Assembly: GCA_018645265.1 (NCBI GenBank) | Contig: JABGOS010000063.1 | Coordinates: 1 to 59,997 of the forward strand | Origin: Deltaproteobacteria bacterium | GTDB taxonomy: Bacteria > UBA10199 > 2-02-FULL-44-16 > JAAZCA01 | Length of the DNA: 59,997 bases | Reading direction: 5' to 3' | Shown here: in pieces, positions 1 through 59,997 of the stretch | Position numbering within the stretch: position 1 is the first letter of the stretch | How the letters are laid out: every line of letters starts with the position of its first letter | Notes under the pieces: generated by a model | What the model was told of the DNA's origin: nothing | What the model saw: the letters and a program-made list of their open reading frames with translations, nothing else | The model's database searches: none | Program-made: the position numbers and the translations under genes

Positions 1-80
1 TTTATATTCATAAATTACACAACTTATGATGGTCGTTAATCCGATAATAATATTATGGGGCAACGATAGGAATATAATAG

Positions 81-557
81 ATGGCACTCTCAGGCGGAGA
101 ACAAAAAAGAGTAGATTTGACGGCACATAGAGCCAGTCAAGGCCTATTAGAATCAATTGAAACATACAGATCACAAAGAACGACACGGACCAGCGATAAA
201 ACTGATAAACCGGATGCTACCTATACACTGAATGACAGTCTCATAATATTCTCTCAACAATTCTCTACGGAATCTACCTGGTCATCATTGGTAGGTGGAG
301 TAATTCGATATTTCTGCAACCACACGCAGGAGGTGGCTGAATCATCCGATATCACACCTGCTTCAACGACAGGTGAAGGAATGCATATCTTAAGAAGTTC
401 CACCAACGGAAGAGATCTAAAGAGAAGGGAGTGGACCCTTCAAGAAATCTCAATGCTTCCAGTGGATGAAATGCAGAAAGCATTGGAATTGTTAAACCTC
501 GGGACACCCGCAGCCAAAAACAGGGTCGACGAGATCATGAAGAAACATCTCACATAA
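81..557 (+). CDS. hypothetical protein (158 aa), no recognisable domain
   Basis: Intact ORF with AGGAA about 9 nt upstream of the ATG. The stop codon abuts the palindrome doublet at 556-602. No motif recognised. Confidence 0.4.
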   Translation: MALSGGEQKRVDLTAHRASQGLLESIETYRSQRTTRTSDKTDKPDATYTLNDSLIIFSQQFSTESTWSSLVGGVIRYFCNHTQEVAESSDITPASTTGEGMHILRSSTNGRDLKRREWTLQEISMLPVDEMQKALELLNLGTPAAKNRVDEIMKKHLT

Positions 558-602
558 AAAAGTGTCCGACACTTTTTCTGAAAAAAGCGTCGGACACTTT
601 TG
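556..602. repeat. palindromic repeat doublet (locus 1): AAAAAAGTGTCCGACACTTTTT + AAAAAAGCGTCGGACACTTTTG, centres 567 and 592 (25 bp apart)
   Basis: Read directly from the sequence. Each copy has 9-nt inverted arms around a single centre base. Lies between convergent ORFs 81-557(+) and 614-1330(-). The two copies have complementary centre bases (C then G), so together they could also pair as one ~19-bp hairpin. Confidence 0.9.
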
Positions 603-613
603 AAAATCATCTA

Positions 614-1330
614 TTAATTATACGATTTATGACCCTCTATCCTACTGCAAACTGATTTTACTTCGGCATCTGAAAACTGCGTTTTCGCAAAACTATATCT
701 AACGCCATCATGCATTCCACTCATATTCGGTGTCCAGGAATCAGATTTACCCATAAAACAGACCTCGGCACCATACTGATAGTTATCAACTTCGAGATGT
801 AGATCCTTACTCTCGCCATCAGGTGCAATCCACTCAACCTGGCCATCAAAGGAACCAAAGGATTCGCTCTCTACAAAACGCTTTTTCATCCCTTTCTGAA
901 CACCCTTAATTTGGCCATACACCTTCTGGGCTTCACCAAATATTTCAGATTCCTTACGAACAACCACGCTAGTGCTCACCTTACAACCAATGGTACATCC
1001 TGAAATCGTCTGCATTTCACCAATCACATCCTGATATCTATAGTCATCTTTTTTATAAAACTCATCCGATATATAGAGAGATACATTGCGAGGCTTATCA
1101 ACATGCTTTTCATATTGATCATGATTAATCAGTGCAAAATCGATCTTACCATCGCCATCGATATCGCCCATCGCCCATTGTTGATGGAGGCTACCATCTG
1201 CTGGATTTGAATCGAGCATCAAGACCTCACCCTTCTTCGTATCAACATATCCAAAACCCCAAAGATTGAGATCATGTCGCACTTCAACTGTATCACCTTT
1301 CCTAATTGGAAACATAGCCTTCCCAGACAT
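614..1330 (-). CDS. hypothetical protein (238 aa) with one FG-GAP/Ca-binding-like DxDxDG motif (GDIDGDGKIDF)
   Basis: Intact ORF with AGGAGG-like sequence upstream (cctcctag on + strand at 1336-1343). Contains the DIDGDGKIDF motif. Flanked on both sides by near-identical 47-bp palindrome doublets. Confidence 0.55.
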   Translation of the reverse strand: MSGKAMFPIRKGDTVEVRHDLNLWGFGYVDTKKGEVLMLDSNPADGSLHQQWAMGDIDGDGKIDFALINHDQYEKHVDKPRNVSLYISDEFYKKDDYRYQDVIGEMQTISGCTIGCKVSTSVVVRKESEIFGEAQKVYGQIKGVQKGMKKRFVESESFGSFDGQVEWIAPDGESKDLHLEVDNYQYGAEVCFMGKSDSWTPNMSGMHDGVRYSFAKTQFSDAEVKSVCSRIEGHKSYN

Positions 1331-1461
1331 ACCTACCTCCTAGATTCATTATTAACCTGCAAGATAACTCATTATCGGTCGAATGATTCATTTGTTGCGT
1401 ACTTTCTATAGATGCCTTAACCAACCAAAAACGCACCTGTTTCACCTTCAACGCCTCTCAC

Positions 1462-1510
1462 AAAAAAAGTGCCCGACACCTTTTCTGAAAAAAGCGTCCG
1501 ACACTTCTTT
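1462..1510. repeat. palindromic repeat doublet (locus 2): AAAAAAAGTGCCCGACACCTTTT + AAAAAAGCGTCCGACACTTCTTTG, centres 1474 and 1499 (25 bp apart)
   Basis: About 44/47 nt identical to locus 1, in the same orientation and including the spacer TTTTCTGAAAAAAGCGTC. Lies 12 nt beyond the 3' end of tRNA-Gly and about 130 nt upstream of ORF 614-1330. Confidence 0.9.
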
Positions 1511-1521
1511 GTGACATCCTG

Positions 1522-1592
1522 AGCGGGTGAAGGGAATCGAACCCTCATAACAAGCTTGGGAAGCTTGTGTTCTACCACTGAACTACACCCGC
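1522..1592 (-). tRNA. tRNA-Gly (anticodon CCC)
   Basis: The reverse complement reads GCGGGTG-TA-GTTC-AGTGGTA-GAAC-A-CAAGC-TTCCCAA-GCTTG-TTAT-GAGGG-TTCGATT-CCCTT-CACCCGC-T. This gives a canonical cloverleaf with a 7-bp acceptor stem, a TTCGATT T-loop and anticodon loop TT-CCC-AA. CCA is not encoded. Confidence 0.9.
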
Positions 1593-2096
1593 TTGATTTC
1601 CGGCAGGCGGTATATCACCGTGAAAAATGGCCTGCAAGGCAATTAAATCGAACCGCAATTGAGACAGAAAATCTGACTATCTCGCAAATTAAAGCCCATT
1701 AGATGCTGCATAAAATACCACCCAACTACCCTATATTATTTAACTATTTCCAGGCACCCCTTACAAAGAGTGGCAACGTTTGAATTAATGCACAACCTTT
1801 TCACCTATCGATCGATAACCATGCGAAGAGAGTTCCCGGCCATAAACAGCTGGACATTACAATAGATATAGCCTAAAGGAGCTGCTTCGATAATGATTTA
1901 AAATATTTCGCTGGGAAGTAACACCCTTCATTTTCTCCACCTATCTATTTTGAATCACTAAAAACTTAATATTTGACGGCATCATCTTGGTGCTCGTGCG
2001 ACCTGATTTTGTGAAACATCGTATATTGCGACAGTTCATGGAATGTCGCAATATGATTGCTTCGGTGTATCCGCAGCAGAAGGAATAGGAACTATT

Positions 2097-3341
2097 ATGG
2101 AAACGAAAACATTTAAAGAGCTGAATCTAGCAGAAAAGGTCTATCGCGCAGTAAAGGCGCAAAAGTACGAGATCCCAACGCCGATTCAGGCAGAGGCGAT
2201 CCCTCACCTGCTCAAAGGGCACGATCTTATCGGTTGCGCGCAGACCGGAACCGGCAAAACAGCTGCTTTCGCGCTGCCTATATTGAATCAGCTCTCAATC
2301 AATCGCATTAAGGCGAAACCGCGCTCCGCAAGGGTGCTCGTCCTAACACCAACGCGTGAATTGGCAGCTCAGGTGAGTGAGAGCTTCAGAACTTACGGTA
2401 AGTTCCTCGGACTCTCCCACGCGCTCGTCTACGGTGGTGTTAAACAACACTCCCAGGTAAAAGCGCTCTCACGTGGCGTAGATATTCTTATCGCCACGCC
2501 TGGACGTCTTTTGGATCTGATGCGTCAGGGATATCTGAAACTCAATCAAATTGAGGTCTTCGTGCTGGATGAAGCAGATAGAATGCTCGATATGGGTTTC
2601 ATCCCGGATATCAGAAAGGTAATTTCTGAGCTACCAAAGAAACGTCAGGCCCTGCTATTTTCCGCAACGATGGCACCTCAAATTCGCCAGTTAGCAGAAA
2701 CACTACTCAATGACCCTGTTAAAATTACAGTAAAGTCGGAGTTGGTGACAGCTGAAAACATAGATGAACGAATTCATTTCGTTGATGATAAGGATAAACG
2801 CAACTTACTTTCCGAAGTATTAGGTAAACCGGACGTCGAACGCGCCCTCGTTTTTACAAAGACAAAGAACGGTGCCAACAGACTCGCAAAGCATTTAGGT
2901 AGAAGAGCCAACGCAATTCATGGCAACAAATCCCAAAGTGCAAGGCTATCCGCTCTACAGGATTTTCGTACCGGCAGATGCCGCGTACTGGTTGCAACTG
3001 ATGTTGCATCGAGGGGAATAGACGTTACGGGCATCACACACGTCATCAATTATGATCTACCGAGAGAAGCGGAGAGCTACGTTCACCGTATAGGTAGGAC
3101 GGCAAGGGCTGGGGCTAGCGGCTCCGCCATTTCATTCTGTGGCGTCGGTGACAAGCTGCTCCTTAGAAATATCGAACGGCTGCTCAAACGCTCCGTTCCA
3201 AAATGTGACGATCATTCCTTTCACTCCGACCTTATTGCCAAGGCAGGAATACAACCAAGGGAAGGTGGTCGACCAAGAGGAAGAGGAGCAGGAAGAGGAA
3301 GAGGCCCTCGTCGATTCGGCAATAGAAGCCGTCGGGCATAA
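2097..3341 (+). CDS. DEAD-box ATP-dependent RNA helicase (RhlE-like) with RG-rich C-terminal tail
   Basis: Q motif (PTPIQ), AQTGTGKT, PTRELA, TPGRL, DEAD, SAT, ATDVASRGID, HRIGRTARAG, and tail GRPRGRGAGRGRGPRRFGNRSRR. ATG 2097 (METKTFKEL) is preferred over ATG 2043 because AGGA lies 6 nt upstream and 2043 sits inside a leader hairpin. Confidence 0.9.
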   Translation: METKTFKELNLAEKVYRAVKAQKYEIPTPIQAEAIPHLLKGHDLIGCAQTGTGKTAAFALPILNQLSINRIKAKPRSARVLVLTPTRELAAQVSESFRTYGKFLGLSHALVYGGVKQHSQVKALSRGVDILIATPGRLLDLMRQGYLKLNQIEVFVLDEADRMLDMGFIPDIRKVISELPKKRQALLFSATMAPQIRQLAETLLNDPVKITVKSELVTAENIDERIHFVDDKDKRNLLSEVLGKPDVERALVFTKTKNGANRLAKHLGRRANAIHGNKSQSARLSALQDFRTGRCRVLVATDVASRGIDVTGITHVINYDLPREAESYVHRIGRTARAGASGSAISFCGVGDKLLLRNIERLLKRSVPKCDDHSFHSDLIAKAGIQPREGGRPRGRGAGRGRGPRRFGNRSRRA

Positions 3342-3363
3342 GTTTTTTTTGATATAAAAAAGG

Positions 3364-3402
3364 AAAAACCACGGGGCATGTACATATGCTCCGTGGTTTT
3401 TT
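3364..3402. terminator. bidirectional rho-independent terminator between convergent genes
   Basis: AAAAA, then CCACGGGGCAT / ATGCTCCGTGG (11-bp stem with one G.U, 6-nt loop), then TTTTTT. Lies between the helicase (+) and the FG-GAP gene (-). Confidence 0.65.
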
Positions 3403-3448
3403 ATATTATCAAGCAGCCTTCAGACATGCTGCCCTATTTGCACCTAAA

Positions 3449-5155
3449 TTATTCGTTCAAATAAACTGACATACCATCATCATCTGCGACAGTGAGATCA
3501 AGGTCTCCATCACCATCTAAATCAGCTGCTGCGACGCCAACTGGATCATCCGCAGAATCATACTCCACTTTATCTGCAAAGGTTCCATCTCCATTATTCA
3601 GAAACGCTATTATCTTAGAATTTTCATCCTCCGTAGCAACGACATCAACATCACCATCACCGTCAAAGTCAGCAGTAACAATATAGGCAGTATCGCCGCC
3701 CACACTATAGTTCACCTGATCAGCAAAAGTTCCATCTCCATTGTTTAGGAATGCTGAAATCCTAAGATCGTCATTGTTCGCTACAACAATATCAACATCA
3801 CCATCACCGTCCAGATCGGCAGCACTGATACCTGTGGGTTTATTCCTGGCATCATAACTTACAGCATCCTCAAAAGATCCATCCCCGCTATTTAAGAAAA
3901 CTGAAAAGGAACCACCATTAACATTCGTAACAGCAACATCGATACTACCATCGCCATTCAAGTCAGCTGTGATGATACCATAGGAAACGTAACCGATGTC
4001 ATAATCCACCTTACTCGCAAAAGTACCGTTACCGTCATTTAAGAAAACTGATATATCACGACTTGTAAGGTTAGTGACAGCAACATCAATATCACCATCA
4101 CCATCTAAATCAGCCGTCGCAATACCAAATGGGATCTGCCCAGTGCTATATTCAACACCACCAGCAAACGTACCATCACCATCATTCAGAAACACCGAGA
4201 ATGTATTATCTCCTGAGGCTGGAACACCAATGTCAATATCACCATCGCCATCAAAATCGGCTGTGGCAATGTCGTAAGGTCCAGATCCAGCATTATAATT
4301 CACTAGGCCTGAAAAAGTACCATCACCATCATTTAGACGTACTGAAAAATTATCAGAAAGTGCATTCAGGACTGCGCTATCGATATCACCATCGCCATCC
4401 AGATCAGCCACTGCGATTCCATAAGAAAAATTACCCATACTGTAACTGACTCCATCAGCAAATGTTCCACCCGTAGCATACACCATCGGATTTGTGCCTG
4501 CCGCAATCTCCTCCGCATTAGTTCCACCACCGGTGACACCTGTATCACCATCAAAATCGGCTACATCATCACTGGCATCGGTGGGATCCATTCCAGATGT
4601 CGGTTTGACAATTCCAGTTGGAATCCTAAACGGACTTGCCGAAGGGCGATATATATCAACATCCGCAGGCGTAAGAGCTATCCAACCGGTCTTATTATTT
4701 ACGAGCGGAACGGCACCATTTATATACTCATAACCATCAACGACACCTCCGCCATCAAGATCATTGATGGTCAGTTCCACTGAAGCGGTCACCGCAGAAT
4801 CATCCGCATCAACACAGGTGTATGTTATCGCAGAGGCAGTTAGCGCATCGGAGGGGATTGTAGTCCCTGATGCCAATGTCATAACCCTTGAATCCACATC
4901 AAAGGAGAGCCATGAGGGTAAATCCTCAATAGAATACACTATGGTCATAGAGGTATTTTCAGTCGTGCAAACAGGCATAACAATCTCACCCAGCGTCAGA
5001 CCCACCGCCATTCCATATGCGTTGTTTGTTCCCAGGGCAGTTCTCACAGCATCCTCAGTAGGCGCTGTCAAAGTATCAGCATCGCTACTGCTACTCCCCC
5101 CGCAAGCAAATGAAATAACCGCCATGAGGGATAGTAATAAAATTAACTTACGCAT
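3449..5155 (-). CDS. FG-GAP/VCBS-repeat lipoprotein (predicted 7-bladed integrin-alpha-like beta-propeller) with N-terminal Ig/cadherin-like region
   Basis: Lipobox signal peptide MRKLILLLSLMAVISFAC. Seven ~49-aa repeats of the form FSVFLNDGDGTF..V.Y..G..P.GI..ADLDGDGDIDV.V occupy roughly 3452-4500. Confidence 0.85.
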   Translation of the reverse strand: MRKLILLLSLMAVISFACGGSSSSDADTLTAPTEDAVRTALGTNNAYGMAVGLTLGEIVMPVCTTENTSMTIVYSIEDLPSWLSFDVDSRVMTLASGTTIPSDALTASAITYTCVDADDSAVTASVELTINDLDGGGVVDGYEYINGAVPLVNNKTGWIALTPADVDIYRPSASPFRIPTGIVKPTSGMDPTDASDDVADFDGDTGVTGGGTNAEEIAAGTNPMVYATGGTFADGVSYSMGNFSYGIAVADLDGDGDIDSAVLNALSDNFSVRLNDGDGTFSGLVNYNAGSGPYDIATADFDGDGDIDIGVPASGDNTFSVFLNDGDGTFAGGVEYSTGQIPFGIATADLDGDGDIDVAVTNLTSRDISVFLNDGNGTFASKVDYDIGYVSYGIITADLNGDGSIDVAVTNVNGGSFSVFLNSGDGSFEDAVSYDARNKPTGISAADLDGDGDVDIVVANNDDLRISAFLNNGDGTFADQVNYSVGGDTAYIVTADFDGDGDVDVVATEDENSKIIAFLNNGDGTFADKVEYDSADDPVGVAAADLDGDGDLDLTVADDDGMSVYLNE

Positions 5156-5261
5156 ATTCAGATACCTCCATTTATTTAGGCTACATTGTTATTTAAGCTA
5201 CATTTAAAATATCCAGATTCATTATGCAAGGCAAAGGCCACTTTAGATGTTAGATGAACTT

Positions 5262-5384
5262 ACCATCTCATTTTGCGGTATCGGTCACGAGATACTTCTC
5301 AGAAATATCGAACACCTACTTAAGCATGACGTTCCAAAATGCAATCAACATTCCTTTCATTCTGATTTCATTGCAAAGTCCGGA
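5262..5384 (+). pseudogene. remnant of a DEAD-box helicase 3' end (duplicate of 3129-3248)
   Basis: Gapless 40-codon match with 29/40 identical residues: ISFCGIGHEILLRNIEHLLKHDVPKCNQHSFHSDFIAKSG versus ISFCGVGDKLLLRNIERLLKRSVPKCDDHSFHSDLIAKAG. Roughly 75% nt identity by eye. No helicase core lies upstream, and the rest of ORF 5247-5558 has no resemblance. Confidence 0.65.
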
Positions 5385-5652
5385 GCGCCGAGCACCATTC
5401 TCGTGAAGAAAGTTGTCGTTCCAGGCTTAGGAGTCGCTGAACGTAAGCTGCCAATATTGTTAACGGAATGGATAGCCCAACCCCATTTTCAACACCACTC
5501 CTTTCTATATAAAAATGCGTTTTACACTACAATAACAAGAAGTTGTATTATGGCATAAAGAGAACCACTCCGCCTCGCGCAACTTCAGGGGGGCAAGTAA
5601 CCGATATATAATATACAATCGGCGGCGGAAAAGGGGAGGAATTGGAGGCGTC

Positions 5653-7305
5653 ATGTCCAAACGATTCTTTACCGTTCTCTTGCTTGCAATAATAATTCTT
5701 ACGATACCCAGCAAATCAAAAGCATCCAACATCGATAAAGAATGGCCAGCGATTCAGCAATACCTTGTGGCTGTGTCCGAGCTCTACCCGAAAGACAATA
5801 ACGCAATGAAAGGTGCTGCCTTTGCCTTAGCGTCTTCTAAATTTGTAGCAAAGGATGCCCATACTATTGGAATATGTAAAAAATGGATCAACTCCTCTTC
5901 AAATTGCATAGACGGAGAAGATCCCCTCATCCAGAAGACCGCCTGCCAAAACATGGAAAAACACCTTGATGCGATGTACCTGACACTCTTAAAGAATGGG
6001 TCCAACGTATCGACCGACTCGGAGAAATTCACAAATGCGCATGTCCTAGCAGCATACGTGATCGAGGAATTCTTATACAAATTAAACATGGATGGATTTG
6101 CAATGTTACTAACCGATGGATTCTGCGACGCCCTCTCCGACCAGGCAGCACTTACTATAGGTCTTTCAGTTGGTGATCCGGGAAAGGCAGGCGGTCCTAA
6201 TGGGGCATCCGGCAATGCACCTTCAAATAGCAACGGAAGCAGTTGTTCCGTTCTTGGAGATACTCAGATAAACCCATACGGTCCAGATCCAGCCCCTATG
6301 ACATCGCCCAGTGGACCCGTGGGTGGCGGGCAAGAACCGGTGAGTCCTATCGGCCCCAATGCGATCGGCCATCAGATGGGTGGACCTAACCCCTGTCCTA
6401 TTAATTTTACTGCAGCAGGAGGTGGTAAGGGTGTCGGAGACAATGAATACTCACTTTCCGATGGGCTTAAGGAACCAAACTGGGATGATTTCAATTTGGA
6501 TATACCCGATGATAGAAGTAAGGATAATGGCAACGACCTGGACAACGAAACAGGTTCTCGTGAGAATGATAATAACAACTCAAACGCAAATGACGGTGGC
6601 AGTGATCATCAGAATAGTGGTAGCGGTCCAACTATCACCAAAATCGATGGTGGTTCATCTGGAATCATTACATGGGAAACCATAGCCGGAGGATGGGTTG
6701 CGGGAAACGGTGTCGTCGGCATGTATGGTGGACATAATTTTGGATCCGAAGAGAGACCCTTCGTTGTCGGTTGGATTGCCTCAATATCAGGAGGTGGTGA
6801 ATATTCTGGAGGTGGAGGCATTGGAGGAACATTCACCACAAGCCCCGATGCCGATATATCCCCCGGCATATGTAACATCGGTCCTACGGCATCCCTCTGC
6901 CTCTCCACGGAGTCGGCTGAAGAGAAGTGCGAGAAAAAAAAGATGGAATACTGCATGGTCGCCAATTGCACCGAAGAATATCTCAACTCCGATTGCGGCG
7001 GAGGCGATGGAGCCGGTGCATTAGACCTCACGCAGATGCCGGGTTACGGTAACATCGATCCGTTACCAGAAGATGTAAATCCAACACCACCGGATGATGA
7101 TCCATGTGGTGGCCCAGCTCCATACACTGGAAAACCCAGCAAGGAGTGCTGTGATGAAAAACCTAACAACCCTGGATGCGGTGATCCGACAGGTATGAAT
7201 ACTAACACGCTTATATCAAACCCAGGAATACAATCGCCTGCTATCAATAAGGGCATGAGGCGTAATTTGCGAAAACCAACTTTCAACCAAAGTTTCACTG
7301 AGTAG
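5653..7305 (+). CDS. secreted low-complexity protein (550 aa), Gly/Asn/Asp/Pro-rich with Cys-rich C-terminal part
   Basis: GGAGG 6 nt upstream of the ATG. Signal peptide MSKRFFTVLLLAIIILTIPSKSKA. Long G/N/D/S/P-rich stretches, with several Cys clustered in the last ~150 aa. No known domain recognised. Confidence 0.6.
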   Translation: MSKRFFTVLLLAIIILTIPSKSKASNIDKEWPAIQQYLVAVSELYPKDNNAMKGAAFALASSKFVAKDAHTIGICKKWINSSSNCIDGEDPLIQKTACQNMEKHLDAMYLTLLKNGSNVSTDSEKFTNAHVLAAYVIEEFLYKLNMDGFAMLLTDGFCDALSDQAALTIGLSVGDPGKAGGPNGASGNAPSNSNGSSCSVLGDTQINPYGPDPAPMTSPSGPVGGGQEPVSPIGPNAIGHQMGGPNPCPINFTAAGGGKGVGDNEYSLSDGLKEPNWDDFNLDIPDDRSKDNGNDLDNETGSRENDNNNSNANDGGSDHQNSGSGPTITKIDGGSSGIITWETIAGGWVAGNGVVGMYGGHNFGSEERPFVVGWIASISGGGEYSGGGGIGGTFTTSPDADISPGICNIGPTASLCLSTESAEEKCEKKKMEYCMVANCTEEYLNSDCGGGDGAGALDLTQMPGYGNIDPLPEDVNPTPPDDDPCGGPAPYTGKPSKECCDEKPNNPGCGDPTGMNTNTLISNPGIQSPAINKGMRRNLRKPTFNQSFTE

Positions 7306-7338
7306 ATGCGGATTATCGATATTCATACTGCATGAAAG

Positions 7339-8775
7339 TTAGCCCTTGATGACACCAAGGGGCTTTAGCTTCACTACCTTCTTCGCAATTCCGGCATTAT
7401 GAACACAGTCCACCACCTCGGCGACATCCTTGTAGGCGAGTGGTGCCTCTTCAGCAATCGTTCCACTGGAAGCTCCGCGAACTATGATTCCCTGCTCCTC
7501 AAGTTCACGAGCGATATCACGACCGCGACACGCCTTCTTGGCTTTATGTCGGCTCATCACACGACCCGCTCCATGGCATGAAGATCCGAACGTCTCCTTC
7601 ATCGCCTTGTCGGTACCAACAAGGACGAATGAATATCTTCCCATATCGCCAGGAATCAGAACCGGCTGCCCTATTGCACGATAACAAGCTGGAACTTCTG
7701 GATGTTTTGCAGGAAACGCGCGCGTGGCGCCTTTTCTATGAACGCACAACCTCTTCGATACCCCACCGACATGATGCTCTTCAAATTTCGCAATGTTATG
7801 CGCTATATCATAAATCGGATTTATGCAGTGATCAGCCGGCCCTATCTGTAATGATTTTTCAATGGCGAGACGAACCCAATGCATTATCATCTGCCGATTC
7901 GCAAAGGCAAAATTTGCCGCAGCCGCCATCGCCGCAAAATAATGTTTTCCCTCATCTGATTTTATCGGAGCACAACATAGCTGTTTATCGGGAAGTTCAA
8001 TTCCATATTTGCGAGACGCCTTGAGCATCACCTCGATATGATCCTCGCAGACTTGATGTCCAAGCCCCCTCGATCCAGTATGAATCGTAATGGTTAGCTG
8101 CCCTGGAAATAGTCCCATGACGTTTGCGGCCTGCTCATCATATATCTCCACCACTTCCTGCATCTCGATGAAGTGGTTTCCACTGCCTAGCGTTCCTGGC
8201 TGATTGCATCCGCGCTTCTTAGCACGATCACTCACACAATCCGGATCGGCACCCTGAATGCATCCTGCGGCCTCAATATGATCCAGATCATCAGCATTGC
8301 CATACCCCTGACTAACCGCCCATGCCGCACCATCAACCAACACTCCATCAAGATCATCTTTATTCAGCCTCAGATCACCGCGATGTGATCCAACGCCAGT
8401 TGGGATATCACGAAACATCTGGTTGATCACTTCACTAGTTTTGGATTTTATGTCTCGAACCTCGAGTTCCGTCCTTAAGAGACGCACGCCGCAGTTGATA
8501 TCGTAACCTACGCCACCCGGTGAAATAATACCTTTATCGATATCGAACGCCGCTACACCACCGATGGGAAATCCATATCCCCAGTGGATATCCGGCATGG
8601 CCAGGGAAGCCCCAACGATTCCAGGAAGGGAGGCCACATTTATAACCTGCTGAAGACTCTCATCCTTGCGTATATCATTTAGCATCCGCTCTGAAGAATA
8701 GATAATTCCATCAACGTTCATCCGCCCATGCTTTGGAATTCTCCAGGCGTAATCGTGAACCCTCTCAAGTTTCAT
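7339..8775 (-). CDS. rtcB: RNA-splicing ligase RtcB
   Basis: Signature motifs GGVGYDINCGVR, GSGNHFIE, HTGSRGLGHQ and SSCHGAGR; 478 aa. Confidence 0.93.
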   Translation of the reverse strand: MKLERVHDYAWRIPKHGRMNVDGIIYSSERMLNDIRKDESLQQVINVASLPGIVGASLAMPDIHWGYGFPIGGVAAFDIDKGIISPGGVGYDINCGVRLLRTELEVRDIKSKTSEVINQMFRDIPTGVGSHRGDLRLNKDDLDGVLVDGAAWAVSQGYGNADDLDHIEAAGCIQGADPDCVSDRAKKRGCNQPGTLGSGNHFIEMQEVVEIYDEQAANVMGLFPGQLTITIHTGSRGLGHQVCEDHIEVMLKASRKYGIELPDKQLCCAPIKSDEGKHYFAAMAAAANFAFANRQMIMHWVRLAIEKSLQIGPADHCINPIYDIAHNIAKFEEHHVGGVSKRLCVHRKGATRAFPAKHPEVPACYRAIGQPVLIPGDMGRYSFVLVGTDKAMKETFGSSCHGAGRVMSRHKAKKACRGRDIARELEEQGIIVRGASSGTIAEEAPLAYKDVAEVVDCVHNAGIAKKVVKLKPLGVIKG

Positions 8776-8784
8776 AGATAATTC

Positions 8785-10092
8785 TCACTCACTGAGGAAC
8801 TTATCGAACCTATCGTCATCTGGAAATTTATTTTTAATCCTCTCCACCTCATAACCAAAGGTCCAGATGCCTAACTCCTGTTTTATCTTCAGATATTCAT
8901 ATGCATATTCTGGATTATCAGGATCGGCATGGTAAGCTTCTGCAAAATAGATGGCTGCCTCGGGAAGCTTTCCCTTCTTACGCAAACTCTTCGCTTCACC
9001 GTAAGAACGAGCGGCCCCCCAAAGGGTTTCGTCAAGATTGAAGGTTCCAAACCAATCCCTAAGGGTATCTGGAAAACTCGCACCGTTATCAGAAGCCATA
9101 AAGATATCGACGGTATTCCAAGGTGGACCTTGATATAATTTTATTTCAACACCCTTGGACTTCACGTATGTGACAAAGCCCTTCCATCCATCATATTTTA
9201 TAAAGTCAGAATGTAGGCTATCGTACAAAAGATTGACCTTCTTAAAGAGCAGATAGAGAGGCCTGTATTTTGCAAGCCTGATGTTACGCTCGAGTGCATA
9301 GGGCGACTTATACTTCAATGAAACTGCCAAAGGTGATAAATAGTCATAATTATCAATTGCAGTCAGCTTTGATTTATCAGACGAAAACCCAATTCTACAC
9401 CCATCCTCACCGACCACCAAGTTGTACAGCTCTATACTCTTCGGTTTCTCAAAGCTAAAATTACAGAAATAGACACGCTCACAATCACCCTCGCACACCT
9501 TTTTTTGAATCTTAACACTTTCCGGACCACCAAATTTGAGGAGCGCATTCCAATCGTTCTTATAAAATACGATTCTGATGTACAGGAACGAACCGATTAC
9601 AGTCGTTAGAAAGGCGACCATCATGAGAATGCTGCCAGACTTTAAGAGGGCACTCATCCTGCCACGCGGTGGCATTCCAAACAGGAGCCTTGCAACCTTA
9701 GTTCTGACAATCAAAAATAGGCATACTGACAGGGCCAACCAGATGCAAGTCCACATAGTGAAAACTTGAAATCCAACGAACCAATAGACGAGAAAATCCA
9801 TCAACACCGTAAATATAACGAGCAATATGGCAAGATCCCTACTCGTCTCACGAAAAGCCCACAGACCTACGGAAACTATGATCCAGAAGAGTGATATCAA
9901 GGCCGTTATCGATAGAACGGTTTTAAATATAACATCGACAAGCGGCAGATCGGAACCTAGCCGAACGATTCCCACAACCACTACAATCAGAGAGACGAGA
10001 TGGGAGGAAAAGAGAATAAATGATAACAACCTGATAAGCAGCCTGAATTTCGAGGCCACCCTATCATTCACATAAAGTTCAGTGCGCTCCAT
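8785..10092 (-). CDS. multi-pass membrane protein with soluble C-terminal (TPR-like) domain, unknown function
   Basis: About 5-6 hydrophobic helices in the first ~190 aa. Only 9-nt gaps to both neighbours (peptidase upstream, rtcB downstream), which implies co-transcription. Confidence 0.6.
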   Translation of the reverse strand: MERTELYVNDRVASKFRLLIRLLSFILFSSHLVSLIVVVVGIVRLGSDLPLVDVIFKTVLSITALISLFWIIVSVGLWAFRETSRDLAILLVIFTVLMDFLVYWFVGFQVFTMWTCIWLALSVCLFLIVRTKVARLLFGMPPRGRMSALLKSGSILMMVAFLTTVIGSFLYIRIVFYKNDWNALLKFGGPESVKIQKKVCEGDCERVYFCNFSFEKPKSIELYNLVVGEDGCRIGFSSDKSKLTAIDNYDYLSPLAVSLKYKSPYALERNIRLAKYRPLYLLFKKVNLLYDSLHSDFIKYDGWKGFVTYVKSKGVEIKLYQGPPWNTVDIFMASDNGASFPDTLRDWFGTFNLDETLWGAARSYGEAKSLRKKGKLPEAAIYFAEAYHADPDNPEYAYEYLKIKQELGIWTFGYEVERIKNKFPDDDRFDKFLSE

Positions 10093-10101
10093 ATTTATTC
10101 C

Positions 10102-11775
10102 TTAATCACAGATGAGACGGGCTTCTAAATCAGAATCAATATAATACTTCTTCCAAGATTTTACGGATAGCGATTTACCAGTAGACCTCTCAAGAAATTC
10201 ATACCAAGGACAAAGCTCCCCTTGTGCCAAAAAATCATTCATAAGCCATTCCCCAAGCTCCTTATGATTGAAATAGGAAGCTCCCTGAACCCCCTGACCG
10301 CTTTGCTTAGCCAACAGGTCGGCAAACTGGACATTAGCTACACGGCCGATAGCATAGTTGGAATAATAGAGGAGAGATACATTTGGAATATGATACTTCG
10401 CCAGAGCATCGGAGTTCTTCCACCCTTCAGGTCGATTCAAAAATTGATGTTTCCTCTTACACTCCCACCAAAGGTCCCCTATATCCTGGCTAGGATCCGA
10501 ATAGAATGAGGTTTCAAACTCGTAAATTGTAGAGGCCCATCTGAGAAAAATGATCTGATCGACATAGTTGATAAGCTCAACCCTTTTTGAAGCCTCCGCG
10601 GCCACACCCTCATCCACACCAAGCCTCCTGAACCATTCGGTCGTGAGCGTCTGATGTTCGAATAGCATGGCGACGGCCTCGGTGAGCATTGTAGGCTCAC
10701 TCAGAAGATACGGGACAGATGTGTTACTCAAAACTGATTTATAATTAATATCATGCGCGAGCTCATGAACGAGCGTCGATACATCACTGGCCTTCGGAGC
10801 CCCAGACTCTGGAAGATTCATAATCAGCACTGGACTGTCAGAGTCATCAGGATCGAGATACCACGCTACAGCATGGGGATTCTTACCGGGCTTAGGAAAG
10901 AGGCTTGAATTCTCAACAATTCTTTTTATATCAACACCGAGGCTGCCATAAAAATCAACGGTCTGTTTGATCACATAATTGGAATCGACGCCGGCATACA
11001 ATTTATCCAAATCAACATCGCCAAATATCGCATTAGGCGCCTCCTGAAAAAAACCGTTCTGATAATGCCACGGTTTCATCTCATCAACCGAAACACCATA
11101 GCGCTTAGCTAAACGAGGATCTATGTACTGCTCCTTCAATCGCTTAAAAGGCTTTTCCGTAGCTTTATGAACATCATTGTAGAACGATCCAAGGAGCTTG
11201 GTATCTAGCTCACCCACCGCTGCTGCCAATTCTACAGAACCATCGAAGCCCAAATCGGTAGCAATATTATTTCTCAGTTTCACAAGATTTCTAAAATTAT
11301 CCTCCAGAAGAGGAGCGACCATCTTCTGCGCTTTCCATACCTTCTCAAGAAGTGAGTTATCTGTAGAATCTGAGAGAATATGATCAGCTTCTACGGGAGT
11401 TAATTTCTTTCCATCCACCGAAGGCCGGTAATCGTTGAAGGTTTCCTGAAGGACGCGTTCCAGCTTAGTAAGCTCCTTAAGCCTATCCGCAGAGACTTGA
11501 TTGGGAAGGTGCCTCAAAAACACAACCTCCAGCTCCCTGCGAAGCTTCACATCCTCAACCTTCCCTTTATCCTTGTAGAGACTCTTTAACTCCGCAAATC
11601 GTATGGGATCGCTATTGAGCTGGCGAATATCAAGTTCGATCTTAGCCAAACGATTTGAAGCATCCTTATTACCGGTAGTATCATATTCGTACCAAGTACG
11701 ACGCATCTCCAAATCTAGAGGCCTGTACTTCGCTACATATTCATCTACAATCTTCCTAGCCTGTTGTTCAATCAT
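10102..11775 (-). CDS. cytoplasmic zinc metallopeptidase (gluzincin, M2/M3-like oligopeptidase)
   Basis: HELAH (HExxH) followed 25 residues later by a Glu (TEAVAM). 557 aa with no signal peptide. The exact family is not resolved. Confidence 0.65.
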   Translation of the reverse strand: MIEQQARKIVDEYVAKYRPLDLEMRRTWYEYDTTGNKDASNRLAKIELDIRQLNSDPIRFAELKSLYKDKGKVEDVKLRRELEVVFLRHLPNQVSADRLKELTKLERVLQETFNDYRPSVDGKKLTPVEADHILSDSTDNSLLEKVWKAQKMVAPLLEDNFRNLVKLRNNIATDLGFDGSVELAAAVGELDTKLLGSFYNDVHKATEKPFKRLKEQYIDPRLAKRYGVSVDEMKPWHYQNGFFQEAPNAIFGDVDLDKLYAGVDSNYVIKQTVDFYGSLGVDIKRIVENSSLFPKPGKNPHAVAWYLDPDDSDSPVLIMNLPESGAPKASDVSTLVHELAHDINYKSVLSNTSVPYLLSEPTMLTEAVAMLFEHQTLTTEWFRRLGVDEGVAAEASKRVELINYVDQIIFLRWASTIYEFETSFYSDPSQDIGDLWWECKRKHQFLNRPEGWKNSDALAKYHIPNVSLLYYSNYAIGRVANVQFADLLAKQSGQGVQGASYFNHKELGEWLMNDFLAQGELCPWYEFLERSTGKSLSVKSWKKYYIDSDLEARLICD

Positions 11776-11825
11776 GTATAAAATCCCTTCCCATGCAGCT
11801 ATTAACGATCATTAAATATCTGTCA

Positions 11826-13226
11826 TTACTCCGTCTCAATAGGGTTCATTTCCACAGGAGTTTCATCCTCCATGACGCTTTGACCATAGTCCTTCATATA
11901 TGCACCCAGCGATTTAGCTACAACTCCAGACAACAACCAAAGCGCTAGAAGGTTTGGAAATGCCATAAGTAGATTCGCAATATCAGCGTATGCCCACACA
12001 GTTGTAATCCAACCCGCCGTAGTTCCTGCAATCGCGCCCAGAAACAAAATAACGCAATAGACAATTCTAAACGGCAGGATAACTCTTTTTCCAAACAGAT
12101 ACCCAGCAGCGCGATCACCGTAATAACTCCACGATATCGCCGTCGAATAAGCGAAAAGAACTATCGCAAATGTAACGACATATCTTCCACCTGAAAAACC
12201 GGCCTCAAATGCTGCCGATGTCAGAGGCGCATCCCTGAGTCCGGAGCTCCACAGCCCGGTGGATATAATAACGAGTGCTGTCATCGTGCAGATTACAATT
12301 GTATCCGTAAAAGGTTCCAAAAGGGCAACCAGGCCTTCGCGCACCGGTATCTTCGTCTTGGCAGCAGCGTGAATAATAGGCGCTGAACCGAGACCAGCTT
12401 CATTCGAGAACAAGCCTCTACTGACCCCCGACCTCAGTGCCAACATTATAGCTGAACCCACAAAGCCACCAGTTGCGGCTGTACCTGTGAAGGCATTCGT
12501 AACGATCATCTTCAAACCAGGAAGAATCTCACTGGCATTCATCGCCAAGATGACCAAAGCGCCGCCGACATAGATGATGGACATGACTGGAACCAATACT
12601 CCTGCAACATGCCCAATCCTCTTCATTCCACCTACGATGACAAGTCCAGTCATAATAGCGAGAACTATACCAGTGATAACTGGAGACACGTTGAATGTAG
12701 TTTTTAATACCTGCGCTACCTGATTTGATTGCACCATGTTACCTATTCCGAAACAAGCAAAGACAGTGAAGAGCGCGAACACAACCGCAAGTGGTTTAAA
12801 CTTTTTACCCAGCCCCCTCTCGATGTAATACATCGGACCACCCGATATGGTACCATCCTCATGAACTATACGAAATTGCTGAGCAAGGGTACACTCAGTG
12901 AACTTGATGGCCATACCAAGGAAAGCTGTCACCCACATCCAGAAGATGGCACCAGGGCCACCGATCGCAATCGCCGCTGCAACACCTGCAATATTTCCAA
13001 CGCCAACGGTCGCTGACAACGCACCACATAACGCCTTAAAATGCGTGACGTCGCCAGGATGATTCGGATCGTTATATTTCCCGGATGTAATTCGAATACC
13101 CTCTATGAAACCACGCACCTGAACGAATTTCATTCTTATCGTCAGAAAGATTCCAGTACCCAGAAGAACGACTATCAATATAGGACCGGTTACATAGGCA
13201 AAGATATCTTGGATAATTTGTGGCAT
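11826..13226 (-). CDS. alanine/glycine:cation symporter (AGCS family)
   Basis: FKALCGALSATVGVGNIAGVAAAIAIGGPGAIFWMW is a typical AGCS signature. About 11 TM segments; 466 aa. Confidence 0.88.
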   Translation of the reverse strand: MPQIIQDIFAYVTGPILIVVLLGTGIFLTIRMKFVQVRGFIEGIRITSGKYNDPNHPGDVTHFKALCGALSATVGVGNIAGVAAAIAIGGPGAIFWMWVTAFLGMAIKFTECTLAQQFRIVHEDGTISGGPMYYIERGLGKKFKPLAVVFALFTVFACFGIGNMVQSNQVAQVLKTTFNVSPVITGIVLAIMTGLVIVGGMKRIGHVAGVLVPVMSIIYVGGALVILAMNASEILPGLKMIVTNAFTGTAATGGFVGSAIMLALRSGVSRGLFSNEAGLGSAPIIHAAAKTKIPVREGLVALLEPFTDTIVICTMTALVIISTGLWSSGLRDAPLTSAAFEAGFSGGRYVVTFAIVLFAYSTAISWSYYGDRAAGYLFGKRVILPFRIVYCVILFLGAIAGTTAGWITTVWAYADIANLLMAFPNLLALWLLSGVVAKSLGAYMKDYGQSVMEDETPVEMNPIETE

Positions 13227-13272
13227 GATTCCCCCTTAGAATAACTTATGCTCTTTGGCTCAAACGTCAGAT

Positions 13273-13689
13273 TTAGATATCAAAAATAACCTTAGCAAAC
13301 CATGAACCGTCGTCATCCTTTACAACTTCAAGTTGATGATAGGTAACGGCCTTTATGGAGAGCTCTTCCGAATGGCGTGTCGAATCGAATTTAGCACCCT
13401 TTACCGTTCCGATCAGATGACGTTCGTCGAGCTCATCCATCCAAAAGTTGGAAAGGACCAGATGCCTGGACTCATATAAATAGAGAAGCTCCTGCAACCA
13501 TTTAACCAAAAGCTGGTCTACGGAATCCGCCTCAATAGCTATGGGAACCTGAATAACGGGCGTCGAAGGACGCCTGATCTTGATACTGATATCAAATAGA
13601 GCTTCCGCAGTTTTAATAAAAAGATCCTCTAACGAGGATCCTTTTACTCTAATACCGATATCGGCTGTGTGATCGATAAGTTGGTACAT
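13273..13689 (-). CDS. archease (RtcB activator/chaperone)
   Basis: N-terminal MYQLIDHTADIGIRVKG and C-terminal KAVTYH..........VIFDI are typical of archease; 138 aa. Confidence 0.85.
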   Translation of the reverse strand: MYQLIDHTADIGIRVKGSSLEDLFIKTAEALFDISIKIRRPSTPVIQVPIAIEADSVDQLLVKWLQELLYLYESRHLVLSNFWMDELDERHLIGTVKGAKFDSTRHSEELSIKAVTYHQLEVVKDDDGSWFAKVIFDI

Positions 13690-13792
13690 TTATCGTGGTT
13701 CATGGAAAGCAACCCATGGATCGTAACTCTCTAGCAGCGGCACTTATGAAAAGATGATTTACGATTCATACTTCACTATCCACGATTCACTG

Positions 13793-14227
13793 TTAAACCC
13801 ACTCGTAATTAACTAGTTCATTGGATTCAAAGAAATAGGCAATCTCAAACTTAGCGGTATCCGTTGCATCGGAACCATGAACCGCATTTCGCTCGATGTT
13901 GGTGCCAAAATCACACCTGATCGTACCATCGGCTGCTTCTTCCGGATTTGTCACGCCTGCAGTATCGCGCCATGTTTTAATAGCCTCCTCGCCTTCCAGA
14001 GCCATAACGACGCAAGGACCTGATGTCATAAAGGTAACAAGACTTCCGTAGAATGGCTTGTCCTTATGAACAGCATAAAATCCTTCTGCGCGAGCTGTAT
14101 TCAGATGCAGCATCTTCATTCCAACGACCTTAAGACTTGCATCCTCAACCCTTTTCAATATTTCACCGATTATACCCTTTTCAAGGGAATCCGGTTTTAT
14201 AATGCCCAAAGTTCTCTCGACTGCCAT
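13793..14227 (-). CDS. ndk: nucleoside-diphosphate kinase
   Basis: [13 protein letters not shown]..., NAVHGSD active-site His, and AGGAG upstream of ATG 14227. The 42 extra N-terminal codons of the long ORF are rejected. Confidence 0.93.
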
Positions 14228-14353
14228 AAAATCTCCTTTTTTATTGTATTGATTTAACTTTTTACGAATCGGCCAGCAGGTGCGATTCGGGAGGGAAACT
14301 ACCCTAACCCCCCAATATTGTAAAGCTAATTGAAAAAAGAGCGATGCTACCAA

Positions 14354-15196
14354 TTACTTATTTAGATTATTATCAGCCGGTGTTTCATTCAACTTTCCAG
14401 ATGGGAGCTCCTCCGAGGACCGACTTCCTCGCATATCAATACTATTCAGCCTGGCGTCTATAACCCCTCTATTAGGGTACTTCGAGGCACTCTCAGTCAG
14501 CGCCCTCGCTGCGCCCAACCTCCCGAGCTCCTCGTAACAGGTGGCCGCATGCAGCCTCGCCTCATCTGAATACTCAGATTGGGGAAAATTTGAAATTAAG
14601 GTGTTGTACCATTTGATTGCATTTCTGGGCCTGCCGCTCAGAAAGAAACTCTCCGCGTAAACAAAAAGGGCCTGTGAAAGAACCTCCTGGGAAATGGATT
14701 CATCATCTATTACCGGAACCAACTCCACCCTGGCCTGGGAGTACTTCCCACTCGACAAATATGTTCCAGCCAGCAGTGTACGATATCTATTATATTCCGG
14801 ACTACCCTTGAAATGCTTAACTAGCATCTCATAATCCTCGATAGCAGCATCGTAATTGCGATTCTTCTCCTCGAGTGCCCCACGCCACCGCCTCGCCATA
14901 ATTGTTGCCTGGGAAAGAGGATACTCCGCTATTACATCACCATACAGCTTCATCGCCATTGCATCGTCATGGAGCTCGGCCTCGTAAATCCTGCCCATCC
15001 TGAGCAATATCAGAGGCCTTTCCTTATGCCCAACGTACCTTTTGGACATCGATTTATATGCGCTAAGGGCCGATCCTACCCTACCCAACCCAAGCTTCGC
15101 CTTCGCATCACGAAGGTCGGCTTCAAACGTGTGCTGCTGACACGCCATCCCAAAGACAGCTAGAAGAACGATAACTGAAAGACAATTGCGAAACAT
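14354..15196 (-). CDS. TPR-repeat lipoprotein (YbgF/CpoB-like architecture)
   Basis: Lipobox MFRNCLSVIVLLAVFGMAC followed by repeated TPR-like A..Y.......P helices. Confidence 0.65.
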   Translation of the reverse strand: MFRNCLSVIVLLAVFGMACQQHTFEADLRDAKAKLGLGRVGSALSAYKSMSKRYVGHKERPLILLRMGRIYEAELHDDAMAMKLYGDVIAEYPLSQATIMARRWRGALEEKNRNYDAAIEDYEMLVKHFKGSPEYNRYRTLLAGTYLSSGKYSQARVELVPVIDDESISQEVLSQALFVYAESFFLSGRPRNAIKWYNTLISNFPQSEYSDEARLHAATCYEELGRLGAARALTESASKYPNRGVIDARLNSIDMRGSRSSEELPSGKLNETPADNNLNK

Positions 15197-15279
15197 GAAA
15201 TTGTCACCCCTAGTAACAATTGCTGGTTCCTCAAAAAATCGAACAAAAGGGACCGGGCAAAGAATGCGGGAGATGAATA

Positions 15280-17712
15280 TTAGGACTCATCCTCTTCGGC
15301 CAACTTAGCTACGTTGACGACTTTCTCCTCCTTACCCAAGGAGATAAGACGAACACCCTGTGTATTGCGACCAATAGTTGGAATCTCTTTGGAGCGAGAA
15401 CGAATTACGGTCCCCCCGTCCGTTACCAACATAATATCATCCGAATCCGTTACCTGCATCACACCCACTACCGGCCCATTTCTACCAGCAACCTTTATGG
15501 TGATTATTCCAGATCCTCCACGCGACTGAACGCGATATTCATCGCAGGCACTGCGTTTGCCATACCCGCGTTCAGTGACGGTAAGGACCGATGCTTCCGT
15601 AGAAAGAACTTCCATACCAACTACGAAATCGTCTTTTTTAAGGGAGATCCCTCTCACGCCCCTTGCCGTCCTACCCATCGAACGAACCTCAGATTCATTG
15701 AAGCGTATAGCCTGACCATTTCTCGTAGTAAGGAAGACCTGATCATCTCCATCAGTCAGCCTCACCGCAATCAACTCATCATCATTATCGATAGTCGTGG
15801 CTATGATTCCACCAGACCTCGGGTTGGCATACTGCATAAGATCTGTTTTCTTGATGATTCCATTCTTCGTCGCCATGACCAGGGACTTACCCTCTTCAAA
15901 ACTCTTAACTGTAAGTATGGCTGCAATGGAGTCCGCACTAGACATATTGATTAAATTGGTAATCGACTGCCCACGCGCCGTTCTTCCGATCTGAGGAATT
16001 TCGTGAACCTTCAGCCAGTAGACCTTACCCGCTGCAGAGAATACGAGAACATAGCTATGCGTCGATGCGACGAAAAGATTCTCTACAAAATCCGCCTCAC
16101 GCATCGACATCCCCTGTTTGCCACGACCACCACGACGCTGTGCACGATAGATGCTAATAGGATTTCTTTTTATAAATCCACGATGAGAGACTGTAACCAC
16201 CATCTCCTCCTCCTGGATCAAGTCTTCCAAGTCCAACTCCCTCGCCTTGGATTGGATAACAGTGCGGCGCTCATCACCATATTTCTCTTTAATCTCGAGG
16301 AGCTCGTCACGGATTATCTTATAGACCTTCTTCTCATCAGCAAGAATACCCTGTAAACTTTTAATCAAGTCCTGAACATCTTTATATTCTGCGATGATTT
16401 TGTTTCTCTCGAGACCGGTCAACCTATGCAGTCGCAGGTCTAAGATGGCCTGAGCCTGTACCTCAGATAACTTAAAACGTTTTATAAGGCTCACCCTTGC
16501 AACTGCTGGCTCCTTGGATTTCTTGATTAAAGCGATAACCTCATCGATATTCTCAACAGCTATTTTCAAACCGGCGAGAATATGAGCCCTCTCCTCAGCC
16601 TTCCTGAGTTCAAAAGCGGTTCTTCTAGTGACCACCTCACGCCTGTGGTCCACGAACAGTTCCAACGCCTCTTTGAGATTCAAGATCTTTGGTTGGCCAC
16701 CGACGATCGCAAGAAGAATGATACCATAGCTAGTCTGCATCGAGGTATGCGCATAGAGCTGATTCAATACAACACCAGCCACCACACCCCTCTTGAGTTC
16801 CACAACGATCCTCATACCGTCACGATCCGATTCATCGCGAATGTCGGAGATTCCATCAATCTTTCCGAATTTCACCAGGTCAGCTATTCTCTCGATAAGT
16901 CTCGCTTTATTGACCTGATAGGGAATCTCGGTAACCACGATACTCTCGCGATCGCCCCTAGCCATAGGCTCGATCGCAGATCTCGCCCTGATCTTTAAAG
17001 ATCCCCTGCCTGTCTTGTAGGCATTCTTAATACCTTCCTTGCCATCGATAAAGGCACCCGTAGGAAAATCCGGACCCGGGATCAGCTTCATCAGTTCTTC
17101 AGTAGAAACTGTAGGCTTATCTATTATCGCAAGACAGCCGTTAATGATTTCCGTTAGATTGTGCGGCGGAATTTTGGTAGCCATTCCCACTGCGATTCCA
17201 TCTGAACCGTTGATCAGTAAATTCGGAACTCTGGATGGCAAAACGTTCGGCTCTACAGTAGTTTCATCGAAGTTCGGTGAAAAATCCACCGTATCCTTAT
17301 CGATGTCAGCTAAGAGTTGTTCCGCAAGGGACTTAAGTCTAGCTTCGGTATAACGATAAGCAGCAGCGGAATCACCATCTACGGAACCGAAGTTTCCCTG
17401 ACCATCGATGAGTGGATAACGAAGGCTCCAGCTCTGTGCCATGCGAACCAAAGTGTCGTAAACAGCTTGATCGCCATGGGGATGATACTTCTTCAAAACT
17501 TCACCGACAACACCAGCACACTTTGAAAAACGTTTATTGGAGAGAAGCCCTTCACGAAGCATGGCATAAAGAATTCTTCTATGCGCAGGCTTCAAGCCAT
17601 CGCGAACATCCGGAATCGCCCTGCCGATTATGACGCTCATCGCATAATCGAGATACGCGCTCTTCATCTCGTCTTCTATGTTAACTGGAAGAACCTCGGC
17701 TGCTCGGCTCAT
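15280..17712 (-). CDS. gyrA: DNA gyrase subunit A
   Basis: DGLKPAHRRILYAM, AAAYRYTEARL (active-site Tyr) and GyrA box QRRGGRGKQG; 810 aa. Confidence 0.97.
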   Translation of the reverse strand: MSRAAEVLPVNIEDEMKSAYLDYAMSVIIGRAIPDVRDGLKPAHRRILYAMLREGLLSNKRFSKCAGVVGEVLKKYHPHGDQAVYDTLVRMAQSWSLRYPLIDGQGNFGSVDGDSAAAYRYTEARLKSLAEQLLADIDKDTVDFSPNFDETTVEPNVLPSRVPNLLINGSDGIAVGMATKIPPHNLTEIINGCLAIIDKPTVSTEELMKLIPGPDFPTGAFIDGKEGIKNAYKTGRGSLKIRARSAIEPMARGDRESIVVTEIPYQVNKARLIERIADLVKFGKIDGISDIRDESDRDGMRIVVELKRGVVAGVVLNQLYAHTSMQTSYGIILLAIVGGQPKILNLKEALELFVDHRREVVTRRTAFELRKAEERAHILAGLKIAVENIDEVIALIKKSKEPAVARVSLIKRFKLSEVQAQAILDLRLHRLTGLERNKIIAEYKDVQDLIKSLQGILADEKKVYKIIRDELLEIKEKYGDERRTVIQSKARELDLEDLIQEEEMVVTVSHRGFIKRNPISIYRAQRRGGRGKQGMSMREADFVENLFVASTHSYVLVFSAAGKVYWLKVHEIPQIGRTARGQSITNLINMSSADSIAAILTVKSFEEGKSLVMATKNGIIKKTDLMQYANPRSGGIIATTIDNDDELIAVRLTDGDDQVFLTTRNGQAIRFNESEVRSMGRTARGVRGISLKKDDFVVGMEVLSTEASVLTVTERGYGKRSACDEYRVQSRGGSGIITIKVAGRNGPVVGVMQVTDSDDIMLVTDGGTVIRSRSKEIPTIGRNTQGVRLISLGKEEKVVNVAKLAEEDES

Positions 17713-17983
17713 CTTAGTACCCCCATTTACAATTGAGTGAAATAAATACGAACAACTCCACCACCGTTTTCTCTAGAATTGACGGGAGATCATGCACTTG
17801 AGCCTGAAGAAAGTCAACGGGAAGTTAAGTGTTTCATATAAAGCCTTGCAGGGCTCAAACCCTTATTTTACAGGGTTTTGCTCCATCCGAGACCGGCGAT
17901 ATTTTGCACCATAAAACTTCTTTTTTTACAAGCATATGCCTCGCAAATACAGACATCATCCACATTTAACCCGATATTTTTGT

Positions 17984-18012
17984 TTGACATAGCAAACACC
18001 CTCACGTAGATT
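17984..18012 (+). promoter_or_regulatory. candidate sigma70-type promoter for hup (TTGACA-N17-TAGATT)
   Basis: TTGACA at 17984-17989 and TAGATT at 18007-18012, about 90 nt upstream of the hup ATG. Sequence match only. Confidence 0.3.
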
Positions 18013-18104
18013 TTTGCGTAACGAATGACAGCAAACGCTCGCATATAAAAGAATACCGGGCACAGCTTGAGTTCGAATCCAATAACGGAAGGAGGTGAAA
18101 CCAA

Positions 18105-18377
18105 ATGACAAAAGCCGAACTTATTAATTACATTTCAAAAGATTGTAAGATCTCAAAGGCTCTAGCCGAGAAAGTTCTCAACTCGATGACACATAACGTC
18201 GGTAAGTGCTTGCGCAAGGGGGACAAGATTACGTTGACGAATTTCGGGACGTTTTATGTTTCCAAGCGCCGTGCTCGCACGGGACGCAACCCTCAGACGG
18301 GTGCTGTGATCCAGATTAAGGCTCGCAAGGTTCCGCGCTTCAAGCCAGGCAAGCAGTTGAAAGATTGGGCATCATAA
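18105..18377 (+). CDS. hup: DNA-binding protein HU/IHF family
   Basis: MTKAELI...FGTF.V..R.AR.GRNP.TG..I.I.A..VP.F.PGK.LK. Strong GGAGGTG Shine-Dalgarno sequence. Confidence 0.9.
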   Translation: MTKAELINYISKDCKISKALAEKVLNSMTHNVGKCLRKGDKITLTNFGTFYVSKRRARTGRNPQTGAVIQIKARKVPRFKPGKQLKDWAS

Positions 18378-18400
18378 TCGGAGCTCTTAAAGAATTTTGA

Positions 18401-18435
18401 AAAGGAGGCGCCCCAAGATGGAGCGCCTTTTTTTT
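18401..18435. terminator. rho-independent terminator after hup (convergent with the tatD fusion gene)
   Basis: AGGCGC ... GCGCCT stem followed by T8 (18428-18435), with an A-rich stretch upstream. Confidence 0.5.
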
Positions 18436-18438
18436 AAA

Positions 18439-19833
18439 TCATCCAACGTTCATATACTCCCGAATCCTCATCGGCACACCCAGCTCCTTCGCCTTGGCCT
18501 TACACGCATCAAGATCCAGATCTGGGAGTGCAACCACTGAGATAGCGACATCAGGAATATATTTCTTAGCTTCTAGGATAAAATCGCAGACAGCCTTATA
18601 AGCTTTCTCACCATACTTTGATCTGCACACCTCCGAATAGAACCCTGCATCCGCGGCATTGAGAGAGATGGATATCGAATCCACAAGCCCCTTCAACTCA
18701 GGCAGCACATTTCTGCCATAGAAGAGATTTGCCAAACCATCGGTGTTGAGACGGATCTTCTTGACCCCACGTTCCTTCATCCTCTGTGCAATCACCTTTA
18801 GAACTTCAAGTCTCCTGGTAGGTTCTCCATAACCGCAGAACACAATTTCATCATATTTTTCGGGCTGTCCTACGGAGCGAAAAATATCATCGACATCGGG
18901 TTCGTGCTCCAACTTCAAATAATGTCCCTTTACCTCATAGTCTATAAACTTTGGGCAAAACTTACAGGCTAGATTGCAGGTGTTGGTTATATTGAGATAC
19001 ATCGAATTCCGTATCTGATAGGCTATGCAAGTCTCCATCTCTGAACCTGGAAGCCCGAAGATTCTCTTAGCATTCAAAGTCGTCACACGAGCGACATCCT
19101 TCAAGGCCAAGCCTTTCAGCTCCGCAATTTTTTCAGCAACCTGCACTACATAGGAAGGCTCATTTCTCTTGCCACGATAAGGCTCAGGTGAAAGATAAGG
19201 GCAATCGGTTTCGATTAAGATTCTTTCGAGCGGAATAGTCGCAACGACCTCCTGAAGTTCATGTGCATTCTTAAATGTTACAACACCTGGTATTGAAATA
19301 CAGAAACCCTCTTCGATCAATTTCTCAGCGAACGCCCTATCACCTGAAAAGCAGTGAAAGACGCCCCCTTTCTTTGGAACTCCAACCTCTTTGATAATTT
19401 TCCATACATCATCGTGCGCATCGCGATCATGAATTACCACCGGCTTATTCATCTCATCAGCCAGCGTTAAAAGTTGCGCAAAGCGTTTTCGCTGAACCTC
19501 AGGATCGGAATGTTTATAATAATAGTCGAGGCCTATCTCGCCAATCGCTACCACTCGCTTATTCTGAGCCAACTCCCTCAGCTTCGAAATCCAACCCTCA
19601 TCCATCTGCGCTACATCATGGGGATGGATACCAACCGTAGCAAAGATCCTACGGTGTGATTTGGCGAGTTCCAAAGCACCGGAGTTGCCATCCAAACCAT
19701 TACCCGCACCGATAGTGATAATATATTCCAGGCCAGCATTCCAAGCCCGGTCCATCACCTCGTTTCTATCTTTGTCGAACTGCGAGAATGTAAGGTGGGC
19801 ATGCGTATCGATAAAACTACTTTCCATCTTCAC
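18439..19833 (-). CDS. TatD-family metal-dependent hydrolase fused to a C-terminal radical SAM domain
   Basis: TatD motifs in the N-terminal ~260 aa: IDTHAHL, GEIGLDY, VIHDRDAH, FHCFSG, ETDCPYL. Then NITNTCNLACKFC (CxxxCxxC) and a further ~190 aa. Confidence 0.85.
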   Translation of the reverse strand: MKMESSFIDTHAHLTFSQFDKDRNEVMDRAWNAGLEYIITIGAGNGLDGNSGALELAKSHRRIFATVGIHPHDVAQMDEGWISKLRELAQNKRVVAIGEIGLDYYYKHSDPEVQRKRFAQLLTLADEMNKPVVIHDRDAHDDVWKIIKEVGVPKKGGVFHCFSGDRAFAEKLIEEGFCISIPGVVTFKNAHELQEVVATIPLERILIETDCPYLSPEPYRGKRNEPSYVVQVAEKIAELKGLALKDVARVTTLNAKRIFGLPGSEMETCIAYQIRNSMYLNITNTCNLACKFCPKFIDYEVKGHYLKLEHEPDVDDIFRSVGQPEKYDEIVFCGYGEPTRRLEVLKVIAQRMKERGVKKIRLNTDGLANLFYGRNVLPELKGLVDSISISLNAADAGFYSEVCRSKYGEKAYKAVCDFILEAKKYIPDVAISVVALPDLDLDACKAKAKELGVPMRIREYMNVG

Positions 19834-20527
19834 CGTATTTCACCTCTGATTCTTCACCATCCTCCTCCACCGAATTCGGAAAATCCGCCTTAAACGCAAC
19901 CAACATTCGATCCAGGAGGTTGATATAATTACTCTCATCTGTACCTTCAACAAACGCCCTCGCCCTCAGCAAAAACTGATGACAGGGTTTGGCACCCCAC
20001 CCTTTGCGGAGCAGGGCTTCAACAAGTTCAAAATCCATATTTTTACCTGACATGAATCCTTCAAAATTATTCATCCAGGACTTCTCCAACATGGAGATCG
20101 CCTTTTTTTTATCGCCCTTCTTACAATAAGCGAGCCCCATGGTCGTATAGGCCTGATGCGCAAAAACAGAGTTCTTTGGAATCAAATCTAAAACTTTTTT
20201 CGATTTCTTTATCGCCTGTCCGTATTCTGCAAACTGGTCGATAAGAAGCCTAGCCGATATAATCTTGAGGGCGGGATCCTCAGGAAGGAGTTTTTCAGCA
20301 CGCTGATAGTGCTTCCATGCAGTCTTATACTCCCCCTGAACCTTAAAGAGCACACCCATCACTGAATGATACAAGGCAATCGACGCATCATCATCGCTTC
20401 TCGCCATATTATTGGCCAGGAGCTTTTCTGCGTCGCTATATTGCTTGGAAGCGATCAGCTGGAATGCACGATGACAGACATCGGAGGGATTTAACTGCTC
20501 ACGCTCTTTTTTATTTGGATCTATCAT
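19817..20527 (-). CDS. TPR-repeat protein
   Basis: TPR-like helical repeats (A..Y......Y..A). Its 3' end overlaps the tatD-fusion start by 17 nt, which suggests translational coupling. Confidence 0.6.
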   Translation of the reverse strand: MIDPNKKEREQLNPSDVCHRAFQLIASKQYSDAEKLLANNMARSDDDASIALYHSVMGVLFKVQGEYKTAWKHYQRAEKLLPEDPALKIISARLLIDQFAEYGQAIKKSKKVLDLIPKNSVFAHQAYTTMGLAYCKKGDKKKAISMLEKSWMNNFEGFMSGKNMDFELVEALLRKGWGAKPCHQFLLRARAFVEGTDESNYINLLDRMLVAFKADFPNSVEEDGEESEVKYGEDGK

Positions 20528-20616
20528 AATGTATCTCTGCTCTTACCAGTCCAATACATGAATTCTATGTTTTATAATCAAAAAACCAAGCAGTTTTTTA
20601 GCCTAAGACTCCAGGT

Positions 20617-21393
20617 TCATTTATTATCCAGAACTCCCATCATCTCCCCATGAATCAGCCTATTGGATGCAAGAATCTCATTACTGTAAAGATCATAGTC
20701 GGACCCATCAAATGAGGTAACCTGTCCTCCTGCCTCCCTTATTATAAGGACACCAGCAGCCATATCCCAAGGCTTTAAAAAGAGCTCCCAAAAGCCATCG
20801 AGCCTACCACAGGCAACCCATGCAAGATCAATAGCAGCAGAGCCAGGCCTTCTGACAGCCCTGGCTGTCTTAATGAAATTAGAGAAGTTATCGAGATTGT
20901 CGAGCTGCTCCCCCTCCTGAACATTGTAGGCAAAACCGGTGGCCAACATCGTTTTTTTCAAGGGTGCGTGGTCAGAAACGGATATAGCCTGACCGTTGAG
21001 ACGAGCCCCACACCCCTTCTCCGCCTCAAATAGTTCATCGCGATTTGGGTCATAAATCACACCCGCTACCAACTCTCCATCCTCCTCGAGTCCAATCGAC
21101 ACGCAGAAGAAAGGAAAATTATGGGCATAATTGACTGTACCATCCAAGGGATCGACGAGCCAACGAAAGCTGGAACTGCACCGTCTTCCGGAACCCTCCT
21201 CGGCAATCACGTCATAATCAGGATATTTACTCTGGAGCTCACCGACGATCAGGGATTCACATTTTTTATCGATCTCTGTAACGATATTAATAACACCTTT
21301 GTAATCGATCTTATGACTCTTCCCCAAACCATCCAGCTGCACCCTTCCCGCTTCCCTAGCCAAATCCTTCATCAGAGCAAGACGTTCATTCAC
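20617..21393 (-). CDS. suhB: inositol monophosphatase family protein (SuhB-like)
   Basis: AEEG, WLVDPLDGTVNYAH and WDMAAG motifs. Confidence 0.88.
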   Translation of the reverse strand: MNERLALMKDLAREAGRVQLDGLGKSHKIDYKGVINIVTEIDKKCESLIVGELQSKYPDYDVIAEEGSGRRCSSSFRWLVDPLDGTVNYAHNFPFFCVSIGLEEDGELVAGVIYDPNRDELFEAEKGCGARLNGQAISVSDHAPLKKTMLATGFAYNVQEGEQLDNLDNFSNFIKTARAVRRPGSAAIDLAWVACGRLDGFWELFLKPWDMAAGVLIIREAGGQVTSFDGSDYDLYSNEILASNRLIHGEMMGVLDNK

Positions 21394-21642
21394 AAAACAC
21401 CTCTTCTTTCTAATCTATAATATTTACAGGTAGATAGCACATCCACAACCATAGTCAAATAGGGCAGTCAGCACATATAGCGGATCTTCATACGTGCCAA
21501 GCCTTCAATATTCACGCCCTATTCTATAATATTATCCTATCATTACATACAGTTACAATTTTATATGAAATATTTTTACCTCAAAGCAACACGCCTATTT
21601 TCCAACCGATAACAGATGGGGACCTTAAACAGGGAGGGGTTT

Positions 21643-22098
21643 ATGTCTGTACCTAGAGCTACAAAAGATCACCGGGCACGTCACTGCCAGAGGATCGACA
21701 ATCCGCAGAAGCGTGAATACTGTGAGGGCTACGTCGCACAATGCGTCGACCAGCTAGTGGGCGGAAAGAAGAATCCGGACTCATCCACCTTCATATTACA
21801 ATCTGAGAGTGGAACAACTGCAGAAGGTCTCGATTACGATAGGTGTTTAAGCTTAACCAGCTTCTTTTCAAATAATGGAAAACCGAAGAAAATTGTGGTC
21901 GAAGAGAGTGCCGCCAAGGAACCCGAGAAAAAACCAACTGACAAAAGAAGAAAGAGAAGGAAACCTAAAAAAACAAGGAAACCAAAGAAGAGGCGCCTTC
22001 GCTTTAAATGCAGAATGGGTTTTAAAGCTTTAGTTGCAATGCCTGATATAGATTTTACAAGGTACCAAACCTGGAAAAGACGTCGCTGCAAAAAATAA
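21643..22098 (+). CDS. small highly basic protein (151 aa) with Lys/Arg-rich C-terminal tract
   Basis: GGGAGGGG 5 nt upstream of ATG 21643. Tract EKKPTDKRRKRRKPKKTRKPKKRRLRFKCR. Scattered Cys residues. No known domain recognised. Confidence 0.5.
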   Translation: MSVPRATKDHRARHCQRIDNPQKREYCEGYVAQCVDQLVGGKKNPDSSTFILQSESGTTAEGLDYDRCLSLTSFFSNNGKPKKIVVEESAAKEPEKKPTDKRRKRRKPKKTRKPKKRRLRFKCRMGFKALVAMPDIDFTRYQTWKRRRCKK

Positions 22099-22120
22099 TC
22101 CTAGTATTGCAGTGATAGAA

Positions 22121-22789
22121 TTATTCCAAAGTCCTTGCGACAGTAACAACATGAACCATCGATGCGCCAGATTTCTTAAGAACCCTGGCGCACTCGTTTA
22201 TGGTGGCGCCGGTTGTAACGACATCATCGACAAGCAGGATGGACTTACCGTCAAAAACATTTTCATATTTCTTTAAGACTGCGAAAGAATGCTTTACGTT
22301 CCTAAGGCGCTCTGTCCTTTCAAGCCCCATCTGAGCTGCACTATCCTGTATGCGCTTCAATGCATTTACAATGACATCCTTACCGAGATCCCTACCAACC
22401 CGCTTGGCAAGGAGCGCCGCTTGATTATATCCGCGCGCACGTAACTTACTTCGATGCATCGGAACCGGGATGACAATATCGATACCAGTCAAATCCAAGA
22501 TCCTACTCTTAATAGCAGCGGAGAAAAACCTAACCTGTTCAAGGCGCTGTTGATACTTAAATGAATGGATGGCCCTTCTTAGTCCCCCCTCGTAGGCAAA
22601 ACATGAGATACATCTATCGAAATAGCTGACTGAAAGATGTGGAAGGATGGCATCCGCTTCTAGATGCTGCAGGGAGATCATACATGAATCACACAACATG
22701 CCGTCCGTAGCCACGAATCGTTCGCAAAGAGGACAAATCGGCGGGTAGAATAAATTTAGAAATAATTTTCCAACGTATTTCAAAGACAC
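22121..22789 (-). CDS. comF: ComF family protein (phosphoribosyltransferase domain)
   Basis: N-terminal CPLC...CDSC zinc-finger-like motif and PRTase motif LLVDDVVTTGAT. Confidence 0.8.
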   Translation of the reverse strand: MSLKYVGKLFLNLFYPPICPLCERFVATDGMLCDSCMISLQHLEADAILPHLSVSYFDRCISCFAYEGGLRRAIHSFKYQQRLEQVRFFSAAIKSRILDLTGIDIVIPVPMHRSKLRARGYNQAALLAKRVGRDLGKDVIVNALKRIQDSAAQMGLERTERLRNVKHSFAVLKKYENVFDGKSILLVDDVVTTGATINECARVLKKSGASMVHVVTVARTLE

Positions 22790-22791
22790 TT

Positions 22792-23142
22792 TTAGATCCC
22801 TTCGAATTTCACCTCCGCAGCATCATTCCACAACTTCTCGAGCTGATAATGCTCCCTGACTTCTTCATAAAAGACATGCGCCACAACATCGCCGTAGTCT
22901 ATCAACGCCCAATGACCATCCCTCATACCCTCTACACCTAGCGGCACCCTACCCGTCTCACTTTTAATATCATAGTGAATTGAGTCGGCAAGCGCCTTGA
23001 CCTGACGATCGGAAGCACCGCTACAGATAATAAAAAAGTCTGTAAAGCTGGTCAGTTTCTTTAAATCCAGCACAACTACATCGATTGCCTTGTGATCACT
23101 TGCGATCTGGGCAATTTTTTTTGCTAGGAGACGTGGGGTCAT
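22792..23142 (-). CDS. rsfS: ribosome silencing factor RsfS (iojap)
   Basis: DFFIICSG.S.RQV.A, W.L.DYGDVV.H.F and the usual position downstream of obg. Confidence 0.88.
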   Translation of the reverse strand: MTPRLLAKKIAQIASDHKAIDVVVLDLKKLTSFTDFFIICSGASDRQVKALADSIHYDIKSETGRVPLGVEGMRDGHWALIDYGDVVAHVFYEEVREHYQLEKLWNDAAEVKFEGI

Positions 23143-23166
23143 ATTTTATCCTTCAATTCAGAATTA

Positions 23167-24171
<1,005 letters not shown>

Positions 24172-24194
24172 CTACAATGTAATTAAGAATTAAT

Positions 24195-24223
24195 AAAAAA
24201 ACCCTCTGTTTTGCAGAGGGTTT
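24195..24223 (-). terminator. hairpin plus U-tract between rpmA and obg (terminator or attenuator)
   Basis: The minus strand reads AAACCCTCTG-CAAAA-CAGAGGG-TTTTTTT: a 7-bp GC-rich stem followed by T7. Confidence 0.5.
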
Positions 24224-24253
24224 GAAGCTCAAAAATCAGTGGGCTGACTTCCA

Positions 24254-24511
24254 TCAAGCAACATCATTAACATTCGCATATTTGCGATTGCCACGCTTGT
24301 TGACGAATTCTACCACACCATCGATCTTAGCAAACAAGGTGCAGTCTTTACCCATACCGACATTCAGTCCCGGATGAATCTTCGTTCCGCACTGCCTCGT
24401 AATAATATTACCGGCCTTCACGAACTGTCCTCCATAGCGCTTAACGCCTCTTCTCTGTCCGTGACTATCGCGACCGTTCTTAGCTGATCCTGCTGATTTT
24501 TTATGTGCCAT
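24254..24511 (-). CDS. rpmA: 50S ribosomal protein L27
   Basis: [15 protein letters not shown]...R.GVKR.GG..V.AGNII.RQ.GTK.HPG.NVG.GKD.TLFA. Confidence 0.95.
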
Positions 24512-24528
24512 GATCTATTCCTTACTTA

Positions 24529-24840
24529 CTATGCGCCGATCTTAGTAATCTTAAGCTCTGTGAAATGTTGACGATGTCCACGAAGTTTCTCATAACCTTT
24601 ACGACGCTTCTTCTTGTAGACGAGAATTTTCTTGGCCTTGCCCTGCTTCACAATTTTTGCAGAGACCTTCACACCATCGACGACCGGTGTGCCAAACTTC
24701 GGGGCACCATCTCCACCGATCATTAAAATATCGGAGAGATCTACCTGTGATCCGGCGTCGCCTTCGAGCTTCTCGACCTTTATAACCGAACCTTCGTTAA
24801 CTAGATATTGTTTTCCACCTGTCTTGATAACCGCGTACAC
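24529..24840 (-). CDS. rplU: 50S ribosomal protein L21 (GTG start)
   Basis: MYAVIKTGGKQY.V..G......KL. AAAGGAG lies 7 nt upstream of the GTG. Confidence 0.95.
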   Translation of the reverse strand: MYAVIKTGGKQYLVNEGSVIKVEKLEGDAGSQVDLSDILMIGGDGAPKFGTPVVDGVKVSAKIVKQGKAKKILVYKKKRRKGYEKLRGHRQHFTELKITKIGA

Positions 24841-25038
24841 GATAAACTCCTTTATTTTACAAATACATCCCTCTTGAAGAGAGCGGGAGTACCTAGCCCA
24901 AATACTCGCCTCAAGTCAACAACAAACCCACACAGGGCGAAGCAAAATTATAGCGAACACAAGAAACCCACTAAGGATACACTGTAACCACATGATATTA
25001 CATACTTAATACACTTCTTTGATTCGGGTGGATTTTGA

Positions 25039-26550
25039 CTACTTTTCCATCACATCGAACTGTTCGAGATGGTAGTCGGTGATACTCTTGATATGAATCC
25101 TCTTATTGAATCGAGCCTCCAAGAATTCCAGTTGAGCACGCTCCTCATCATAGAGCACCCCCGCTACGGATGGATGACAATAGACAACAAGCTGATCGCC
25201 CTTAACCTCCGGAATTTCACGGCTGATCTCCCTGAACACCTCGTAACATATGGTGGCCGGACTTTTCAGATAACCCTTACCTTCACAATAAGGACATGTG
25301 TTCGTGAGCTGATGACGAAGATCCTCGCGAGTTCTCTTCCTCGTCATCTCTACCAGACCGAGCTCTGAAATTTTTGTGATGGTCGTCCTAGCCTTATCAT
25401 CCTTCAGCGCTTCCTTCAAAGTGTTGTAGACTTTATTGCGATGATCTGCGCGCTCCATATCGATAAAATCGAGTATAATAATGCCGCCCATGGAGCGCAT
25501 CTTAACTTGGTAGACGATCTCTTTTACCGCCTCGAGGTTCGTTTTTAGAATAGTGTCGGCAACATTTCTTCGCCCTACGAATCTGCCCGTATTTACATCT
25601 ATAGCGGTCAATGCTTCCGTCTGTTCGATGATAATATATCCGCCGCTCTTAAGCCAAACCTTCTGACCGAGCGCTCTCGTTATCTCGATCTCAATTCCAA
25701 ATGCATCAAATATCGGCTCGGTACCATCGTACATCTCTACGGAGTGTCTCCCTTTCGGAAGGAACTTCGCAACGAACTCCTCGATCCTATCGAACGCATC
25801 TTTCGAATCGACGACGACCCTATCTATATCAGGGGTCAACTGATCGCGCATAACCCTAGATATTACATCAAGCTCCGCCTGTATAAGTGCCGGCGCCTTT
25901 GACCCCTTAAGCTTAGGCTCTATCTCCTTCCACATCTTGGTCAGGTAATCGACATCTTCAGTCAATTCCTTCTCACTTACGCCGGAGGAGACGGTGCGAA
26001 CTATAAAACCACCGTTATTCTTTTTTAATTTCTTGAGTATTTTCTTAAGCCTCATGCGCTCATCCGCATCCCCAATACGACGTGAGACACCGATATGATC
26101 AACCGTCGGCATGTATACGAGGTAGCGTCCGGGAAGTGATATATGAGATGTAACCCTGGCACCCTTAGTGCCCAAAGGCTCCTTCTCCACCTGGACAAGA
26201 ATTTCAGCTCCATCCTTCAAAAGGTTCTCTATATGTCTATTGGAGCTACCCTTCTTAGGTTTTGTTACAAGCTCATCCTCAACGCTGCTGCTTTCATCGT
26301 CGATCTCCTCGATTCTGGCTAGGTCCTTTACCACATCTGCCGCGTGCAAAAAAGCTGTCCTATCGAGTCCTATCTCTACAAACGCAGCCTGCATGCCAGG
26401 CATAACGCGAACGACCTTGCCGTTGTAAATATTTCCTACGACGCCCTCTTCACTCTTTCGGTCGATATTGAGTTCAGTAACTACACCGTTCTCAACACGC
26501 GCGACGCGAGTTTCACCGAGAGTTACATTTATGATAAGTTCATTGGCCAT
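25039..26550 (-). CDS. rng: ribonuclease E/G family (Rng-like, 503 aa)
   Basis: S1 domain GNIYNGKVVRVMPGMQAAFVEIG, then the catalytic region with IDVNTGRF and a C..C zinc-link (CPYCEGKG). Confidence 0.9.
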   Translation of the reverse strand: MANELIINVTLGETRVARVENGVVTELNIDRKSEEGVVGNIYNGKVVRVMPGMQAAFVEIGLDRTAFLHAADVVKDLARIEEIDDESSSVEDELVTKPKKGSSNRHIENLLKDGAEILVQVEKEPLGTKGARVTSHISLPGRYLVYMPTVDHIGVSRRIGDADERMRLKKILKKLKKNNGGFIVRTVSSGVSEKELTEDVDYLTKMWKEIEPKLKGSKAPALIQAELDVISRVMRDQLTPDIDRVVVDSKDAFDRIEEFVAKFLPKGRHSVEMYDGTEPIFDAFGIEIEITRALGQKVWLKSGGYIIIEQTEALTAIDVNTGRFVGRRNVADTILKTNLEAVKEIVYQVKMRSMGGIIILDFIDMERADHRNKVYNTLKEALKDDKARTTITKISELGLVEMTRKRTREDLRHQLTNTCPYCEGKGYLKSPATICYEVFREISREIPEVKGDQLVVYCHPSVAGVLYDEERAQLEFLEARFNKRIHIKSITDYHLEQFDVMEK

Positions 26551-26577
26551 TTGATATAATAAACCGCGTACGGTGAA

Positions 26578-29073
26578 CTACGTATTACAATCGCTATTCA
26601 CAGCACACTTCCATTCCACCCCAGTCTTATTAACCATCACCCTATTAAGATCTTCACCCGAAACACCAAATACGGCAGACAATACCTCTGAAACCCGTAT
26701 TATCGGAGGCTTATTTAAGATCGTCATCCCTAACACACCATCTCGAAGAACAGCAAGCTTATGAATAGCCTCCTTCAAATCCACTTCCTTATTAGATTTG
26801 CCACGCACCCTCATAAACGGAAAGGCTTCTGCGGAGTCGAAATTAGAGATCGAAGCTTCAAGATCAAGGCCTAAGGAAGAAAGGGTAACTTCATATTCAT
26901 TAGATAATACCGCATCCGATATAGACTCATAGGGGGGCTTCAAGAACCTAACCCTCTTCGCCATAATTCCTTCCGGAAATTTTCGCTCCACAGATTTCAA
27001 GACCTCAGCCTCATCGATGAACTTTGACAGCTCGATATCTACAAATTCCGTTTCACTTTCAGCACCAACTGGCAGGGCCTGCCCCACACTCACCTTGATG
27101 CGCGGATGAAATCCTTCGGAATATCTGAAAGGAAGCCCAGATGCGCGAAACCCGAATCGCAATGTATCGGTGACCTCCAAACCTCCTAGAAAAGCAGCGC
27201 GTCCCTTCTTTGAATATTGGATGCGATACTTATAAATTTCATGTTTCACGGTTTGTGGTTTGGAAGCTGAGGAGCTGACTTGATCCTGTGTAATCGCTTC
27301 CGAAGAAGCTATTCTATTTTTCACCTCATCAAAATCGCAGAGACCACAGCTAGTGCATTCATTCTGCACGCAATCCAAGGTCCCCTGCAGCCTCCTTGCC
27401 TTATCGCGCTCCTTCATTAAAAAATGCTTATCCGGTCCTACCTTCAGATGGTCCCAGGGAAACTCGAAACTGTTACCACGTCCCTCAAGATATCTGTCCG
27501 GGGAGATCTTCCTCTTTGCAAACGCCCTTCTCCATCTACCGATATCGAAGTGTTCATCCCAACCATCGAACCTCGCCCCATCCTCATGCGCAATAGCAAT
27601 AACATCAGCAAGCTCCGCCCCTCCACGGGCGAAGACCCCTTCAAGAAAACTCATCTCCGCCCTATGCCATTTATAATGAAGACCAGGCCTTCTGAGATGT
27701 TTCTTAAGGTAGGCCTGCTTTTCCACCGCTTCCTCGATGGAAATCTGCCTCTCCCACTGAAATGGAGTATGCGCCTTTGGCACGAACGTCGATGTTGAAA
27801 CGGTCACATCGGGACGCCTGTGATATTTTCTACCTATACTTAGACATCGATTGGCAATATCCACGATCCCCTTCAGGTCATCCTGAGTTTCGTCGGGAAG
27901 GCCGATCATGAAATAGAGTTTTACCGCCTGCCATCCATTCTTAAATATTTTTTCAACCGATACGTAGAGATCCTGATCCGTATTCCCCTTGTTGATCAGG
28001 TTCCTCATCCTCTCAGTTCCAGCCTCCGGGGCTAACGTAAAGCTGCCGGAACGCGAGGAACCCATAGAACTGAGCATGCGATCGGACATCGACTCGACAC
28101 GAAGACTTGGAAGCGAAGCATCAACAGGAAGTGGCGCACAGGCTTCGTGAACTTGACGGAGTGCTGATTCCAGTGGTGCCCAGTCACCGAGTGAAAGCGA
28201 CAGAAAGGAAAACTCCTCATAACCTGTGGAAAGGATACATTCGGAGGCAATTTTTGAAACGGTCGATGAATCGCGCTGTCTCACGGGACGATATATAAAT
28301 CCCGCCTGACAAAACCTACACCCCCTTGCACATCCCCTCGACACTTCCACGGCGGCACGCATCTGCGTAGTAGCGTAAGGGACTACAGGATGCACAGGGT
28401 ACGGTGCTGAATTTATATCGCATTGCAGGGCCCTCCCTACTCCACTCGCCATATTTCCCAACGAAGGAACATACACCCCGCTTATCCTTGCCAACCTCCG
28501 AAGGAGATCACCTCTATGCTCATCCTCCTTCTTGGAGACCTTCGCCATCTCGGAAATTTCAACTACCAGACCCTCCCCATCCCCGATAGCTATCGCATCG
28601 AAAAATGCGGCAACCGGTTCCGGATTGTAAGTACAAGGACCACCGGCGATTATCAGAGGATGAGACTCATCTCGATCTTTTGAATATATTGGAATGCCTG
28701 CAGATTTAAGGACGGTAAGAACGTTGGTATAGGTGAGCTCATAGCCCAGGCTAAATCCAAGGATATCAAATTCATCCAAAGCCCTGTTCGATTCCAGCGA
28801 GAAGAGCTTGATGCCGCGGCTGGACAGAGCTTCCTCCATATCGGCCCATGGTGTGAATGCCCTTTCAGCCAAAATATCATCACGGTCGTTCGCTACATTA
28901 TATAGTATTGAAAGACCTATATGGCTCGTTCCAATTTCATAACTATCTGGAAATACTAAACATATATGGATATCAACAGAATCCCAGGCCTTCTTGCGGC
29001 TGTTTAGCTCACCCCCGATATAGCGGTATGGCTTATTCACTGAACACAACATTTCAAAAAATTTTGAATCCAT
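26578..29073 (-). CDS. B12-binding-domain radical SAM protein fused to a DUF2344-like domain (TIGR03960/TIGR03936-type)
   Basis: VEVSRGCARGCRFCQAGFIYRPVRQR (CxxxCxxC); 831 aa. Lies immediately upstream of rng, as commonly seen for this family. Confidence 0.8.
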   Translation of the reverse strand: MDSKFFEMLCSVNKPYRYIGGELNSRKKAWDSVDIHICLVFPDSYEIGTSHIGLSILYNVANDRDDILAERAFTPWADMEEALSSRGIKLFSLESNRALDEFDILGFSLGYELTYTNVLTVLKSAGIPIYSKDRDESHPLIIAGGPCTYNPEPVAAFFDAIAIGDGEGLVVEISEMAKVSKKEDEHRGDLLRRLARISGVYVPSLGNMASGVGRALQCDINSAPYPVHPVVPYATTQMRAAVEVSRGCARGCRFCQAGFIYRPVRQRDSSTVSKIASECILSTGYEEFSFLSLSLGDWAPLESALRQVHEACAPLPVDASLPSLRVESMSDRMLSSMGSSRSGSFTLAPEAGTERMRNLINKGNTDQDLYVSVEKIFKNGWQAVKLYFMIGLPDETQDDLKGIVDIANRCLSIGRKYHRRPDVTVSTSTFVPKAHTPFQWERQISIEEAVEKQAYLKKHLRRPGLHYKWHRAEMSFLEGVFARGGAELADVIAIAHEDGARFDGWDEHFDIGRWRRAFAKRKISPDRYLEGRGNSFEFPWDHLKVGPDKHFLMKERDKARRLQGTLDCVQNECTSCGLCDFDEVKNRIASSEAITQDQVSSSASKPQTVKHEIYKYRIQYSKKGRAAFLGGLEVTDTLRFGFRASGLPFRYSEGFHPRIKVSVGQALPVGAESETEFVDIELSKFIDEAEVLKSVERKFPEGIMAKRVRFLKPPYESISDAVLSNEYEVTLSSLGLDLEASISNFDSAEAFPFMRVRGKSNKEVDLKEAIHKLAVLRDGVLGMTILNKPPIIRVSEVLSAVFGVSGEDLNRVMVNKTGVEWKCAVNSDCNT

Positions 29074-29263
29074 GAGGGCCCGCTTTTAACAGCAAGAACC
29101 CCCTAAAAGCAACGAGAAGATATTCCGATATCAATAAATTCTATAAATAACGGATATTCAGCAAAAAAAATCATTTTGGTCCAAAAAGCTTGAAATTATG
29201 GGCAAAAAAGTTAGCAACTAACCCCCTGAAGGCACGATAACACCTCATCCTTGATAGACAGAT

Positions 29264-29320
29264 AAAAAAGGTGTCGGACACTTTTTTGGGAAAAGAGCAA
29301 AAAGGTGTCCGACACCTTTT
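29264..29320. repeat. palindromic repeat doublet (locus 3): AAAAAAGGTGTCGGACACTTTTTT + AAAAAGGTGTCCGACACCTTTT, centres 29276 and 29310 (34 bp apart)
   Basis: Read directly. Lies in the divergent intergenic region. The second copy ends 9 nt before ATG 29329 of the giant ORF. Centre bases are complementary (G then C). Confidence 0.9.
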
Positions 29321-29328
29321 GTGAACTT

Positions 29329-32300
29329 ATGAGCGATATTAAGAAAACAGGTGACGGTGGAGGAACTCCACCGCACGTTCCAGGCACACCACCAGCCGCG
29401 AGGGGAACCTCTCCCAAGCCAGATGGTGAGGTGCGGCCTGTCGATGGCTACTTGGCTGTGAAAGACGGTGCAACTGATGTAGCCGCAGGAGTTGGCCCCA
29501 CTTCAATGGCAGCACGGTTGGACCCAGCTGAAATAGAAGTATGGAACAGTGTGCGAATCTCCCAAGAAATACTCGGCCTCGCGAAAAGGGCTGCTGCTCT
29601 TTACAGCAGAGATAGCAGAAGCCATGCATCCGATGCGCGCAACATCTTCATTGGAGCACTCAGCTATCTTAAGGAGAAAGGTTTCGATCCAGAAACTAAG
29701 GAAGTTGGAAAAACCCCCACCGACTCACAGATCGCGACAGCCCTTCTCAGAGGATTCAACGGTTACTACAGCGACATGCCACCGGCCGCCAGAACTATCT
29801 CAAAATCAGATATCGAAAAAACATCAAGGGGTCGCTCAGCTGGTGGAAAAGTATTCGTATTATTCAAGAGCTTTATCGATGGTAGTTCCGCACAGCTAAA
29901 CTTAGTTGGTAAGAAACAACCCAAGGCACAGGCCAAGAAAAAGAGCCAGGCACCGACGTTCAAGGCGGAAACCGTTGCACATAGAGTTTTGACTGCACTG
30001 CACATCGTAACTGAAATCGAAGGGATGAGAGATGAACTTGCAGATCCCCACACATTGGATTCGATGCTCAAAGAGGCAAGAAGGATTGATCGAGATTTAA
30101 GATCCCTCGGCAGGGATGAAGCCACCCTTACACCAAAGCTCAGAAGAATCGCATCGCGAACGAGCGCGCTTCAGAAGATTAAAGAACTTGAGAGCATCCG
30201 CAACGACACACTAACGATTCTCACGAGAGAGACAACCGATTTTAACGATGAGAGAATTAACCAGTACGTCTCCAACATCAGCGATAATGTAGATGAATGG
30301 ATTCAGAAAAACACCGCTGATCTATATTGGATTGATCCAGAGGGAGAAAAGGTTGCGATAGCCCCGACACTATTCCAAACAATTGCTGACCAGGCAATCA
30401 GAAGCTACGTAGCAATTTGGCTCTCTGAGCAAAAGGCTGGAGAAACCAGAAGAAGGCTTGAAATAACAGAAAGCGCTTTCAAAAAAGCTCGCCTCCTCAT
30501 TACTCACAAGTTTGCATCCGTAAAAGAGGAGAAGGCGATAAAGGGTCTCATCGGCCGCCTCTTCCATCACGTCGCCAGACAGGATGCCAGCAGAATAGAG
30601 GGATCGAAAACGGACCGCAGCCCCGGCACCGCCGAGGAAGGATCGTTCAGAAACATCCATTCACTGACAAATCTGGAAGCGATCATCGGCCCGGATTTAA
30701 TTGCTGAACTTGATGGCTACTACGATGATATCCGAAGTGGTGTTGCAGGCACTGAAACAAATCACGATATATACGCTCAGTCATTCTATGAACTCTTTCT
30801 CCAATATATCAGAAGGGCGCACAATGAACACGGCGCTGAGTTTGGCCCCGAAGTTTTATCGAGAAGAGGCCTCGAAACTAGATTCATCAGAGCAATATTC
30901 CTAAGGGTTGATGGCGCGCGTGAGAGATTCGATGATAAAACGCTGGAACTTCTGATTAATTTTTTCACATCGCAATTTTCAGATTCATCGTCACTGATCA
31001 AATCAGAGGATGACATATCTAAACTCAAACCCTCTTTAGATGAATATGCCATAGAGGAAAGAGCGAAAGCAGCGTCCACACAGAGACTTGGCAACTTCAT
31101 CCCCTACGACCATAGAGTCTCCCATCGCGATTACGTATATCAGGTAATGGGAGTAGGAGAACCGTACTTCGAAGAAGACTTCAACGATCACAAATTAGGA
31201 ATCACATGGAAGAGCTCATTGGGTTGGGGAAGCATAAGAGAGAATCCCGATACCATAGGTGTTCTACATTGGCAGAGAATCGTCGAGAAGTGGTATGCCA
31301 TCCTCGCATTTGCTGAAACCGAAGGGATACTTACCGACGCAATGTTGGAAATGCCAGATCCAACAATAGAGAAACGCCCCGAAACGATAAGCACCGACCT
31401 TTGGAACGCCTACGCAGGCTGGAGGGTTTCAATTGGGAGAGGCGAGGACGTAACGGTTGAGCCAAGAGGCGAGGATGGCGTAAGTGCCATGATCTCAAGG
31501 TATGAATATCTCTCCGAGATCGCCGAAGCACAGGGTCAGAGAATCGACTTTCTTGAGTATTTGGCCACTATCTATCCACCGATCGCCAGGATGCTACTCC
31601 GAGCGGATAATGAAGGGGTCATCGAACTATCTGAACCGGACCCACTACACAACCGCTTCTATGAAACCTGGAGCTACATGACGTGGGCTCAACAGGTGCA
31701 TTTTGGTGGATATGAAGCTTATACCGGAGTCCGCGCGGCTACATTCGACTCTCATCGTGCTCAGGAAGTGATACCCGAACATTGGGATGCAAGAAGGTAC
31801 GCCACACCTGAAATGTCAGAGCGCTTGGGAATTGAACGAGAAGAATTGATAGTCATCATAAACGGATACCTGAGAAGTGTTCGCGAGATACTCCCAAGGG
31901 TTGATGTACGCGACACCAGAAACGCCAGACTCTCACCCGAACTTCGCAGAAGGAGAAGTAAATATACAATTAAGTTCAACGTCGTTGATAAGAGGGAGCA
32001 GTCGCTACCCACGATCAAAGCAGCTAAAGGTCTTGATAGAATCATCGATGATCACATCAAGGCTGGAGCCTACGACGGACGCATAGATTACATAAGAAAC
32101 TATTTAGGTACTATCAGCCTCCTAATTCCGAATGCGAGTGTTTCAGATCCTCAAAACGGCACGCTAGCACTTAGCGACATTGAGAATGAACTCGAAGCGG
32201 TTTCGAAGGAGCATCTCATCAAGTCATCGATATACAGAGATGCTACGACTACATCCTCAAGCTATTCCCCTGATGATATAAGAGAGGTAAGAGAGTTCTA

Positions 32301-35300
32301 CAAACATGACCTCGAAGGATTTGCTCGAAGGGTTTTACTCGAAGCTCCAATCACTGGAACTATTCATCTAGGTGAGGAAGACATTCACTTTCATCTACTC
32401 CACAGTCAAACACCATTCGTAGCCGATGGACATATTGGTCTTGCAATAGGAGAGATCGTCAGCACATCGAAACGAGAATCATGGGGTAATGATCTCACCT
32501 TAGAAGTCTTGAAGATAAAAGCAGCTGTAGCGCATCTTATGTCGATTGGAGAGCTAAGCCCATCCGACGCAAAAACAGGAGATCGCGTAGAAGCCGCCGT
32601 CACACCACTGATAGGGGGAGGGGAATTACTCGGTGTAGCCTTGCAAAAATTCCTCGGACTAAAGAACGGCGATTTCACGACATCGCCAAATACCGATGTA
32701 GAAAATGACGACACACCCCCACCACCCGAATCGATACCGACCATCCCAGCTGGGCCAAAGCTTCCCAAGGGAATAAAGTGGCAAAATCTGTTTGCACAAA
32801 TAGCAGCTGATGAACACGCTCTCACGGAATCCGATATAAAAATTGGAACTGCAGTTCTCCGCGACTACTTTGATGCCGTTAAATATCTCTACAGAAGATT
32901 CTGGCCACACACACTCGGCAGAATAGTCGAGGAGCACAAGTCCACAAACCCTGAAGGAATTCAGCGGGCAATCCTCGCTTTCTTTAATGGAATAGGTGTT
33001 CCAACGACGATAGAAGGCACATCCGCAAACGCCGATGGTGGCAGTGTAGATCATCACATCGCTACGTTGGCATTTGAAGATTACAGGGATCTCTTTCCCC
33101 AGCCTTCACAAAGTGGAAACAGAATTAGGCTGCCCCTAAATGAAGCTCTAGTAACAAGGCTCATAGAGCTACACATAGAAAACTATACAGGTTCATCCGC
33201 CCCTGATTTTACCGGAGTGACAAGGCTTGTTCATGCCAATATCGACGAATTCAACGCAGATGCCCTTGTTCCCCAGTCGAACGACTTGGAGATTCCACAT
33301 GACGGGCTGCTAGGAAGAACCCTGAGGCTACATGCCAACACATGGTTGGCTGGGAGAGCTCAAACCGCATTTGACTTACCCACACTAAGACGCGCCCTAT
33401 TCAATTTGAGCTGTGCGATAGGGTTCGGTACCACCCCCGAGAGAAGTCAGATTGGAGACGCTCTCTCATCGACTGGAAGGGAGGGTGCCACATCAGATCT
33501 CCATATCGACCTCTTGAATGATACAATCTCCACACAGATAGAATTACAAAATGCCCTATTAGAAATAGTAAAGGACCCGGAGATCGGGATATCAAGATTC
33601 TTCTCTGACAATTATCGCGCACCTCATCTTGATGTAACGAACCTAAGTGAGTTGGCTCAAGAATATGTTCGTCTGAGAATAACCAGCAACCTTCCGATAG
33701 ATATCGAAGCTATGGCGGAACATTTCGTTGACGCAAACCTATCGCAATACCCTGCAGTAGCACTTCAAGTTGCACACTCTTACAGAACGGTTCTCAGCGA
33801 ATGGATACAGTCTATCAGAAGCACATTCGGTGATCCTATCGAACTCGCACACCTAGCCATCCCCCCTTTAGCTGAAGATGCTGCTACGCCATCAGCTAGC
33901 TTGAATGATTTCAGGGAAAGGGTGGCAACCGAGATTGATGATGACATGACCTACGAAGGGTTGAATCAACTCGAAGCTCGTTATGGATATCTTGCAACCT
34001 TTCTAGGGCTGGAGCTCAGCCCAAGTCTTGATCAGGCCACTTCCGAAGCTTACACCAATTCAGTTCAGCCTGCACAATCGCAACTCGATGACGAATTAAC
34101 TGGAATAGTCGACAGGGTTGCAGAGGTTCATGGACGTTCGTATGAAATATACCTAGCAACGAAGAGTGTTGACCTGGATGGCGTGGATGAAGAGGCGGCC
34201 ACAGCGAGGCTGGCTGAGCTCGAAGCATCGTGGCAGATAATCACAGGTCTGCAGGATGAGGTCACGGCGCTATACTCATTAAAGGAACGTGCGGCCGCAA
34301 TTATAGAAATCAGGACGAACGATACCGCTAGGGATAGAGCCCTTGAAACTCTACCTTCAAATTTATTTGAAGTTCCAGAAGCCGCTCCAGAAGGAACAAT
34401 TGGGGTTTTAGAGCTTCAAATACAATCAGCAATGGCTTTTCTTAATTCAGCCGACGGCACGATGCTTGGCAACTCCACCGCCCTTGAAGAACATCTGTCA
34501 TCATTAGAATCCGAAAGACTGCAGGGAGTAGCTGCGAAGACAGTTGCTCTGGTGCACAATGCACGACAGGCCTTGGCAGACGCACACAATGAAGTCACAT
34601 CAAAGATCGATGAAACAACTAACACTCATATAGCTGACATCGAAGCACTGACTGTTGATTTGAGCGGTACCGGTGGAAATCGCGCCCTCTTCATCGATGC
34701 GGTGACAAGATTTACGGCTCTACGTGGTACTGCCATTACAGCCGCCCAGGAACTTTCCGCAAGTGATGGCATTCTCGATACGAAACTATCCGATACGGAG
34801 ACAGTCATAGCGGATGCCAGGCAAACGCTAACTGATGTTGGAGAGGTTCACGGAAAAAAACTGCAACAAGCGATATCCCAGTTGGTACATCTTTTAGAAA
34901 CAGCGAACGCCACAAGAAATAGTGTCACAGAAACCAACAGAACCCTCCTTGCCGCAATGGATACTGCAACCAAAGCCATTGCAACAGAAGAGTCTAAACT
35001 AACGCCAGCTGAACCTGCAAACCTTGCCAAACCGAAGCCGTTGCGTACGGATATCGACGATTCACTTTTTATAACTGGAAAACCAAAGTCAGGTGCCCAC
35101 AGACTCGCCGCTTCAAGCTTAGACAATATAACGCGCTCACAAATCCTCTCCACTAATTCGAAGAGCTATCTCATACCGCTAACTGATGCAGTAGCTATTA
35201 GAAGATGGAGGGATAGCGACAGAAGCGAAGCTTTACAACTGACATCAGTCTTAGGCGATGAGATCATCATCAATCCACACACCTACGGCATAAACATTAC

Positions 35301-38300
35301 AAGAATTGAAGATGCAGATCCAGCTTCACCGCTAGCTAATCTTTCTAAGAAGATAGGTATGCTGCTCCAAAGAAGGAGCAACGAGCTCATACTTCTTGGT
35401 GACTTGGCAAGAAGCGAAGAATCCACAGAATATTATAGGAACCTAATATCACATATAGCCTATCTGGATAGCGATACCAAGATTGATGAGATACACACTA
35501 CCATTCGAAGTTGGGCGGTAGCTAACAGAAGAATCCTAAATGCGAGATACCTCAAAAAGGAACGTTCATCAGATATTACGCACGACGATTACGATAGCGC
35601 AGTACATGCAAACTGGCACAATCTGTATGATACATACTTGAAAAATCCGCATATGGGTATGCTCGTAGTTAGAAATGGCCTCCCTGGTCGTGAAGAGGAT
35701 ATCATATGGGCTGGACCTGTCGATACGAGGGATGCGCAAAGAAGCATTGATACAAAGGGTAATACATTTAGATACATGCACGGCGCAACTGGAGAATGGA
35801 CGGAGATAGATTTAAGGAGTTTGCCTGGCGTAAACTCCAAAACAACACTATTCATTGCGCCCTTTTATAGAACATCTGTGGAAGGCATACTGACTCTAAG
35901 AACAAACTGGGTAATGAGCGGTGATCCATCGCTTTTAGATCTGGGCTGGATATATCAGATGGCGAACCAGTCAGTCGAACTGGACGACTTTCCCGTATCA
36001 ACCGAAAGACAACACTTTGGACAATTCATCCATGGACTGATCTTACCCACAAGCCGAACCCCCATCGGTGAAGGACCGCCGCTCACCTTGCATGAAACAC
36101 AGACACTAGCAACGACCGCATATCATGTAGCTATGAACAGACCCTCCCCTATTAAATTTGAAGCTGTAAGCGATAGGGCGCTTATGGGATGGATTGAATC
36201 AATTCCAGAGCGGATTGAATTTTCGGATGACAGGGATATTACAACCGCCGAGTTTAGAGCTGAGCTAAAAAAACCTGAATTCAGGGAGTTCATAGCAAAG
36301 CTTTATCTCGCTTACCATTATTCCGACGATGAAGAATCTGAATCTATTGCTCTAAGAACTTTTTTGGCAATTGCCACCACCGGTGCATGGCACACAGAAC
36401 ATAGTGTGGTCCACACCATCGAAAGAATCATTCGCGAAAATACAAACAAAATATATAGAAACATGCACGACCCACTCTTCGCACCTATAGATGAGGGGTT
36501 GGAGAGAGCGCATCCCGAAGTCGGAGCGGTTGGCAGGGGCCAGCTCTGGGCGGTAATAAAAGCCTTGGAACCCAACATGGCGGTACAACTCCCAAAGAGT
36601 TGGCCGATGCATAAGATCAAAGCTAGATTGGCAAAGGCGCCAGCGTGGATTAAACCGATGATGCACAGGCTACCATCGATGGCCAAACTGATCACCATTG
36701 TAGCCCTTACATACGAATCCCTCCCGAAGGATTTTAGAGATAAGTTCATGGGTCTATTCTACCTCTGCTTCGACAACAGCAGAATCCCGAGCGATACCAT
36801 GAAAGCATCCATAGAAGATCGCTTACGGAAACTGTACGCCTCTCAATCGCAAGCTGGCGTAGCGGGACATGACACAATAATAAAAGCTCTCAGCGCAAAT
36901 TTAACTGATGATTTTACATTAGCGAGATGGCTTACCGGCGAAACCGATCCCTGGATACAGAGATCGAACAGCTGGCAGACGGCAGATCCTGCATATAGAC
37001 TGAGAATGCTCGCTCCTGAACTAATGAAAGCCAGACGGTTCATCCTAGAGTTTGCTGGTGAAAAACTTGCTGCGGGCAGACAAGCAAATCCCATATCAGA
37101 ATCGATGAAGCGCTTCGTAGAAAGAAATCCGGAACTCAAATCAGCAATTATAGTCATCTACTTTCTACTCATGAAGATGGATGAGGTGTATCGACACAAG
37201 ATCTTCCAGTTCTTTGAACTACAAGCACAAGACCAGAGACCTGAGCTCTTCGCTGAAATGATTACAAATGGGGACATGCTATCGGAAATTAGAAGGACGT
37301 TAAGAGAACCCTTCGGTGATGATGGCGCTGTAACAAATGCATTTCAGATCACCGGCATGGAGGAACCCGAACTTCCTCTTGAGCTACTATCACCAGTTGC
37401 AAGGCTGCAATATCTAGCACCTAATATCTTCAAGCAGGACCCCGCCTTCGTAGAAGCTACCATTAAAGTTTCAAAGACAAACGGACAACTGACGAATCTG
37501 ACATCGCTCGCTCGCAACCATCGGGAACTTAGACCAGCTATAGCTGCACTAGCGCTCGCAATGCTGCGCTTTGATAGAGGTAAACGTTATCAAGTTTACG
37601 ATGCCTTTGATAAATTACCCAATCTTACCCCTGAAGATTTCGTGGACACCCTCATAGAACTCCTACTCTTGGATGATATGAACGCAATATGCGGTGACAA
37701 TCCAATTTCGGAAAATGAGCTTCTAATTCCAACCTTTGAACTCGACGCTGAAGACCAACTACCTTCAACCCACATTGAATATCGCATAGATGAACTCGAA
37801 ATGTTGCCACGGGTGGGAAGTCAGGCCTTCCAACAACTCGTAAGATCCCACTTGGACCAGGAAGCTACGACATACGAAGATGAGCTGCGAAGGAACGGAC
37901 AATATAAAGGTCAAAGTAAAACCGTTATTAAAAGGCACGTCGCACAGTTATTCAATGAAACTGACATGGCCCATAAGAAGGTAATCCTCCTCGCTAAACT
38001 CATCGATCCTACAGAATCGTTCTATGATAGGATGACAAAACATAACCAAGCAAAGCTCGCAACGAGATTGGACAGTCTTCAAAAAGATAAACACGCGGTA
38101 TCTAGATTGATAACTTGGTTCGGATACACTTTCATGATCAAGAACAGGGATGAAGTTCTGGCAGCGAGAGATCGCTTGAAGGCAGATGGTGGATCATCTT
38201 CTGGACCTTCGGGCTCATCCGGCCCTCAAGGTGCCGGTGGCGGATCAATTGTAGGTGGTGGTGGGGAAATAAGCGGCCACGACAAAGCAGGTTTTAGTTC

Positions 38301-38583
38301 AACTCAAGCATCTCCTGTTATACCAACTCCGCAATACGGACCCGCGTCCTCATCACCCATACATTCAATGGGGGCGACAAGACCTGTGTGGGTTACGAGC
38401 AGTCATATGCCAGGAATTTCAGCCGCAAGATTTCACCCAACATCTCCGACATGGCTTCCAACACATGTTAATCAAAATGTAATTGGGGGAGCTATACCTA
38501 CAATGATGGGAGCTTCTCAACTTTTCTCTCCAGTCAACATGGCGAGTCTCTCTACAATGAGTCCAACACCGTTTATGAGATAG
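29329..38583 (+). CDS. giant hypothetical protein (~3,084 aa from ATG 29329), no recognisable domain
   Basis: Uninterrupted 9.3-kb reading frame. No signal peptide, TM segment, Walker A, HExxH or Cys-cluster motif seen. Pro/Gly-rich N-terminus, largely helical-looking body, Gly/Ser then Pro/Ser/Thr/Met-rich tail. The start is uncertain because no SD is present, and the GTG at 29305 lies inside the palindrome. Confidence 0.85.
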   Translation: MSDIKKTGDGGGTPPHVPGTPPAARGTSPKPDGEVRPVDGYLAVKDGATDVAAGVGPTSMAARLDPAEIEVWNSVRISQEILGLAKRAAALYSRDSRSHASDARNIFIGALSYLKEKGFDPETKEVGKTPTDSQIATALLRGFNGYYSDMPPAARTISKSDIEKTSRGRSAGGKVFVLFKSFIDGSSAQLNLVGKKQPKAQAKKKSQAPTFKAETVAHRVLTALHIVTEIEGMRDELADPHTLDSMLKEARRIDRDLRSLGRDEATLTPKLRRIASRTSALQKIKELESIRNDTLTILTRETTDFNDERINQYVSNISDNVDEWIQKNTADLYWIDPEGEKVAIAPTLFQTIADQAIRSYVAIWLSEQKAGETRRRLEITESAFKKARLLITHKFASVKEEKAIKGLIGRLFHHVARQDASRIEGSKTDRSPGTAEEGSFRNIHSLTNLEAIIGPDLIAELDGYYDDIRSGVAGTETNHDIYAQSFYELFLQYIRRAHNEHGAEFGPEVLSRRGLETRFIRAIFLRVDGARERFDDKTLELLINFFTSQFSDSSSLIKSEDDISKLKPSLDEYAIEERAKAASTQRLGNFIPYDHRVSHRDYVYQVMGVGEPYFEEDFNDHKLGITWKSSLGWGSIRENPDTIGVLHWQRIVEKWYAILAFAETEGILTDAMLEMPDPTIEKRPETISTDLWNAYAGWRVSIGRGEDVTVEPRGEDGVSAMISRYEYLSEIAEAQGQRIDFLEYLATIYPPIARMLLRADNEGVIELSEPDPLHNRFYETWSYMTWAQQVHFGGYEAYTGVRAATFDSHRAQEVIPEHWDARRYATPEMSERLGIEREELIVIINGYLRSVREILPRVDVRDTRNARLSPELRRRRSKYTIKFNVVDKREQSLPTIKAAKGLDRIIDDHIKAGAYDGRIDYIRNYLGTISLLIPNASVSDPQNGTLALSDIENELEAVSKEHLIKSSIYRDATTTSSSYSPDDIREVREFYKHDLEGFARRVLLEAPITGTIHLGEEDIHFHLLHSQTPFVADGHIGLAIGEIVSTSKRESWGNDLTLEVLKIKAAVAHLMSIGELSPSDAKTGDRVEAAVTPLIGGGELLGVALQKFLGLKNGDFTTSPNTDVENDDTPPPPESIPTIPAGPKLPKGIKWQNLFAQIAADEHALTESDIKIGTAVLRDYFDAVKYLYRRFWPHTLGRIVEEHKSTNPEGIQRAILAFFNGIGVPTTIEGTSANADGGSVDHHIATLAFEDYRDLFPQPSQSGNRIRLPLNEALVTRLIELHIENYTGSSAPDFTGVTRLVHANIDEFNADALVPQSNDLEIPHDGLLGRTLRLHANTWLAGRAQTAFDLPTLRRALFNLSCAIGFGTTPERSQIGDALSSTGREGATSDLHIDLLNDTISTQIELQNALLEIVKDPEIGISRFFSDNYRAPHLDVTNLSELAQEYVRLRITSNLPIDIEAMAEHFVDANLSQYPAVALQVAHSYRTVLSEWIQSIRSTFGDPIELAHLAIPPLAEDAATPSASLNDFRERVATEIDDDMTYEGLNQLEARYGYLATFLGLELSPSLDQATSEAYTNSVQPAQSQLDDELTGIVDRVAEVHGRSYEIYLATKSVDLDGVDEEAATARLAELEASWQIITGLQDEVTALYSLKERAAAIIEIRTNDTARDRALETLPSNLFEVPEAAPEGTIGVLELQIQSAMAFLNSADGTMLGNSTALEEHLSSLESERLQGVAAKTVALVHNARQALADAHNEVTSKIDETTNTHIADIEALTVDLSGTGGNRALFIDAVTRFTALRGTAITAAQELSASDGILDTKLSDTETVIADARQTLTDVGEVHGKKLQQAISQLVHLLETANATRNSVTETNRTLLAAMDTATKAIATEESKLTPAEPANLAKPKPLRTDIDDSLFITGKPKSGAHRLAASSLDNITRSQILSTNSKSYLIPLTDAVAIRRWRDSDRSEALQLTSVLGDEIIINPHTYGINITRIEDADPASPLANLSKKIGMLLQRRSNELILLGDLARSEESTEYYRNLISHIAYLDSDTKIDEIHTTIRSWAVANRRILNARYLKKERSSDITHDDYDSAVHANWHNLYDTYLKNPHMGMLVVRNGLPGREEDIIWAGPVDTRDAQRSIDTKGNTFRYMHGATGEWTEIDLRSLPGVNSKTTLFIAPFYRTSVEGILTLRTNWVMSGDPSLLDLGWIYQMANQSVELDDFPVSTERQHFGQFIHGLILPTSRTPIGEGPPLTLHETQTLATTAYHVAMNRPSPIKFEAVSDRALMGWIESIPERIEFSDDRDITTAEFRAELKKPEFREFIAKLYLAYHYSDDEESESIALRTFLAIATTGAWHTEHSVVHTIERIIRENTNKIYRNMHDPLFAPIDEGLERAHPEVGAVGRGQLWAVIKALEPNMAVQLPKSWPMHKIKARLAKAPAWIKPMMHRLPSMAKLITIVALTYESLPKDFRDKFMGLFYLCFDNSRIPSDTMKASIEDRLRKLYASQSQAGVAGHDTIIKALSANLTDDFTLARWLTGETDPWIQRSNSWQTADPAYRLRMLAPELMKARRFILEFAGEKLAAGRQANPISESMKRFVERNPELKSAIIVIYFLLMKMDEVYRHKIFQFFELQAQDQRPELFAEMITNGDMLSEIRRTLREPFGDDGAVTNAFQITGMEEPELPLELLSPVARLQYLAPNIFKQDPAFVEATIKVSKTNGQLTNLTSLARNHRELRPAIAALALAMLRFDRGKRYQVYDAFDKLPNLTPEDFVDTLIELLLLDDMNAICGDNPISENELLIPTFELDAEDQLPSTHIEYRIDELEMLPRVGSQAFQQLVRSHLDQEATTYEDELRRNGQYKGQSKTVIKRHVAQLFNETDMAHKKVILLAKLIDPTESFYDRMTKHNQAKLATRLDSLQKDKHAVSRLITWFGYTFMIKNRDEVLAARDRLKADGGSSSGPSGSSGPQGAGGGSIVGGGGEISGHDKAGFSSTQASPVIPTPQYGPASSSPIHSMGATRPVWVTSSHMPGISAARFHPTSPTWLPTHVNQNVIGGAIPTMMGASQLFSPVNMASLSTMSPTPFMR

Positions 38584-38585
38584 TT

Positions 38586-38608
38586 AAAAAAAGTGTCGGA
38601 CACTTTTT
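38586..38608. repeat. palindromic repeat, single copy (locus 4): AAAAAAAGTGTCGGACACTTTTT, centre 38598
   Basis: Starts 3 nt after the giant ORF stop (38583) and ends 3 nt before the rimO stop (38611). This is the position of a bidirectional terminator. Confidence 0.9.
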
Positions 38609-38610
38609 GG

Positions 38611-39930
38611 TCAACCGACGACTTTGCCTACGAGGTCATAATGATGGGCTTCGGTGATTTCCACGTAGGCAAAATCACCTGCTGCTGCGAGACCTTCGTT
38701 TATGTAGATTACCCCATCAAACTCGGGGGCCTGGCCTTCATGTCTCGCCTGAAGGAGCATATCCGTTTCGTCGGATGAACCCTCCACGAGGACACGAACT
38801 ATCTTTCCTAAAAACATATTATTGTTGCTTAAGGATACTTCCTTTTGCAGTTCCATGATCTCAGTTTGCCTTGCAATGGCAACATCGTGTGGCACCTGAT
38901 CCTTTAACTTCGCCGCGGGCGTCCCCTCCTCTGGAGAAAAGGTGAACACCCCCAGGTGCTCAAACCTAGCCTCACCAACGAAATCTAGGAGCTCATCAAA
39001 CTCCTCCTGAGTCTCCCCTGGAAAGCCAACTATCAAAGAGGTGCGTATCGAAACGTTAGGAATTTTTTTCCTAAATTCCTCGAGAAGCTTTCTGATTTCC
39101 TTGCCGCCGCCCTTCCGCTTCATGCGCTTCAAAACCCTATCGTTTATATGCTGTATCGGCAGATCAATATATGAACAGATATCCTGACAATCCCTCATTA
39201 TCTCAATGACATCCGCTGGAAATTTATGGGGGTAGGTATACAGAAGCCTAAACCACCTCTCACTTCCCTCCAAATCAACGAGTCCTTCCAAAAGGCTCGC
39301 AAGATCCGTTTTGATATCCTTCCCATATGCTGTCAGATCCTGGGCAATGAGATTTATCTCCTTGATATCCTTAGCGAGCATCCCTCTTGCCTCTTCAACT
39401 ATTGAATCGACAGGCCTGGAACGAAACTTTCCGCGAATTTTTGGAATTATACGGAAGGAGCAAGGGTGAAAACACCCCTCGGCTATCTTGAGATATGCCG
39501 AATGATGTGGGGAGGTATGAAGCCTCGCAGTTTCATGATCGTAGATAAATGTCGATTCCTTAATTTCATTTCTAGGCTTTCCATCCCAGTCCTCAACTAT
39601 CTGGGCGACACGATAGAATTCGCCAGTCCCTATAAATACATCGACCTCTGGGAAGAGCTCCGAAAGCTCGCCCTCATAACGTTGAGGAAGACAGCCTGCG
39701 ACCATAAGCAACTTACAGCTTCCACTTTTTTTGAGTTCTGTCATTTCGAGAATGGTATCTATAGCTTCCTTCTTCGCATCCTCGATAAATGCACACGTAT
39801 TGATAACTATAATTTGCGCCTTGTTTGGATCTTCGACGAGCTCGTAGCCTACGCCGGTCAGCTGACCAAGCATCACCTCGGAATCTACGAGATTCTTAGG
39901 ACAACCCAGGGATATAAAATGAAGTTTCAT
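38611..39930 (-). CDS. rimO: ribosomal protein S12 methylthiotransferase RimO-like (radical-SAM motif reads CxxxCxxR)
   Basis: MKLHFISLGCPKNLVDSE, INTCAF, AGCL (UPF0004 cysteines), TSLIVGFPGETQEEF and a TRAM-like C-terminus. The cluster motif is EGCFHPCSFR instead of ...C..C. Confidence 0.85.
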   Translation of the reverse strand: MKLHFISLGCPKNLVDSEVMLGQLTGVGYELVEDPNKAQIIVINTCAFIEDAKKEAIDTILEMTELKKSGSCKLLMVAGCLPQRYEGELSELFPEVDVFIGTGEFYRVAQIVEDWDGKPRNEIKESTFIYDHETARLHTSPHHSAYLKIAEGCFHPCSFRIIPKIRGKFRSRPVDSIVEEARGMLAKDIKEINLIAQDLTAYGKDIKTDLASLLEGLVDLEGSERWFRLLYTYPHKFPADVIEIMRDCQDICSYIDLPIQHINDRVLKRMKRKGGGKEIRKLLEEFRKKIPNVSIRTSLIVGFPGETQEEFDELLDFVGEARFEHLGVFTFSPEEGTPAAKLKDQVPHDVAIARQTEIMELQKEVSLSNNNMFLGKIVRVLVEGSSDETDMLLQARHEGQAPEFDGVIYINEGLAAAGDFAYVEITEAHHYDLVGKVVG

Positions 39931-40000
39931 GTTAGCCTATACACGCCTGTATTTTCGCGCCTGATATTATGAATCTTGATTGGCAGCGATACAACGCAGT

Positions 40001-41326
40001 TTATGGCACGAAGAGCAACCCACTTGGAGCCAACCCTCCACAATCAGCCATACTTCCCTGGGTGGTCATCTGCCCATTTGAATCGTAGGTGACAACTTTT
40101 ATATCATTTGTAGTCTGATTCGCTACGAAAAGCATTTTCTTAGCGGTATCGATGGCGATCGCCCTAGGATCAGTGCCACCAGAACTTAACGTAGGATGAG
40201 CCGCCACAGTCAGCGCGCCTGATGAATTATATGTAAAAGACCTGATGGTATTGCTCGTCTCATTTATTAAGAATAGAAGTCCCTCAGATGTGTCGAGAGC
40301 GATCTCCCTCGGTCCCTGCCCTTCAGCAGCGAAGGGAGATCCCGTAACCTGTGTCAACACTCCACTGGAGGAGTATTCAAAAACAGAAATATCATTCGAA
40401 TCATAGTTCGCAACAAAGAGGAGCTTGTCAGTGATATCTATCGCCATTGCAATGGGACTCGTTCCGCCAGCTGCGGTTGGCGATGTGCTGACCTCTTCAA
40501 GCTCAGCATCCTCATCATATGTAAAAACTGCGATCGTATTGCTGTCATTATTGGCCAGGAAAGCTAACTTTTTTGATTCATCAATCACTACAAAATAAGG
40601 GGACGTGCCATCGGCGCCAATCGTCTCGACAAATGTAAGACTTCCATCATCAACGCTATAGGTGAATGATGAGATGTCATTAGAGTTTGAGTTGGAGCTC
40701 AAGATGATATGGTCTGATGTATCAATTGCTAGGGATCGTGATGCAATCCCCTGAAGCGAAAATGGCGAGCCGCTAACTGCCAACATCGAACCATCCTCCA
40801 TGGAATAACTAAGGCCTGAAACGGTAGCGCTATTTCCATTTCCAGTATAGAGGTATGCATAGGTCCTATCCACAACCATACCCATAGGCGCCAAGCCACC
40901 TACATTCATAGGAGATGTTGAAAATTCAGTGATAGAATAATCCACCCTGTCGACATCGAAGATAGCAACCTGATTGGAATTTTTGTTCGCGACTACCAAC
41001 ATACTCCTATAGGTATAGCCATTCGTAATTTTGGCAGTCTCGCCGTCACCACCAGTTATGGTAACATCAACTGAATCCGTAACGTTAGCGGAAGAAGGAG
41101 TGACAACGTCCAGCTGGGTACTCGTATACGATGTGATAGTAGCAGCATTGCTTCCGAACGTTATCGTCGTATCAGAATCGAACCCCCTACCGCGGATGGT
41201 TACCTCAGCACCCCCGAGTGTGGTGCCACCTTCAGGATCAATAGAATTCAGCGCAAAATCATCCTGCGGTTGCCCACATGCGGTAAAGAGTACAGCGACC
41301 ATAACCAATATAATGATACGGCGCAT
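40001..41326 (-). CDS. lipoprotein with IPT/TIG domain and 7-bladed lactonase-type beta-propeller repeats
   Basis: AGGAGG upstream of ATG 41326. Lipobox MRRIIILVMVAVLFTAC. GGTTLGGAEVTIRGRGF (IPT-like). Repeated ...SN.I..F.Y...G.L......P... blades. Confidence 0.7.
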   Translation of the reverse strand: MRRIIILVMVAVLFTACGQPQDDFALNSIDPEGGTTLGGAEVTIRGRGFDSDTTITFGSNAATITSYTSTQLDVVTPSSANVTDSVDVTITGGDGETAKITNGYTYRSMLVVANKNSNQVAIFDVDRVDYSITEFSTSPMNVGGLAPMGMVVDRTYAYLYTGNGNSATVSGLSYSMEDGSMLAVSGSPFSLQGIASRSLAIDTSDHIILSSNSNSNDISSFTYSVDDGSLTFVETIGADGTSPYFVVIDESKKLAFLANNDSNTIAVFTYDEDAELEEVSTSPTAAGGTSPIAMAIDITDKLLFVANYDSNDISVFEYSSSGVLTQVTGSPFAAEGQGPREIALDTSEGLLFLINETSNTIRSFTYNSSGALTVAAHPTLSSGGTDPRAIAIDTAKKMLFVANQTTNDIKVVTYDSNGQMTTQGSMADCGGLAPSGLLFVP

Positions 41327-41499
41327 AGCTTCCTCCTTGTCAGGTGCATCGCATAATAGCGTCAAAGTATGAAGAAACCAAGGATTATTCGCCGTATGAC
41401 GTGTGATATCAGATTTCTACTTCAAGAAAATTACATATCAAAAACATTGGATCGTATTTATCATTGAAATTACGCCATGCCTCTGGCAGCCTCACCCAT

Positions 41500-42594
41500 A
41501 TGAGCCTCAACTGCGGCATAGTTGGTCTTCCAAACGTCGGCAAATCGACACTTTTCAACGCAATGACAGCGGCGCACGTGCCTGCGGAAAACTACCCATT
41601 CTGCACGAAGGATCAAAACACCGGAATGGTCGCAGTGCCTGACGATAGGCTGGAGAACATAGCAAAAATATTCAAGCCGGAACGGGTCGTCCCCACGCAG
41701 GTTGAGTTCGTCGATATAGCTGGACTCGTGGAGGGAGCGCACAAAGGCGAAGGACTTGGAAATCAATTCCTGGGGCATATCAGAAACGTCGATGCGATCG
41801 CACACGTTGTAAGATGCTTCGATGCACCGAACGTGGTTCACAGCTATGAACAGGTGGATCCTATACATGATATCGAGATAGTGGAAACGGAGCTCGCACT
41901 CGCTGATCTTGAAATGGTTGTAAAACGATTCGACAAGATCGCCCATGCAGCGAGAACTGGTTGTAAGGATTCAAAAAGGGAGTTTTTACTTCTAGAAAAA
42001 ATCAAAAATACTTTGGAATCTGGGGAGCCTGCTATTAAAGCAGGACTTTCAGAGCTGGAATGGGGCGAACTAGGAGACCTAGTCCTTCTTACTAATAAAC
42101 CAGTCATCTACATCCTAAACGTCAATGAAACTGATGTTAAACAGCCCTCTGAAACTGTCATACGAACCATCGACTACGCTAAAGGAAAGGGCATCCCGGC
42201 AATCGAGCTCTGTGGTTCAATTGAAGCTGAGCTCGGTGACTTAAGCGCTGAGGAGAGACGGGAATTCTTGGATGACCTAGGGCTTTCCGAGTTAGGTCTC
42301 CCTAGACTTATCCATGCGACCTATACCCTGCTCAACTTAATCACCTTTTTTACTAAAGATGGCCCTGAGGCCCGAGCCTGGACAGTGGCGGCGGGATCTA
42401 AAGCTCCACAGGCTGCAGGAAAGATACATACCGATTTTGAGCGTGGCTTCATACGTGCAGATGTCTATTCATATGACGACTTGATCAAATCTGGAGATGA
42501 ACATAAGATAAGGGAGCAAGGTCACCTTAGGACTGAGGGTCATGACTACGTGGTAAATGATGGAGATGTGATACATTTTAAATTCAATGTTTAA
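41500..42594 (+). CDS. ychF: ribosome-binding ATPase YchF
   Basis: MSLNCGIVGLPNVGKSTLFNAMT and a TGS-like C-terminus (DGDVIHFKFNV); 364 aa from ATG 41500. The upstream TTG extension is rejected. Confidence 0.93.
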   Translation: MSLNCGIVGLPNVGKSTLFNAMTAAHVPAENYPFCTKDQNTGMVAVPDDRLENIAKIFKPERVVPTQVEFVDIAGLVEGAHKGEGLGNQFLGHIRNVDAIAHVVRCFDAPNVVHSYEQVDPIHDIEIVETELALADLEMVVKRFDKIAHAARTGCKDSKREFLLLEKIKNTLESGEPAIKAGLSELEWGELGDLVLLTNKPVIYILNVNETDVKQPSETVIRTIDYAKGKGIPAIELCGSIEAELGDLSAEERREFLDDLGLSELGLPRLIHATYTLLNLITFFTKDGPEARAWTVAAGSKAPQAAGKIHTDFERGFIRADVYSYDDLIKSGDEHKIREQGHLRTEGHDYVVNDGDVIHFKFNV

Positions 42595-42635
42595 TTGAAG
42601 TTATAAGCTCAATGATACAAGATACAGGAGACCTT

Positions 42636-43241
42636 ATGAAACACTTCGTCACAATATTACTCTTCGGTTCCATTTGGGGATTCATTGAAGCCACTGTCGG
42701 CGGTGCAATGCACGTAATACACATTCCCTTCACCGGAACGATCATGGCGTCGATAGGTTTTGCTGTATTATATGCAGCGTTGAAAAATGGTTTGAAGCCC
42801 TCACACCTTTTCGCGGTGAGTTTGGTAGCAGCTTCATTCAAGATGCTCGATATATGGTTATTCTCCCTTCCACTGTTTCATATGCAGGTGATCAATCCGG
42901 CAACCGCTATAGCAATGCAGGGCCTTGCAGCAGCATTGATACTCAGAAAATCGACAGGGCTGGCTCCGCTCGCATCGCGAATGCTCTTCACAGCATCGCT
43001 ATCGATGGTCACATTCAACGTAATATCGCTCGGCATATATGGATGGCCTACACATCACACCAATGATCCTATGGGTGCGGCGCTTATACAACTCCCGATC
43101 ATGACGATAGTGGCAACGATGCTATCGAAGGGATACGATCTGATTTACGGCAGAATAAACCTATCATTCAATATGAGGTGGCAGGCGGCAACAACCGCAC
43201 TGTTAATTGCGCTGACGTTCTTGGCGCGAGCATACATCTAG
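42636..43241 (+). CDS. integral membrane protein (about 6 TM), unknown function
   Basis: AGGAG 5 nt upstream of ATG 42636. Hydrophobic throughout. Its stop TAG is directly followed by the ATG of the next gene (TAGATG). Confidence 0.6.
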   Translation: MKHFVTILLFGSIWGFIEATVGGAMHVIHIPFTGTIMASIGFAVLYAALKNGLKPSHLFAVSLVAASFKMLDIWLFSLPLFHMQVINPATAIAMQGLAAALILRKSTGLAPLASRMLFTASLSMVTFNVISLGIYGWPTHHTNDPMGAALIQLPIMTIVATMLSKGYDLIYGRINLSFNMRWQAATTALLIALTFLARAYI

Positions 43242-43781
43242 ATGATATATATACTCTGTGATGAAATAAATTCGGGAAAGAGCACATTCGTGCTTGGTCT
43301 GTCGAAGAAGCTGGCGCAGGATGGGCTCTGCATTGGTGGATGGACGACCCCACCACACATCGAGAGAGAGACTAAGGTCGGCCACGACTTTGTAGCGATA
43401 AACGACGGTATAATGGATGAACCTATTCCCTACACACGCCCACACCCTTTCGACAATTCATTCCAATGGAAAAAATATTTCTTCAGCAAGTCAGCCTTCA
43501 AGAAAGCTAGGCTTCTCAACTTCAACTGCGACCTCTTCATAGTCGATGAGATAGGACCGCTCGAACTCGATGACAAGCAGGGCTTCTTTCAGATGATAAA
43601 TAAATTTGTTGAGATCCCTCAAAACACCCTTTTAGTACTCAGAAAAGGGCTGTACAAATCCATTCCGGAGATCATCGGAAACGCTGAACACGCACTCTTT
43701 TCACTTGAATCCAAAGAACAATTGGCCAACGAAATCATCAACATACATCCACAAAAAGTGTCCGACACTTTTCACACATAA
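43242..43781 (+). CDS. P-loop NTPase, THEP1/DUF2478-like
   Basis: Walker A-like EINSGKST near the N-terminus and Walker B LFIVDEIGPLE; 179 aa. The last 9 codons (KVSDTFHT) are encoded by the palindromic repeat. Confidence 0.65.
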   Translation: MIYILCDEINSGKSTFVLGLSKKLAQDGLCIGGWTTPPHIERETKVGHDFVAINDGIMDEPIPYTRPHPFDNSFQWKKYFFSKSAFKKARLLNFNCDLFIVDEIGPLELDDKQGFFQMINKFVEIPQNTLLVLRKGLYKSIPEIIGNAEHALFSLESKEQLANEIINIHPQKVSDTFHT

Positions 43782-43806
43782 AACCCAAAAAGTGTCCGAC
43801 ACCTTT
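43753..43806. repeat. palindromic repeat doublet (locus 5): AAAAAGTGTCCGACACTTTT + AAAAAGTGTCCGACACCTTTT, centres 43763 and 43797 (34 bp apart)
   Basis: Read directly. The first copy overlaps the 3' end of the NTPase gene. The second lies about 60-70 nt upstream of the B12-radical SAM gene. Confidence 0.9.
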
Positions 43807-43864
43807 TATAGGATAACGCGGTGCAGCGGTAAAAGTACTTGATTTTGCTGCGCTATCTGTTGTA

Positions 43865-45439
43865 GTGATCGCCGCTATGACAAACCTACCAATCAAAAAA
43901 ATAGTATTCATCGAACCGAAGGCCCCTGGAAAGCACGTCTATTCCAAGTGGGGTTTTCCAAGACTGGGAATCATACAGCTTGCAACAATCCTCGAGAAGG
44001 CCGGTTATGAAGTAAAAGTATTCATCGAGGAGATAAAAGGGATCGACTGGGATGATGTGTTCGATGCCGATGCTGTAGGCATATCCACTATCACATCGAC
44101 AGCACCTCGCGCCTACGAAATGGCCCGACAGATAAGAAGAACAGGAACGCCAGTTTTCATGGGTGGACCTCACGTATCCTTTTTGACCGATGAAGCGCTG
44201 GAACACTGTGATTTCGTCATCCGTGGCGAAACGGAAGAAGCTATCATACCTTTCCTAAAAGCACTCTCGGGTGGCGGCAAATTTGAGGAGATACCAGGTC
44301 TCTGTTGGCACTATGGAAACAGGGTCAACAAAAATCCATTTCCGGAAGCGTGTCCAGATCTCGACAAATACCCGATGCCAAATTTCGATCTCGTCTGTGG
44401 CTCGAAGAAAACAAAAGTCGACCTATCGATCACACCAATTATGACTTCGCGCGGATGTCCGTTTGGATGTAACTTCTGCTCCGTCACCAGAATGTTCGGA
44501 AGAAAGTATCGTTTCCGCTCAGTAGATAATGTGATGGAGGAATTGCATGCAAGAAAACCTGAATGGATATTCTTCTACGATGATAACTTTGCTGCAAATA
44601 CAACGCACACAAAAACACTCCTAAAAAGAATGATCAATGAGAAGATCACCCCGAACTGGATGGCACAGGTTCGGATTGATGTGGCTAAGGATCCCGAACT
44701 GATGGATCTGATGGTACAGTCGAACTGCAAGTACGTCTACATAGGGCTTGAATCCATCAACCCAAAAACTCTGGAATCCCTCGAAAAGGGACAGACAAAG
44801 GAAGACATTGAACATGCGATCAATGTAATTCAAGGACGCGGTATACGCATACATGGCATGTTCATATTCGGTGCCGATCACGATGATCCGAAGACGATCA
44901 GACAGACGGTTAAGTTTGCGAAGAAGAACAATCTATCCTCAGTTCAATTCATGATTTTAACCCCACTGCCCGGCACGCCCGTCTTCGAACAGATGGACAG
45001 GGAAGGTCGTCTTCTTTCCAAAGACTGGGGATATTACGACGCGCATCATGTCGTCTTCAAACCTAAAAAGATGAATTACCTTCAGCTACAGAAGAAGACC
45101 CTCAGCGCAACATTGAAATTCTATTCCTTACCCAGAATCTTAGACAAGATCGATCGGTTCGACATCTGGTCAGTGATCATCAGCTCCTATGGCTGGCGCG
45201 CATCGAGACAGATGCGAAAGAGTACGCGCGACTTCGTCAAGCAGATGAAGGGAAAGTACAAGGAATACGGTGCCGATATCGATACGGCGAGACACAATAT
45301 CGGCATCAAGGCTAGAAAGACTTCAGAGGATGTAAATGAGTTCTTCCACTCAATCAACCTCGATAACATCAGAAAGATGAAGGAAAAGCAGATTGAGAAG
45401 TGGAGGGCATCCAAAGCCGCTTCCAAGCAGTCCGTTTAG
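43865..45439 (+). CDS. B12-binding-domain radical SAM protein (524 aa)
   Basis: N-terminal Rossmann-like B12-binding region and SRGCPFGCNFCSV (CxxxCxxC). The start is either GTG 43865 or ATG 43877. Lys-rich C-terminal extension. Confidence 0.85.
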   Translation: MIAAMTNLPIKKIVFIEPKAPGKHVYSKWGFPRLGIIQLATILEKAGYEVKVFIEEIKGIDWDDVFDADAVGISTITSTAPRAYEMARQIRRTGTPVFMGGPHVSFLTDEALEHCDFVIRGETEEAIIPFLKALSGGGKFEEIPGLCWHYGNRVNKNPFPEACPDLDKYPMPNFDLVCGSKKTKVDLSITPIMTSRGCPFGCNFCSVTRMFGRKYRFRSVDNVMEELHARKPEWIFFYDDNFAANTTHTKTLLKRMINEKITPNWMAQVRIDVAKDPELMDLMVQSNCKYVYIGLESINPKTLESLEKGQTKEDIEHAINVIQGRGIRIHGMFIFGADHDDPKTIRQTVKFAKKNNLSSVQFMILTPLPGTPVFEQMDREGRLLSKDWGYYDAHHVVFKPKKMNYLQLQKKTLSATLKFYSLPRILDKIDRFDIWSVIISSYGWRASRQMRKSTRDFVKQMKGKYKEYGADIDTARHNIGIKARKTSEDVNEFFHSINLDNIRKMKEKQIEKWRASKAASKQSV

Positions 45440-45575
45440 CTCTACAACATCTATATATGTAATAATATCAATGTGTTATATTAACCATAAAGACATGGTA
45501 AACATGTATTTATCGCACAACTTTTTAAGTTTAACCGCGATAAATGGACATATGTAAAACTCAGTGGAGAATGAA

Positions 45576-46670
45576 ATGAGTGCTCAAGTATTAAGGACAA
45601 CAAATTTTGGCAGTCGCTTTTCGCAGTTTCTGGCACAGCAGGCAATGGTACCCACAGTGCCGGCCAGCCTGACAAGCGAACCATCACTAACATACAAGTA
45701 TGCGGAAGCCCTCCAGATGACAGGAACGCCTGCCGCAGCAGAAGCTGCAATGCCCGTCGCAGTGGCACCACCTGTCGAGGCATTGATCGCCCTTCCTTTT
45801 AAACAATTTTCAGAAGATCAGCAGGGTCTGCTCAGCAGCGTAGTCCAAATGCATTCTAGAGGTAAACCGGAACAATCCCCAGCATTCGTAGTCAACGCAA
45901 GATATCCGTTGAATCGCTTCGTCGATCAATTGGTGGCTATATCCTTACCAATGAACGAGCTCGTCGAATGGTCTGACAAACTTCCAGCAGAGCAACTCCG
46001 GACCCTACATACGCGTTTCCGCCCACAGAAATCCGATGATTTCTTTGAAATAGGCATGAAGAAATTTATGTTAGCAGCTACTTCACGTTTTGGCTTAGAG
46101 GCTTCTACAACGGTACTCGAAGAAGTTATTGCTAAAAAGGTTGCCCATAGATTTGAAGAATCCGCGAAGTTTTTCATGAAAATGAGGTATTTTGGTGCAG
46201 CCGCTATGGCATTCGAGATGGCTGCTATAGAAGCAGACACCCTAAAACCTCAACGCGGTTCAGACTTGGAAAGACAGGTTCGGAGTTGGCGTGGAGAAGC
46301 CGCACACTCCTGGTTGCAATCACTATCCTCTGACGACGATCACATCACATATACTTTGAGACTTCAGAGGGCATTATATTTTGGCTGGAACGCTGCCACA
46401 CCCGACGACTATCTCCACATACTAGGTCTTTCAACCAGAGCAAACTCGATCAATGGCAATCATGACGAAACCGCAAATGACCTACTTAGAACAGCATTGT
46501 ACAGATTGCAGCACGCACAAAGGGTGGATAGTGCAATATGGCAACATGTCGCGACAAGCATAGGTGGGGCCATAAAAATATGGGATGACTACGGCATCGC
46601 TGAAAGGAAGCCACGGGAGCTGACACAGATTTTTGCAACGGCAGCAAATAGATTTTCATCCGAAGGTTAG
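45576..46670 (+). CDS. hypothetical protein, paralog family member A (364 aa)
   Basis: GGAG 8 nt upstream of ATG 45576. Shares FSQFLAQQAMVPTVP, FFMKMRYFGAAAMAFEMA and HSWLQSLSSDDD blocks with the next gene. Confidence 0.7.
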   Translation: MSAQVLRTTNFGSRFSQFLAQQAMVPTVPASLTSEPSLTYKYAEALQMTGTPAAAEAAMPVAVAPPVEALIALPFKQFSEDQQGLLSSVVQMHSRGKPEQSPAFVVNARYPLNRFVDQLVAISLPMNELVEWSDKLPAEQLRTLHTRFRPQKSDDFFEIGMKKFMLAATSRFGLEASTTVLEEVIAKKVAHRFEESAKFFMKMRYFGAAAMAFEMAAIEADTLKPQRGSDLERQVRSWRGEAAHSWLQSLSSDDDHITYTLRLQRALYFGWNAATPDDYLHILGLSTRANSINGNHDETANDLLRTALYRLQHAQRVDSAIWQHVATSIGGAIKIWDDYGIAERKPRELTQIFATAANRFSSEG

Positions 46671-46714
46671 TAAAGATAACGATAGAGTTAAAAGAGAACG
46701 AAAGGAAAGTACAG

Positions 46715-47788
46715 ATGGTAAAATCAATGACATTGGATGCATTCAGAGCACAGTTTAGCAATTTCCTATCAGGCCCGGCACAGGTGCCAGTTATACCTGG
46801 TGCATGGGATTCTGGAGCTGTGGGATATACCTTTCCCGACCAGATGGTAAGGGGTGCTGTTAAATTACCCCCTCCGCTTCTCACGATGCCTCATATCCCC
46901 ATAACAACGCAACATGGGGACTTTCTTCAGAGAGCTATTATTGACAGGGCTAAACCAGTTACTGGCAGGCCCATGGAAGATGCTCCCTCGGTAAAAGTTG
47001 AGGAAGGAAGGCAGCTCACAACCTTCGTAGATCAAGCGACCGGTCTGCAGATGCGTGTAGATAAATACATCGCCATACAGACTGACGAACTAGGAAATGA
47101 CCCAAGGGCTTCCGAAGGCATCGCCCAGTCGCTTCAGCAGGGGGTAAGTAGCGATCTATTTCATAGAGGTGGAGATTTTCTACTCTCAGCCATGGTCCTC
47201 TCCGCAACAGCCTCCTCATCGGAAGTGAGTAGTGCAGACTATGAACACTTTACAGCCTTAGCCGCCATGACTTTTGCAGATGCTGCCGACATTTTCTTCA
47301 ACATGCGATATCACAGCGCTGCCGCAATGACATATGAAATGGCTATTCATGATGGTTATCGTTTTATTTCACTCGGCAGAAGAGATGCCAGTGTAAAACT
47401 TCAAAAGTGGGAGGATCGAACAGCACTCTCATGGCACAATTCACGTTTAGCAGAGGATGACCCTGTAACAAATAGCGTAAAAGTCATGAGGGGAATATTT
47501 CACGGATGGAAATCCGCCGACACTCGAACATTGCACAATCTATTACTGCGCTCTGCCAAAGATCATGCAGCAAAGGGATTTCATCAGGAATCCGCCGCTG
47601 ACTATTTTAGAATGGCGTGGAACCGTCTGGAGCGAGCAAAGGTTAGTCCGGTTAGAAATGACTGGACATACATTCCGCAGATGATCGACAGAGCATTGGA
47701 CATATGGAGAGCGCAACATATCTTCCTGGGAGAAACTATCGGTGAGGGTCAAAGGCTAGCAGATGTAGCACGCATGTTTTATGACTAA
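46715..47788 (+). CDS. hypothetical protein, paralog family member B (357 aa)
   Basis: AGGAAA upstream. Blocks FSNFLSGPAQVPVIP, FFNMRYHSAAAMTYEMA and LSWHNSRLAEDDP are collinear with member A. Confidence 0.7.
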   Translation: MVKSMTLDAFRAQFSNFLSGPAQVPVIPGAWDSGAVGYTFPDQMVRGAVKLPPPLLTMPHIPITTQHGDFLQRAIIDRAKPVTGRPMEDAPSVKVEEGRQLTTFVDQATGLQMRVDKYIAIQTDELGNDPRASEGIAQSLQQGVSSDLFHRGGDFLLSAMVLSATASSSEVSSADYEHFTALAAMTFADAADIFFNMRYHSAAAMTYEMAIHDGYRFISLGRRDASVKLQKWEDRTALSWHNSRLAEDDPVTNSVKVMRGIFHGWKSADTRTLHNLLLRSAKDHAAKGFHQESAADYFRMAWNRLERAKVSPVRNDWTYIPQMIDRALDIWRAQHIFLGETIGEGQRLADVARMFYD

Positions 47789-47843
47789 TTTTAAATAAAC
47801 CGTTCGAAAGCCCAGAGGGCTTCGAATAGTTTGAATTTGATAC

Positions 47844-47878
47844 AAAAAAAAGGAAACTACGATGTAGTTTCCTTTTTT
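47844..47878. terminator. bidirectional rho-independent terminator between convergent paralogs
   Basis: A8, then GGAAACTAC-GAT-GTAGTTTCC, then T6. A second hairpin, TTCGAAAGCCC-AGA-GGGCTTCGAA, lies at 47803-47826. Confidence 0.7.
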
Positions 47879-47901
47879 AATTTAATTTTCATAGTATCTA
47901 A

Positions 47902-48900
47902 TTATGCACCAGATCCAGCTGCTACGGTGTCCTTGTCAGAAGCTTTTCCAAAAGGAAATACCAAATTCTCAGCAAAGATATCCAAGGACTGACCCCCCAT
48001 CCATTGGGCAATTCTATCTTCTCCAACCGATGAAAGCCTCCCAAAGAGAAAAGCTGCATTTGTTGCAAGTGCATGAGCTCCCTCCCTATCCTCAAACATG
48101 GCCTCAAGATAGTAAGCGGCCAACGTATATCCATATGCGCCTGCAAAAAAATCATCCGTAGCTGTATCATCACGATCTGCTTGGGTCCAGCTTTGTACTG
48201 CATCACCAACCTTGCGCGACAACTCCGTCATCAATCTCCAATCCTTCCCCAAAAACGCAGCGGCACTTGCGTATTGCAGCGCGTCCACGCGGGCCAAGAA
48301 TTCGTGTCGATTCGCAGGTGAGTCTCCACCTTCAAGGTGTCGGCTCAAAAGCTCCGCCGCTGCAATATAGAATGGCTGAGCAAGTGATTCATCACCCTGC
48401 CCCGCTACCCAGTCACCGCCATTCTTCATGGCAACTGCAGCCCCTACCGCGTCCACTGACATATTCGAAGCGATATTAACTGCTTCGCTCAATGAGTTGG
48501 CAGCCAAAATAGGCACGGATGATGGAAAGTCGGTTAACTGTGTAGAGTATAAAGCGGATGACACTGCAGCACGAACTGCATACTCTGGTTTCGTAGCTGG
48601 ATCCTGAGCATACTTAAGAAGGGATGCGGCACGAGATTCAATACCCTCTTTCCTCATACTCCACCTAAGAGTCATGGGCAAACCATCCATCGTCGGCTGT
48701 GTGGGAAAAGTGCCAACACTCAGATCGTATATAGATGATATTGAGGAACCATAGAAGTCATGCCCAGCAGTAACGCGCGCCGGCATCACCTGCGGATCGA
48801 CCTTCGCTATCCTCATAGGTTTCTGCATCGCCATAGTAAAAGACGTCGATGCAAATGATTGAGCAGGAAGACTCCCCGTCGAAAACGCTTCTAATGTCAT
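47902..48900 (-). CDS. hypothetical protein, distant paralog family member C (332 aa)
   Basis: AAGGAG 8 nt upstream. MTLEAF N-terminus matches MTLDAF of member B. QYASAAAF and QSWTQADRDD blocks are collinear with RY..AAAM and SW.....DD of A/B. The similarity is weaker. Confidence 0.6.
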   Translation of the reverse strand: MTLEAFSTGSLPAQSFASTSFTMAMQKPMRIAKVDPQVMPARVTAGHDFYGSSISSIYDLSVGTFPTQPTMDGLPMTLRWSMRKEGIESRAASLLKYAQDPATKPEYAVRAAVSSALYSTQLTDFPSSVPILAANSLSEAVNIASNMSVDAVGAAVAMKNGGDWVAGQGDESLAQPFYIAAAELLSRHLEGGDSPANRHEFLARVDALQYASAAAFLGKDWRLMTELSRKVGDAVQSWTQADRDDTATDDFFAGAYGYTLAAYYLEAMFEDREGAHALATNAAFLFGRLSSVGEDRIAQWMGGQSLDIFAENLVFPFGKASDKDTVAAGSGA

Positions 48901-49023
48901 TTCAATGCTCCTTTATTCAAATATGTTTTTTTGAGTGATACCCCTTCTTTATCGATTCTGGGCAATTTATGTTGCTAGTTTTTTAGTATTATAACTAGAT
49001 GATATAATTAAGGATTATTAAAG

Positions 49024-49488
49024 TTATGACCCTATAAATTTAGGCATTCTCTCATGTCCCGTAAACTCCTCATATTCCTCACTTGCTGGCTCGGTGATCA
49101 TGTAGGCGTGTTTGACACCACACTTTTCGACAACAATTCCGGCAATAGGATTATCGATATCGAACCATTTTTTCTTTTCACACCCCTGAATCGCCGGGAT
49201 CAAAATCTTCTTTGGATTTAAATGATTCCATTTTCCCTTCTCGAATGACTCCCACTTCGTCCATCCGGTCTGCGGAAGGTCGATATCCTTATCACGATTT
49301 CCCCAATCGAGGAGGTGGATAGCACCTGCCTTGATAGAAGTTTTCACGGGAAGAAGTGGCCTTCTACTCCAGAAGAGGCTCTCCACAAAACCCATCCTCT
49401 GAAAGGCCGCAAGCTCATCAGGAAGAAAGAATTTTAAAAACTCCTCCTCAGTGATACCATCTATTTCAAATCTTATTCCGCCACACAT
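49024..49488 (-). CDS. short SRAP (SOS-response-associated peptidase, YedK-like)-like protein, 154 aa
   Basis: Begins MCG (Cys2, as in SRAP MCGR). Also has AYMITEPA....GHERMP, resembling the SRAP ..IIT..A....IHDRMP block. Much shorter than typical SRAP proteins (~220 aa), so the assignment is tentative. Confidence 0.4.
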   Translation of the reverse strand: MCGGIRFEIDGITEEEFLKFFLPDELAAFQRMGFVESLFWSRRPLLPVKTSIKAGAIHLLDWGNRDKDIDLPQTGWTKWESFEKGKWNHLNPKKILIPAIQGCEKKKWFDIDNPIAGIVVEKCGVKHAYMITEPASEEYEEFTGHERMPKFIGS

Positions 49489-49496
49489 AATTTTAT

Positions 49497-50594
49497 TTAT
49501 ATCATTGAAACGACATAGTTTGCGATCGCCGGCGCTGCGGTGAGACCTGGTGATTCGATTCCTAGCAAATGAATGATATCGCCATCACGAAAGATTTCAA
49601 AATCGCTCACAGCTTCCCCACTTTCAAAAAGTTTAGGACGATTTCCCGCGAAGGCAGGCATCACATCATCAATGGAGGGCTTCTCTTTCACCAGATATGA
49701 CACTGACTCAATGAACTCCTCGGGTGGTGTGTTTATCGTATAATCATCCTTAAATTCTGCAGCCACCTGCGATGGACCCAGATATACCTCACCGCCCACC
49801 GCTTTGTGCATATGTATTCCAAAATTGCTGGTTTGCGTAGCATCCGCTTTAGGTAAAAAACTCTTCGGTACGGGATAGATCAGAGCATCGAAATTATCGA
49901 GCCGCCAAGTGTAGTATTCGCCCTTATAAGGCTTGATCTGAAAATCGCGTTTACCCCCTGCCATCCTATAGATATCATCCGAGAACAAACCGGCGGCATT
50001 TATAATGATGTCATAATCCATATCGCCGCGATTCGTCGTGTTCAACGTGTGCTTCGCAGCATCGATCTCATTTACCTCACACGGAAAGATGACGAACACT
50101 CCATCCCTGTTGATGAGTCTCATCTTCATAGACTCTATATACGTCGATGCATCCATGATCCCGGTGGTCTTGGAAAACGCCGCCGCTTTTGGCTTTCTTA
50201 GAATGGGAACCACCTGCAAAACCTCTTCCGGGGTAACCCTTGAAACCCCTGAAGCTTTGGCAGCTGTCGCATTCTCTATCATCCTGTCGATCGCTACAAC
50301 TTCATCCTCCGTATATGCTACAATCCATTTTCCATCATTCTTGAAGGGAACATTGAGATTTGTCAGTAGATCATAGGTGAGTCTATTTCCTTCAACGCAG
50401 AATCGAGCCTTAAGGGAACCCGGAGGATATGCGAGGCCGGCATGGATCACCTCGCTATTTCTACTTGAAGTATGGTGACCGAGGTATGGCTCCTTCTCTA
50501 GCAGAAATACATCACCCAATTTCCTGTCAGAAATTGCGAGGGCGATGTTCAAGCCAACAACACCTCCACCTATAATTGCGATCGTTTTAGTCAT
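49497..50594 (-). CDS. FAD-dependent oxidoreductase (DAO / L-2-hydroxyglutarate oxidase-like)
   Basis: N-terminal dinucleotide-binding motif IAIIGGGVVGLNIA; 365 aa; C-terminal GIESPGLTAAPA. Confidence 0.75.
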   Translation of the reverse strand: MTKTIAIIGGGVVGLNIALAISDRKLGDVFLLEKEPYLGHHTSSRNSEVIHAGLAYPPGSLKARFCVEGNRLTYDLLTNLNVPFKNDGKWIVAYTEDEVVAIDRMIENATAAKASGVSRVTPEEVLQVVPILRKPKAAAFSKTTGIMDASTYIESMKMRLINRDGVFVIFPCEVNEIDAAKHTLNTTNRGDMDYDIIINAAGLFSDDIYRMAGGKRDFQIKPYKGEYYTWRLDNFDALIYPVPKSFLPKADATQTSNFGIHMHKAVGGEVYLGPSQVAAEFKDDYTINTPPEEFIESVSYLVKEKPSIDDVMPAFAGNRPKLFESGEAVSDFEIFRDGDIIHLLGIESPGLTAAPAIANYVVSMI

Positions 50595-50608
50595 AATTAG
50601 TGATTCAA

Positions 50609-51790
50609 CTATTTGAGATATGCCTTAATTCTTTCGGCGGCTAATTCACATTCCTTAATCGACGGAACCAGGGAAAACCTAACGAACCCTTCGCCAGGAT
50701 TTCCAGCGTCGGTCTCCTCGCTCACCCAGTTTCCAGGGGTTGCAACTATGGCGATACTTGGATCCAAAAGTTTTTCCGCGAATTCAAGGGAGTTATATCC
50801 AGAGGGCACTTTCTGCCACATATGCAGCGTAGCCTGAGGTCTACAATCATCGAGCCCTACACTCACGAATGCATCGGAGATAAGATCTCTCTTTTTACGA
50901 TAGAGTTCTCTGAGCTTCTTCACATGCTTTTCATCAGCGAGAGCCGCTATCGCAGCGTCCTGAATAAAAGTGGGTGTCCCGGAATCGATATTGGTCTTAA
51001 GCTTCTTGAATGCTGCAACGATCTCGGAGTCACCAGCTACCCAGCCCACGCGATACCCGGTCATACAGCTCCTCTTGGAGAGGGACTGGAAAACGATAAC
51101 CCCATCCCTTGCAAACTCCAATATCGAATGCGGCTTACTATCCTCATTATAATAGTTCTCTGAATAAGCCTCATCCGATGCGATGATAATCCTATGCTTC
51201 TGTCCAAAAGCGATCACCTTCTCATAAAATTTCTGAGGAGCAACAGCACCTGTGGGATTATTCGGATAATTGATCCAGAGTATTTTCGCGCGTTTACAGA
51301 CATCCTCCGGTATTGATTCCAAATCTGGAAGAAAGTTATTCTCCGGTAGAAGGTCGACGTAGTGGACCTGCCCATCGGCGAACATGGTTCCTCTCGAATA
51401 TGGCGGATAGCCAGGGTTCGGCACGATGACAACCTCACCGGGATTCACAAATGCCTCGGGAAAGTTGAAGACCGCTTCCTTCGAACCGATGGAAGCACAT
51501 ATCTCCGCCTCAACATCGAGCTGAATTCCGAAACGTTTCGCCGTCCACTCCGCTATCGCCCTTCTGAAATCAAGGGATCCTACATAACTCGGATAGCCGC
51601 TCTCCGCTCTCGAATCGGCACCACCCTTCAGGGCATCCCTCACCACCTTCGGCGTCGGTTCCGTCGGGTCCCCAATACCGAAACTGATGACCTCTATACC
51701 ATCGCGCCTCAACCGCGCTACCTTCTTGCCGATCTCATCGAAGGCGTAACCCGTTAATTTTTCTAGTCTTTTTGATATTTCAACGGTCAT
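50609..51790 (-). CDS. dapL: class I/II aminotransferase, LL-diaminopimelate aminotransferase (DapL)-like
   Basis: Y.F.EI..KV......G..VI.FGIGDPTEPTP, NPNNPTG and SLSKRSCMTGYRVGW (PLP Lys). ATG 51790 is preferred because AGGGAG lies 6 nt upstream. Confidence 0.75.
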   Translation of the reverse strand: MTVEISKRLEKLTGYAFDEIGKKVARLRRDGIEVISFGIGDPTEPTPKVVRDALKGGADSRAESGYPSYVGSLDFRRAIAEWTAKRFGIQLDVEAEICASIGSKEAVFNFPEAFVNPGEVVIVPNPGYPPYSRGTMFADGQVHYVDLLPENNFLPDLESIPEDVCKRAKILWINYPNNPTGAVAPQKFYEKVIAFGQKHRIIIASDEAYSENYYNEDSKPHSILEFARDGVIVFQSLSKRSCMTGYRVGWVAGDSEIVAAFKKLKTNIDSGTPTFIQDAAIAALADEKHVKKLRELYRKKRDLISDAFVSVGLDDCRPQATLHMWQKVPSGYNSLEFAEKLLDPSIAIVATPGNWVSEETDAGNPGEGFVRFSLVPSIKECELAAERIKAYLK

Positions 51791-51865
51791 AAGCATCTCC
51801 CTCTTATCTGACACTTACTTATGAACATGAAAAATAAGGAATTTCATCAAAAAAAAGCGAGATCC

Positions 51866-51894
51866 TTGACAAGTGAACGGCCGTTCACTTAACT
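51866..51894 (+). promoter_or_regulatory. candidate promoter (TTGACA-N17-TTAACT) overlapped by a perfect 20-bp palindrome AAGTGAACGGCCGTTCACTT (Cheo-type LexA box GAAC-N4-GTTC)
   Basis: TTGACA at 51866-51871, palindrome at 51871-51890, TTAACT at 51889-51894. Lies between divergent dapL-like (start 51790) and lexA (start 52079). Confidence 0.6.
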
Positions 51895-52078
51895 TACACT
51901 CATTGAAAATTTGGACTGTTCCCTCGCCCGCCGATAAGAAATCTCGTCGCCCCCTTGTCGAGGCATCTATACGACGGACGATCGAAGAGAATTCCTCTTC
52001 CGCGCTGAGTAGATCCCCCTCCGCTCAGCGCGGGAGATGTCGGTCCAAATAGTACACAAGGGTTATCAAAGGATACAA

Positions 52079-52660
52079 ATGCAAACCAAGCAGATCGCCG
52101 AAGAGAAACTGGATGCCTTGCGTCGCTTCTACCGATGCAACAAGCGTCTACCTACATATTCGGAGATGTGCAGGGTCTTTGGATACAGCTCCAAGAACGC
52201 AGCCTTCCGCCTTGCGAAGAAACTCATCGATGAAGGTTATGTCGAAAAGGATGAAACCGGTCGCCTCACACCGCGCGCTGATCGTTTCGGAATTCCACTC
52301 GTCGGATACGTGCAGGCAGGCTTCCCCTCACCTGCGGAGGAGGAGCTGGTCGACACATTGTCGCTCGATGAATATCTAATAGATAAACCGGAGGCATCAT
52401 TTCTCCTGAAGGTCTCTGGCGATTCCATGATCGACGCCGGTATCTTCGAAGGTGATCTTGTAATAATTGAAAGGGGTGCCAGGCCGAACAATGGAGATGT
52501 TGTCCTCGCATGCGTGGATCAAGAATGGACTCTAAAGCATTTACACCGACGCGGAAAAAGCTATGAGCTAGTTCCCGCGAACCCAAAATACCCGGTTATT
52601 CATCCGGAAGGTGAACTGACTCTTGGTGGGGTCGTAAAAGCAGTTATAAGAAGGTATTAA
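52079..52660 (+). CDS. lexA: LexA repressor (S24 peptidase)
   Basis: Winged-HTH N-terminus (PTYSEMCRVFGYSSKNAAFRLAKKL), cleavage site VQAGFP, Ser in SGDSM and Lys in TLKHL. AAGGA upstream of ATG 52079. Confidence 0.85.
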   Translation: MQTKQIAEEKLDALRRFYRCNKRLPTYSEMCRVFGYSSKNAAFRLAKKLIDEGYVEKDETGRLTPRADRFGIPLVGYVQAGFPSPAEEELVDTLSLDEYLIDKPEASFLLKVSGDSMIDAGIFEGDLVIIERGARPNNGDVVLACVDQEWTLKHLHRRGKSYELVPANPKYPVIHPEGELTLGGVVKAVIRRY

Positions 52661-52676
52661 AGAAGCGCGATCCTCT

Positions 52677-53312
52677 TTACTTCAATTCCTTAAAATACTG
52701 GCAATACCTAGCTACAGAACATCTTTCACACTCCGGGCTTCTCGCATGACATATCACGCGACCATGGCTGATGAGCCAAAAGTGTGCAGCGCCAAGATCC
52801 TTCCTCGGTATAATCTTAACTAGCTGCTCTTCCGTTTTTTCGGGAGTCTTTGCGATAGCAAGTCCGATTCTATTCGCAACGCGAAAGACATGAGTATCTA
52901 CAGGCATTGCGGGTTCATTAAAACTCTTTATCAGCACAACATTGGCAGTCTTTCTTCCCACACCTGGAAGCCGCACCATATCGGCGCGCGCCTGTGGCAC
53001 TTGGCCACCAAACTCCTCCACGATCATTCGCCCTGTAGCTATGACGTTCCTCGCCTTCGCCTTATATAGACCTACCGATTTGATAATCCTCTCAACCTCC
53101 GCCACCTTAGCCTTGCCGAGTTTAGATGGTGTTGGATATTCTTGAAAAAGTTCCGGAGTTATTTTGTCGACCTGATCATCTGTCGTCTGTGCGGAGAGAA
53201 TCGTTGAGATGAGAGTTTTATATGGATCACTCTTCTTTAGCCAGGGCTTAACATTTGCTGTATATGATTTCTTAAGAAGTTTTAATATCTTTAAAATTGT
53301 ATCTTTGCGCAT
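52677..53312 (-). CDS. nth: endonuclease III
   Basis: HhH-GPD LPGVGRKTANVVL, VDTHV, and a C-x6-C-x2-C-x5-C [4Fe-4S] loop. Confidence 0.92.
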   Translation of the reverse strand: MRKDTILKILKLLKKSYTANVKPWLKKSDPYKTLISTILSAQTTDDQVDKITPELFQEYPTPSKLGKAKVAEVERIIKSVGLYKAKARNVIATGRMIVEEFGGQVPQARADMVRLPGVGRKTANVVLIKSFNEPAMPVDTHVFRVANRIGLAIAKTPEKTEEQLVKIIPRKDLGAAHFWLISHGRVICHARSPECERCSVARYCQYFKELK

Positions 53313-53327
53313 ATTTTATGTTCTTAC

Positions 53328-53999
53328 TCAATAGCACCTAACGAACCATTGCATGATCAGGTTCGACGCTGCATGAAAGAGAACTGATGCTGTAATGGTC
53401 CCCGTACGTTCGCGAAGATATCCGAAAAGAAGTGCCGGAAAGAATATAGCGAAGTGCCACCATCTATAATAAACTATCGAATGAGCTAAAGCGAAGACCA
53501 GTGAGGTTATTATCCAACCCCATCCGAGCTTAACACCTAATATCTTCCACCTCTTCTCGCACATCATATCCATCGCAGATTGAAAATACCCTCGAAAGTA
53601 AAACTCCTCAGGAAGCGCCACCAGAAATATTTGAAACGCTGCAGCACTCCAAAAATGAGGGTACTCCACAAACTTAAAGCCGCCCATCTTGAAAACATAC
53701 ATCTGCCAAAGATGCGCCCCTATCAGAAATAACGGAAATACGATAAGCGATGTGATCAGAAATACGATGAATGAACGAAAGTAATCGCCAACACCATCAT
53801 CCAGAAAGTCGATTTTCCTTCCCCTTCTCCAAATCACAAGAATAGGCGAATAGAGAAATAAAACCGCCACGACGACAGGCAGGATCGAATCGATAATCGA
53901 TATCCCCTTGAGCATCGTAACTGCGCGCGTCAGCACGAGAAGTACAACCGTAAGGGTCGTCAGCTCCTTTATCAAGGATCTGTTTGCAGTGGGATTCAT
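53328..53999 (-). CDS. CPBP-family intramembrane glutamic endopeptidase (CAAX protease-like)
   Basis: EEFYFRG, FALAHS and HAASN motifs in a polytopic membrane protein. Confidence 0.8.
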   Translation of the reverse strand: MNPTANRSLIKELTTLTVVLLVLTRAVTMLKGISIIDSILPVVVAVLFLYSPILVIWRRGRKIDFLDDGVGDYFRSFIVFLITSLIVFPLFLIGAHLWQMYVFKMGGFKFVEYPHFWSAAAFQIFLVALPEEFYFRGYFQSAMDMMCEKRWKILGVKLGWGWIITSLVFALAHSIVYYRWWHFAIFFPALLFGYLRERTGTITASVLFHAASNLIMQWFVRCY

Positions 54000-54811
54000 C
54001 AGCTAGCTATCCTTCCAGCCTTTCTTTTGGAGAGAATGATCCATAGCACCACTCCTAAAACAAATGAAATCATCATCGATATCTGTCCGGTAGAAAGGGC
54101 ATCCCCAAACCAGAGTCCCCTATCTCTGTCCCCTCTCAAAAATTCGATGAAGAAGCGAGAGATGCCATAGTATATGAAGAAGGTTGCAAAGATCTGTCCG
54201 TAGAACTTTCTATACTTGTAGGAGATAAGAAATACGACCATCATCATAATGGCGTTCAGCATATTATAAAGCTGTGTTGCATGCAGCGACATATTTAGAT
54301 AGCCGAAGGCGGCTGGCACGGATGCCGGATGATGAAATGTAAGATGAATCGGAAAGTCCGTGGGCTTTCCATAACAGCAGCCAACGAGGAGGCAACCCAC
54401 CCTGACAAAGAATATTATAATAGGACCGGACATCGTAGCAAGATCGACATAACGCCAACTATCCAGTTTTTTCCACCTGAAGTATATCAGCCAGCCTATG
54501 GCCGTAAGTGTGAATGCACCGATCGATACGAACCCTCCCTGCCAGAAATAGAAAACCCTTATAGGATGTTCAAGATAGTAGCTAGGATTCTCAACCAGGA
54601 TATGAAAGATCCTCGAACCGACGATCGCCGCAATCACTCCTATAATACCGCAGTCCAGCATGGCAACGGGATCGGCCCCCTCCCTCTTCGCCCAATATGC
54701 CCCAAAGAAGGTTGCAGCCAGTGCACCTATCATCACCATAAAGAAGAAGGATGGAACACCTACATCACCGAAGTAAAAGATATAAGGTCTCATATGTGAC
54801 TCTACCCCCAT
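53999..54811 (-). CDS. lgt: prolipoprotein diacylglyceryl transferase (copy 1)
   Basis: Polytopic protein with HPASV-type region, VRVGCLLVGCCYGKP and FIEFLRGD. The start may be ATG 54793 (MRPYIF). Confidence 0.85.
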   Translation of the reverse strand: MGVESHMRPYIFYFGDVGVPSFFFMVMIGALAATFFGAYWAKREGADPVAMLDCGIIGVIAAIVGSRIFHILVENPSYYLEHPIRVFYFWQGGFVSIGAFTLTAIGWLIYFRWKKLDSWRYVDLATMSGPIIIFFVRVGCLLVGCCYGKPTDFPIHLTFHHPASVPAAFGYLNMSLHATQLYNMLNAIMMMVVFLISYKYRKFYGQIFATFFIYYGISRFFIEFLRGDRDRGLWFGDALSTGQISMMISFVLGVVLWIILSKRKAGRIAS

Positions 54812-54877
54812 ACATATCTAACCTCTGAGGTTAGATACCGGATTCAAACTGCTCATTGCCAAGAATTGAAGTTCATA

Positions 54878-55411
54878 TCAGCAGCAATCCTTTCTAAAGA
54901 AAGCTACAAAGATAAATAGGAACATGGAAACCGTTATTGCACTGTCCGCTACGTTGAAAGCCGGCCACTCCAGTGAAATATCATAGGCCTTTTCCAAAAA
55001 AGAAAACTTCAAAGTTTCATCACCGATATGAACGGAGAGAAAATCCACCACTGAACCTAAGCGAATCCTGTCTATAACATTTCCCGCAATACCGCCGAAT
55101 ACCAGCGATAGAGCCACAGGCATAAGGAGGTTATCGCCCTTCAATGACCTGTAGTAGATTATAAGAAAGATTACTGCGACAACTGCTATGGCATAGAAAA
55201 ATGGGATCCTAAAGCTGTCCGACATTTCAGAGAACATGCCGAATGCGGCACCCGTGTTTCTAAAATGTACGATATCAAAAAATCCTGGTATCACTGATAT
55301 GCGTTCGCCGAAGGGAATATATTTTATGATCGCAAGCTTCGTCAGCTGATCCAAAATAAATACCAGCGGGGCTATCACCATCAGAACTTTATACTTAGCT
55401 TTTATATTCAT
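54878..55411 (-). CDS. lspA: lipoprotein signal peptidase II
   Basis: FRNTGAAFG, GNVIDR and FNVADSAI motifs. Confidence 0.9.
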   Translation of the reverse strand: MNIKAKYKVLMVIAPLVFILDQLTKLAIIKYIPFGERISVIPGFFDIVHFRNTGAAFGMFSEMSDSFRIPFFYAIAVVAVIFLIIYYRSLKGDNLLMPVALSLVFGGIAGNVIDRIRLGSVVDFLSVHIGDETLKFSFLEKAYDISLEWPAFNVADSAITVSMFLFIFVAFFRKDCC

Positions 55412-55437
55412 CTTTTAGAAGTCCGCCCGATTCTAGG

Positions 55438-58230
55438 TTACAATACGCCAACGCACCTATTGCATATCGTTGGATGATCAGCAGTTTCACCGACTGAGGT
55501 ACAGTATTTCCAGCACCGTTCACATTTCTCACCCCTAGCCTTTTCAACCGCAACCTTTAAACCTTTTAGCTCATCACTTTCAATGTAGTGATCGCCGCCC
55601 GCGGTATCGAAGACCACGCCCGACACGATGAACAGGTCGTGAATATTATCTCCAAAGCCCTTCAAGAAATCCTTAAGCTCCTCATCACACTCAATCACCA
55701 CCTGTGCAGCCAATGAATTACCAATGAACTTCTCGGCCCTGGCCTCCTCAAGCGCCTTCATAACGGTCTGACGAATCTTCATCAGGCGTTCCCACTTCGA
55801 AAGAAGGGCTTTATCTGCACTATCACCTTTAGGCATCTCGGACAGAAAGACGGACTCAGGCTCGGTGCCATCCTTCGGCATCACGTTCCAGATTTCATCA
55901 GACGTAAATGAGAAGATTGGCGCCATCATCTTAGTAAGCGAAACTATAATCTTCCAAAGAACTGTCTGGGCCGAACGCCGGAGCTGCCCATCAGCCCTCT
56001 CTGCATACAGGCGATCCTTGAGGATATCGAGGTAGAACGACGACATCTCTACAGTGCAGAATCGATTGAGCGCATGGAAGATCGTATGAAATTCAAACTT
56101 ATCGTAGCCGTTTAACATCTTATCGGTAAGACGAGCGAGCTCAGCTAAAGCGTAGCGATCGATCTCCTCCATCTCCGATTCTGGAACCATATCCTTCTTG
56201 GGATCGAAATCGCTCAAGTTGCCAAGCATGTACCGCGCAGTGTTTCTCAATTTACGATATGCCTCAACGCAGCGTTTTAAGATCTCCTCTGAAAACCTAA
56301 TGTCATCCCGATAGTCCTCAGCCGCAACCCAAAGTCTTAAAATTTCTGCACCATGCTGATTGATCAGTTTTACTGGAGGCACATAGTTCTTCGCCGACTT
56401 GGAGTACTTCCTTCCACTACCATCTACAACCATTCCGTGCGTTAGCACACGCTTATATGGAGCCCTCTTCCGCGTACCTATGGAAGTAAGGAGTGATGTG
56501 TGAAACCAACCCCTGTGCTGATCACTTCCTTCCAGATAGAGATCCGCCTGCTCCTCGAGATGCTCCTTCTGTTCAAGAACTGCAGCATAGGAAACTCCTG
56601 AATCAAACCAGACATCCAGAATATCAGGTTCCTTACCGAAGCGTTCCTTCTCTCCACAGGAGGGACACTTGAAGTTTTTCGGTTTGAAGTCGGCGGCAGG
56701 ATGTTTGAACCATGCATCCGCCCCTTCTTTGGAAAACAGCTCGACAGCGTTGTCGACCAGTTCGGTGGTCGTATGAGATGAACCACACGCTTCACAGACG
56801 AGCGCAATAACCGGGACTCCCCAAAGGCGCTGCCTCGATATACACCAATCCGGCCGTGCCGAAATCATTCCACTTATTCTCTGTTCACCCCAAGGCGGAA
56901 TCCATTGCACCTTTGTGATGGCATCAAGCGCCTTCTTGCGCAGCTCGTTCTTCTTCATCGAGATGAACCACTGATCGGTAACACGGAAGATAATCGGACG
57001 TTTGCATCTCCAACAATGCGGATATGAGTGGCTGATCTCGTGGGTGTGGATTAGCGAATCGTTCTCAACCATCTTATCGATGATCATCTGATTTGCATCC
57101 TCGACGAATACACCCTCCAACCATGACAGACCACATTCGTTCGTAAACTTTCCTGCATCGTTTACCGGAGCTAATATCTCCAACCCATACTGCTGACCTA
57201 TATCAAAATCCTCTTGGCCATGGCCTGGCGCTGTATGAACAGCTCCAGTTCCAGCTTCGAGAGTAACATGTTCACCGAGTATGATCAGGGATTCACGGTC
57301 GATAAGAGGATGTCTGCAACGCTTATGCTCCAACTCCTTCGCGCTGGGTTTTCCAACTATCGTGGAATAACCCTTTCCAACAGATTCCATCACAGAATCG
57401 AGCAAACCTTCAGCGAGGATCCATACCTCACCATCCACCTTAACAGCAACGTAAGGAAGTTCCGGGTTTAGCGCGATACCCAAGTTTGCCGGAATCGTCC
57501 ATGGGGTGGTCGTCCAAATTACAACCGAGATCTTCTCATCGCCAAGCTTCCACTTTTTTCTAAATTTCTCATCGTCGATGAGTTTAAATTTCACGTAAAT
57601 TGACGGGGATGAATGATCTTTATATTCCACCTCCGCCTCAGCGAGCGCTGTCTTACAGGATGCACACCAGTAGATCGGCCTCTTTCCCTTATAGAGGGAA
57701 CCGCTCTTAACGAACTTTCCAAATTCCCTAGCGATCGACGCCTCATAATCGTAGGTCATCGTGAGATAAGGATCGTCCCATCTTGCAAAGACTCCGAGCC
57801 TTTTAAACTCCTCTCGCTGGATGTCGACAAAGCCCCTCGCATGTTCCCTGCACTCCTCCCTCACATCAACTGGATCCATCGTATGCTTCTTTGGACCCAA
57901 CTTTTTCTCAACGCCGAGCTCAATAGGAAGGCCGTGACAATCCCACCCAGGAACGAATTCACACCTGTAGCCGCTCATATTCTTATACTTGACCACGATG
58001 TCCTTCAAAATTTTATTGAGTATCGTTCCAAGATGAAGTCCTCCATTCGCATATGGAGGACCGTCATGCATTATATATGCAGGAGACTTTGCGTTCTTTT
58101 CAATAATGCGCTCGTACATCTTCTCCTCGTACCAGCGCTCAAGCTGTTTCGGTTCACGTTCCGAAAGATTTCCTTTCATAGGAAACTCTGTCTTCGGAAG
58201 GTTCAATGTATCCTTGTAACTCTTTTCCAT
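55438..58230 (-). CDS. ileS: isoleucine--tRNA ligase (type 1, C-terminal zinc finger)
   Basis: PPYANGGLHLGT (HIGH region), KYSKS (KMSKS), the editing domain, and CERC...CNRC at the C-terminus; 930 aa. Confidence 0.96.
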   Translation of the reverse strand: MEKSYKDTLNLPKTEFPMKGNLSEREPKQLERWYEEKMYERIIEKNAKSPAYIMHDGPPYANGGLHLGTILNKILKDIVVKYKNMSGYRCEFVPGWDCHGLPIELGVEKKLGPKKHTMDPVDVREECREHARGFVDIQREEFKRLGVFARWDDPYLTMTYDYEASIAREFGKFVKSGSLYKGKRPIYWCASCKTALAEAEVEYKDHSSPSIYVKFKLIDDEKFRKKWKLGDEKISVVIWTTTPWTIPANLGIALNPELPYVAVKVDGEVWILAEGLLDSVMESVGKGYSTIVGKPSAKELEHKRCRHPLIDRESLIILGEHVTLEAGTGAVHTAPGHGQEDFDIGQQYGLEILAPVNDAGKFTNECGLSWLEGVFVEDANQMIIDKMVENDSLIHTHEISHSYPHCWRCKRPIIFRVTDQWFISMKKNELRKKALDAITKVQWIPPWGEQRISGMISARPDWCISRQRLWGVPVIALVCEACGSSHTTTELVDNAVELFSKEGADAWFKHPAADFKPKNFKCPSCGEKERFGKEPDILDVWFDSGVSYAAVLEQKEHLEEQADLYLEGSDQHRGWFHTSLLTSIGTRKRAPYKRVLTHGMVVDGSGRKYSKSAKNYVPPVKLINQHGAEILRLWVAAEDYRDDIRFSEEILKRCVEAYRKLRNTARYMLGNLSDFDPKKDMVPESEMEEIDRYALAELARLTDKMLNGYDKFEFHTIFHALNRFCTVEMSSFYLDILKDRLYAERADGQLRRSAQTVLWKIIVSLTKMMAPIFSFTSDEIWNVMPKDGTEPESVFLSEMPKGDSADKALLSKWERLMKIRQTVMKALEEARAEKFIGNSLAAQVVIECDEELKDFLKGFGDNIHDLFIVSGVVFDTAGGDHYIESDELKGLKVAVEKARGEKCERCWKYCTSVGETADHPTICNRCVGVL

Positions 58231-58343
58231 AATTCACCTATGACTTATGACACGGACCTAAAAGGCCGGTGCAACCTGCCCAACCCTGAAGGTTGTATTG
58301 CATACTACGCAATACAACTCCTGGAGTTAGAACATGGTCTCAA

Positions 58344-58829
58344 TTATTCCGAAATACCTACGTTAGATATATCCGGAGGAGACTTCCTAAGAAAATCCCC
58401 TATGGATGCCAAGACCTTTTTTTCCTCCCGCCCTGTGCTGACCTGGTTTTCCACGAGGCCCTTCAGGCGAGAGCCTATCTTCACCAAAGTCCTGCCACTG
58501 CCGGTATGGACATATATATCGAGCTGGTAGTAGGAGTTTATTACACCATAATCGCATTTTTCGAAGAGCCATACGCAATGGGAATCCGATTTGACCGGTA
58601 CCCAGGTGGTAGTGACAAGCCCCTGATGCAGATTCTCGCTGCTGATCGGGTAGTCATGTTCATTTAATGCCCATCTAATTGCGTAATACACCTCATTTGC
58701 CGAAGCTGCATAATCGCGACTCCACCTTCTTCCATCTGTGTATTCGCGCGAATCGATGAGCGGTTTTGCACAGGATGCAAATGCTATCGAAATCAGAATA
58801 AGTGCTATCGAAAAAGACCTAAACATCAT
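58344..58829 (-). CDS. hypothetical lipoprotein (161 aa)
   Basis: Lipobox MMFRSFSIALILISIAFASC. Only a 5-nt gap to the upstream lgt copy 2. Confidence 0.55.
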   Translation of the reverse strand: MMFRSFSIALILISIAFASCAKPLIDSREYTDGRRWSRDYAASANEVYYAIRWALNEHDYPISSENLHQGLVTTTWVPVKSDSHCVWLFEKCDYGVINSYYQLDIYVHTGSGRTLVKIGSRLKGLVENQVSTGREEKKVLASIGDFLRKSPPDISNVGISE

Positions 58830-58834
58830 ACCCC

Positions 58835-59629
58835 CTATTTAACCTCACAACCCCTCTTCCAGAGCTTGATATACATAAATAAGCCGACAGCAAAGAGCAA
58901 TATAGAAAGACTCTGCGAAGTTGAAAGCCACGGATCTATTACAAAACCCCTCTCGAAATCGCCCCGGAAGAATTCATTGAAATACCTGAGGACCGCATAG
59001 AGCATCAGATAGGTCGCCATCAGCTGGCCATCGAACCTCTTAAAGCGCCTGACTATCATCAGTATTGAGAGTATTATCAGCTCACCTGTAACCTCCATGA
59101 GCTGTGTTGGAAAGAGTGGCGTTCCGCCAGGTGCGAAGGAGTCAACAACTCCAGGGAAGGTAAGTGAATACCATGCCCCGTGCGATGCCTCTCGCCCATA
59201 GCAACATCCCGCCATAAGGCAACCTATCCTGCCAACTGCATGGCCGATCGATATCGCCGGCGCGAAGATATCTAGCGTAATCAGGAGCTTCATCTTATGA
59301 CGCCTGATAAACCAAACGGCAACGAGCAAGCAGCAGATAAGCCCACCATAGAAAACGAGCCCTCCGCGCCAGACCTGAAAGAGTATCAACGGATTCTGAA
59401 AGAACTCGGTTCGCTGGCTGATAAAAACATGAAAGACCCTCGATCCAACTATCGCAGCTATGAGCAGATAGAATACGAGATCTAGCATCTTCGCGGGGTC
59501 CTGCCCTAAGCGCTTGCTCTCATGCACCGCCCAGCTTATTCCCAGAACGAAACCGGTCGCAACGAGGACGCCGTAAGTGTGTATAGTGATACCACCGAAG
59601 AGCGGAATTTTGAATAATACTGGATACAT
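58835..59629 (-). CDS. lgt: prolipoprotein diacylglyceryl transferase (copy 2)
   Basis: MYPVLFKIP.....I.TYG, GRIGCLMAGCCYG and FNEFFRGD; 264 aa. Confidence 0.88.
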   Translation of the reverse strand: MYPVLFKIPLFGGITIHTYGVLVATGFVLGISWAVHESKRLGQDPAKMLDLVFYLLIAAIVGSRVFHVFISQRTEFFQNPLILFQVWRGGLVFYGGLICCLLVAVWFIRRHKMKLLITLDIFAPAISIGHAVGRIGCLMAGCCYGREASHGAWYSLTFPGVVDSFAPGGTPLFPTQLMEVTGELIILSILMIVRRFKRFDGQLMATYLMLYAVLRYFNEFFRGDFERGFVIDPWLSTSQSLSILLFAVGLFMYIKLWKRGCEVK

Positions 59630-59777
59630 AGCTGATTTTTATAGGGAATATACCCTGGAAAGTAAAGGGAAATGAATTCCGGATATTAAATACCTCGAAG
59701 ATCAAGGACCGTGAAGGGGTGACGAAACTGCCGCGAGCAGAATCACACAACACCCTAAAGAGGATGTCTCAAAAAAC

Positions 59778-59993
59778 TTACACAGACCTACTCTTAAGCC
59801 ACAGGAATTTCTTCGCAATTTCTTTCAAACGACCACCATGTCTGAGCGGCTGAAAGAACTGACTTCTACTATTACCACCAGTACTGATGGTTGTAACAAA
59901 CTCATGAATCACTCGTTTTAAATGGCCTATCAAAATGCGATCATTAGCACTTACAGAATCCTGAATTTCATCCAAGCCATCGGACATATTCAT
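59778..59993 (-). CDS. hypothetical ORF at the window edge (possibly 5'-truncated by the window)
   Basis: Only an ORF call. The frame may continue beyond nt 59997. No motif recognised. Confidence 0.2.
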   Translation of the reverse strand: MNMSDGLDEIQDSVSANDRILIGHLKRVIHEFVTTISTGGNSRSQFFQPLRHGGRLKEIAKKFLWLKSRSV

Positions 59994-59997
59994 AAGC

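Follow-up and report, generated by a model that had tools for sequence, protein, structure and literature searches.

Nine copies of a short palindrome, AAAAGTGTC-S-GACACTTTT, are present in the window, the whole stretch of 59,997 nt that was analysed, when up to two mismatches are permitted. These palindromes probably constitute a REP/REPIN-like dispersed repeat family whose members also serve as bidirectional intrinsic terminators. The two roles are mutually compatible. They do not mark out novel genes as a regulon.

Scans were carried out over the window DNA. With up to two mismatches, matches to AAAAGTGTCSGACACTTTT began at 558, 583, 1465, 1490, 29267, 29301, 38589, 43754 and 43788, and permitting 3 mismatches yielded no extra copy in the window. 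No match was obtained in 100 dinucleotide-preserving shuffles (0 expected against 9 observed). A search with the 11-nt core at up to one mismatch added one site, at 6431, which is intragenic and at chance level (0.37 expected). The palindrome unit can be written as A(4-7)-GTGTC-S-GACAC-T(4-7), frequently with an outer extension CACA...TGTG, and occurs either alone or as an adjacent pair. The A-run separating the outer CACA from the core is variable in length.

The window has a coding density of 92.3%, leaving 7.7% non-coding. Eight of the nine copies lie wholly outside genes; the copy at 43754 overlaps the end of the NTPase ORF and encodes its last ~9 codons and the stop. The probability that all five loci would fall in non-coding DNA at random is ~3e-6. 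Two of the junctions are convergent, two unidirectional and one divergent. The original prediction had listed nine copies, intergenic or overlapping a stop codon, with doublets spaced 25 bp (twice) or 34 bp (twice) from centre to centre; the number, positions, placement and spacings were all reproduced. The five loci are described in Table 1.

Table 1. Palindrome loci in the window, with their composition, location and folding energies.
Element	Coordinates	Strand	Composition	Location	Folding energy (kcal/mol)
Type I doublet	549..603	.	Two palindromes 25 bp apart, flank TCTCACA	56-nt gap between convergent ORF 81-557 (+) and ORF 614-1330 (-)	Single hairpin, -25.3 (+); -28 to -29 (-)
Type I doublet	1456..1512	.	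Direct copy of the 549-603 unit; T7 run after the hairpin on the - strand (tRNA strand)	9 nt downstream of tRNA-Gly(ccc) (1521-1592, -), upstream of ORF 614-1330 (-)	-27.6 to -31.5 (tRNA strand) vs -13.5 to -15 (+)
Type II doublet	29262..29324	.	34-bp spacing; 23-bp stem	Divergent gap between radical SAM gene 26578-29073 (-) and the 9.3-kb gene; ends 12 nt before ATG 29331	-36.4 (+); -30.5 (-)
Single palindrome	38585..38609	.	A7-GTGTCGGACAC-T5	27-nt gap between the stops of the 9.3-kb gene (+) and rimO (38611-39930, -)	Weak hairpin alone, about -6.4 to -6.9; -9 to -10.3 in a longer stretch, with extra flanking pairs folded in
Type II doublet	43750..43810	.	34-bp spacing	Between NTPase 43242-43781 (+) and B12-radical SAM 43865-45439 (+)	-17 to -21 (+); -32 to -34 (-)

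In each doublet the first palindrome pairs with the second, so that the whole forms a single long hairpin with a stem of 20-23 bp and a loop of 3-15 nt. On the better strand, the folding energies are about -25 to -36 kcal/mol, with an A-run and a T-run (T4-T7) on the flanks. Z-scores on the better strand are -6 to -8, and the weaker strand of 1465-1508 gives -3.2. Self-complementarity of the palindrome makes the members of a doublet complementary to each other as well; the centre bases are complementary in only ~7 of 11 cases. Compensated changes between the paired palindromes were seen at C2-G18 in locus L020 (3121/3153) and at G4-C16 in the window (29267/29301) and in locus L018. Such changes are inexplicable if each palindrome forms a small hairpin of its own and support pairing of the two palindromes with each other. 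The single long hairpin supersedes the two 9-bp hairpins proposed earlier, and with it the argument that the loop would be too small for a terminator. G-U/A-C differences make the two strands fold unequally, which may stem from base-composition skew. This asymmetry cannot be read as local RNA selection, since at 43754 the better-folding strand opposes the flanking genes.

At four of the five loci the element occupies a terminator position: two convergent junctions, the 3′ end of tRNA-Gly and the NTPase/B12-radical SAM junction. The exception is the doublet at 29267-29319, the only one located upstream of a gene and not at a 3′ end; a search for a sigma-70-like promoter around it found none, and comparison of 29262..29324 with Rfam returned no family match. 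The window has five convergent junctions of 27 nt or more, each with a hairpin: at two of them it belongs to the family, and at the other three it is a private hairpin of like shape. The private terminators (3364-3401, 18401-18435, 24195-24223 and 47846-47878) likewise consist of an A-run, a stem and a T-run, as do the terminators of relatives, and they differ from one another in stem sequence. A stem-loop followed by a U-tract is found on both strands of the doublets; a single copy reaches only about -7 kcal/mol. With an A-run on one side of the palindrome and a T-run on the other, either strand reads a hairpin and then a U-tract, and the element would terminate transcription in both directions. 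The bidirectional terminator role, among those originally listed, is supported by the A-run/stem/T-run shape, by the use of the family at two of the five convergent junctions and by the private hairpins at the other three. Judged from shape and position, the element may be a portable intrinsic terminator that works in both directions, with a hairpin that protects 3′ ends. Bidirectional intrinsic (Rho-independent) terminators likewise combine A-tract, stem-loop and T-tract and lie between convergent genes, with energies comparable to those of the private terminators here. Ordinary terminators have individual stems, whereas in this family one stem sequence is reused across sites and genomes.

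The identical 19-21 nt sequence occurs in a few other uncultured genomes, and those that share it include genomes with GC contents of 46% and 67%. In the metagenome-assembled genome CAYPII01 (67% GC; RimO identity 63%), the exact 19-mer is multi-copy, and at five of five loci the element begins at or just past a stop codon. The genes preceding it there include a leucyl aminopeptidase-like gene and the orthologue of the Rce1-like (CAAX-type) protease of the window. When syntenic regions of the window and CAYPII01 were compared, the element was at different junctions, i.e. at non-orthologous sites. Other relatives, the nearest found included, had no copy in the ~99 kb read, and the element is missing from relatives that share the gene order. 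Further loci were found by DNA pattern and consist of raw DNA without gene calls. At L018 the element begins at or just past the stop codon at all three gene ends, and likewise at L055 and L057; at L056 the upstream ORF ends within the second palindrome, as at 43754 of the window.

These features agree with those of REP elements. REPs are short (20-40 bp) multi-copy palindromes; the units here are 19-25 nt long and nine in number. The extragenic location of REPs, mainly at convergent or unidirectional junctions, is seen in the window and also in CAYPII01, L018 and L055-57. Doublets fold into a hairpin with the spacer as loop, and the spacer is kept between the units at 558 and 1465, which are copies of one ~56-nt unit with the common spacer TTCTGAAAAAAGCGTC and left flank TCTCACA. 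The non-orthologous copies in the window and CAYPII01 speak for dissemination and not descent. A REP/BIME-like role had been among the original suggestions and is supported by the extragenic palindromes, the hairpin doublets with compensatory changes and the non-orthologous sites elsewhere. REPs typically number tens to hundreds per genome; here, 60 kb of DNA contains five loci. The shared spacers and flanks, together with the non-orthologous sites in another genome, suggest that the copies arose by copy-and-paste, not independently nor by vertical descent. The likeliest agent, conjecturally, would be a trans-acting enzyme that recognises hairpins, such as a RAYT/IS200-like tyrosine transposase. 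No RAYT (PF01797) or other transposase was detected in Pfam scans of 20 window ORFs, in the gene-call tables of the loci compared, or in the gene calls of the source contig for ~8 kb to the left and ~2.4 kb to the right of the window (up to the contig end), which together cover well under 10% of any genome.

Published definitions of REP/REPIN elements describe extragenic doublets that fold into hairpins and are found mainly where neighbouring ORFs are convergent or unidirectional (PMC3116915, PMC3733652), and the family fits them. The REPINs/REP-BIMEs of Pseudomonas fluorescens and E. coli are also short extragenic palindromes whose doublets form one hairpin in ssDNA or RNA, and there, too, a doublet and its spacer are copied as one unit and singlets occur (PMC3116915). 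The element described here differs from REPINs in being a perfect odd palindrome with A/T-run flanks, so that the orientation of a copy is set solely by its centre base. It also differs in its spacers (3-15 nt against typically 20-100), in the lack of a GTAG tag and in that no RAYT was found in the sampled DNA. REPIN-RAYT systems are reported to be inherited mostly vertically (10.1101/2022.05.22.493013), whereas here the identical sequence is found in genomes of 46% and 67% GC. Most catalogued REPs bear an unpaired GTAG or CGTC tag (PMC3733652); inspection of the doublets revealed none, with TGTC/CGTC lying within the stem and no flanking GTAG. GTAG/CGTC REPs, including Stenotrophomonas SMAG and Neisseria dRS3, likewise have 8-9 bp stems, form dimers that may fold into larger hairpins, occur at junctions of convergent or unidirectional ORFs and are likely to be transcribed (PMC3733652). 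In those REPs the tag is terminal and unpaired, whereas TGTC/CGTC is part of the paired stem here; the loop is 1-3 nt here and 4-5 there, and the CCA tail is absent here. For CGTC REPs no dedicated transposase is known, and TGTC is a frequent tag variant (PMC3733652).

If the REP-like assignment is correct, it adds a family found in an uncultured and little-known deltaproteobacteria-like lineage. Its unusual traits would be a perfect odd palindrome with A/T-run flanks, i.e. a ready-made bidirectional terminator, the absence of the GTAG/CGTC tag and the occurrence of one sequence across very different base compositions. The element would also provide a simple marker of transcription-unit ends for these metagenome-assembled genomes and a test case for the spread of repeats without an evident RAYT.

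Ordinary intrinsic terminators without mobility, in which selection, gene conversion or local duplication has maintained an efficient core, would have the same shape and position, as the private terminators do, and the type I units, just 900 bp from each other, could have arisen by local duplication. This explanation is nevertheless unlikely: identical 19-21 nt with AT-rich flanks recur in a 67% GC genome at sites that are not orthologous, the sampled relatives, the nearest found included, are without the element, and termination needs no fixed stem, the private terminators being mutually different. Operator, uptake-signal and attC functions are likewise disfavoured. It had been proposed that a dimeric DNA-binding protein uses the palindrome as its operator and so governs a regulon of the novel genes; such an operator, its doublets being bound cooperatively, is consistent with the perfect odd palindrome and its highly conserved core, with doublet spacings of 22-25 and 34 bp that recall tandem operators, and with the doublet 12 nt upstream of the giant gene. 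A prophage family also uses the same 11-bp core over promoters (TTGAC-core-N14-core); control palindromes gave 3-7 viral doublet matches too, so the phage operators are probably a search coincidence. The region upstream of a lexA-like gene contained nothing resembling the motif. Four of the five loci are at 3′ ends, including those of the tRNA and rimO, and only one is upstream of a gene. The elements of CAYPII01 and L018 begin at or just past stop codons, those of CAYPII01 following housekeeping-type genes; the outer CACA and the core are separated by an A-run of variable length, and the compensated changes fit pairing between palindromes and not a half-site in double-stranded DNA. The regulon proposal was not supported, and an operator function is improbable, slightly more so than immobile terminators.

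Recombination is another of the suggested roles. The doublets could be attC-like or homologous-integration sites that bound cassettes, with doublet-bearing circles integrating at a chromosomal doublet. Two direct 56-nt type I units bracket the orphan ORF 614-1330, and at L018/L053 an array of small accessory genes, each followed by a composite repeat with two family palindromes, resembles a cassette array and includes one empty tandem unit. By reading of their translations, these genes appear HEPN/MNT-like, AAA ATPase-like and retropepsin-like. Neither the L018 units nor the window doublets showed attC R''(RYYYAAC)/R'(GTTRRRY) boxes on inspection, and no integrase is present in the gene-call tables, including those of the source contig ~8 kb left and ~2.4 kb right of the window. 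Most copies come after core genes (tRNA-Gly, rimO, leucyl aminopeptidase-like), and repeats on both sides of a gene are equally expected if they mark the ends of transcription units. The suggestion is weakly supported, by the bracketing of ORF 614-1330 and the L018 array, and is improbable. It is similarly doubtful that a horizontally spreading portable terminator is also the crossover site of a cassette system, in which accessory genes (ORF 614-1330, the L018 genes) would be captured and stacked between doublets through a recombinase or hairpin-specific transposase related neither to integron integrases nor to known RAYTs; such a system would account for an identical sequence being shared by genomes of 46% and 67% GC. 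Inverted pairs of DNA uptake sequences (DUS) are common downstream of genes in Neisseria, where they double as terminators. An uptake-type tag in inverted pairs would share with DUS the confinement to certain genomes and the reuse 3′ of genes. Half-sites of an uptake sequence would be in strong excess throughout the genome, genes included, but isolated half-sites are hardly enriched in the window: outside the palindromes, two extra GACACTTTT and zero AAAAGTGTC were counted (~0.3 expected each), and shorter half-site words were at or below expectation. Such a tag is very improbable, the least likely of these alternatives.

The genes next to the elements are a mixed set. It had been claimed that the copies mark the borders of lineage-specific genes. 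Novel genes are indeed flanked, but the conserved tRNA-Gly, RimO and NTPase genes also precede elements, and the claim stands only in part. ORF 614-1330 had no homologue among 5.8 billion proteins. The 9.3-kb gene, earlier taken for an ORFan, is not one: weak homologues (~24% identity) adjoin RimO in two relatives, and further relatives have other giant genes nearby.

The AAAAGTGTCSGACACTTTT palindrome, searched for with up to 2 mismatches, was found at exactly nine sites in the window, whereas no match arose in 100 dinucleotide-preserving shuffles. Allowing 3 mismatches added no copy in the window, and the 11-nt core with 1 mismatch gave one additional site, which is intragenic and at chance level. 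The doublet spacings are 25, 25, 34 and 34 bp. The feature is real and was correctly described in the original prediction, which had listed nine copies, two spacings used twice each and no further copy. A degenerate search pattern for the family is A(3-7)GKGYCSGACACY, and many copies have the extended form CACA-A(n)-core-T(n)-TGTG. One unit of ~56 nt, with a common spacer, TTCTGAAAAAAGCGTC, and the left flank TCTCACA, is present twice, as the two 25-bp doublets. An orientation was also sought for both 34-bp doublets and given up, as they align equally well either way.

Coordinates of the palindromes and of the other features, with folding energies (kcal/mol) of the doublets on the two strands.
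Feature	Sequence	Position	Strand	Energy, + strand	Energy, - strand
Doublet, copies at 558 and 583	window	558-601		-25	-28 to -29
Doublet, copies at 1465 and 1490	window	1465-1508		-13.5 to -15	-28 to -31
Doublet, copies at 29267 and 29301	window	29267-29319		-36	-30.5
Singlet	window	38589
Doublet, copies at 43754 and 43788	window	43754-43806		-17 to -21	-32 to -34
Private hairpins	window	3364-3401, 18401-18435, 24195-24223, 47846-47878
238-aa ORF	window	614-1330	-
9.3-kb gene (3,084-aa ORF)	window	29331-38583
TatD-radical SAM ORF (464 aa)	window	18439-19833	-
TatD-radical SAM ORF of a relative	L070	7860-9254
14-nt inverted repeat	window	51996-52037
Peptidase_S24 (LexA-like) gene	window	52037-52660
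C2-G18 compensated change	L020	3121/3153
Cassette-like array	L018	1-3264
Palindrome units at DnaA boxes	L019	about 2470-2480
Palindrome units at DnaA boxes	L020	about 3112-3121
CCCCTCCTTACAAAGGAGGGG / CCTCCCCTTTGTAAGGGGAGG doublet	L049	3173-3221, 9898-9946
CCCCTCCTTACAAAGGAGGGG / CCTCCCCTTTGTAAGGGGAGG doublet	L047	5787-5868
Hairpins with tandem-repeat arms	L046	518-623, 2000-2092, 4773-4890
Phage palindrome AAAAGTGTCGGACACTTT	L004	1910, 3171
Iteron-like array	L027	3923-4048
Iteron-like array	L030	5544-5646

The family is confined to extragenic space. By our gene list, 92.3% of the window is coding. Of the nine copies, eight lie wholly outside genes; the remaining one, at 43754, provides the last ~9 codons and the stop codon of the NTPase ORF. 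The probability of five independent loci all lying within 7.7% of the sequence is about 3e-6. Both the shape and the position of the elements are terminator-like, the latter at four of the five loci. Five convergent junctions measure 27 nt or more, and each carries a hairpin; two of these hairpins are family elements, which occupy the entire gap between both stop codons, and three are private hairpins, whose individual stems are unrelated to the family. The private hairpins have the same A-run/stem/T-run form, which is also used by relatives. One doublet follows tRNA-Gly(ccc) at a distance of 9 nt, with a T7 run on the tRNA strand, and another lies between the co-directional NTPase and B12-radical SAM genes. 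The exception is the doublet between two divergent genes, which ends 12 nt upstream of the start codon (ATG) of the 9.3-kb gene. In Rfam scans tRNA-Gly alone reached the gathering score, and a permissive scan around 29267 returned meaningless matches to miRNA-precursor hairpins.

The genes preceding family elements are conserved (tRNA-Gly, rimO, NTPase) as well as novel, and the proposed tie to novel genes did not hold. The 9.3-kb gene, whose product has no Pfam domain, had been taken for an ORFan. It is not a true orphan, because weak homologues (about 24% identity) adjoin rimO in two relatives (L047, L049) and a giant gene is found near rimO in L051. Giant genes of up to 3,622 aa are also nearby in L049 and L051, the 3,622-aa gene of L051 being ~6 kb from rimO. 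The product of the 9.3-kb gene seems to be a conserved protein of giant size with no known function.

Because each palindrome is self-complementary, the two copies of a doublet are complementary to each other. On folding, every doublet preferred one long hairpin in which palindrome 1 is paired with palindrome 2. The stems are 20-23 bp long, and for each doublet the better strand has a Z-score of about -6 to -8; the hairpin of the singlet is weak (about -7 kcal/mol). This potential for long hairpins has compensatory support: C2 is paired with G18 in L020, a contig from another genome, and G4 with C16 at 29267/29301 of the window and in L018, a 3.2-kb contig of the MAG JBDRBN01. These two kinds of change favour pairing between palindromes over two separate small hairpins. 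The asymmetry between strands, where A-C mismatches on the plus strand are G-U on the minus strand, first resembled RNA-level selection at the tRNA site; it was dropped as evidence because the 43754 doublet is opposite relative to its genes and the window has a strong base-composition skew. The bidirectional terminator originally proposed is supported by shape and position.

A scan of GTDB (one genome per species) with the exact 19-mer gave single chance-level matches, about 17 being expected by our estimate, and two real cases. In CAYPII01 (MAG GCA_964410765.1; 67% GC, 63% RimO identity) five loci were found, all of them either triplets or doublets with a spacing of 21-22 bp, and L018 (45% GC) has eight copies. 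A 21-mer scan of JGI metagenomes gave only six small contigs, among them L053, with the same array as L018, and L054-L057, with further copies. The start of the element coincides with a stop codon or closely follows one in CAYPII01 and L018, and likewise in L055 and L057; in L056 the second palindrome contains the end of the upstream ORF. The upstream genes of CAYPII01 are housekeeping-looking, for example leucyl aminopeptidase-like, and include an orthologue of the Rce1-like (CAAX-type) protease of the window. The plasmid collection yielded no meaningful match to the palindrome, and a literature search by sequence string only unrelated primers.

The distribution across genomes is non-orthologous. 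On the CAYPII01 contig syntenic with 50.6-58.2 kb of the window, a triple palindrome occupies a junction that is empty in the window, and no copy is present in its rimO-ychF-NTPase-B12-rSAM region, where the window has two loci. Nor was any copy seen in about 99 kb of other relatives, including the nearest found and regions of the same gene order, in which about eight loci would be expected at the density of the window. That the sequence is identical while its sites differ, and that the genomes carrying it are patchily distributed, speaks for dissemination by copying and against descent or independent invention.

An operator, as proposed for a regulon of the novel genes, is not likely. In a prophage family (L028, L029, L035, L038-L043, L045) the same 11-bp core does serve as promoter-overlapping operators, laid out as TTGAC-GTGTCSGACAC-N14-GTGTCSGACAC; a third, degenerate site follows at a distance of 46 bp. 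Doublets of GTGTCSGACAC were found in 22 viral contigs; however, two control palindromes of equal composition gave 7 and 3, the link to the window was treated as a search coincidence, and the prophage operators are probably unrelated to its elements. In the window, moreover, four of the five loci lie at 3' ends, and the surroundings of the remaining one showed no promoter-like site. As the tie to novel genes fails and an operator is unlikely, the feature is less remarkable than first held. Bacteroides-like phage contigs (L004, L005, L008) carry two copies 1.26 kb apart, and the palindrome AAAAGTGTCGGACACTTT with a shared flank, ACACTAACCA, occurs in L004, L005, L008 and L011. These copies were considered as ends of an insertion sequence; they lie instead exactly at the terminase/portal and portal/protease gene junctions. 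Pairs of uptake signals are disfavoured by half-sites, which are not enriched outside the palindromes in the window.

A recombination or cassette site is weakly suggested by two arrangements. A direct copy of the 56-nt unit lies on each side of the 238-aa ORF at 614-1330, for which a search of 5.8 billion proteins gave no homologue and whose product contains a DIDGDGKIDF calcium-loop-like motif. L018 and L053 resemble small accessory genes stacked on a single strand; judged from the translations, these encode a HEPN/MNT pair, an AAA ATPase and a retropepsin-like protein, and every gene is followed by a composite repeat of 100-150 nt with two family palindromes 50 bp apart and a 'cattgcgag...gaagcaatcc' palindrome. 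The L018 units fold into long imperfect hairpins, as integron attC sites would, but no R''/R' boxes were apparent by inspection and no integrase was seen in the gene calls covered.

The REP/BIME-like role named in the original prediction agrees with published definitions. REPs and REPINs are short extragenic palindromes with over-represented doublets forming hairpins in ssDNA or mRNA, located between convergent and unidirectional ORFs (PMC3116915, PMC3733652), and the family element fits. Many catalogued REPs carry an unpaired GTAG or CGTC tag, which the element lacks. No RAYT gene was seen in the small amount of sequence accessible, and CGTC-type REPs are themselves reported without a dedicated transposase (PMC3733652). 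The family was therefore filed as REP/REPIN-like in how it works, an untagged new family rather than a member of a catalogued one. The elements would act as bidirectional terminators and as protection for 3' ends, and may spread as hairpin-forming units via a trans-acting enzyme, conceivably a RAYT/IS200-like transposase. That they are a dispersed, copied repeat is held with high confidence; the full statement, adding bidirectional termination and spread by a trans-acting enzyme, is put forward with moderate confidence, and RAYT involvement is doubtful. The patchy spread over genomes that differ widely in GC content is worth following, as are the cassette-like arrays.

Several other repeats were seen. 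Palindrome units abut perfect DnaA-box 9-mers (TGTGGATAA / TTATCCACA) in L019 and L020 (67% GC MAG), with degenerate counterparts at the same position in L016 and L017. Relatives of the window carry a different doublet, CCCCTCCTTACAAAGGAGGGG / CCTCCCCTTTGTAAGGGGAGG, of the same architecture, its two palindromes also complementary to each other, common to genomes of 49% and 60% GC. L046, nearest by RimO (83%), has long intergenic hairpins with arms of tandem short repeats, TTAAGAA-type or GTGTCTRA x6 facing TYAGACAC x6, the latter between a TIG/lactonase-like gene and rimO. The AT-rich viral contigs L027 and L030 contain iteron-like tandem arrays of 5-6 repeats of a 23-bp unit, GTGTCCGACACcctactacctaa. 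In the window, a 14-nt inverted repeat (TCTTCCGCGCTGAG / CTCAGCGCGGGAGA) directly precedes the lexA-like gene and could serve as its operator or form a hairpin.

For GyrA and RimO the best matches come from uncultured genomes that bear the label Deltaproteobacteria, Myxococcales or Pseudomonadota bacterium; protein identity to the nearest relatives is only 82-83%. The window GyrA is without the intein domain (PF14890) present in several homologues of ~1,290-1,300 aa from the host lineage (P0021, P0039, P0047, P0055, P0093). In one ORF of the window a TatD DNase domain and a radical SAM domain are joined, and the fusion is kept in a relative.

Follow-up and report, generated by a model that had tools for sequence, protein, structure and literature searches.

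The question raised by this locus is whether its 9.3-kb reading frame is a genuine gene, whether it is an ORFan inserted between two housekeeping operons, as a preliminary description had proposed, and what its product might do. On the + strand of the window (the whole stretch of 59,997 nucleotides that was analysed), the frame runs uninterrupted from 29305 to 38583 and comprises 3,092 codons when counted from a GTG. Since this upstream GTG sits within a palindrome and the N-termini of orthologues, which read MTDIKRTGDGG, match at ATG 29329 (the N-terminus of the gene itself is MSDIKKTGDGGG), this ATG is the true start. The giant gene then spans 29329–38583 (3,084 codons plus stop), and its product of 3,084 aa is 343 kDa in size, acidic (pI 5.4) and contains only three cysteines (0.1% Cys). 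In comparison with the closest orthologue, pN was 0.12–0.40 all along the gene, far under the saturated pS of 0.72–0.80, and purifying selection acts over its entire length. Homologous giant ORFs with open frames of 2.7–4.4 kaa were also seen in independent assemblies; together with the low pN, they show that the frame is no assembly artefact. The giant ORF is a genuine gene, as had been claimed.

With regard to the family, a HMMER search against 1.84 billion representatives yielded 43 relatives at E ≤ 1e-3 (33 at E ≤ 1e-10), nearly all of them 1,900–4,400 aa long. The giant is thus not an ORFan but a member of a rare, undescribed giant-protein family (about 2,000–4,400 aa), which as far as sampled is confined to a rare uncultured delta-proteobacteria-like lineage (labelled 'uncultured Myxococcales' at NCBI). 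The gene is divergent from a TIGR03960-type B12-binding radical-SAM/DUF2344 fusion (26578–29073, − strand), through which relatives were located by synteny, and convergent with rimO (UPF0004 + Radical_SAM + TRAM; 38611–39930, − strand). In six other assemblies or loci a giant homologue is divergent from the same radical-SAM gene, the identity of which to the window's copy ranges from 80% down to 48–56%, and rimO lies downstream of the homologue in both loci that reach that far (L094 and L095). This shared arrangement and a native base composition (GC 0.471 versus 0.469 and GC3 0.44 versus 0.475 in the rest of the window) show that the gene, which is selectively constrained, is native and vertically inherited at a fixed chromosomal position, and not inserted between operons. 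No mobility gene was found beside it, in line with the preliminary description, the reading of which is overall partly supported. Across the lineage the fixed position is surrounded by the housekeeping genes rng, rplU, rpmA, obg, rimO and ychF; so stable a place beside genes for ribosome and RNA functions suits an intracellular housekeeping role just as well as export. Identity to relatives drops to about 25% for the giant, compared with 48–56% for the neighbouring radical-SAM gene, and the giant diverges much faster than its neighbours.

The gene is indeed flanked by copies of the palindrome GTGTCSGACAC. Two copies are found at 29266–29320 (cores 29271–29281 and 29305–29315) within the 255-nt divergent intergenic region, and one at 38588–38608 (core 38593–38603) where the giant gene and rimO converge, between their stop codons; an A-run and a T-run on its flanks give this copy a shape that suggests a bidirectional terminator. 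However, this bracketing does not mark the giant gene as a unit: the window holds 10 copies against 0.37 expected, mostly at gene boundaries including those of other genes, and the palindrome occurs in none of the 95 loci compared. It is a species-specific dispersed repeat of terminator-like shape.

The compositional features first noted along the protein (a Pro/Gly-rich N-terminus, an acidic/Pro linker near nt 32,700, a coiled-coil-like stretch near nt 34,100–35,000, divergent tandem modules and a Gly/Ser then Pro/Ser/Thr/Met-rich tail) were all recovered. Residues 1–100 (29329–29628) begin with a short conserved motif, M-x-x-I-K-x-x-G, followed by a Pro/Gly/Ala/Ser-rich and probably disordered segment (22% Pro+Gly; the Pro/Gly-rich stretch covers residues 10–33, nt 29356–29427); they are the least conserved part of the giant (48% identity to the orthologue), and family members as well as the cut gene of L084 have an N-terminus of similar style. 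Residues 101–680 (29629–31368) form a conserved N-terminal helical region with a Lys-rich linker near residues 195–215; it has invariant columns in 4-sequence alignments, its helices are predicted at low confidence (AF2 model, shallow MSA), and it is missing from a subfamily of about 2,000 aa, the match of which begins about 150 residues in. The alpha/beta core at residues 681–1125 (31369–32703), with the motifs EDVTVEPR, (D/E)(Y/F)L(A/C)xIYP and PExWDxRRY, is the most conserved part in the family (78% identity to the orthologue; lowest pN, 0.124), being kept across 20–32 distant members, and its AF2 pLDDT is mostly 80–93. A Pro-rich interdomain linker (residues 1126–1146, 32704–32766; DDTPPPPESIPTIPAGPKLP at residues 1127–1146, nt 32707–32766), where the pLDDT falls below 50 at model residues 436–461, separates the core from a second conserved domain at residues 1147–1600 (32767–34128), which is modelled as all-alpha (helices only, pLDDT 75–95) and carries the motifs FWPxTL, IGV, DYxxLFP and LPxxGLL.

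Beyond this domain follows an Ala/Thr/Leu/Glu-rich, aromatic-poor stalk with long helices at residues 1601–1890 (34129–34998; A 14–16%, T 8–14%, aromatics 1.6–5%). Predicted helices of 41–44 residues at 1475–1515, 1567–1610 and 1621–1662 run into it, and its coiled-coil-like assignment is based on composition and these AF2 helices, a simple heptad-periodicity test not being decisive; the stretch makes up only about 10% of the giant's length. Residues 1891–2409 (34999–36555; 56% identity to the orthologue) comprise a linker and the start of the variable C-terminal half, with the motifs DPxLxxLGW, PPxxLxExQ and HPExxxVG. Three divergent tandem modules of about 135–145 aa each occupy residues 2410–2830 (36556–37818), bounded at 2410–2545, 2546–2690 and 2691–2830, and TGxxxPW-like motifs close the first two at residues 2536 and 2675. 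The modules were not picked up by plain BLAST or an ungapped dot-plot; profile–profile comparison with hhalign matched module 2 to 3 at 95.9% probability (E 6e-9) and module 1 to 2 at 68% (E 5e-5). Module copy number varies among family members, the TGxxxPW motif being present twice in the giant, four times in P0127 and five times in P0130. Residues 2941–3084 (38149–38580) consist of a Gly/Ser-rich spacer, a Pro/Ser/Thr segment and a Met/Pro-rich hydrophobic end, a candidate targeting peptide with one charged residue, five Met and four Pro in the last 30 aa. Both ends of the giant are low-complexity and probably disordered. The overall plan recurs throughout the family: a disordered Pro/Gly-rich start, the conserved core, the helical stalk, tandem C-terminal modules in varying number, and a Gly/Ser/Pro spacer that runs out in a hydrophobic Met/Pro-rich tail.

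The searches confirmed that catalytic and binding signatures, a signal peptide and TM helices are lacking: there is no Walker A, HExxH, CxxC, RTX or LPXTG motif, no signal-peptide-like N-terminus and no TM-like 19-residue window (maximum Kyte-Doolittle mean 1.41). When 4–19 family members were scanned against Pfam, NCBIfam, PHROGs and PADLOC, no match emerged, nor did PDB sequence and profile searches give one. Structure modelling covered residues 445–1665; for the confident AlphaFold model of residues 680–1665 (pLDDT 81.9, pTM 0.65), the best Foldseek E-values were 0.67 in PDB and 0.42 in BFVD, with query-normalised TM-scores of at most 0.12. The conserved N-terminal half (residues ~100–1660) is without a detectable sequence or fold relative. 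Distant relatives do carry the same occupant at this position, and it has no meaningful annotation: the sole source name found for the family, 'PAS domain-containing protein', has no Pfam match behind it. No described giant-protein family claims the giant; tests for membership of the RTX adhesins, the polymorphic toxins and NRPS/PKS were all negative. Across 32 members the invariant or nearly invariant columns are mainly Pro, Gly, Leu, Ala and aromatics, and none is an invariant His, Cys, Ser, Lys or Glu.

Compared with known systems, the giant shares with the giant type I-secreted adhesins (RTX/LapA/SiiE-type) its very large size, acidity, near absence of Cys, missing Sec signal, Gly-rich segment before an uncleaved-looking C-terminal tail and variable module copy number. 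In contrast to these adhesins it has no GGxGxDxUx repeats, no nearby ABC/MFP/TolC genes, a Pro/Met-rich tail, helical modelled parts and no sequence or fold similarity. The absence of RTX, Ig-like and beta-rich adhesin modules and the mostly helical modelled parts also speak against export. Omnitrophota-type giants likewise come from metagenome-assembled genomes of uncultured bacteria and are largely unannotated by sequence. Many of them are reported to contain divergent SecA DEAD-helicase domains and a large number of transmembrane regions, and their predicted structures suggest domains for attachment and carbohydrate degradation (West-Roberts et al., bioRxiv 10.1101/2023.11.21.568195). The present giant lacks both TM helices and recognisable domains, and the largest Omnitrophota-type giants exceed it in length by an order of magnitude.

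The family contains 0.21% Cys versus 1.34% in 36 other window ORFs, a 6.5-fold depletion that covers globular and helical parts alike, in a genome where Cys and Fe-S radical-SAM enzymes are otherwise abundant. Proteins that leave the cell unfolded or are displayed on its outside typically show such depletion; cytoplasmic coiled-coil scaffolds are also Cys-depleted. In their last 30 aa, family members differ from background ORFs in charged residues (median 4 versus 8), Met (2.2 versus 0.6) and Pro (3.1 versus 1.2), and none of 994 background ORFs had such a tail by strict criteria. Several Cys-poor or Cys-free proteins encoded beside homologues (L088, 580, 535 and 1412 aa; L091, 593 and 638; L095, 777; L176, 1104 and 995) also end in a spacer and a Pro/Met/Ala/Gly-rich hydrophobic C-terminus, in some preceded by an acidic stretch. 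Similarity of these proteins to the giant's family was undetectable, except that the 1,104-aa protein of L176 matches the giant weakly and only locally, and the likeness of the tails is compositional, without an alignable motif. PEP-CTERM, MYXO-CTERM, GlyGly-CTERM and T9SS CTD tags, found by comparative genomics, are likewise compositionally alike extensions after a low-complexity spacer, common to otherwise unrelated proteins of one lineage. Unlike them, the giant-type tail is Pro/Met/Ala/Gly-rich with no signature motif (PEP, Cys, GG) and no folded CTD; it lacks a clear TM helix with a basic cluster behind it, and its end carries no charge cluster. To our knowledge, described type I secretion signals are poor in both Pro and Met, in which this tail is rich, a further point against export. 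So is the lack of genes for export machinery (ABC/MFP/TolC, T3SS, T6SS), which neither the window nor any of the compared loci contains.

Our tentative reading is that the giant has a structural, non-enzymatic role and is exported without a Sec signal. It might instead be a cytoplasmic scaffold or cytoskeleton-like organiser, which we regard as possible but doubtful; the core would bind a partner in the cell, the modules and long helices would provide spacing or landing pads, and the disordered tails would make contact with the membrane, with a hub or with one another. The lack of a signal peptide, TM helix and nearby secretion genes, the long helices and Ala/Thr/Leu/Glu-rich stalk, the non-catalytic invariant residues and the fixed place among housekeeping genes all agree with a scaffold, and crescentin, Scy/FilP, AglZ and HubP-type organisers similarly combine no enzymatic signature with long helices, disordered acidic segments, a stalk low in Cys and aromatics and lineage-specific, fast evolution. 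However, the Cys depletion extends to globular parts of a protein from a Cys-rich genome, the very similar uncharged Met/Pro tail on several unrelated Cys-poor neighbours looks more like a sorting tag, and the giant diverges much faster than adjoining genes. Moreover, with only a tenth of its length coiled-coil-like and most of the rest predicted or likely folded, it is three to ten times larger than these organisers, shows no homology to them, and has a conserved 1,500-aa core without counterpart among them.

A secreted effector or toxin for predation or host interaction, delivered in a type III, IV or VI-like manner via the disordered N-terminus or the C-terminal tail, is unlikely. Myxococcales, as the lineage is labelled, include predators, and the protein is fast-evolving and Cys-poor with disordered termini and no Sec signal; but none of 19 members showed a toxin, enzyme or delivery domain (PAAR, RHS, VgrG, TPS), the gene has neither a small immunity-like gene nor a chaperone beside it, secretion-system genes occur in none of the compared loci, catalytic-type invariant residues are lacking, and the gene is inherited vertically at one locus and not island-borne. 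Least probable by far is a lineage-unique ORFan recently inserted and delimited by palindromes, which the orientation opposite to most neighbours, the palindromes at both ends and a word-indexed protein search returning the query alone seemed to favour, but which is refuted by synteny (homologues at the same position in six loci, radical-SAM neighbour 48–80% identical), by the 43 family clusters, the native base composition, the palindromes being dispersed and absent from relatives, and a 2,728-aa homologue that is a representative in the word-indexed database and was missed by that search.

Returning to the exported structural protein, its non-enzymatic nature is suggested by the lack of catalytic-looking invariant columns across 32 members, its export by the Cys depletion, the acidic pI and the uncharged Met/Pro tail with its likeness on unrelated neighbours, and a surface-like evolution by the lower identity of the giant (~25% versus ~55% for the radical-SAM protein) and the variable module copy number. 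The giant would leave the cytoplasm without a Sec/Tat signal and may form an extended surface or extracellular structure, such as a fibril, an adhesin or something coat-like. Within it, the conserved core would serve for assembly or anchoring and the helical stalk for spacing, while the modules, which evolve fast and vary in copy number, would form the surface exposed to interaction. The spacer rich in Gly, Ser and Pro, together with the uncharged Met/Pro-rich C-terminal peptide, may then be a targeting signal common to the co-encoded Cys-poor proteins.

The giant gene occupies positions 29329-38583 of the plus strand, within a single open frame running from 29305 to 38583, and encodes a protein of 3,084 amino acids (343 kDa, pI 5.4). 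Its start was assigned to ATG 29329 because the N-terminus of the orthologue in a related MAG (MTDIKRTGDGG) matches MSDIKKTGDGGG at this position, and because the upstream GTG of the frame sits within a palindromic repeat. The compositional features named in a preliminary description of this DNA could each be located in the protein: a Pro/Gly N-terminus (residues 10-33), a linker rich in Pro (residues 1127-1146, nt 32707-32766), a stretch rich in Ala/Thr/Leu/Glu and poor in aromatics (residues 1601-1890, nt 34129-34998) and a tail that is first Gly/Ser- and then Pro/Ser/Thr/Met-rich (residues 2941-3084). Divergent tandem modules near the C-terminus, also proposed there, are supported by profile-profile comparison, in which residues 2546-2690 matched 2691-2830 (95.9% probability, E 6e-9) and residues 2410-2545 matched 2546-2690 (68% probability, E 5e-5), whereas internal repeats were not significant by BLAST or ungapped dot-plot. 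Motif searches for Walker A, HExxH, CxxC, RTX and LPXTG were negative, no signal peptide was seen at the N-terminus and no segment was of TM grade (maximum 19-residue hydrophobicity 1.41), in agreement with the initial view that the protein has no catalytic or binding signature, signal peptide or TM helix. It contains three Cys in all (residues 1362, 2480 and 2788), none of them in the tail.

The gene had been taken for an ORFan, and a word-indexed protein search with the whole giant protein indeed returned the query alone. This negative was false, and that from a word-indexed search with a 4-sequence core alignment, which gave no match, was uninformative. Such searches missed the family: P0124, a 2,728-aa homologue, is among the representatives of the database but was not returned, and the closest orthologue is represented there by a 285-aa fragment. 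An exact look-up of the giant protein matched no contig. We therefore searched with the divergent neighbour instead, a TIGR03960-type radical-SAM/DUF2344 fusion (rSAM gene, 26578-29073, minus strand), and then retrieved contigs carrying its nearest relatives. In GCA_964458295.1 ('uncultured Myxococcales bacterium', locus L081), the rSAM gene is 80% identical and an orthologue of the giant gene lies in the same position, its product sharing 66% identity with the giant in residues 1-1789 and 55% in residues 1798-2781. This orthologue is cut by the contig end and is split at L081 2957-2971 by a stop and a frame change into ORFs of 1,792 and at least 985 aa, so that either the gene is truly split or the break stems from misassembly of a short-read co-assembly. 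At an rSAM identity of about 54-55%, the same position carries genes of 2,728 and 3,533 aa; their alignments to the giant span about 2,000-2,600 residues, with 25-26% of positions identical (E 1e-148 and 3e-163). The first of these, P0124 (L086 1621-9807), bears the JGI name 'PAS domain-containing protein', which appears spurious, as no PAS or other Pfam domain was found in it at E <= 0.1.

An exhaustive HMMER search of 1.84 billion representatives with residues 400-1599 of the giant yielded 43 proteins at E <= 1e-3, 33 of them at E <= 1e-10, and the ORFan status can thus no longer be upheld. The relatives are nearly all 1,900-4,400 aa long and have a common core corresponding to giant residues ~680-1600. 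The ORFan appearance came only from the miss of the word-indexed search, and the family was recovered by synteny-guided retrieval together with the exhaustive search.

With regard to the locus, a homologue stands divergent from the same rSAM gene in six other loci (L081, L086, L089, L093, L094 and L095). In L094 and L095, the downstream genes are rimO and a gene of about 440 aa resembling an IPT/TIG lactonase, in the order found in the window, and ychF also follows in L094, as it does in the window. The base composition of the giant gene is native, with GC of 0.471 against 0.469 and GC3 of 0.44 against 0.475 for the other window genes. The earlier suggestion that the gene was inserted between two operons is refuted by the shared position, and the composition also speaks against it. 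Comparison with the closest orthologue gives a saturated pS (0.72-0.80) and a pN of 0.12 to 0.40, with the minimum in residues 441-1125 and the highest values in the disordered N-terminal part and in the stalk. These results clearly demonstrate that the giant gene is real, native and constrained, and that it belongs to an undescribed, vertically inherited family of giant proteins. A 343-kDa protein is costly, and its retention at one locus through the history of the lineage under purifying selection implies an important role.

The sole related rSAM locus that carries no giant homologue is L088, in which the rSAM gene is 53% identical and the site holds an S41/PDZ peptidase and three unrelated genes; these L088 genes were considered as a split giant homologue and rejected, as phmmer, HMM and jackhmmer searches gave no similarity. 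A subfamily of ~2,000 aa lacks the N-terminal ~500 residues and has another context, with two paralogous unknown genes upstream and greA downstream. The idea that its N-terminal part had been split off into the two upstream genes of L091 was likewise dismissed by the same three methods.

Several other genes of the window deserve mention. Radical-SAM genes are unusually frequent (26578-29073, 38611-39930, 43865-45439 and 18439-19833), and the last of these (minus strand) is one ORF in which a TatD-type DNase domain (residues 8-260) precedes a radical-SAM domain (residues 281-440), a fusion that is also annotated in L088. A 557-aa ORF at 10102-11775 (minus strand) gave a full-length match to Peptidase_M2, the angiotensin-converting-enzyme family (E 7e-22), which is uncommon in bacteria. 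Two paralogous prolipoprotein diacylglyceryl transferase (Lgt) genes, at 53999-54811 and 58835-59629 (both minus strand), lie within 6 kb on either side of lspA and ileS.

The palindromic repeat reported to bracket the giant gene does have copies at both of its ends, but these do not mark the gene as a unit. Ten copies of the core GTGTCSGACAC, bordered by A- and T-runs, are present in the window where 0.37 would be expected; they lie mostly as pairs 25-34 nt apart at gene boundaries (562-597, 1469-1504, 29271-29315, 38593-38603 and 43758-43802), and the core is absent from all 95 fetched loci in which it was sought. A role as boundaries of a mobile unit was rejected on the grounds of this dispersal in the window and absence from the fetched loci. 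The palindrome has a terminator-like shape and looks like a species-specific dispersed repeat, either REP-like or a bidirectional-terminator element.

The preliminary description had proposed profile and structure searches, and these led to no described family. Neither the giant nor up to 19 family members matched Pfam, NCBIfam, PHROGs or PADLOC, and sequence and profile searches of the PDB were also negative. A first AF2 model built on a 4-sequence MSA was poor (pLDDT 58.6), rendering its Foldseek search meaningless. A family MSA of 32 sequences yielded, for residues 680-1665, a model with pLDDT 81.9 and pTM 0.65, consisting of an alpha/beta part (680-1125), a disordered Pro linker and an all-alpha part, with three end helices of 41-44 residues; these long helices fall within residues 1475-1662. 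Foldseek found no match for this model (best E 0.67 in the PDB and 0.42 in BFVD, query-normalised TM-scores <= 0.12). The giant thus has no sequence or fold relative in the libraries searched, its conserved core being tied to nothing described by either sequence profiles or a confident structure model, and we rate it as categorically new both as a family and, as modelled, as a predicted fold.

Six parts can be recognised along the family: a short motif at the N-terminus and, after it, a stretch rich in Pro/Gly/Ser; a helical N-terminal region that is conserved; the core, with the motifs EDVTVEPR, (D/E)(Y/F)L(A/C)xIYP, PExWDxRRY, FWPxTL and LPxxGLL; an Ala/Glu/Leu/Thr-rich stalk; a C-terminal half of repeated modules; and a Lys/Gly/Ser spacer leading through a Pro/Ala/Thr segment, and often through an acidic stretch as well, to an end that is uncharged and rich in Met/Pro/Ala/Gly. 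The motif TGxxxPW is present twice in the giant, four times in its relative P0127 and five times in P0130, and variation in module copy number probably explains much of the length range of the family. Across 32 members, Pro, Gly, Leu, Ala and aromatics make up most of the core columns that are invariant or nearly so. Invariant His, Cys, Ser, Lys and Glu are all lacking, which speaks against an enzyme and is consistent with a non-enzymatic structural protein.

As had been anticipated, no described class of giant proteins among RTX/type I adhesins, polymorphic toxins and NRPS/PKS claims the protein. The type I giant adhesins resemble it in size, acidity, lack of Cys, modularity and a Gly-rich pre-terminal segment, but the giant has neither the RTX repeats nor the beta-rich repeat domains that define them, and no transporter is linked to it. 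A regex search found neither RTX nonapeptides (GGxGxDxUx) nor GGxGxD in the giant, no RTX-type Pfam match was obtained in 19 members, and the Pfam-annotated genes of the 60-kb window and related loci include no ABC transporter, membrane-fusion protein or TolC. Described type I secretion signals differ in composition from the Pro/Met-rich tail of the giant. Polymorphic toxins (Rhs, CdiA, MafB, PAAR-linked) are marked by RHS/YD repeats, a delivery domain of PAAR, TPS or VgrG type and a C-terminal toxin; the family gave no such match in Pfam, NCBIfam or PADLOC, and where such toxins have an adjacent immunity gene, the gene downstream of the giant is rimO. NRPS/PKS domains (condensation, adenylation, thiolation, KS, AT) were not matched in 19 members by Pfam at E <= 0.1. 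PEP-CTERM, MYXO-CTERM and GlyGly-CTERM substrates combine a motif, a TM helix, a basic cluster and a signal peptide, whereas the giant has no PEP motif, tail Cys, TM segment or signal peptide. Coiled-coil cytoskeletal proteins, which are heptad coiled coil over most of their length, are partly alike. In the giant, a coiled-coil-like composition is limited to residues ~1600-1890, a test of heptad periodicity pointed clearly neither way, and the AF2 model has the long helices at 1475-1662 noted above. For a phage or mobile-element protein, such as a tape measure, tail fibre or jumbo-phage protein, there was no PHROGs match, IMG/VR relative or BFVD fold match, and the context is one of housekeeping genes. 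Many Omnitrophota-type giant proteins, as reported by West-Roberts et al. (bioRxiv 10.1101/2023.11.21.568195), contain numerous TM regions together with divergent SecA DEAD-like domains, and on these features they differ from the giant, which has no TM helix and no DEAD or SecA match.

Moreover, the family is depleted in Cys (0.21% in 35 members longer than 1,500 aa, compared to 1.34% in 36 other window ORFs) and has a distinctive C-terminus. In the last 30 residues, family members have a median of 4 charged residues and on average 2.2 Met and 3.1 Pro, against 8, 0.6 and 1.2, respectively, in 548 background ORFs. The combination of at most 3 charged residues, Met+Pro of at least 5 and Cys below 0.3% was seen in 0/994 background ORFs and in four ORFs from loci of the lineage, namely the giant, two homologues and a 1,412-aa protein of L088. 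Similar tails occur on neighbouring proteins: of 580, 535 and 1412 aa in L088 (70-7802, minus strand), at the rSAM-adjacent site, and, beside a giant homologue in each case, of 593 and 638 aa in L091 (4259-7998), 777 aa in L095 (12440-14773) and 1104 and 995 aa in L176 (13270-19581), all three on the plus strand. These neighbours have 0-0.5% Cys, a low-complexity Gly/Ser/Pro/Thr spacer and a Pro/Met/Ala/Gly-rich hydrophobic C-terminus, which in some is preceded by an acidic stretch. They gave no Pfam or family HMM match; the 1,104-aa protein of L176 (P0164) showed no more than a weak local match to the giant core. The spacer and hydrophobic C-terminus common to the giant and its unrelated neighbours may represent a shared sorting tag, and the conserved-style, Pro/Met-rich tail of the giant is, as judged from its sequence, a candidate uncleaved C-terminal secretion signal. 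Whether the PDZ and S41 (C-terminal processing-type) peptidase of L088 (8001-9803, plus strand), encoded between the rSAM gene and the three tail-bearing genes, recognises hydrophobic C-termini is speculation, to be regarded as a lead and not as evidence. In the window itself, three adjacent ORFs of 332-368 aa (45564-46670 and 46715-47788, plus strand; 47902-48900, minus strand) have 0% Cys and may be structural proteins of an unknown kind. They show no signal peptide, Pfam match or giant-type C-terminal tail, and the first and second are paralogous (E 6e-26), with N-termini that resemble each other.

We tentatively favour the reading that the giant would be exported or surface-exposed in a structural role, without a Sec signal. 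This is preferred over a cytoplasmic scaffold because of the Cys depletion throughout the family, the tail shared with unrelated neighbours, and the fast divergence combined with variation in module copy number. Weighing against export are the absence of transporter genes at any fetched locus, the helical nature of the modelled parts and a tail composition unlike that of known type I signals; the housekeeping neighbourhood is equally consistent with an intracellular role, and we regard the scaffold as only slightly less probable. A broader form of the export reading would make the spacer and uncharged Met/Pro C-terminus a novel class of sorting or secretion tag on co-encoded, Cys-free, mostly very large proteins of this uncultured lineage, with the giant and its 1,000-residue core of unprecedented fold as the main substrate or building block of an undescribed export/assembly system and cell-surface structure, which as a whole we consider unlikely. 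That the giant is a secreted effector is more improbable still.

The giant family is rare, and its host represents a deep delta-proteobacteria-like lineage that has been sampled only sparsely. GyrA is at best 64% identical to that of 'Deltaproteobacteria bacterium' MAGs and ~59% to that of Thermodesulfobacteriota, and the rSAM gene reaches 43-46% identity in a scan of the genome collection, two family-bearing MAGs aside. Pattern scans of that collection found the family in only these two MAGs, both labelled 'uncultured Myxococcales bacterium', and a scan based on the relative P0141 found no member; no relatives were seen in IMG/VR viral contigs or, by two pattern scans, in the JGI metagenome collection. 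Comprising ~40 clusters, and defined by clear motifs and a map of its domains, the family offers a basis for structural and cell-biological studies of a poorly known sediment/soil lineage. Should the shared C-terminal tail be a sorting signal, it would moreover provide a handle for finding a new export/assembly pathway and its substrates by comparative genomics.
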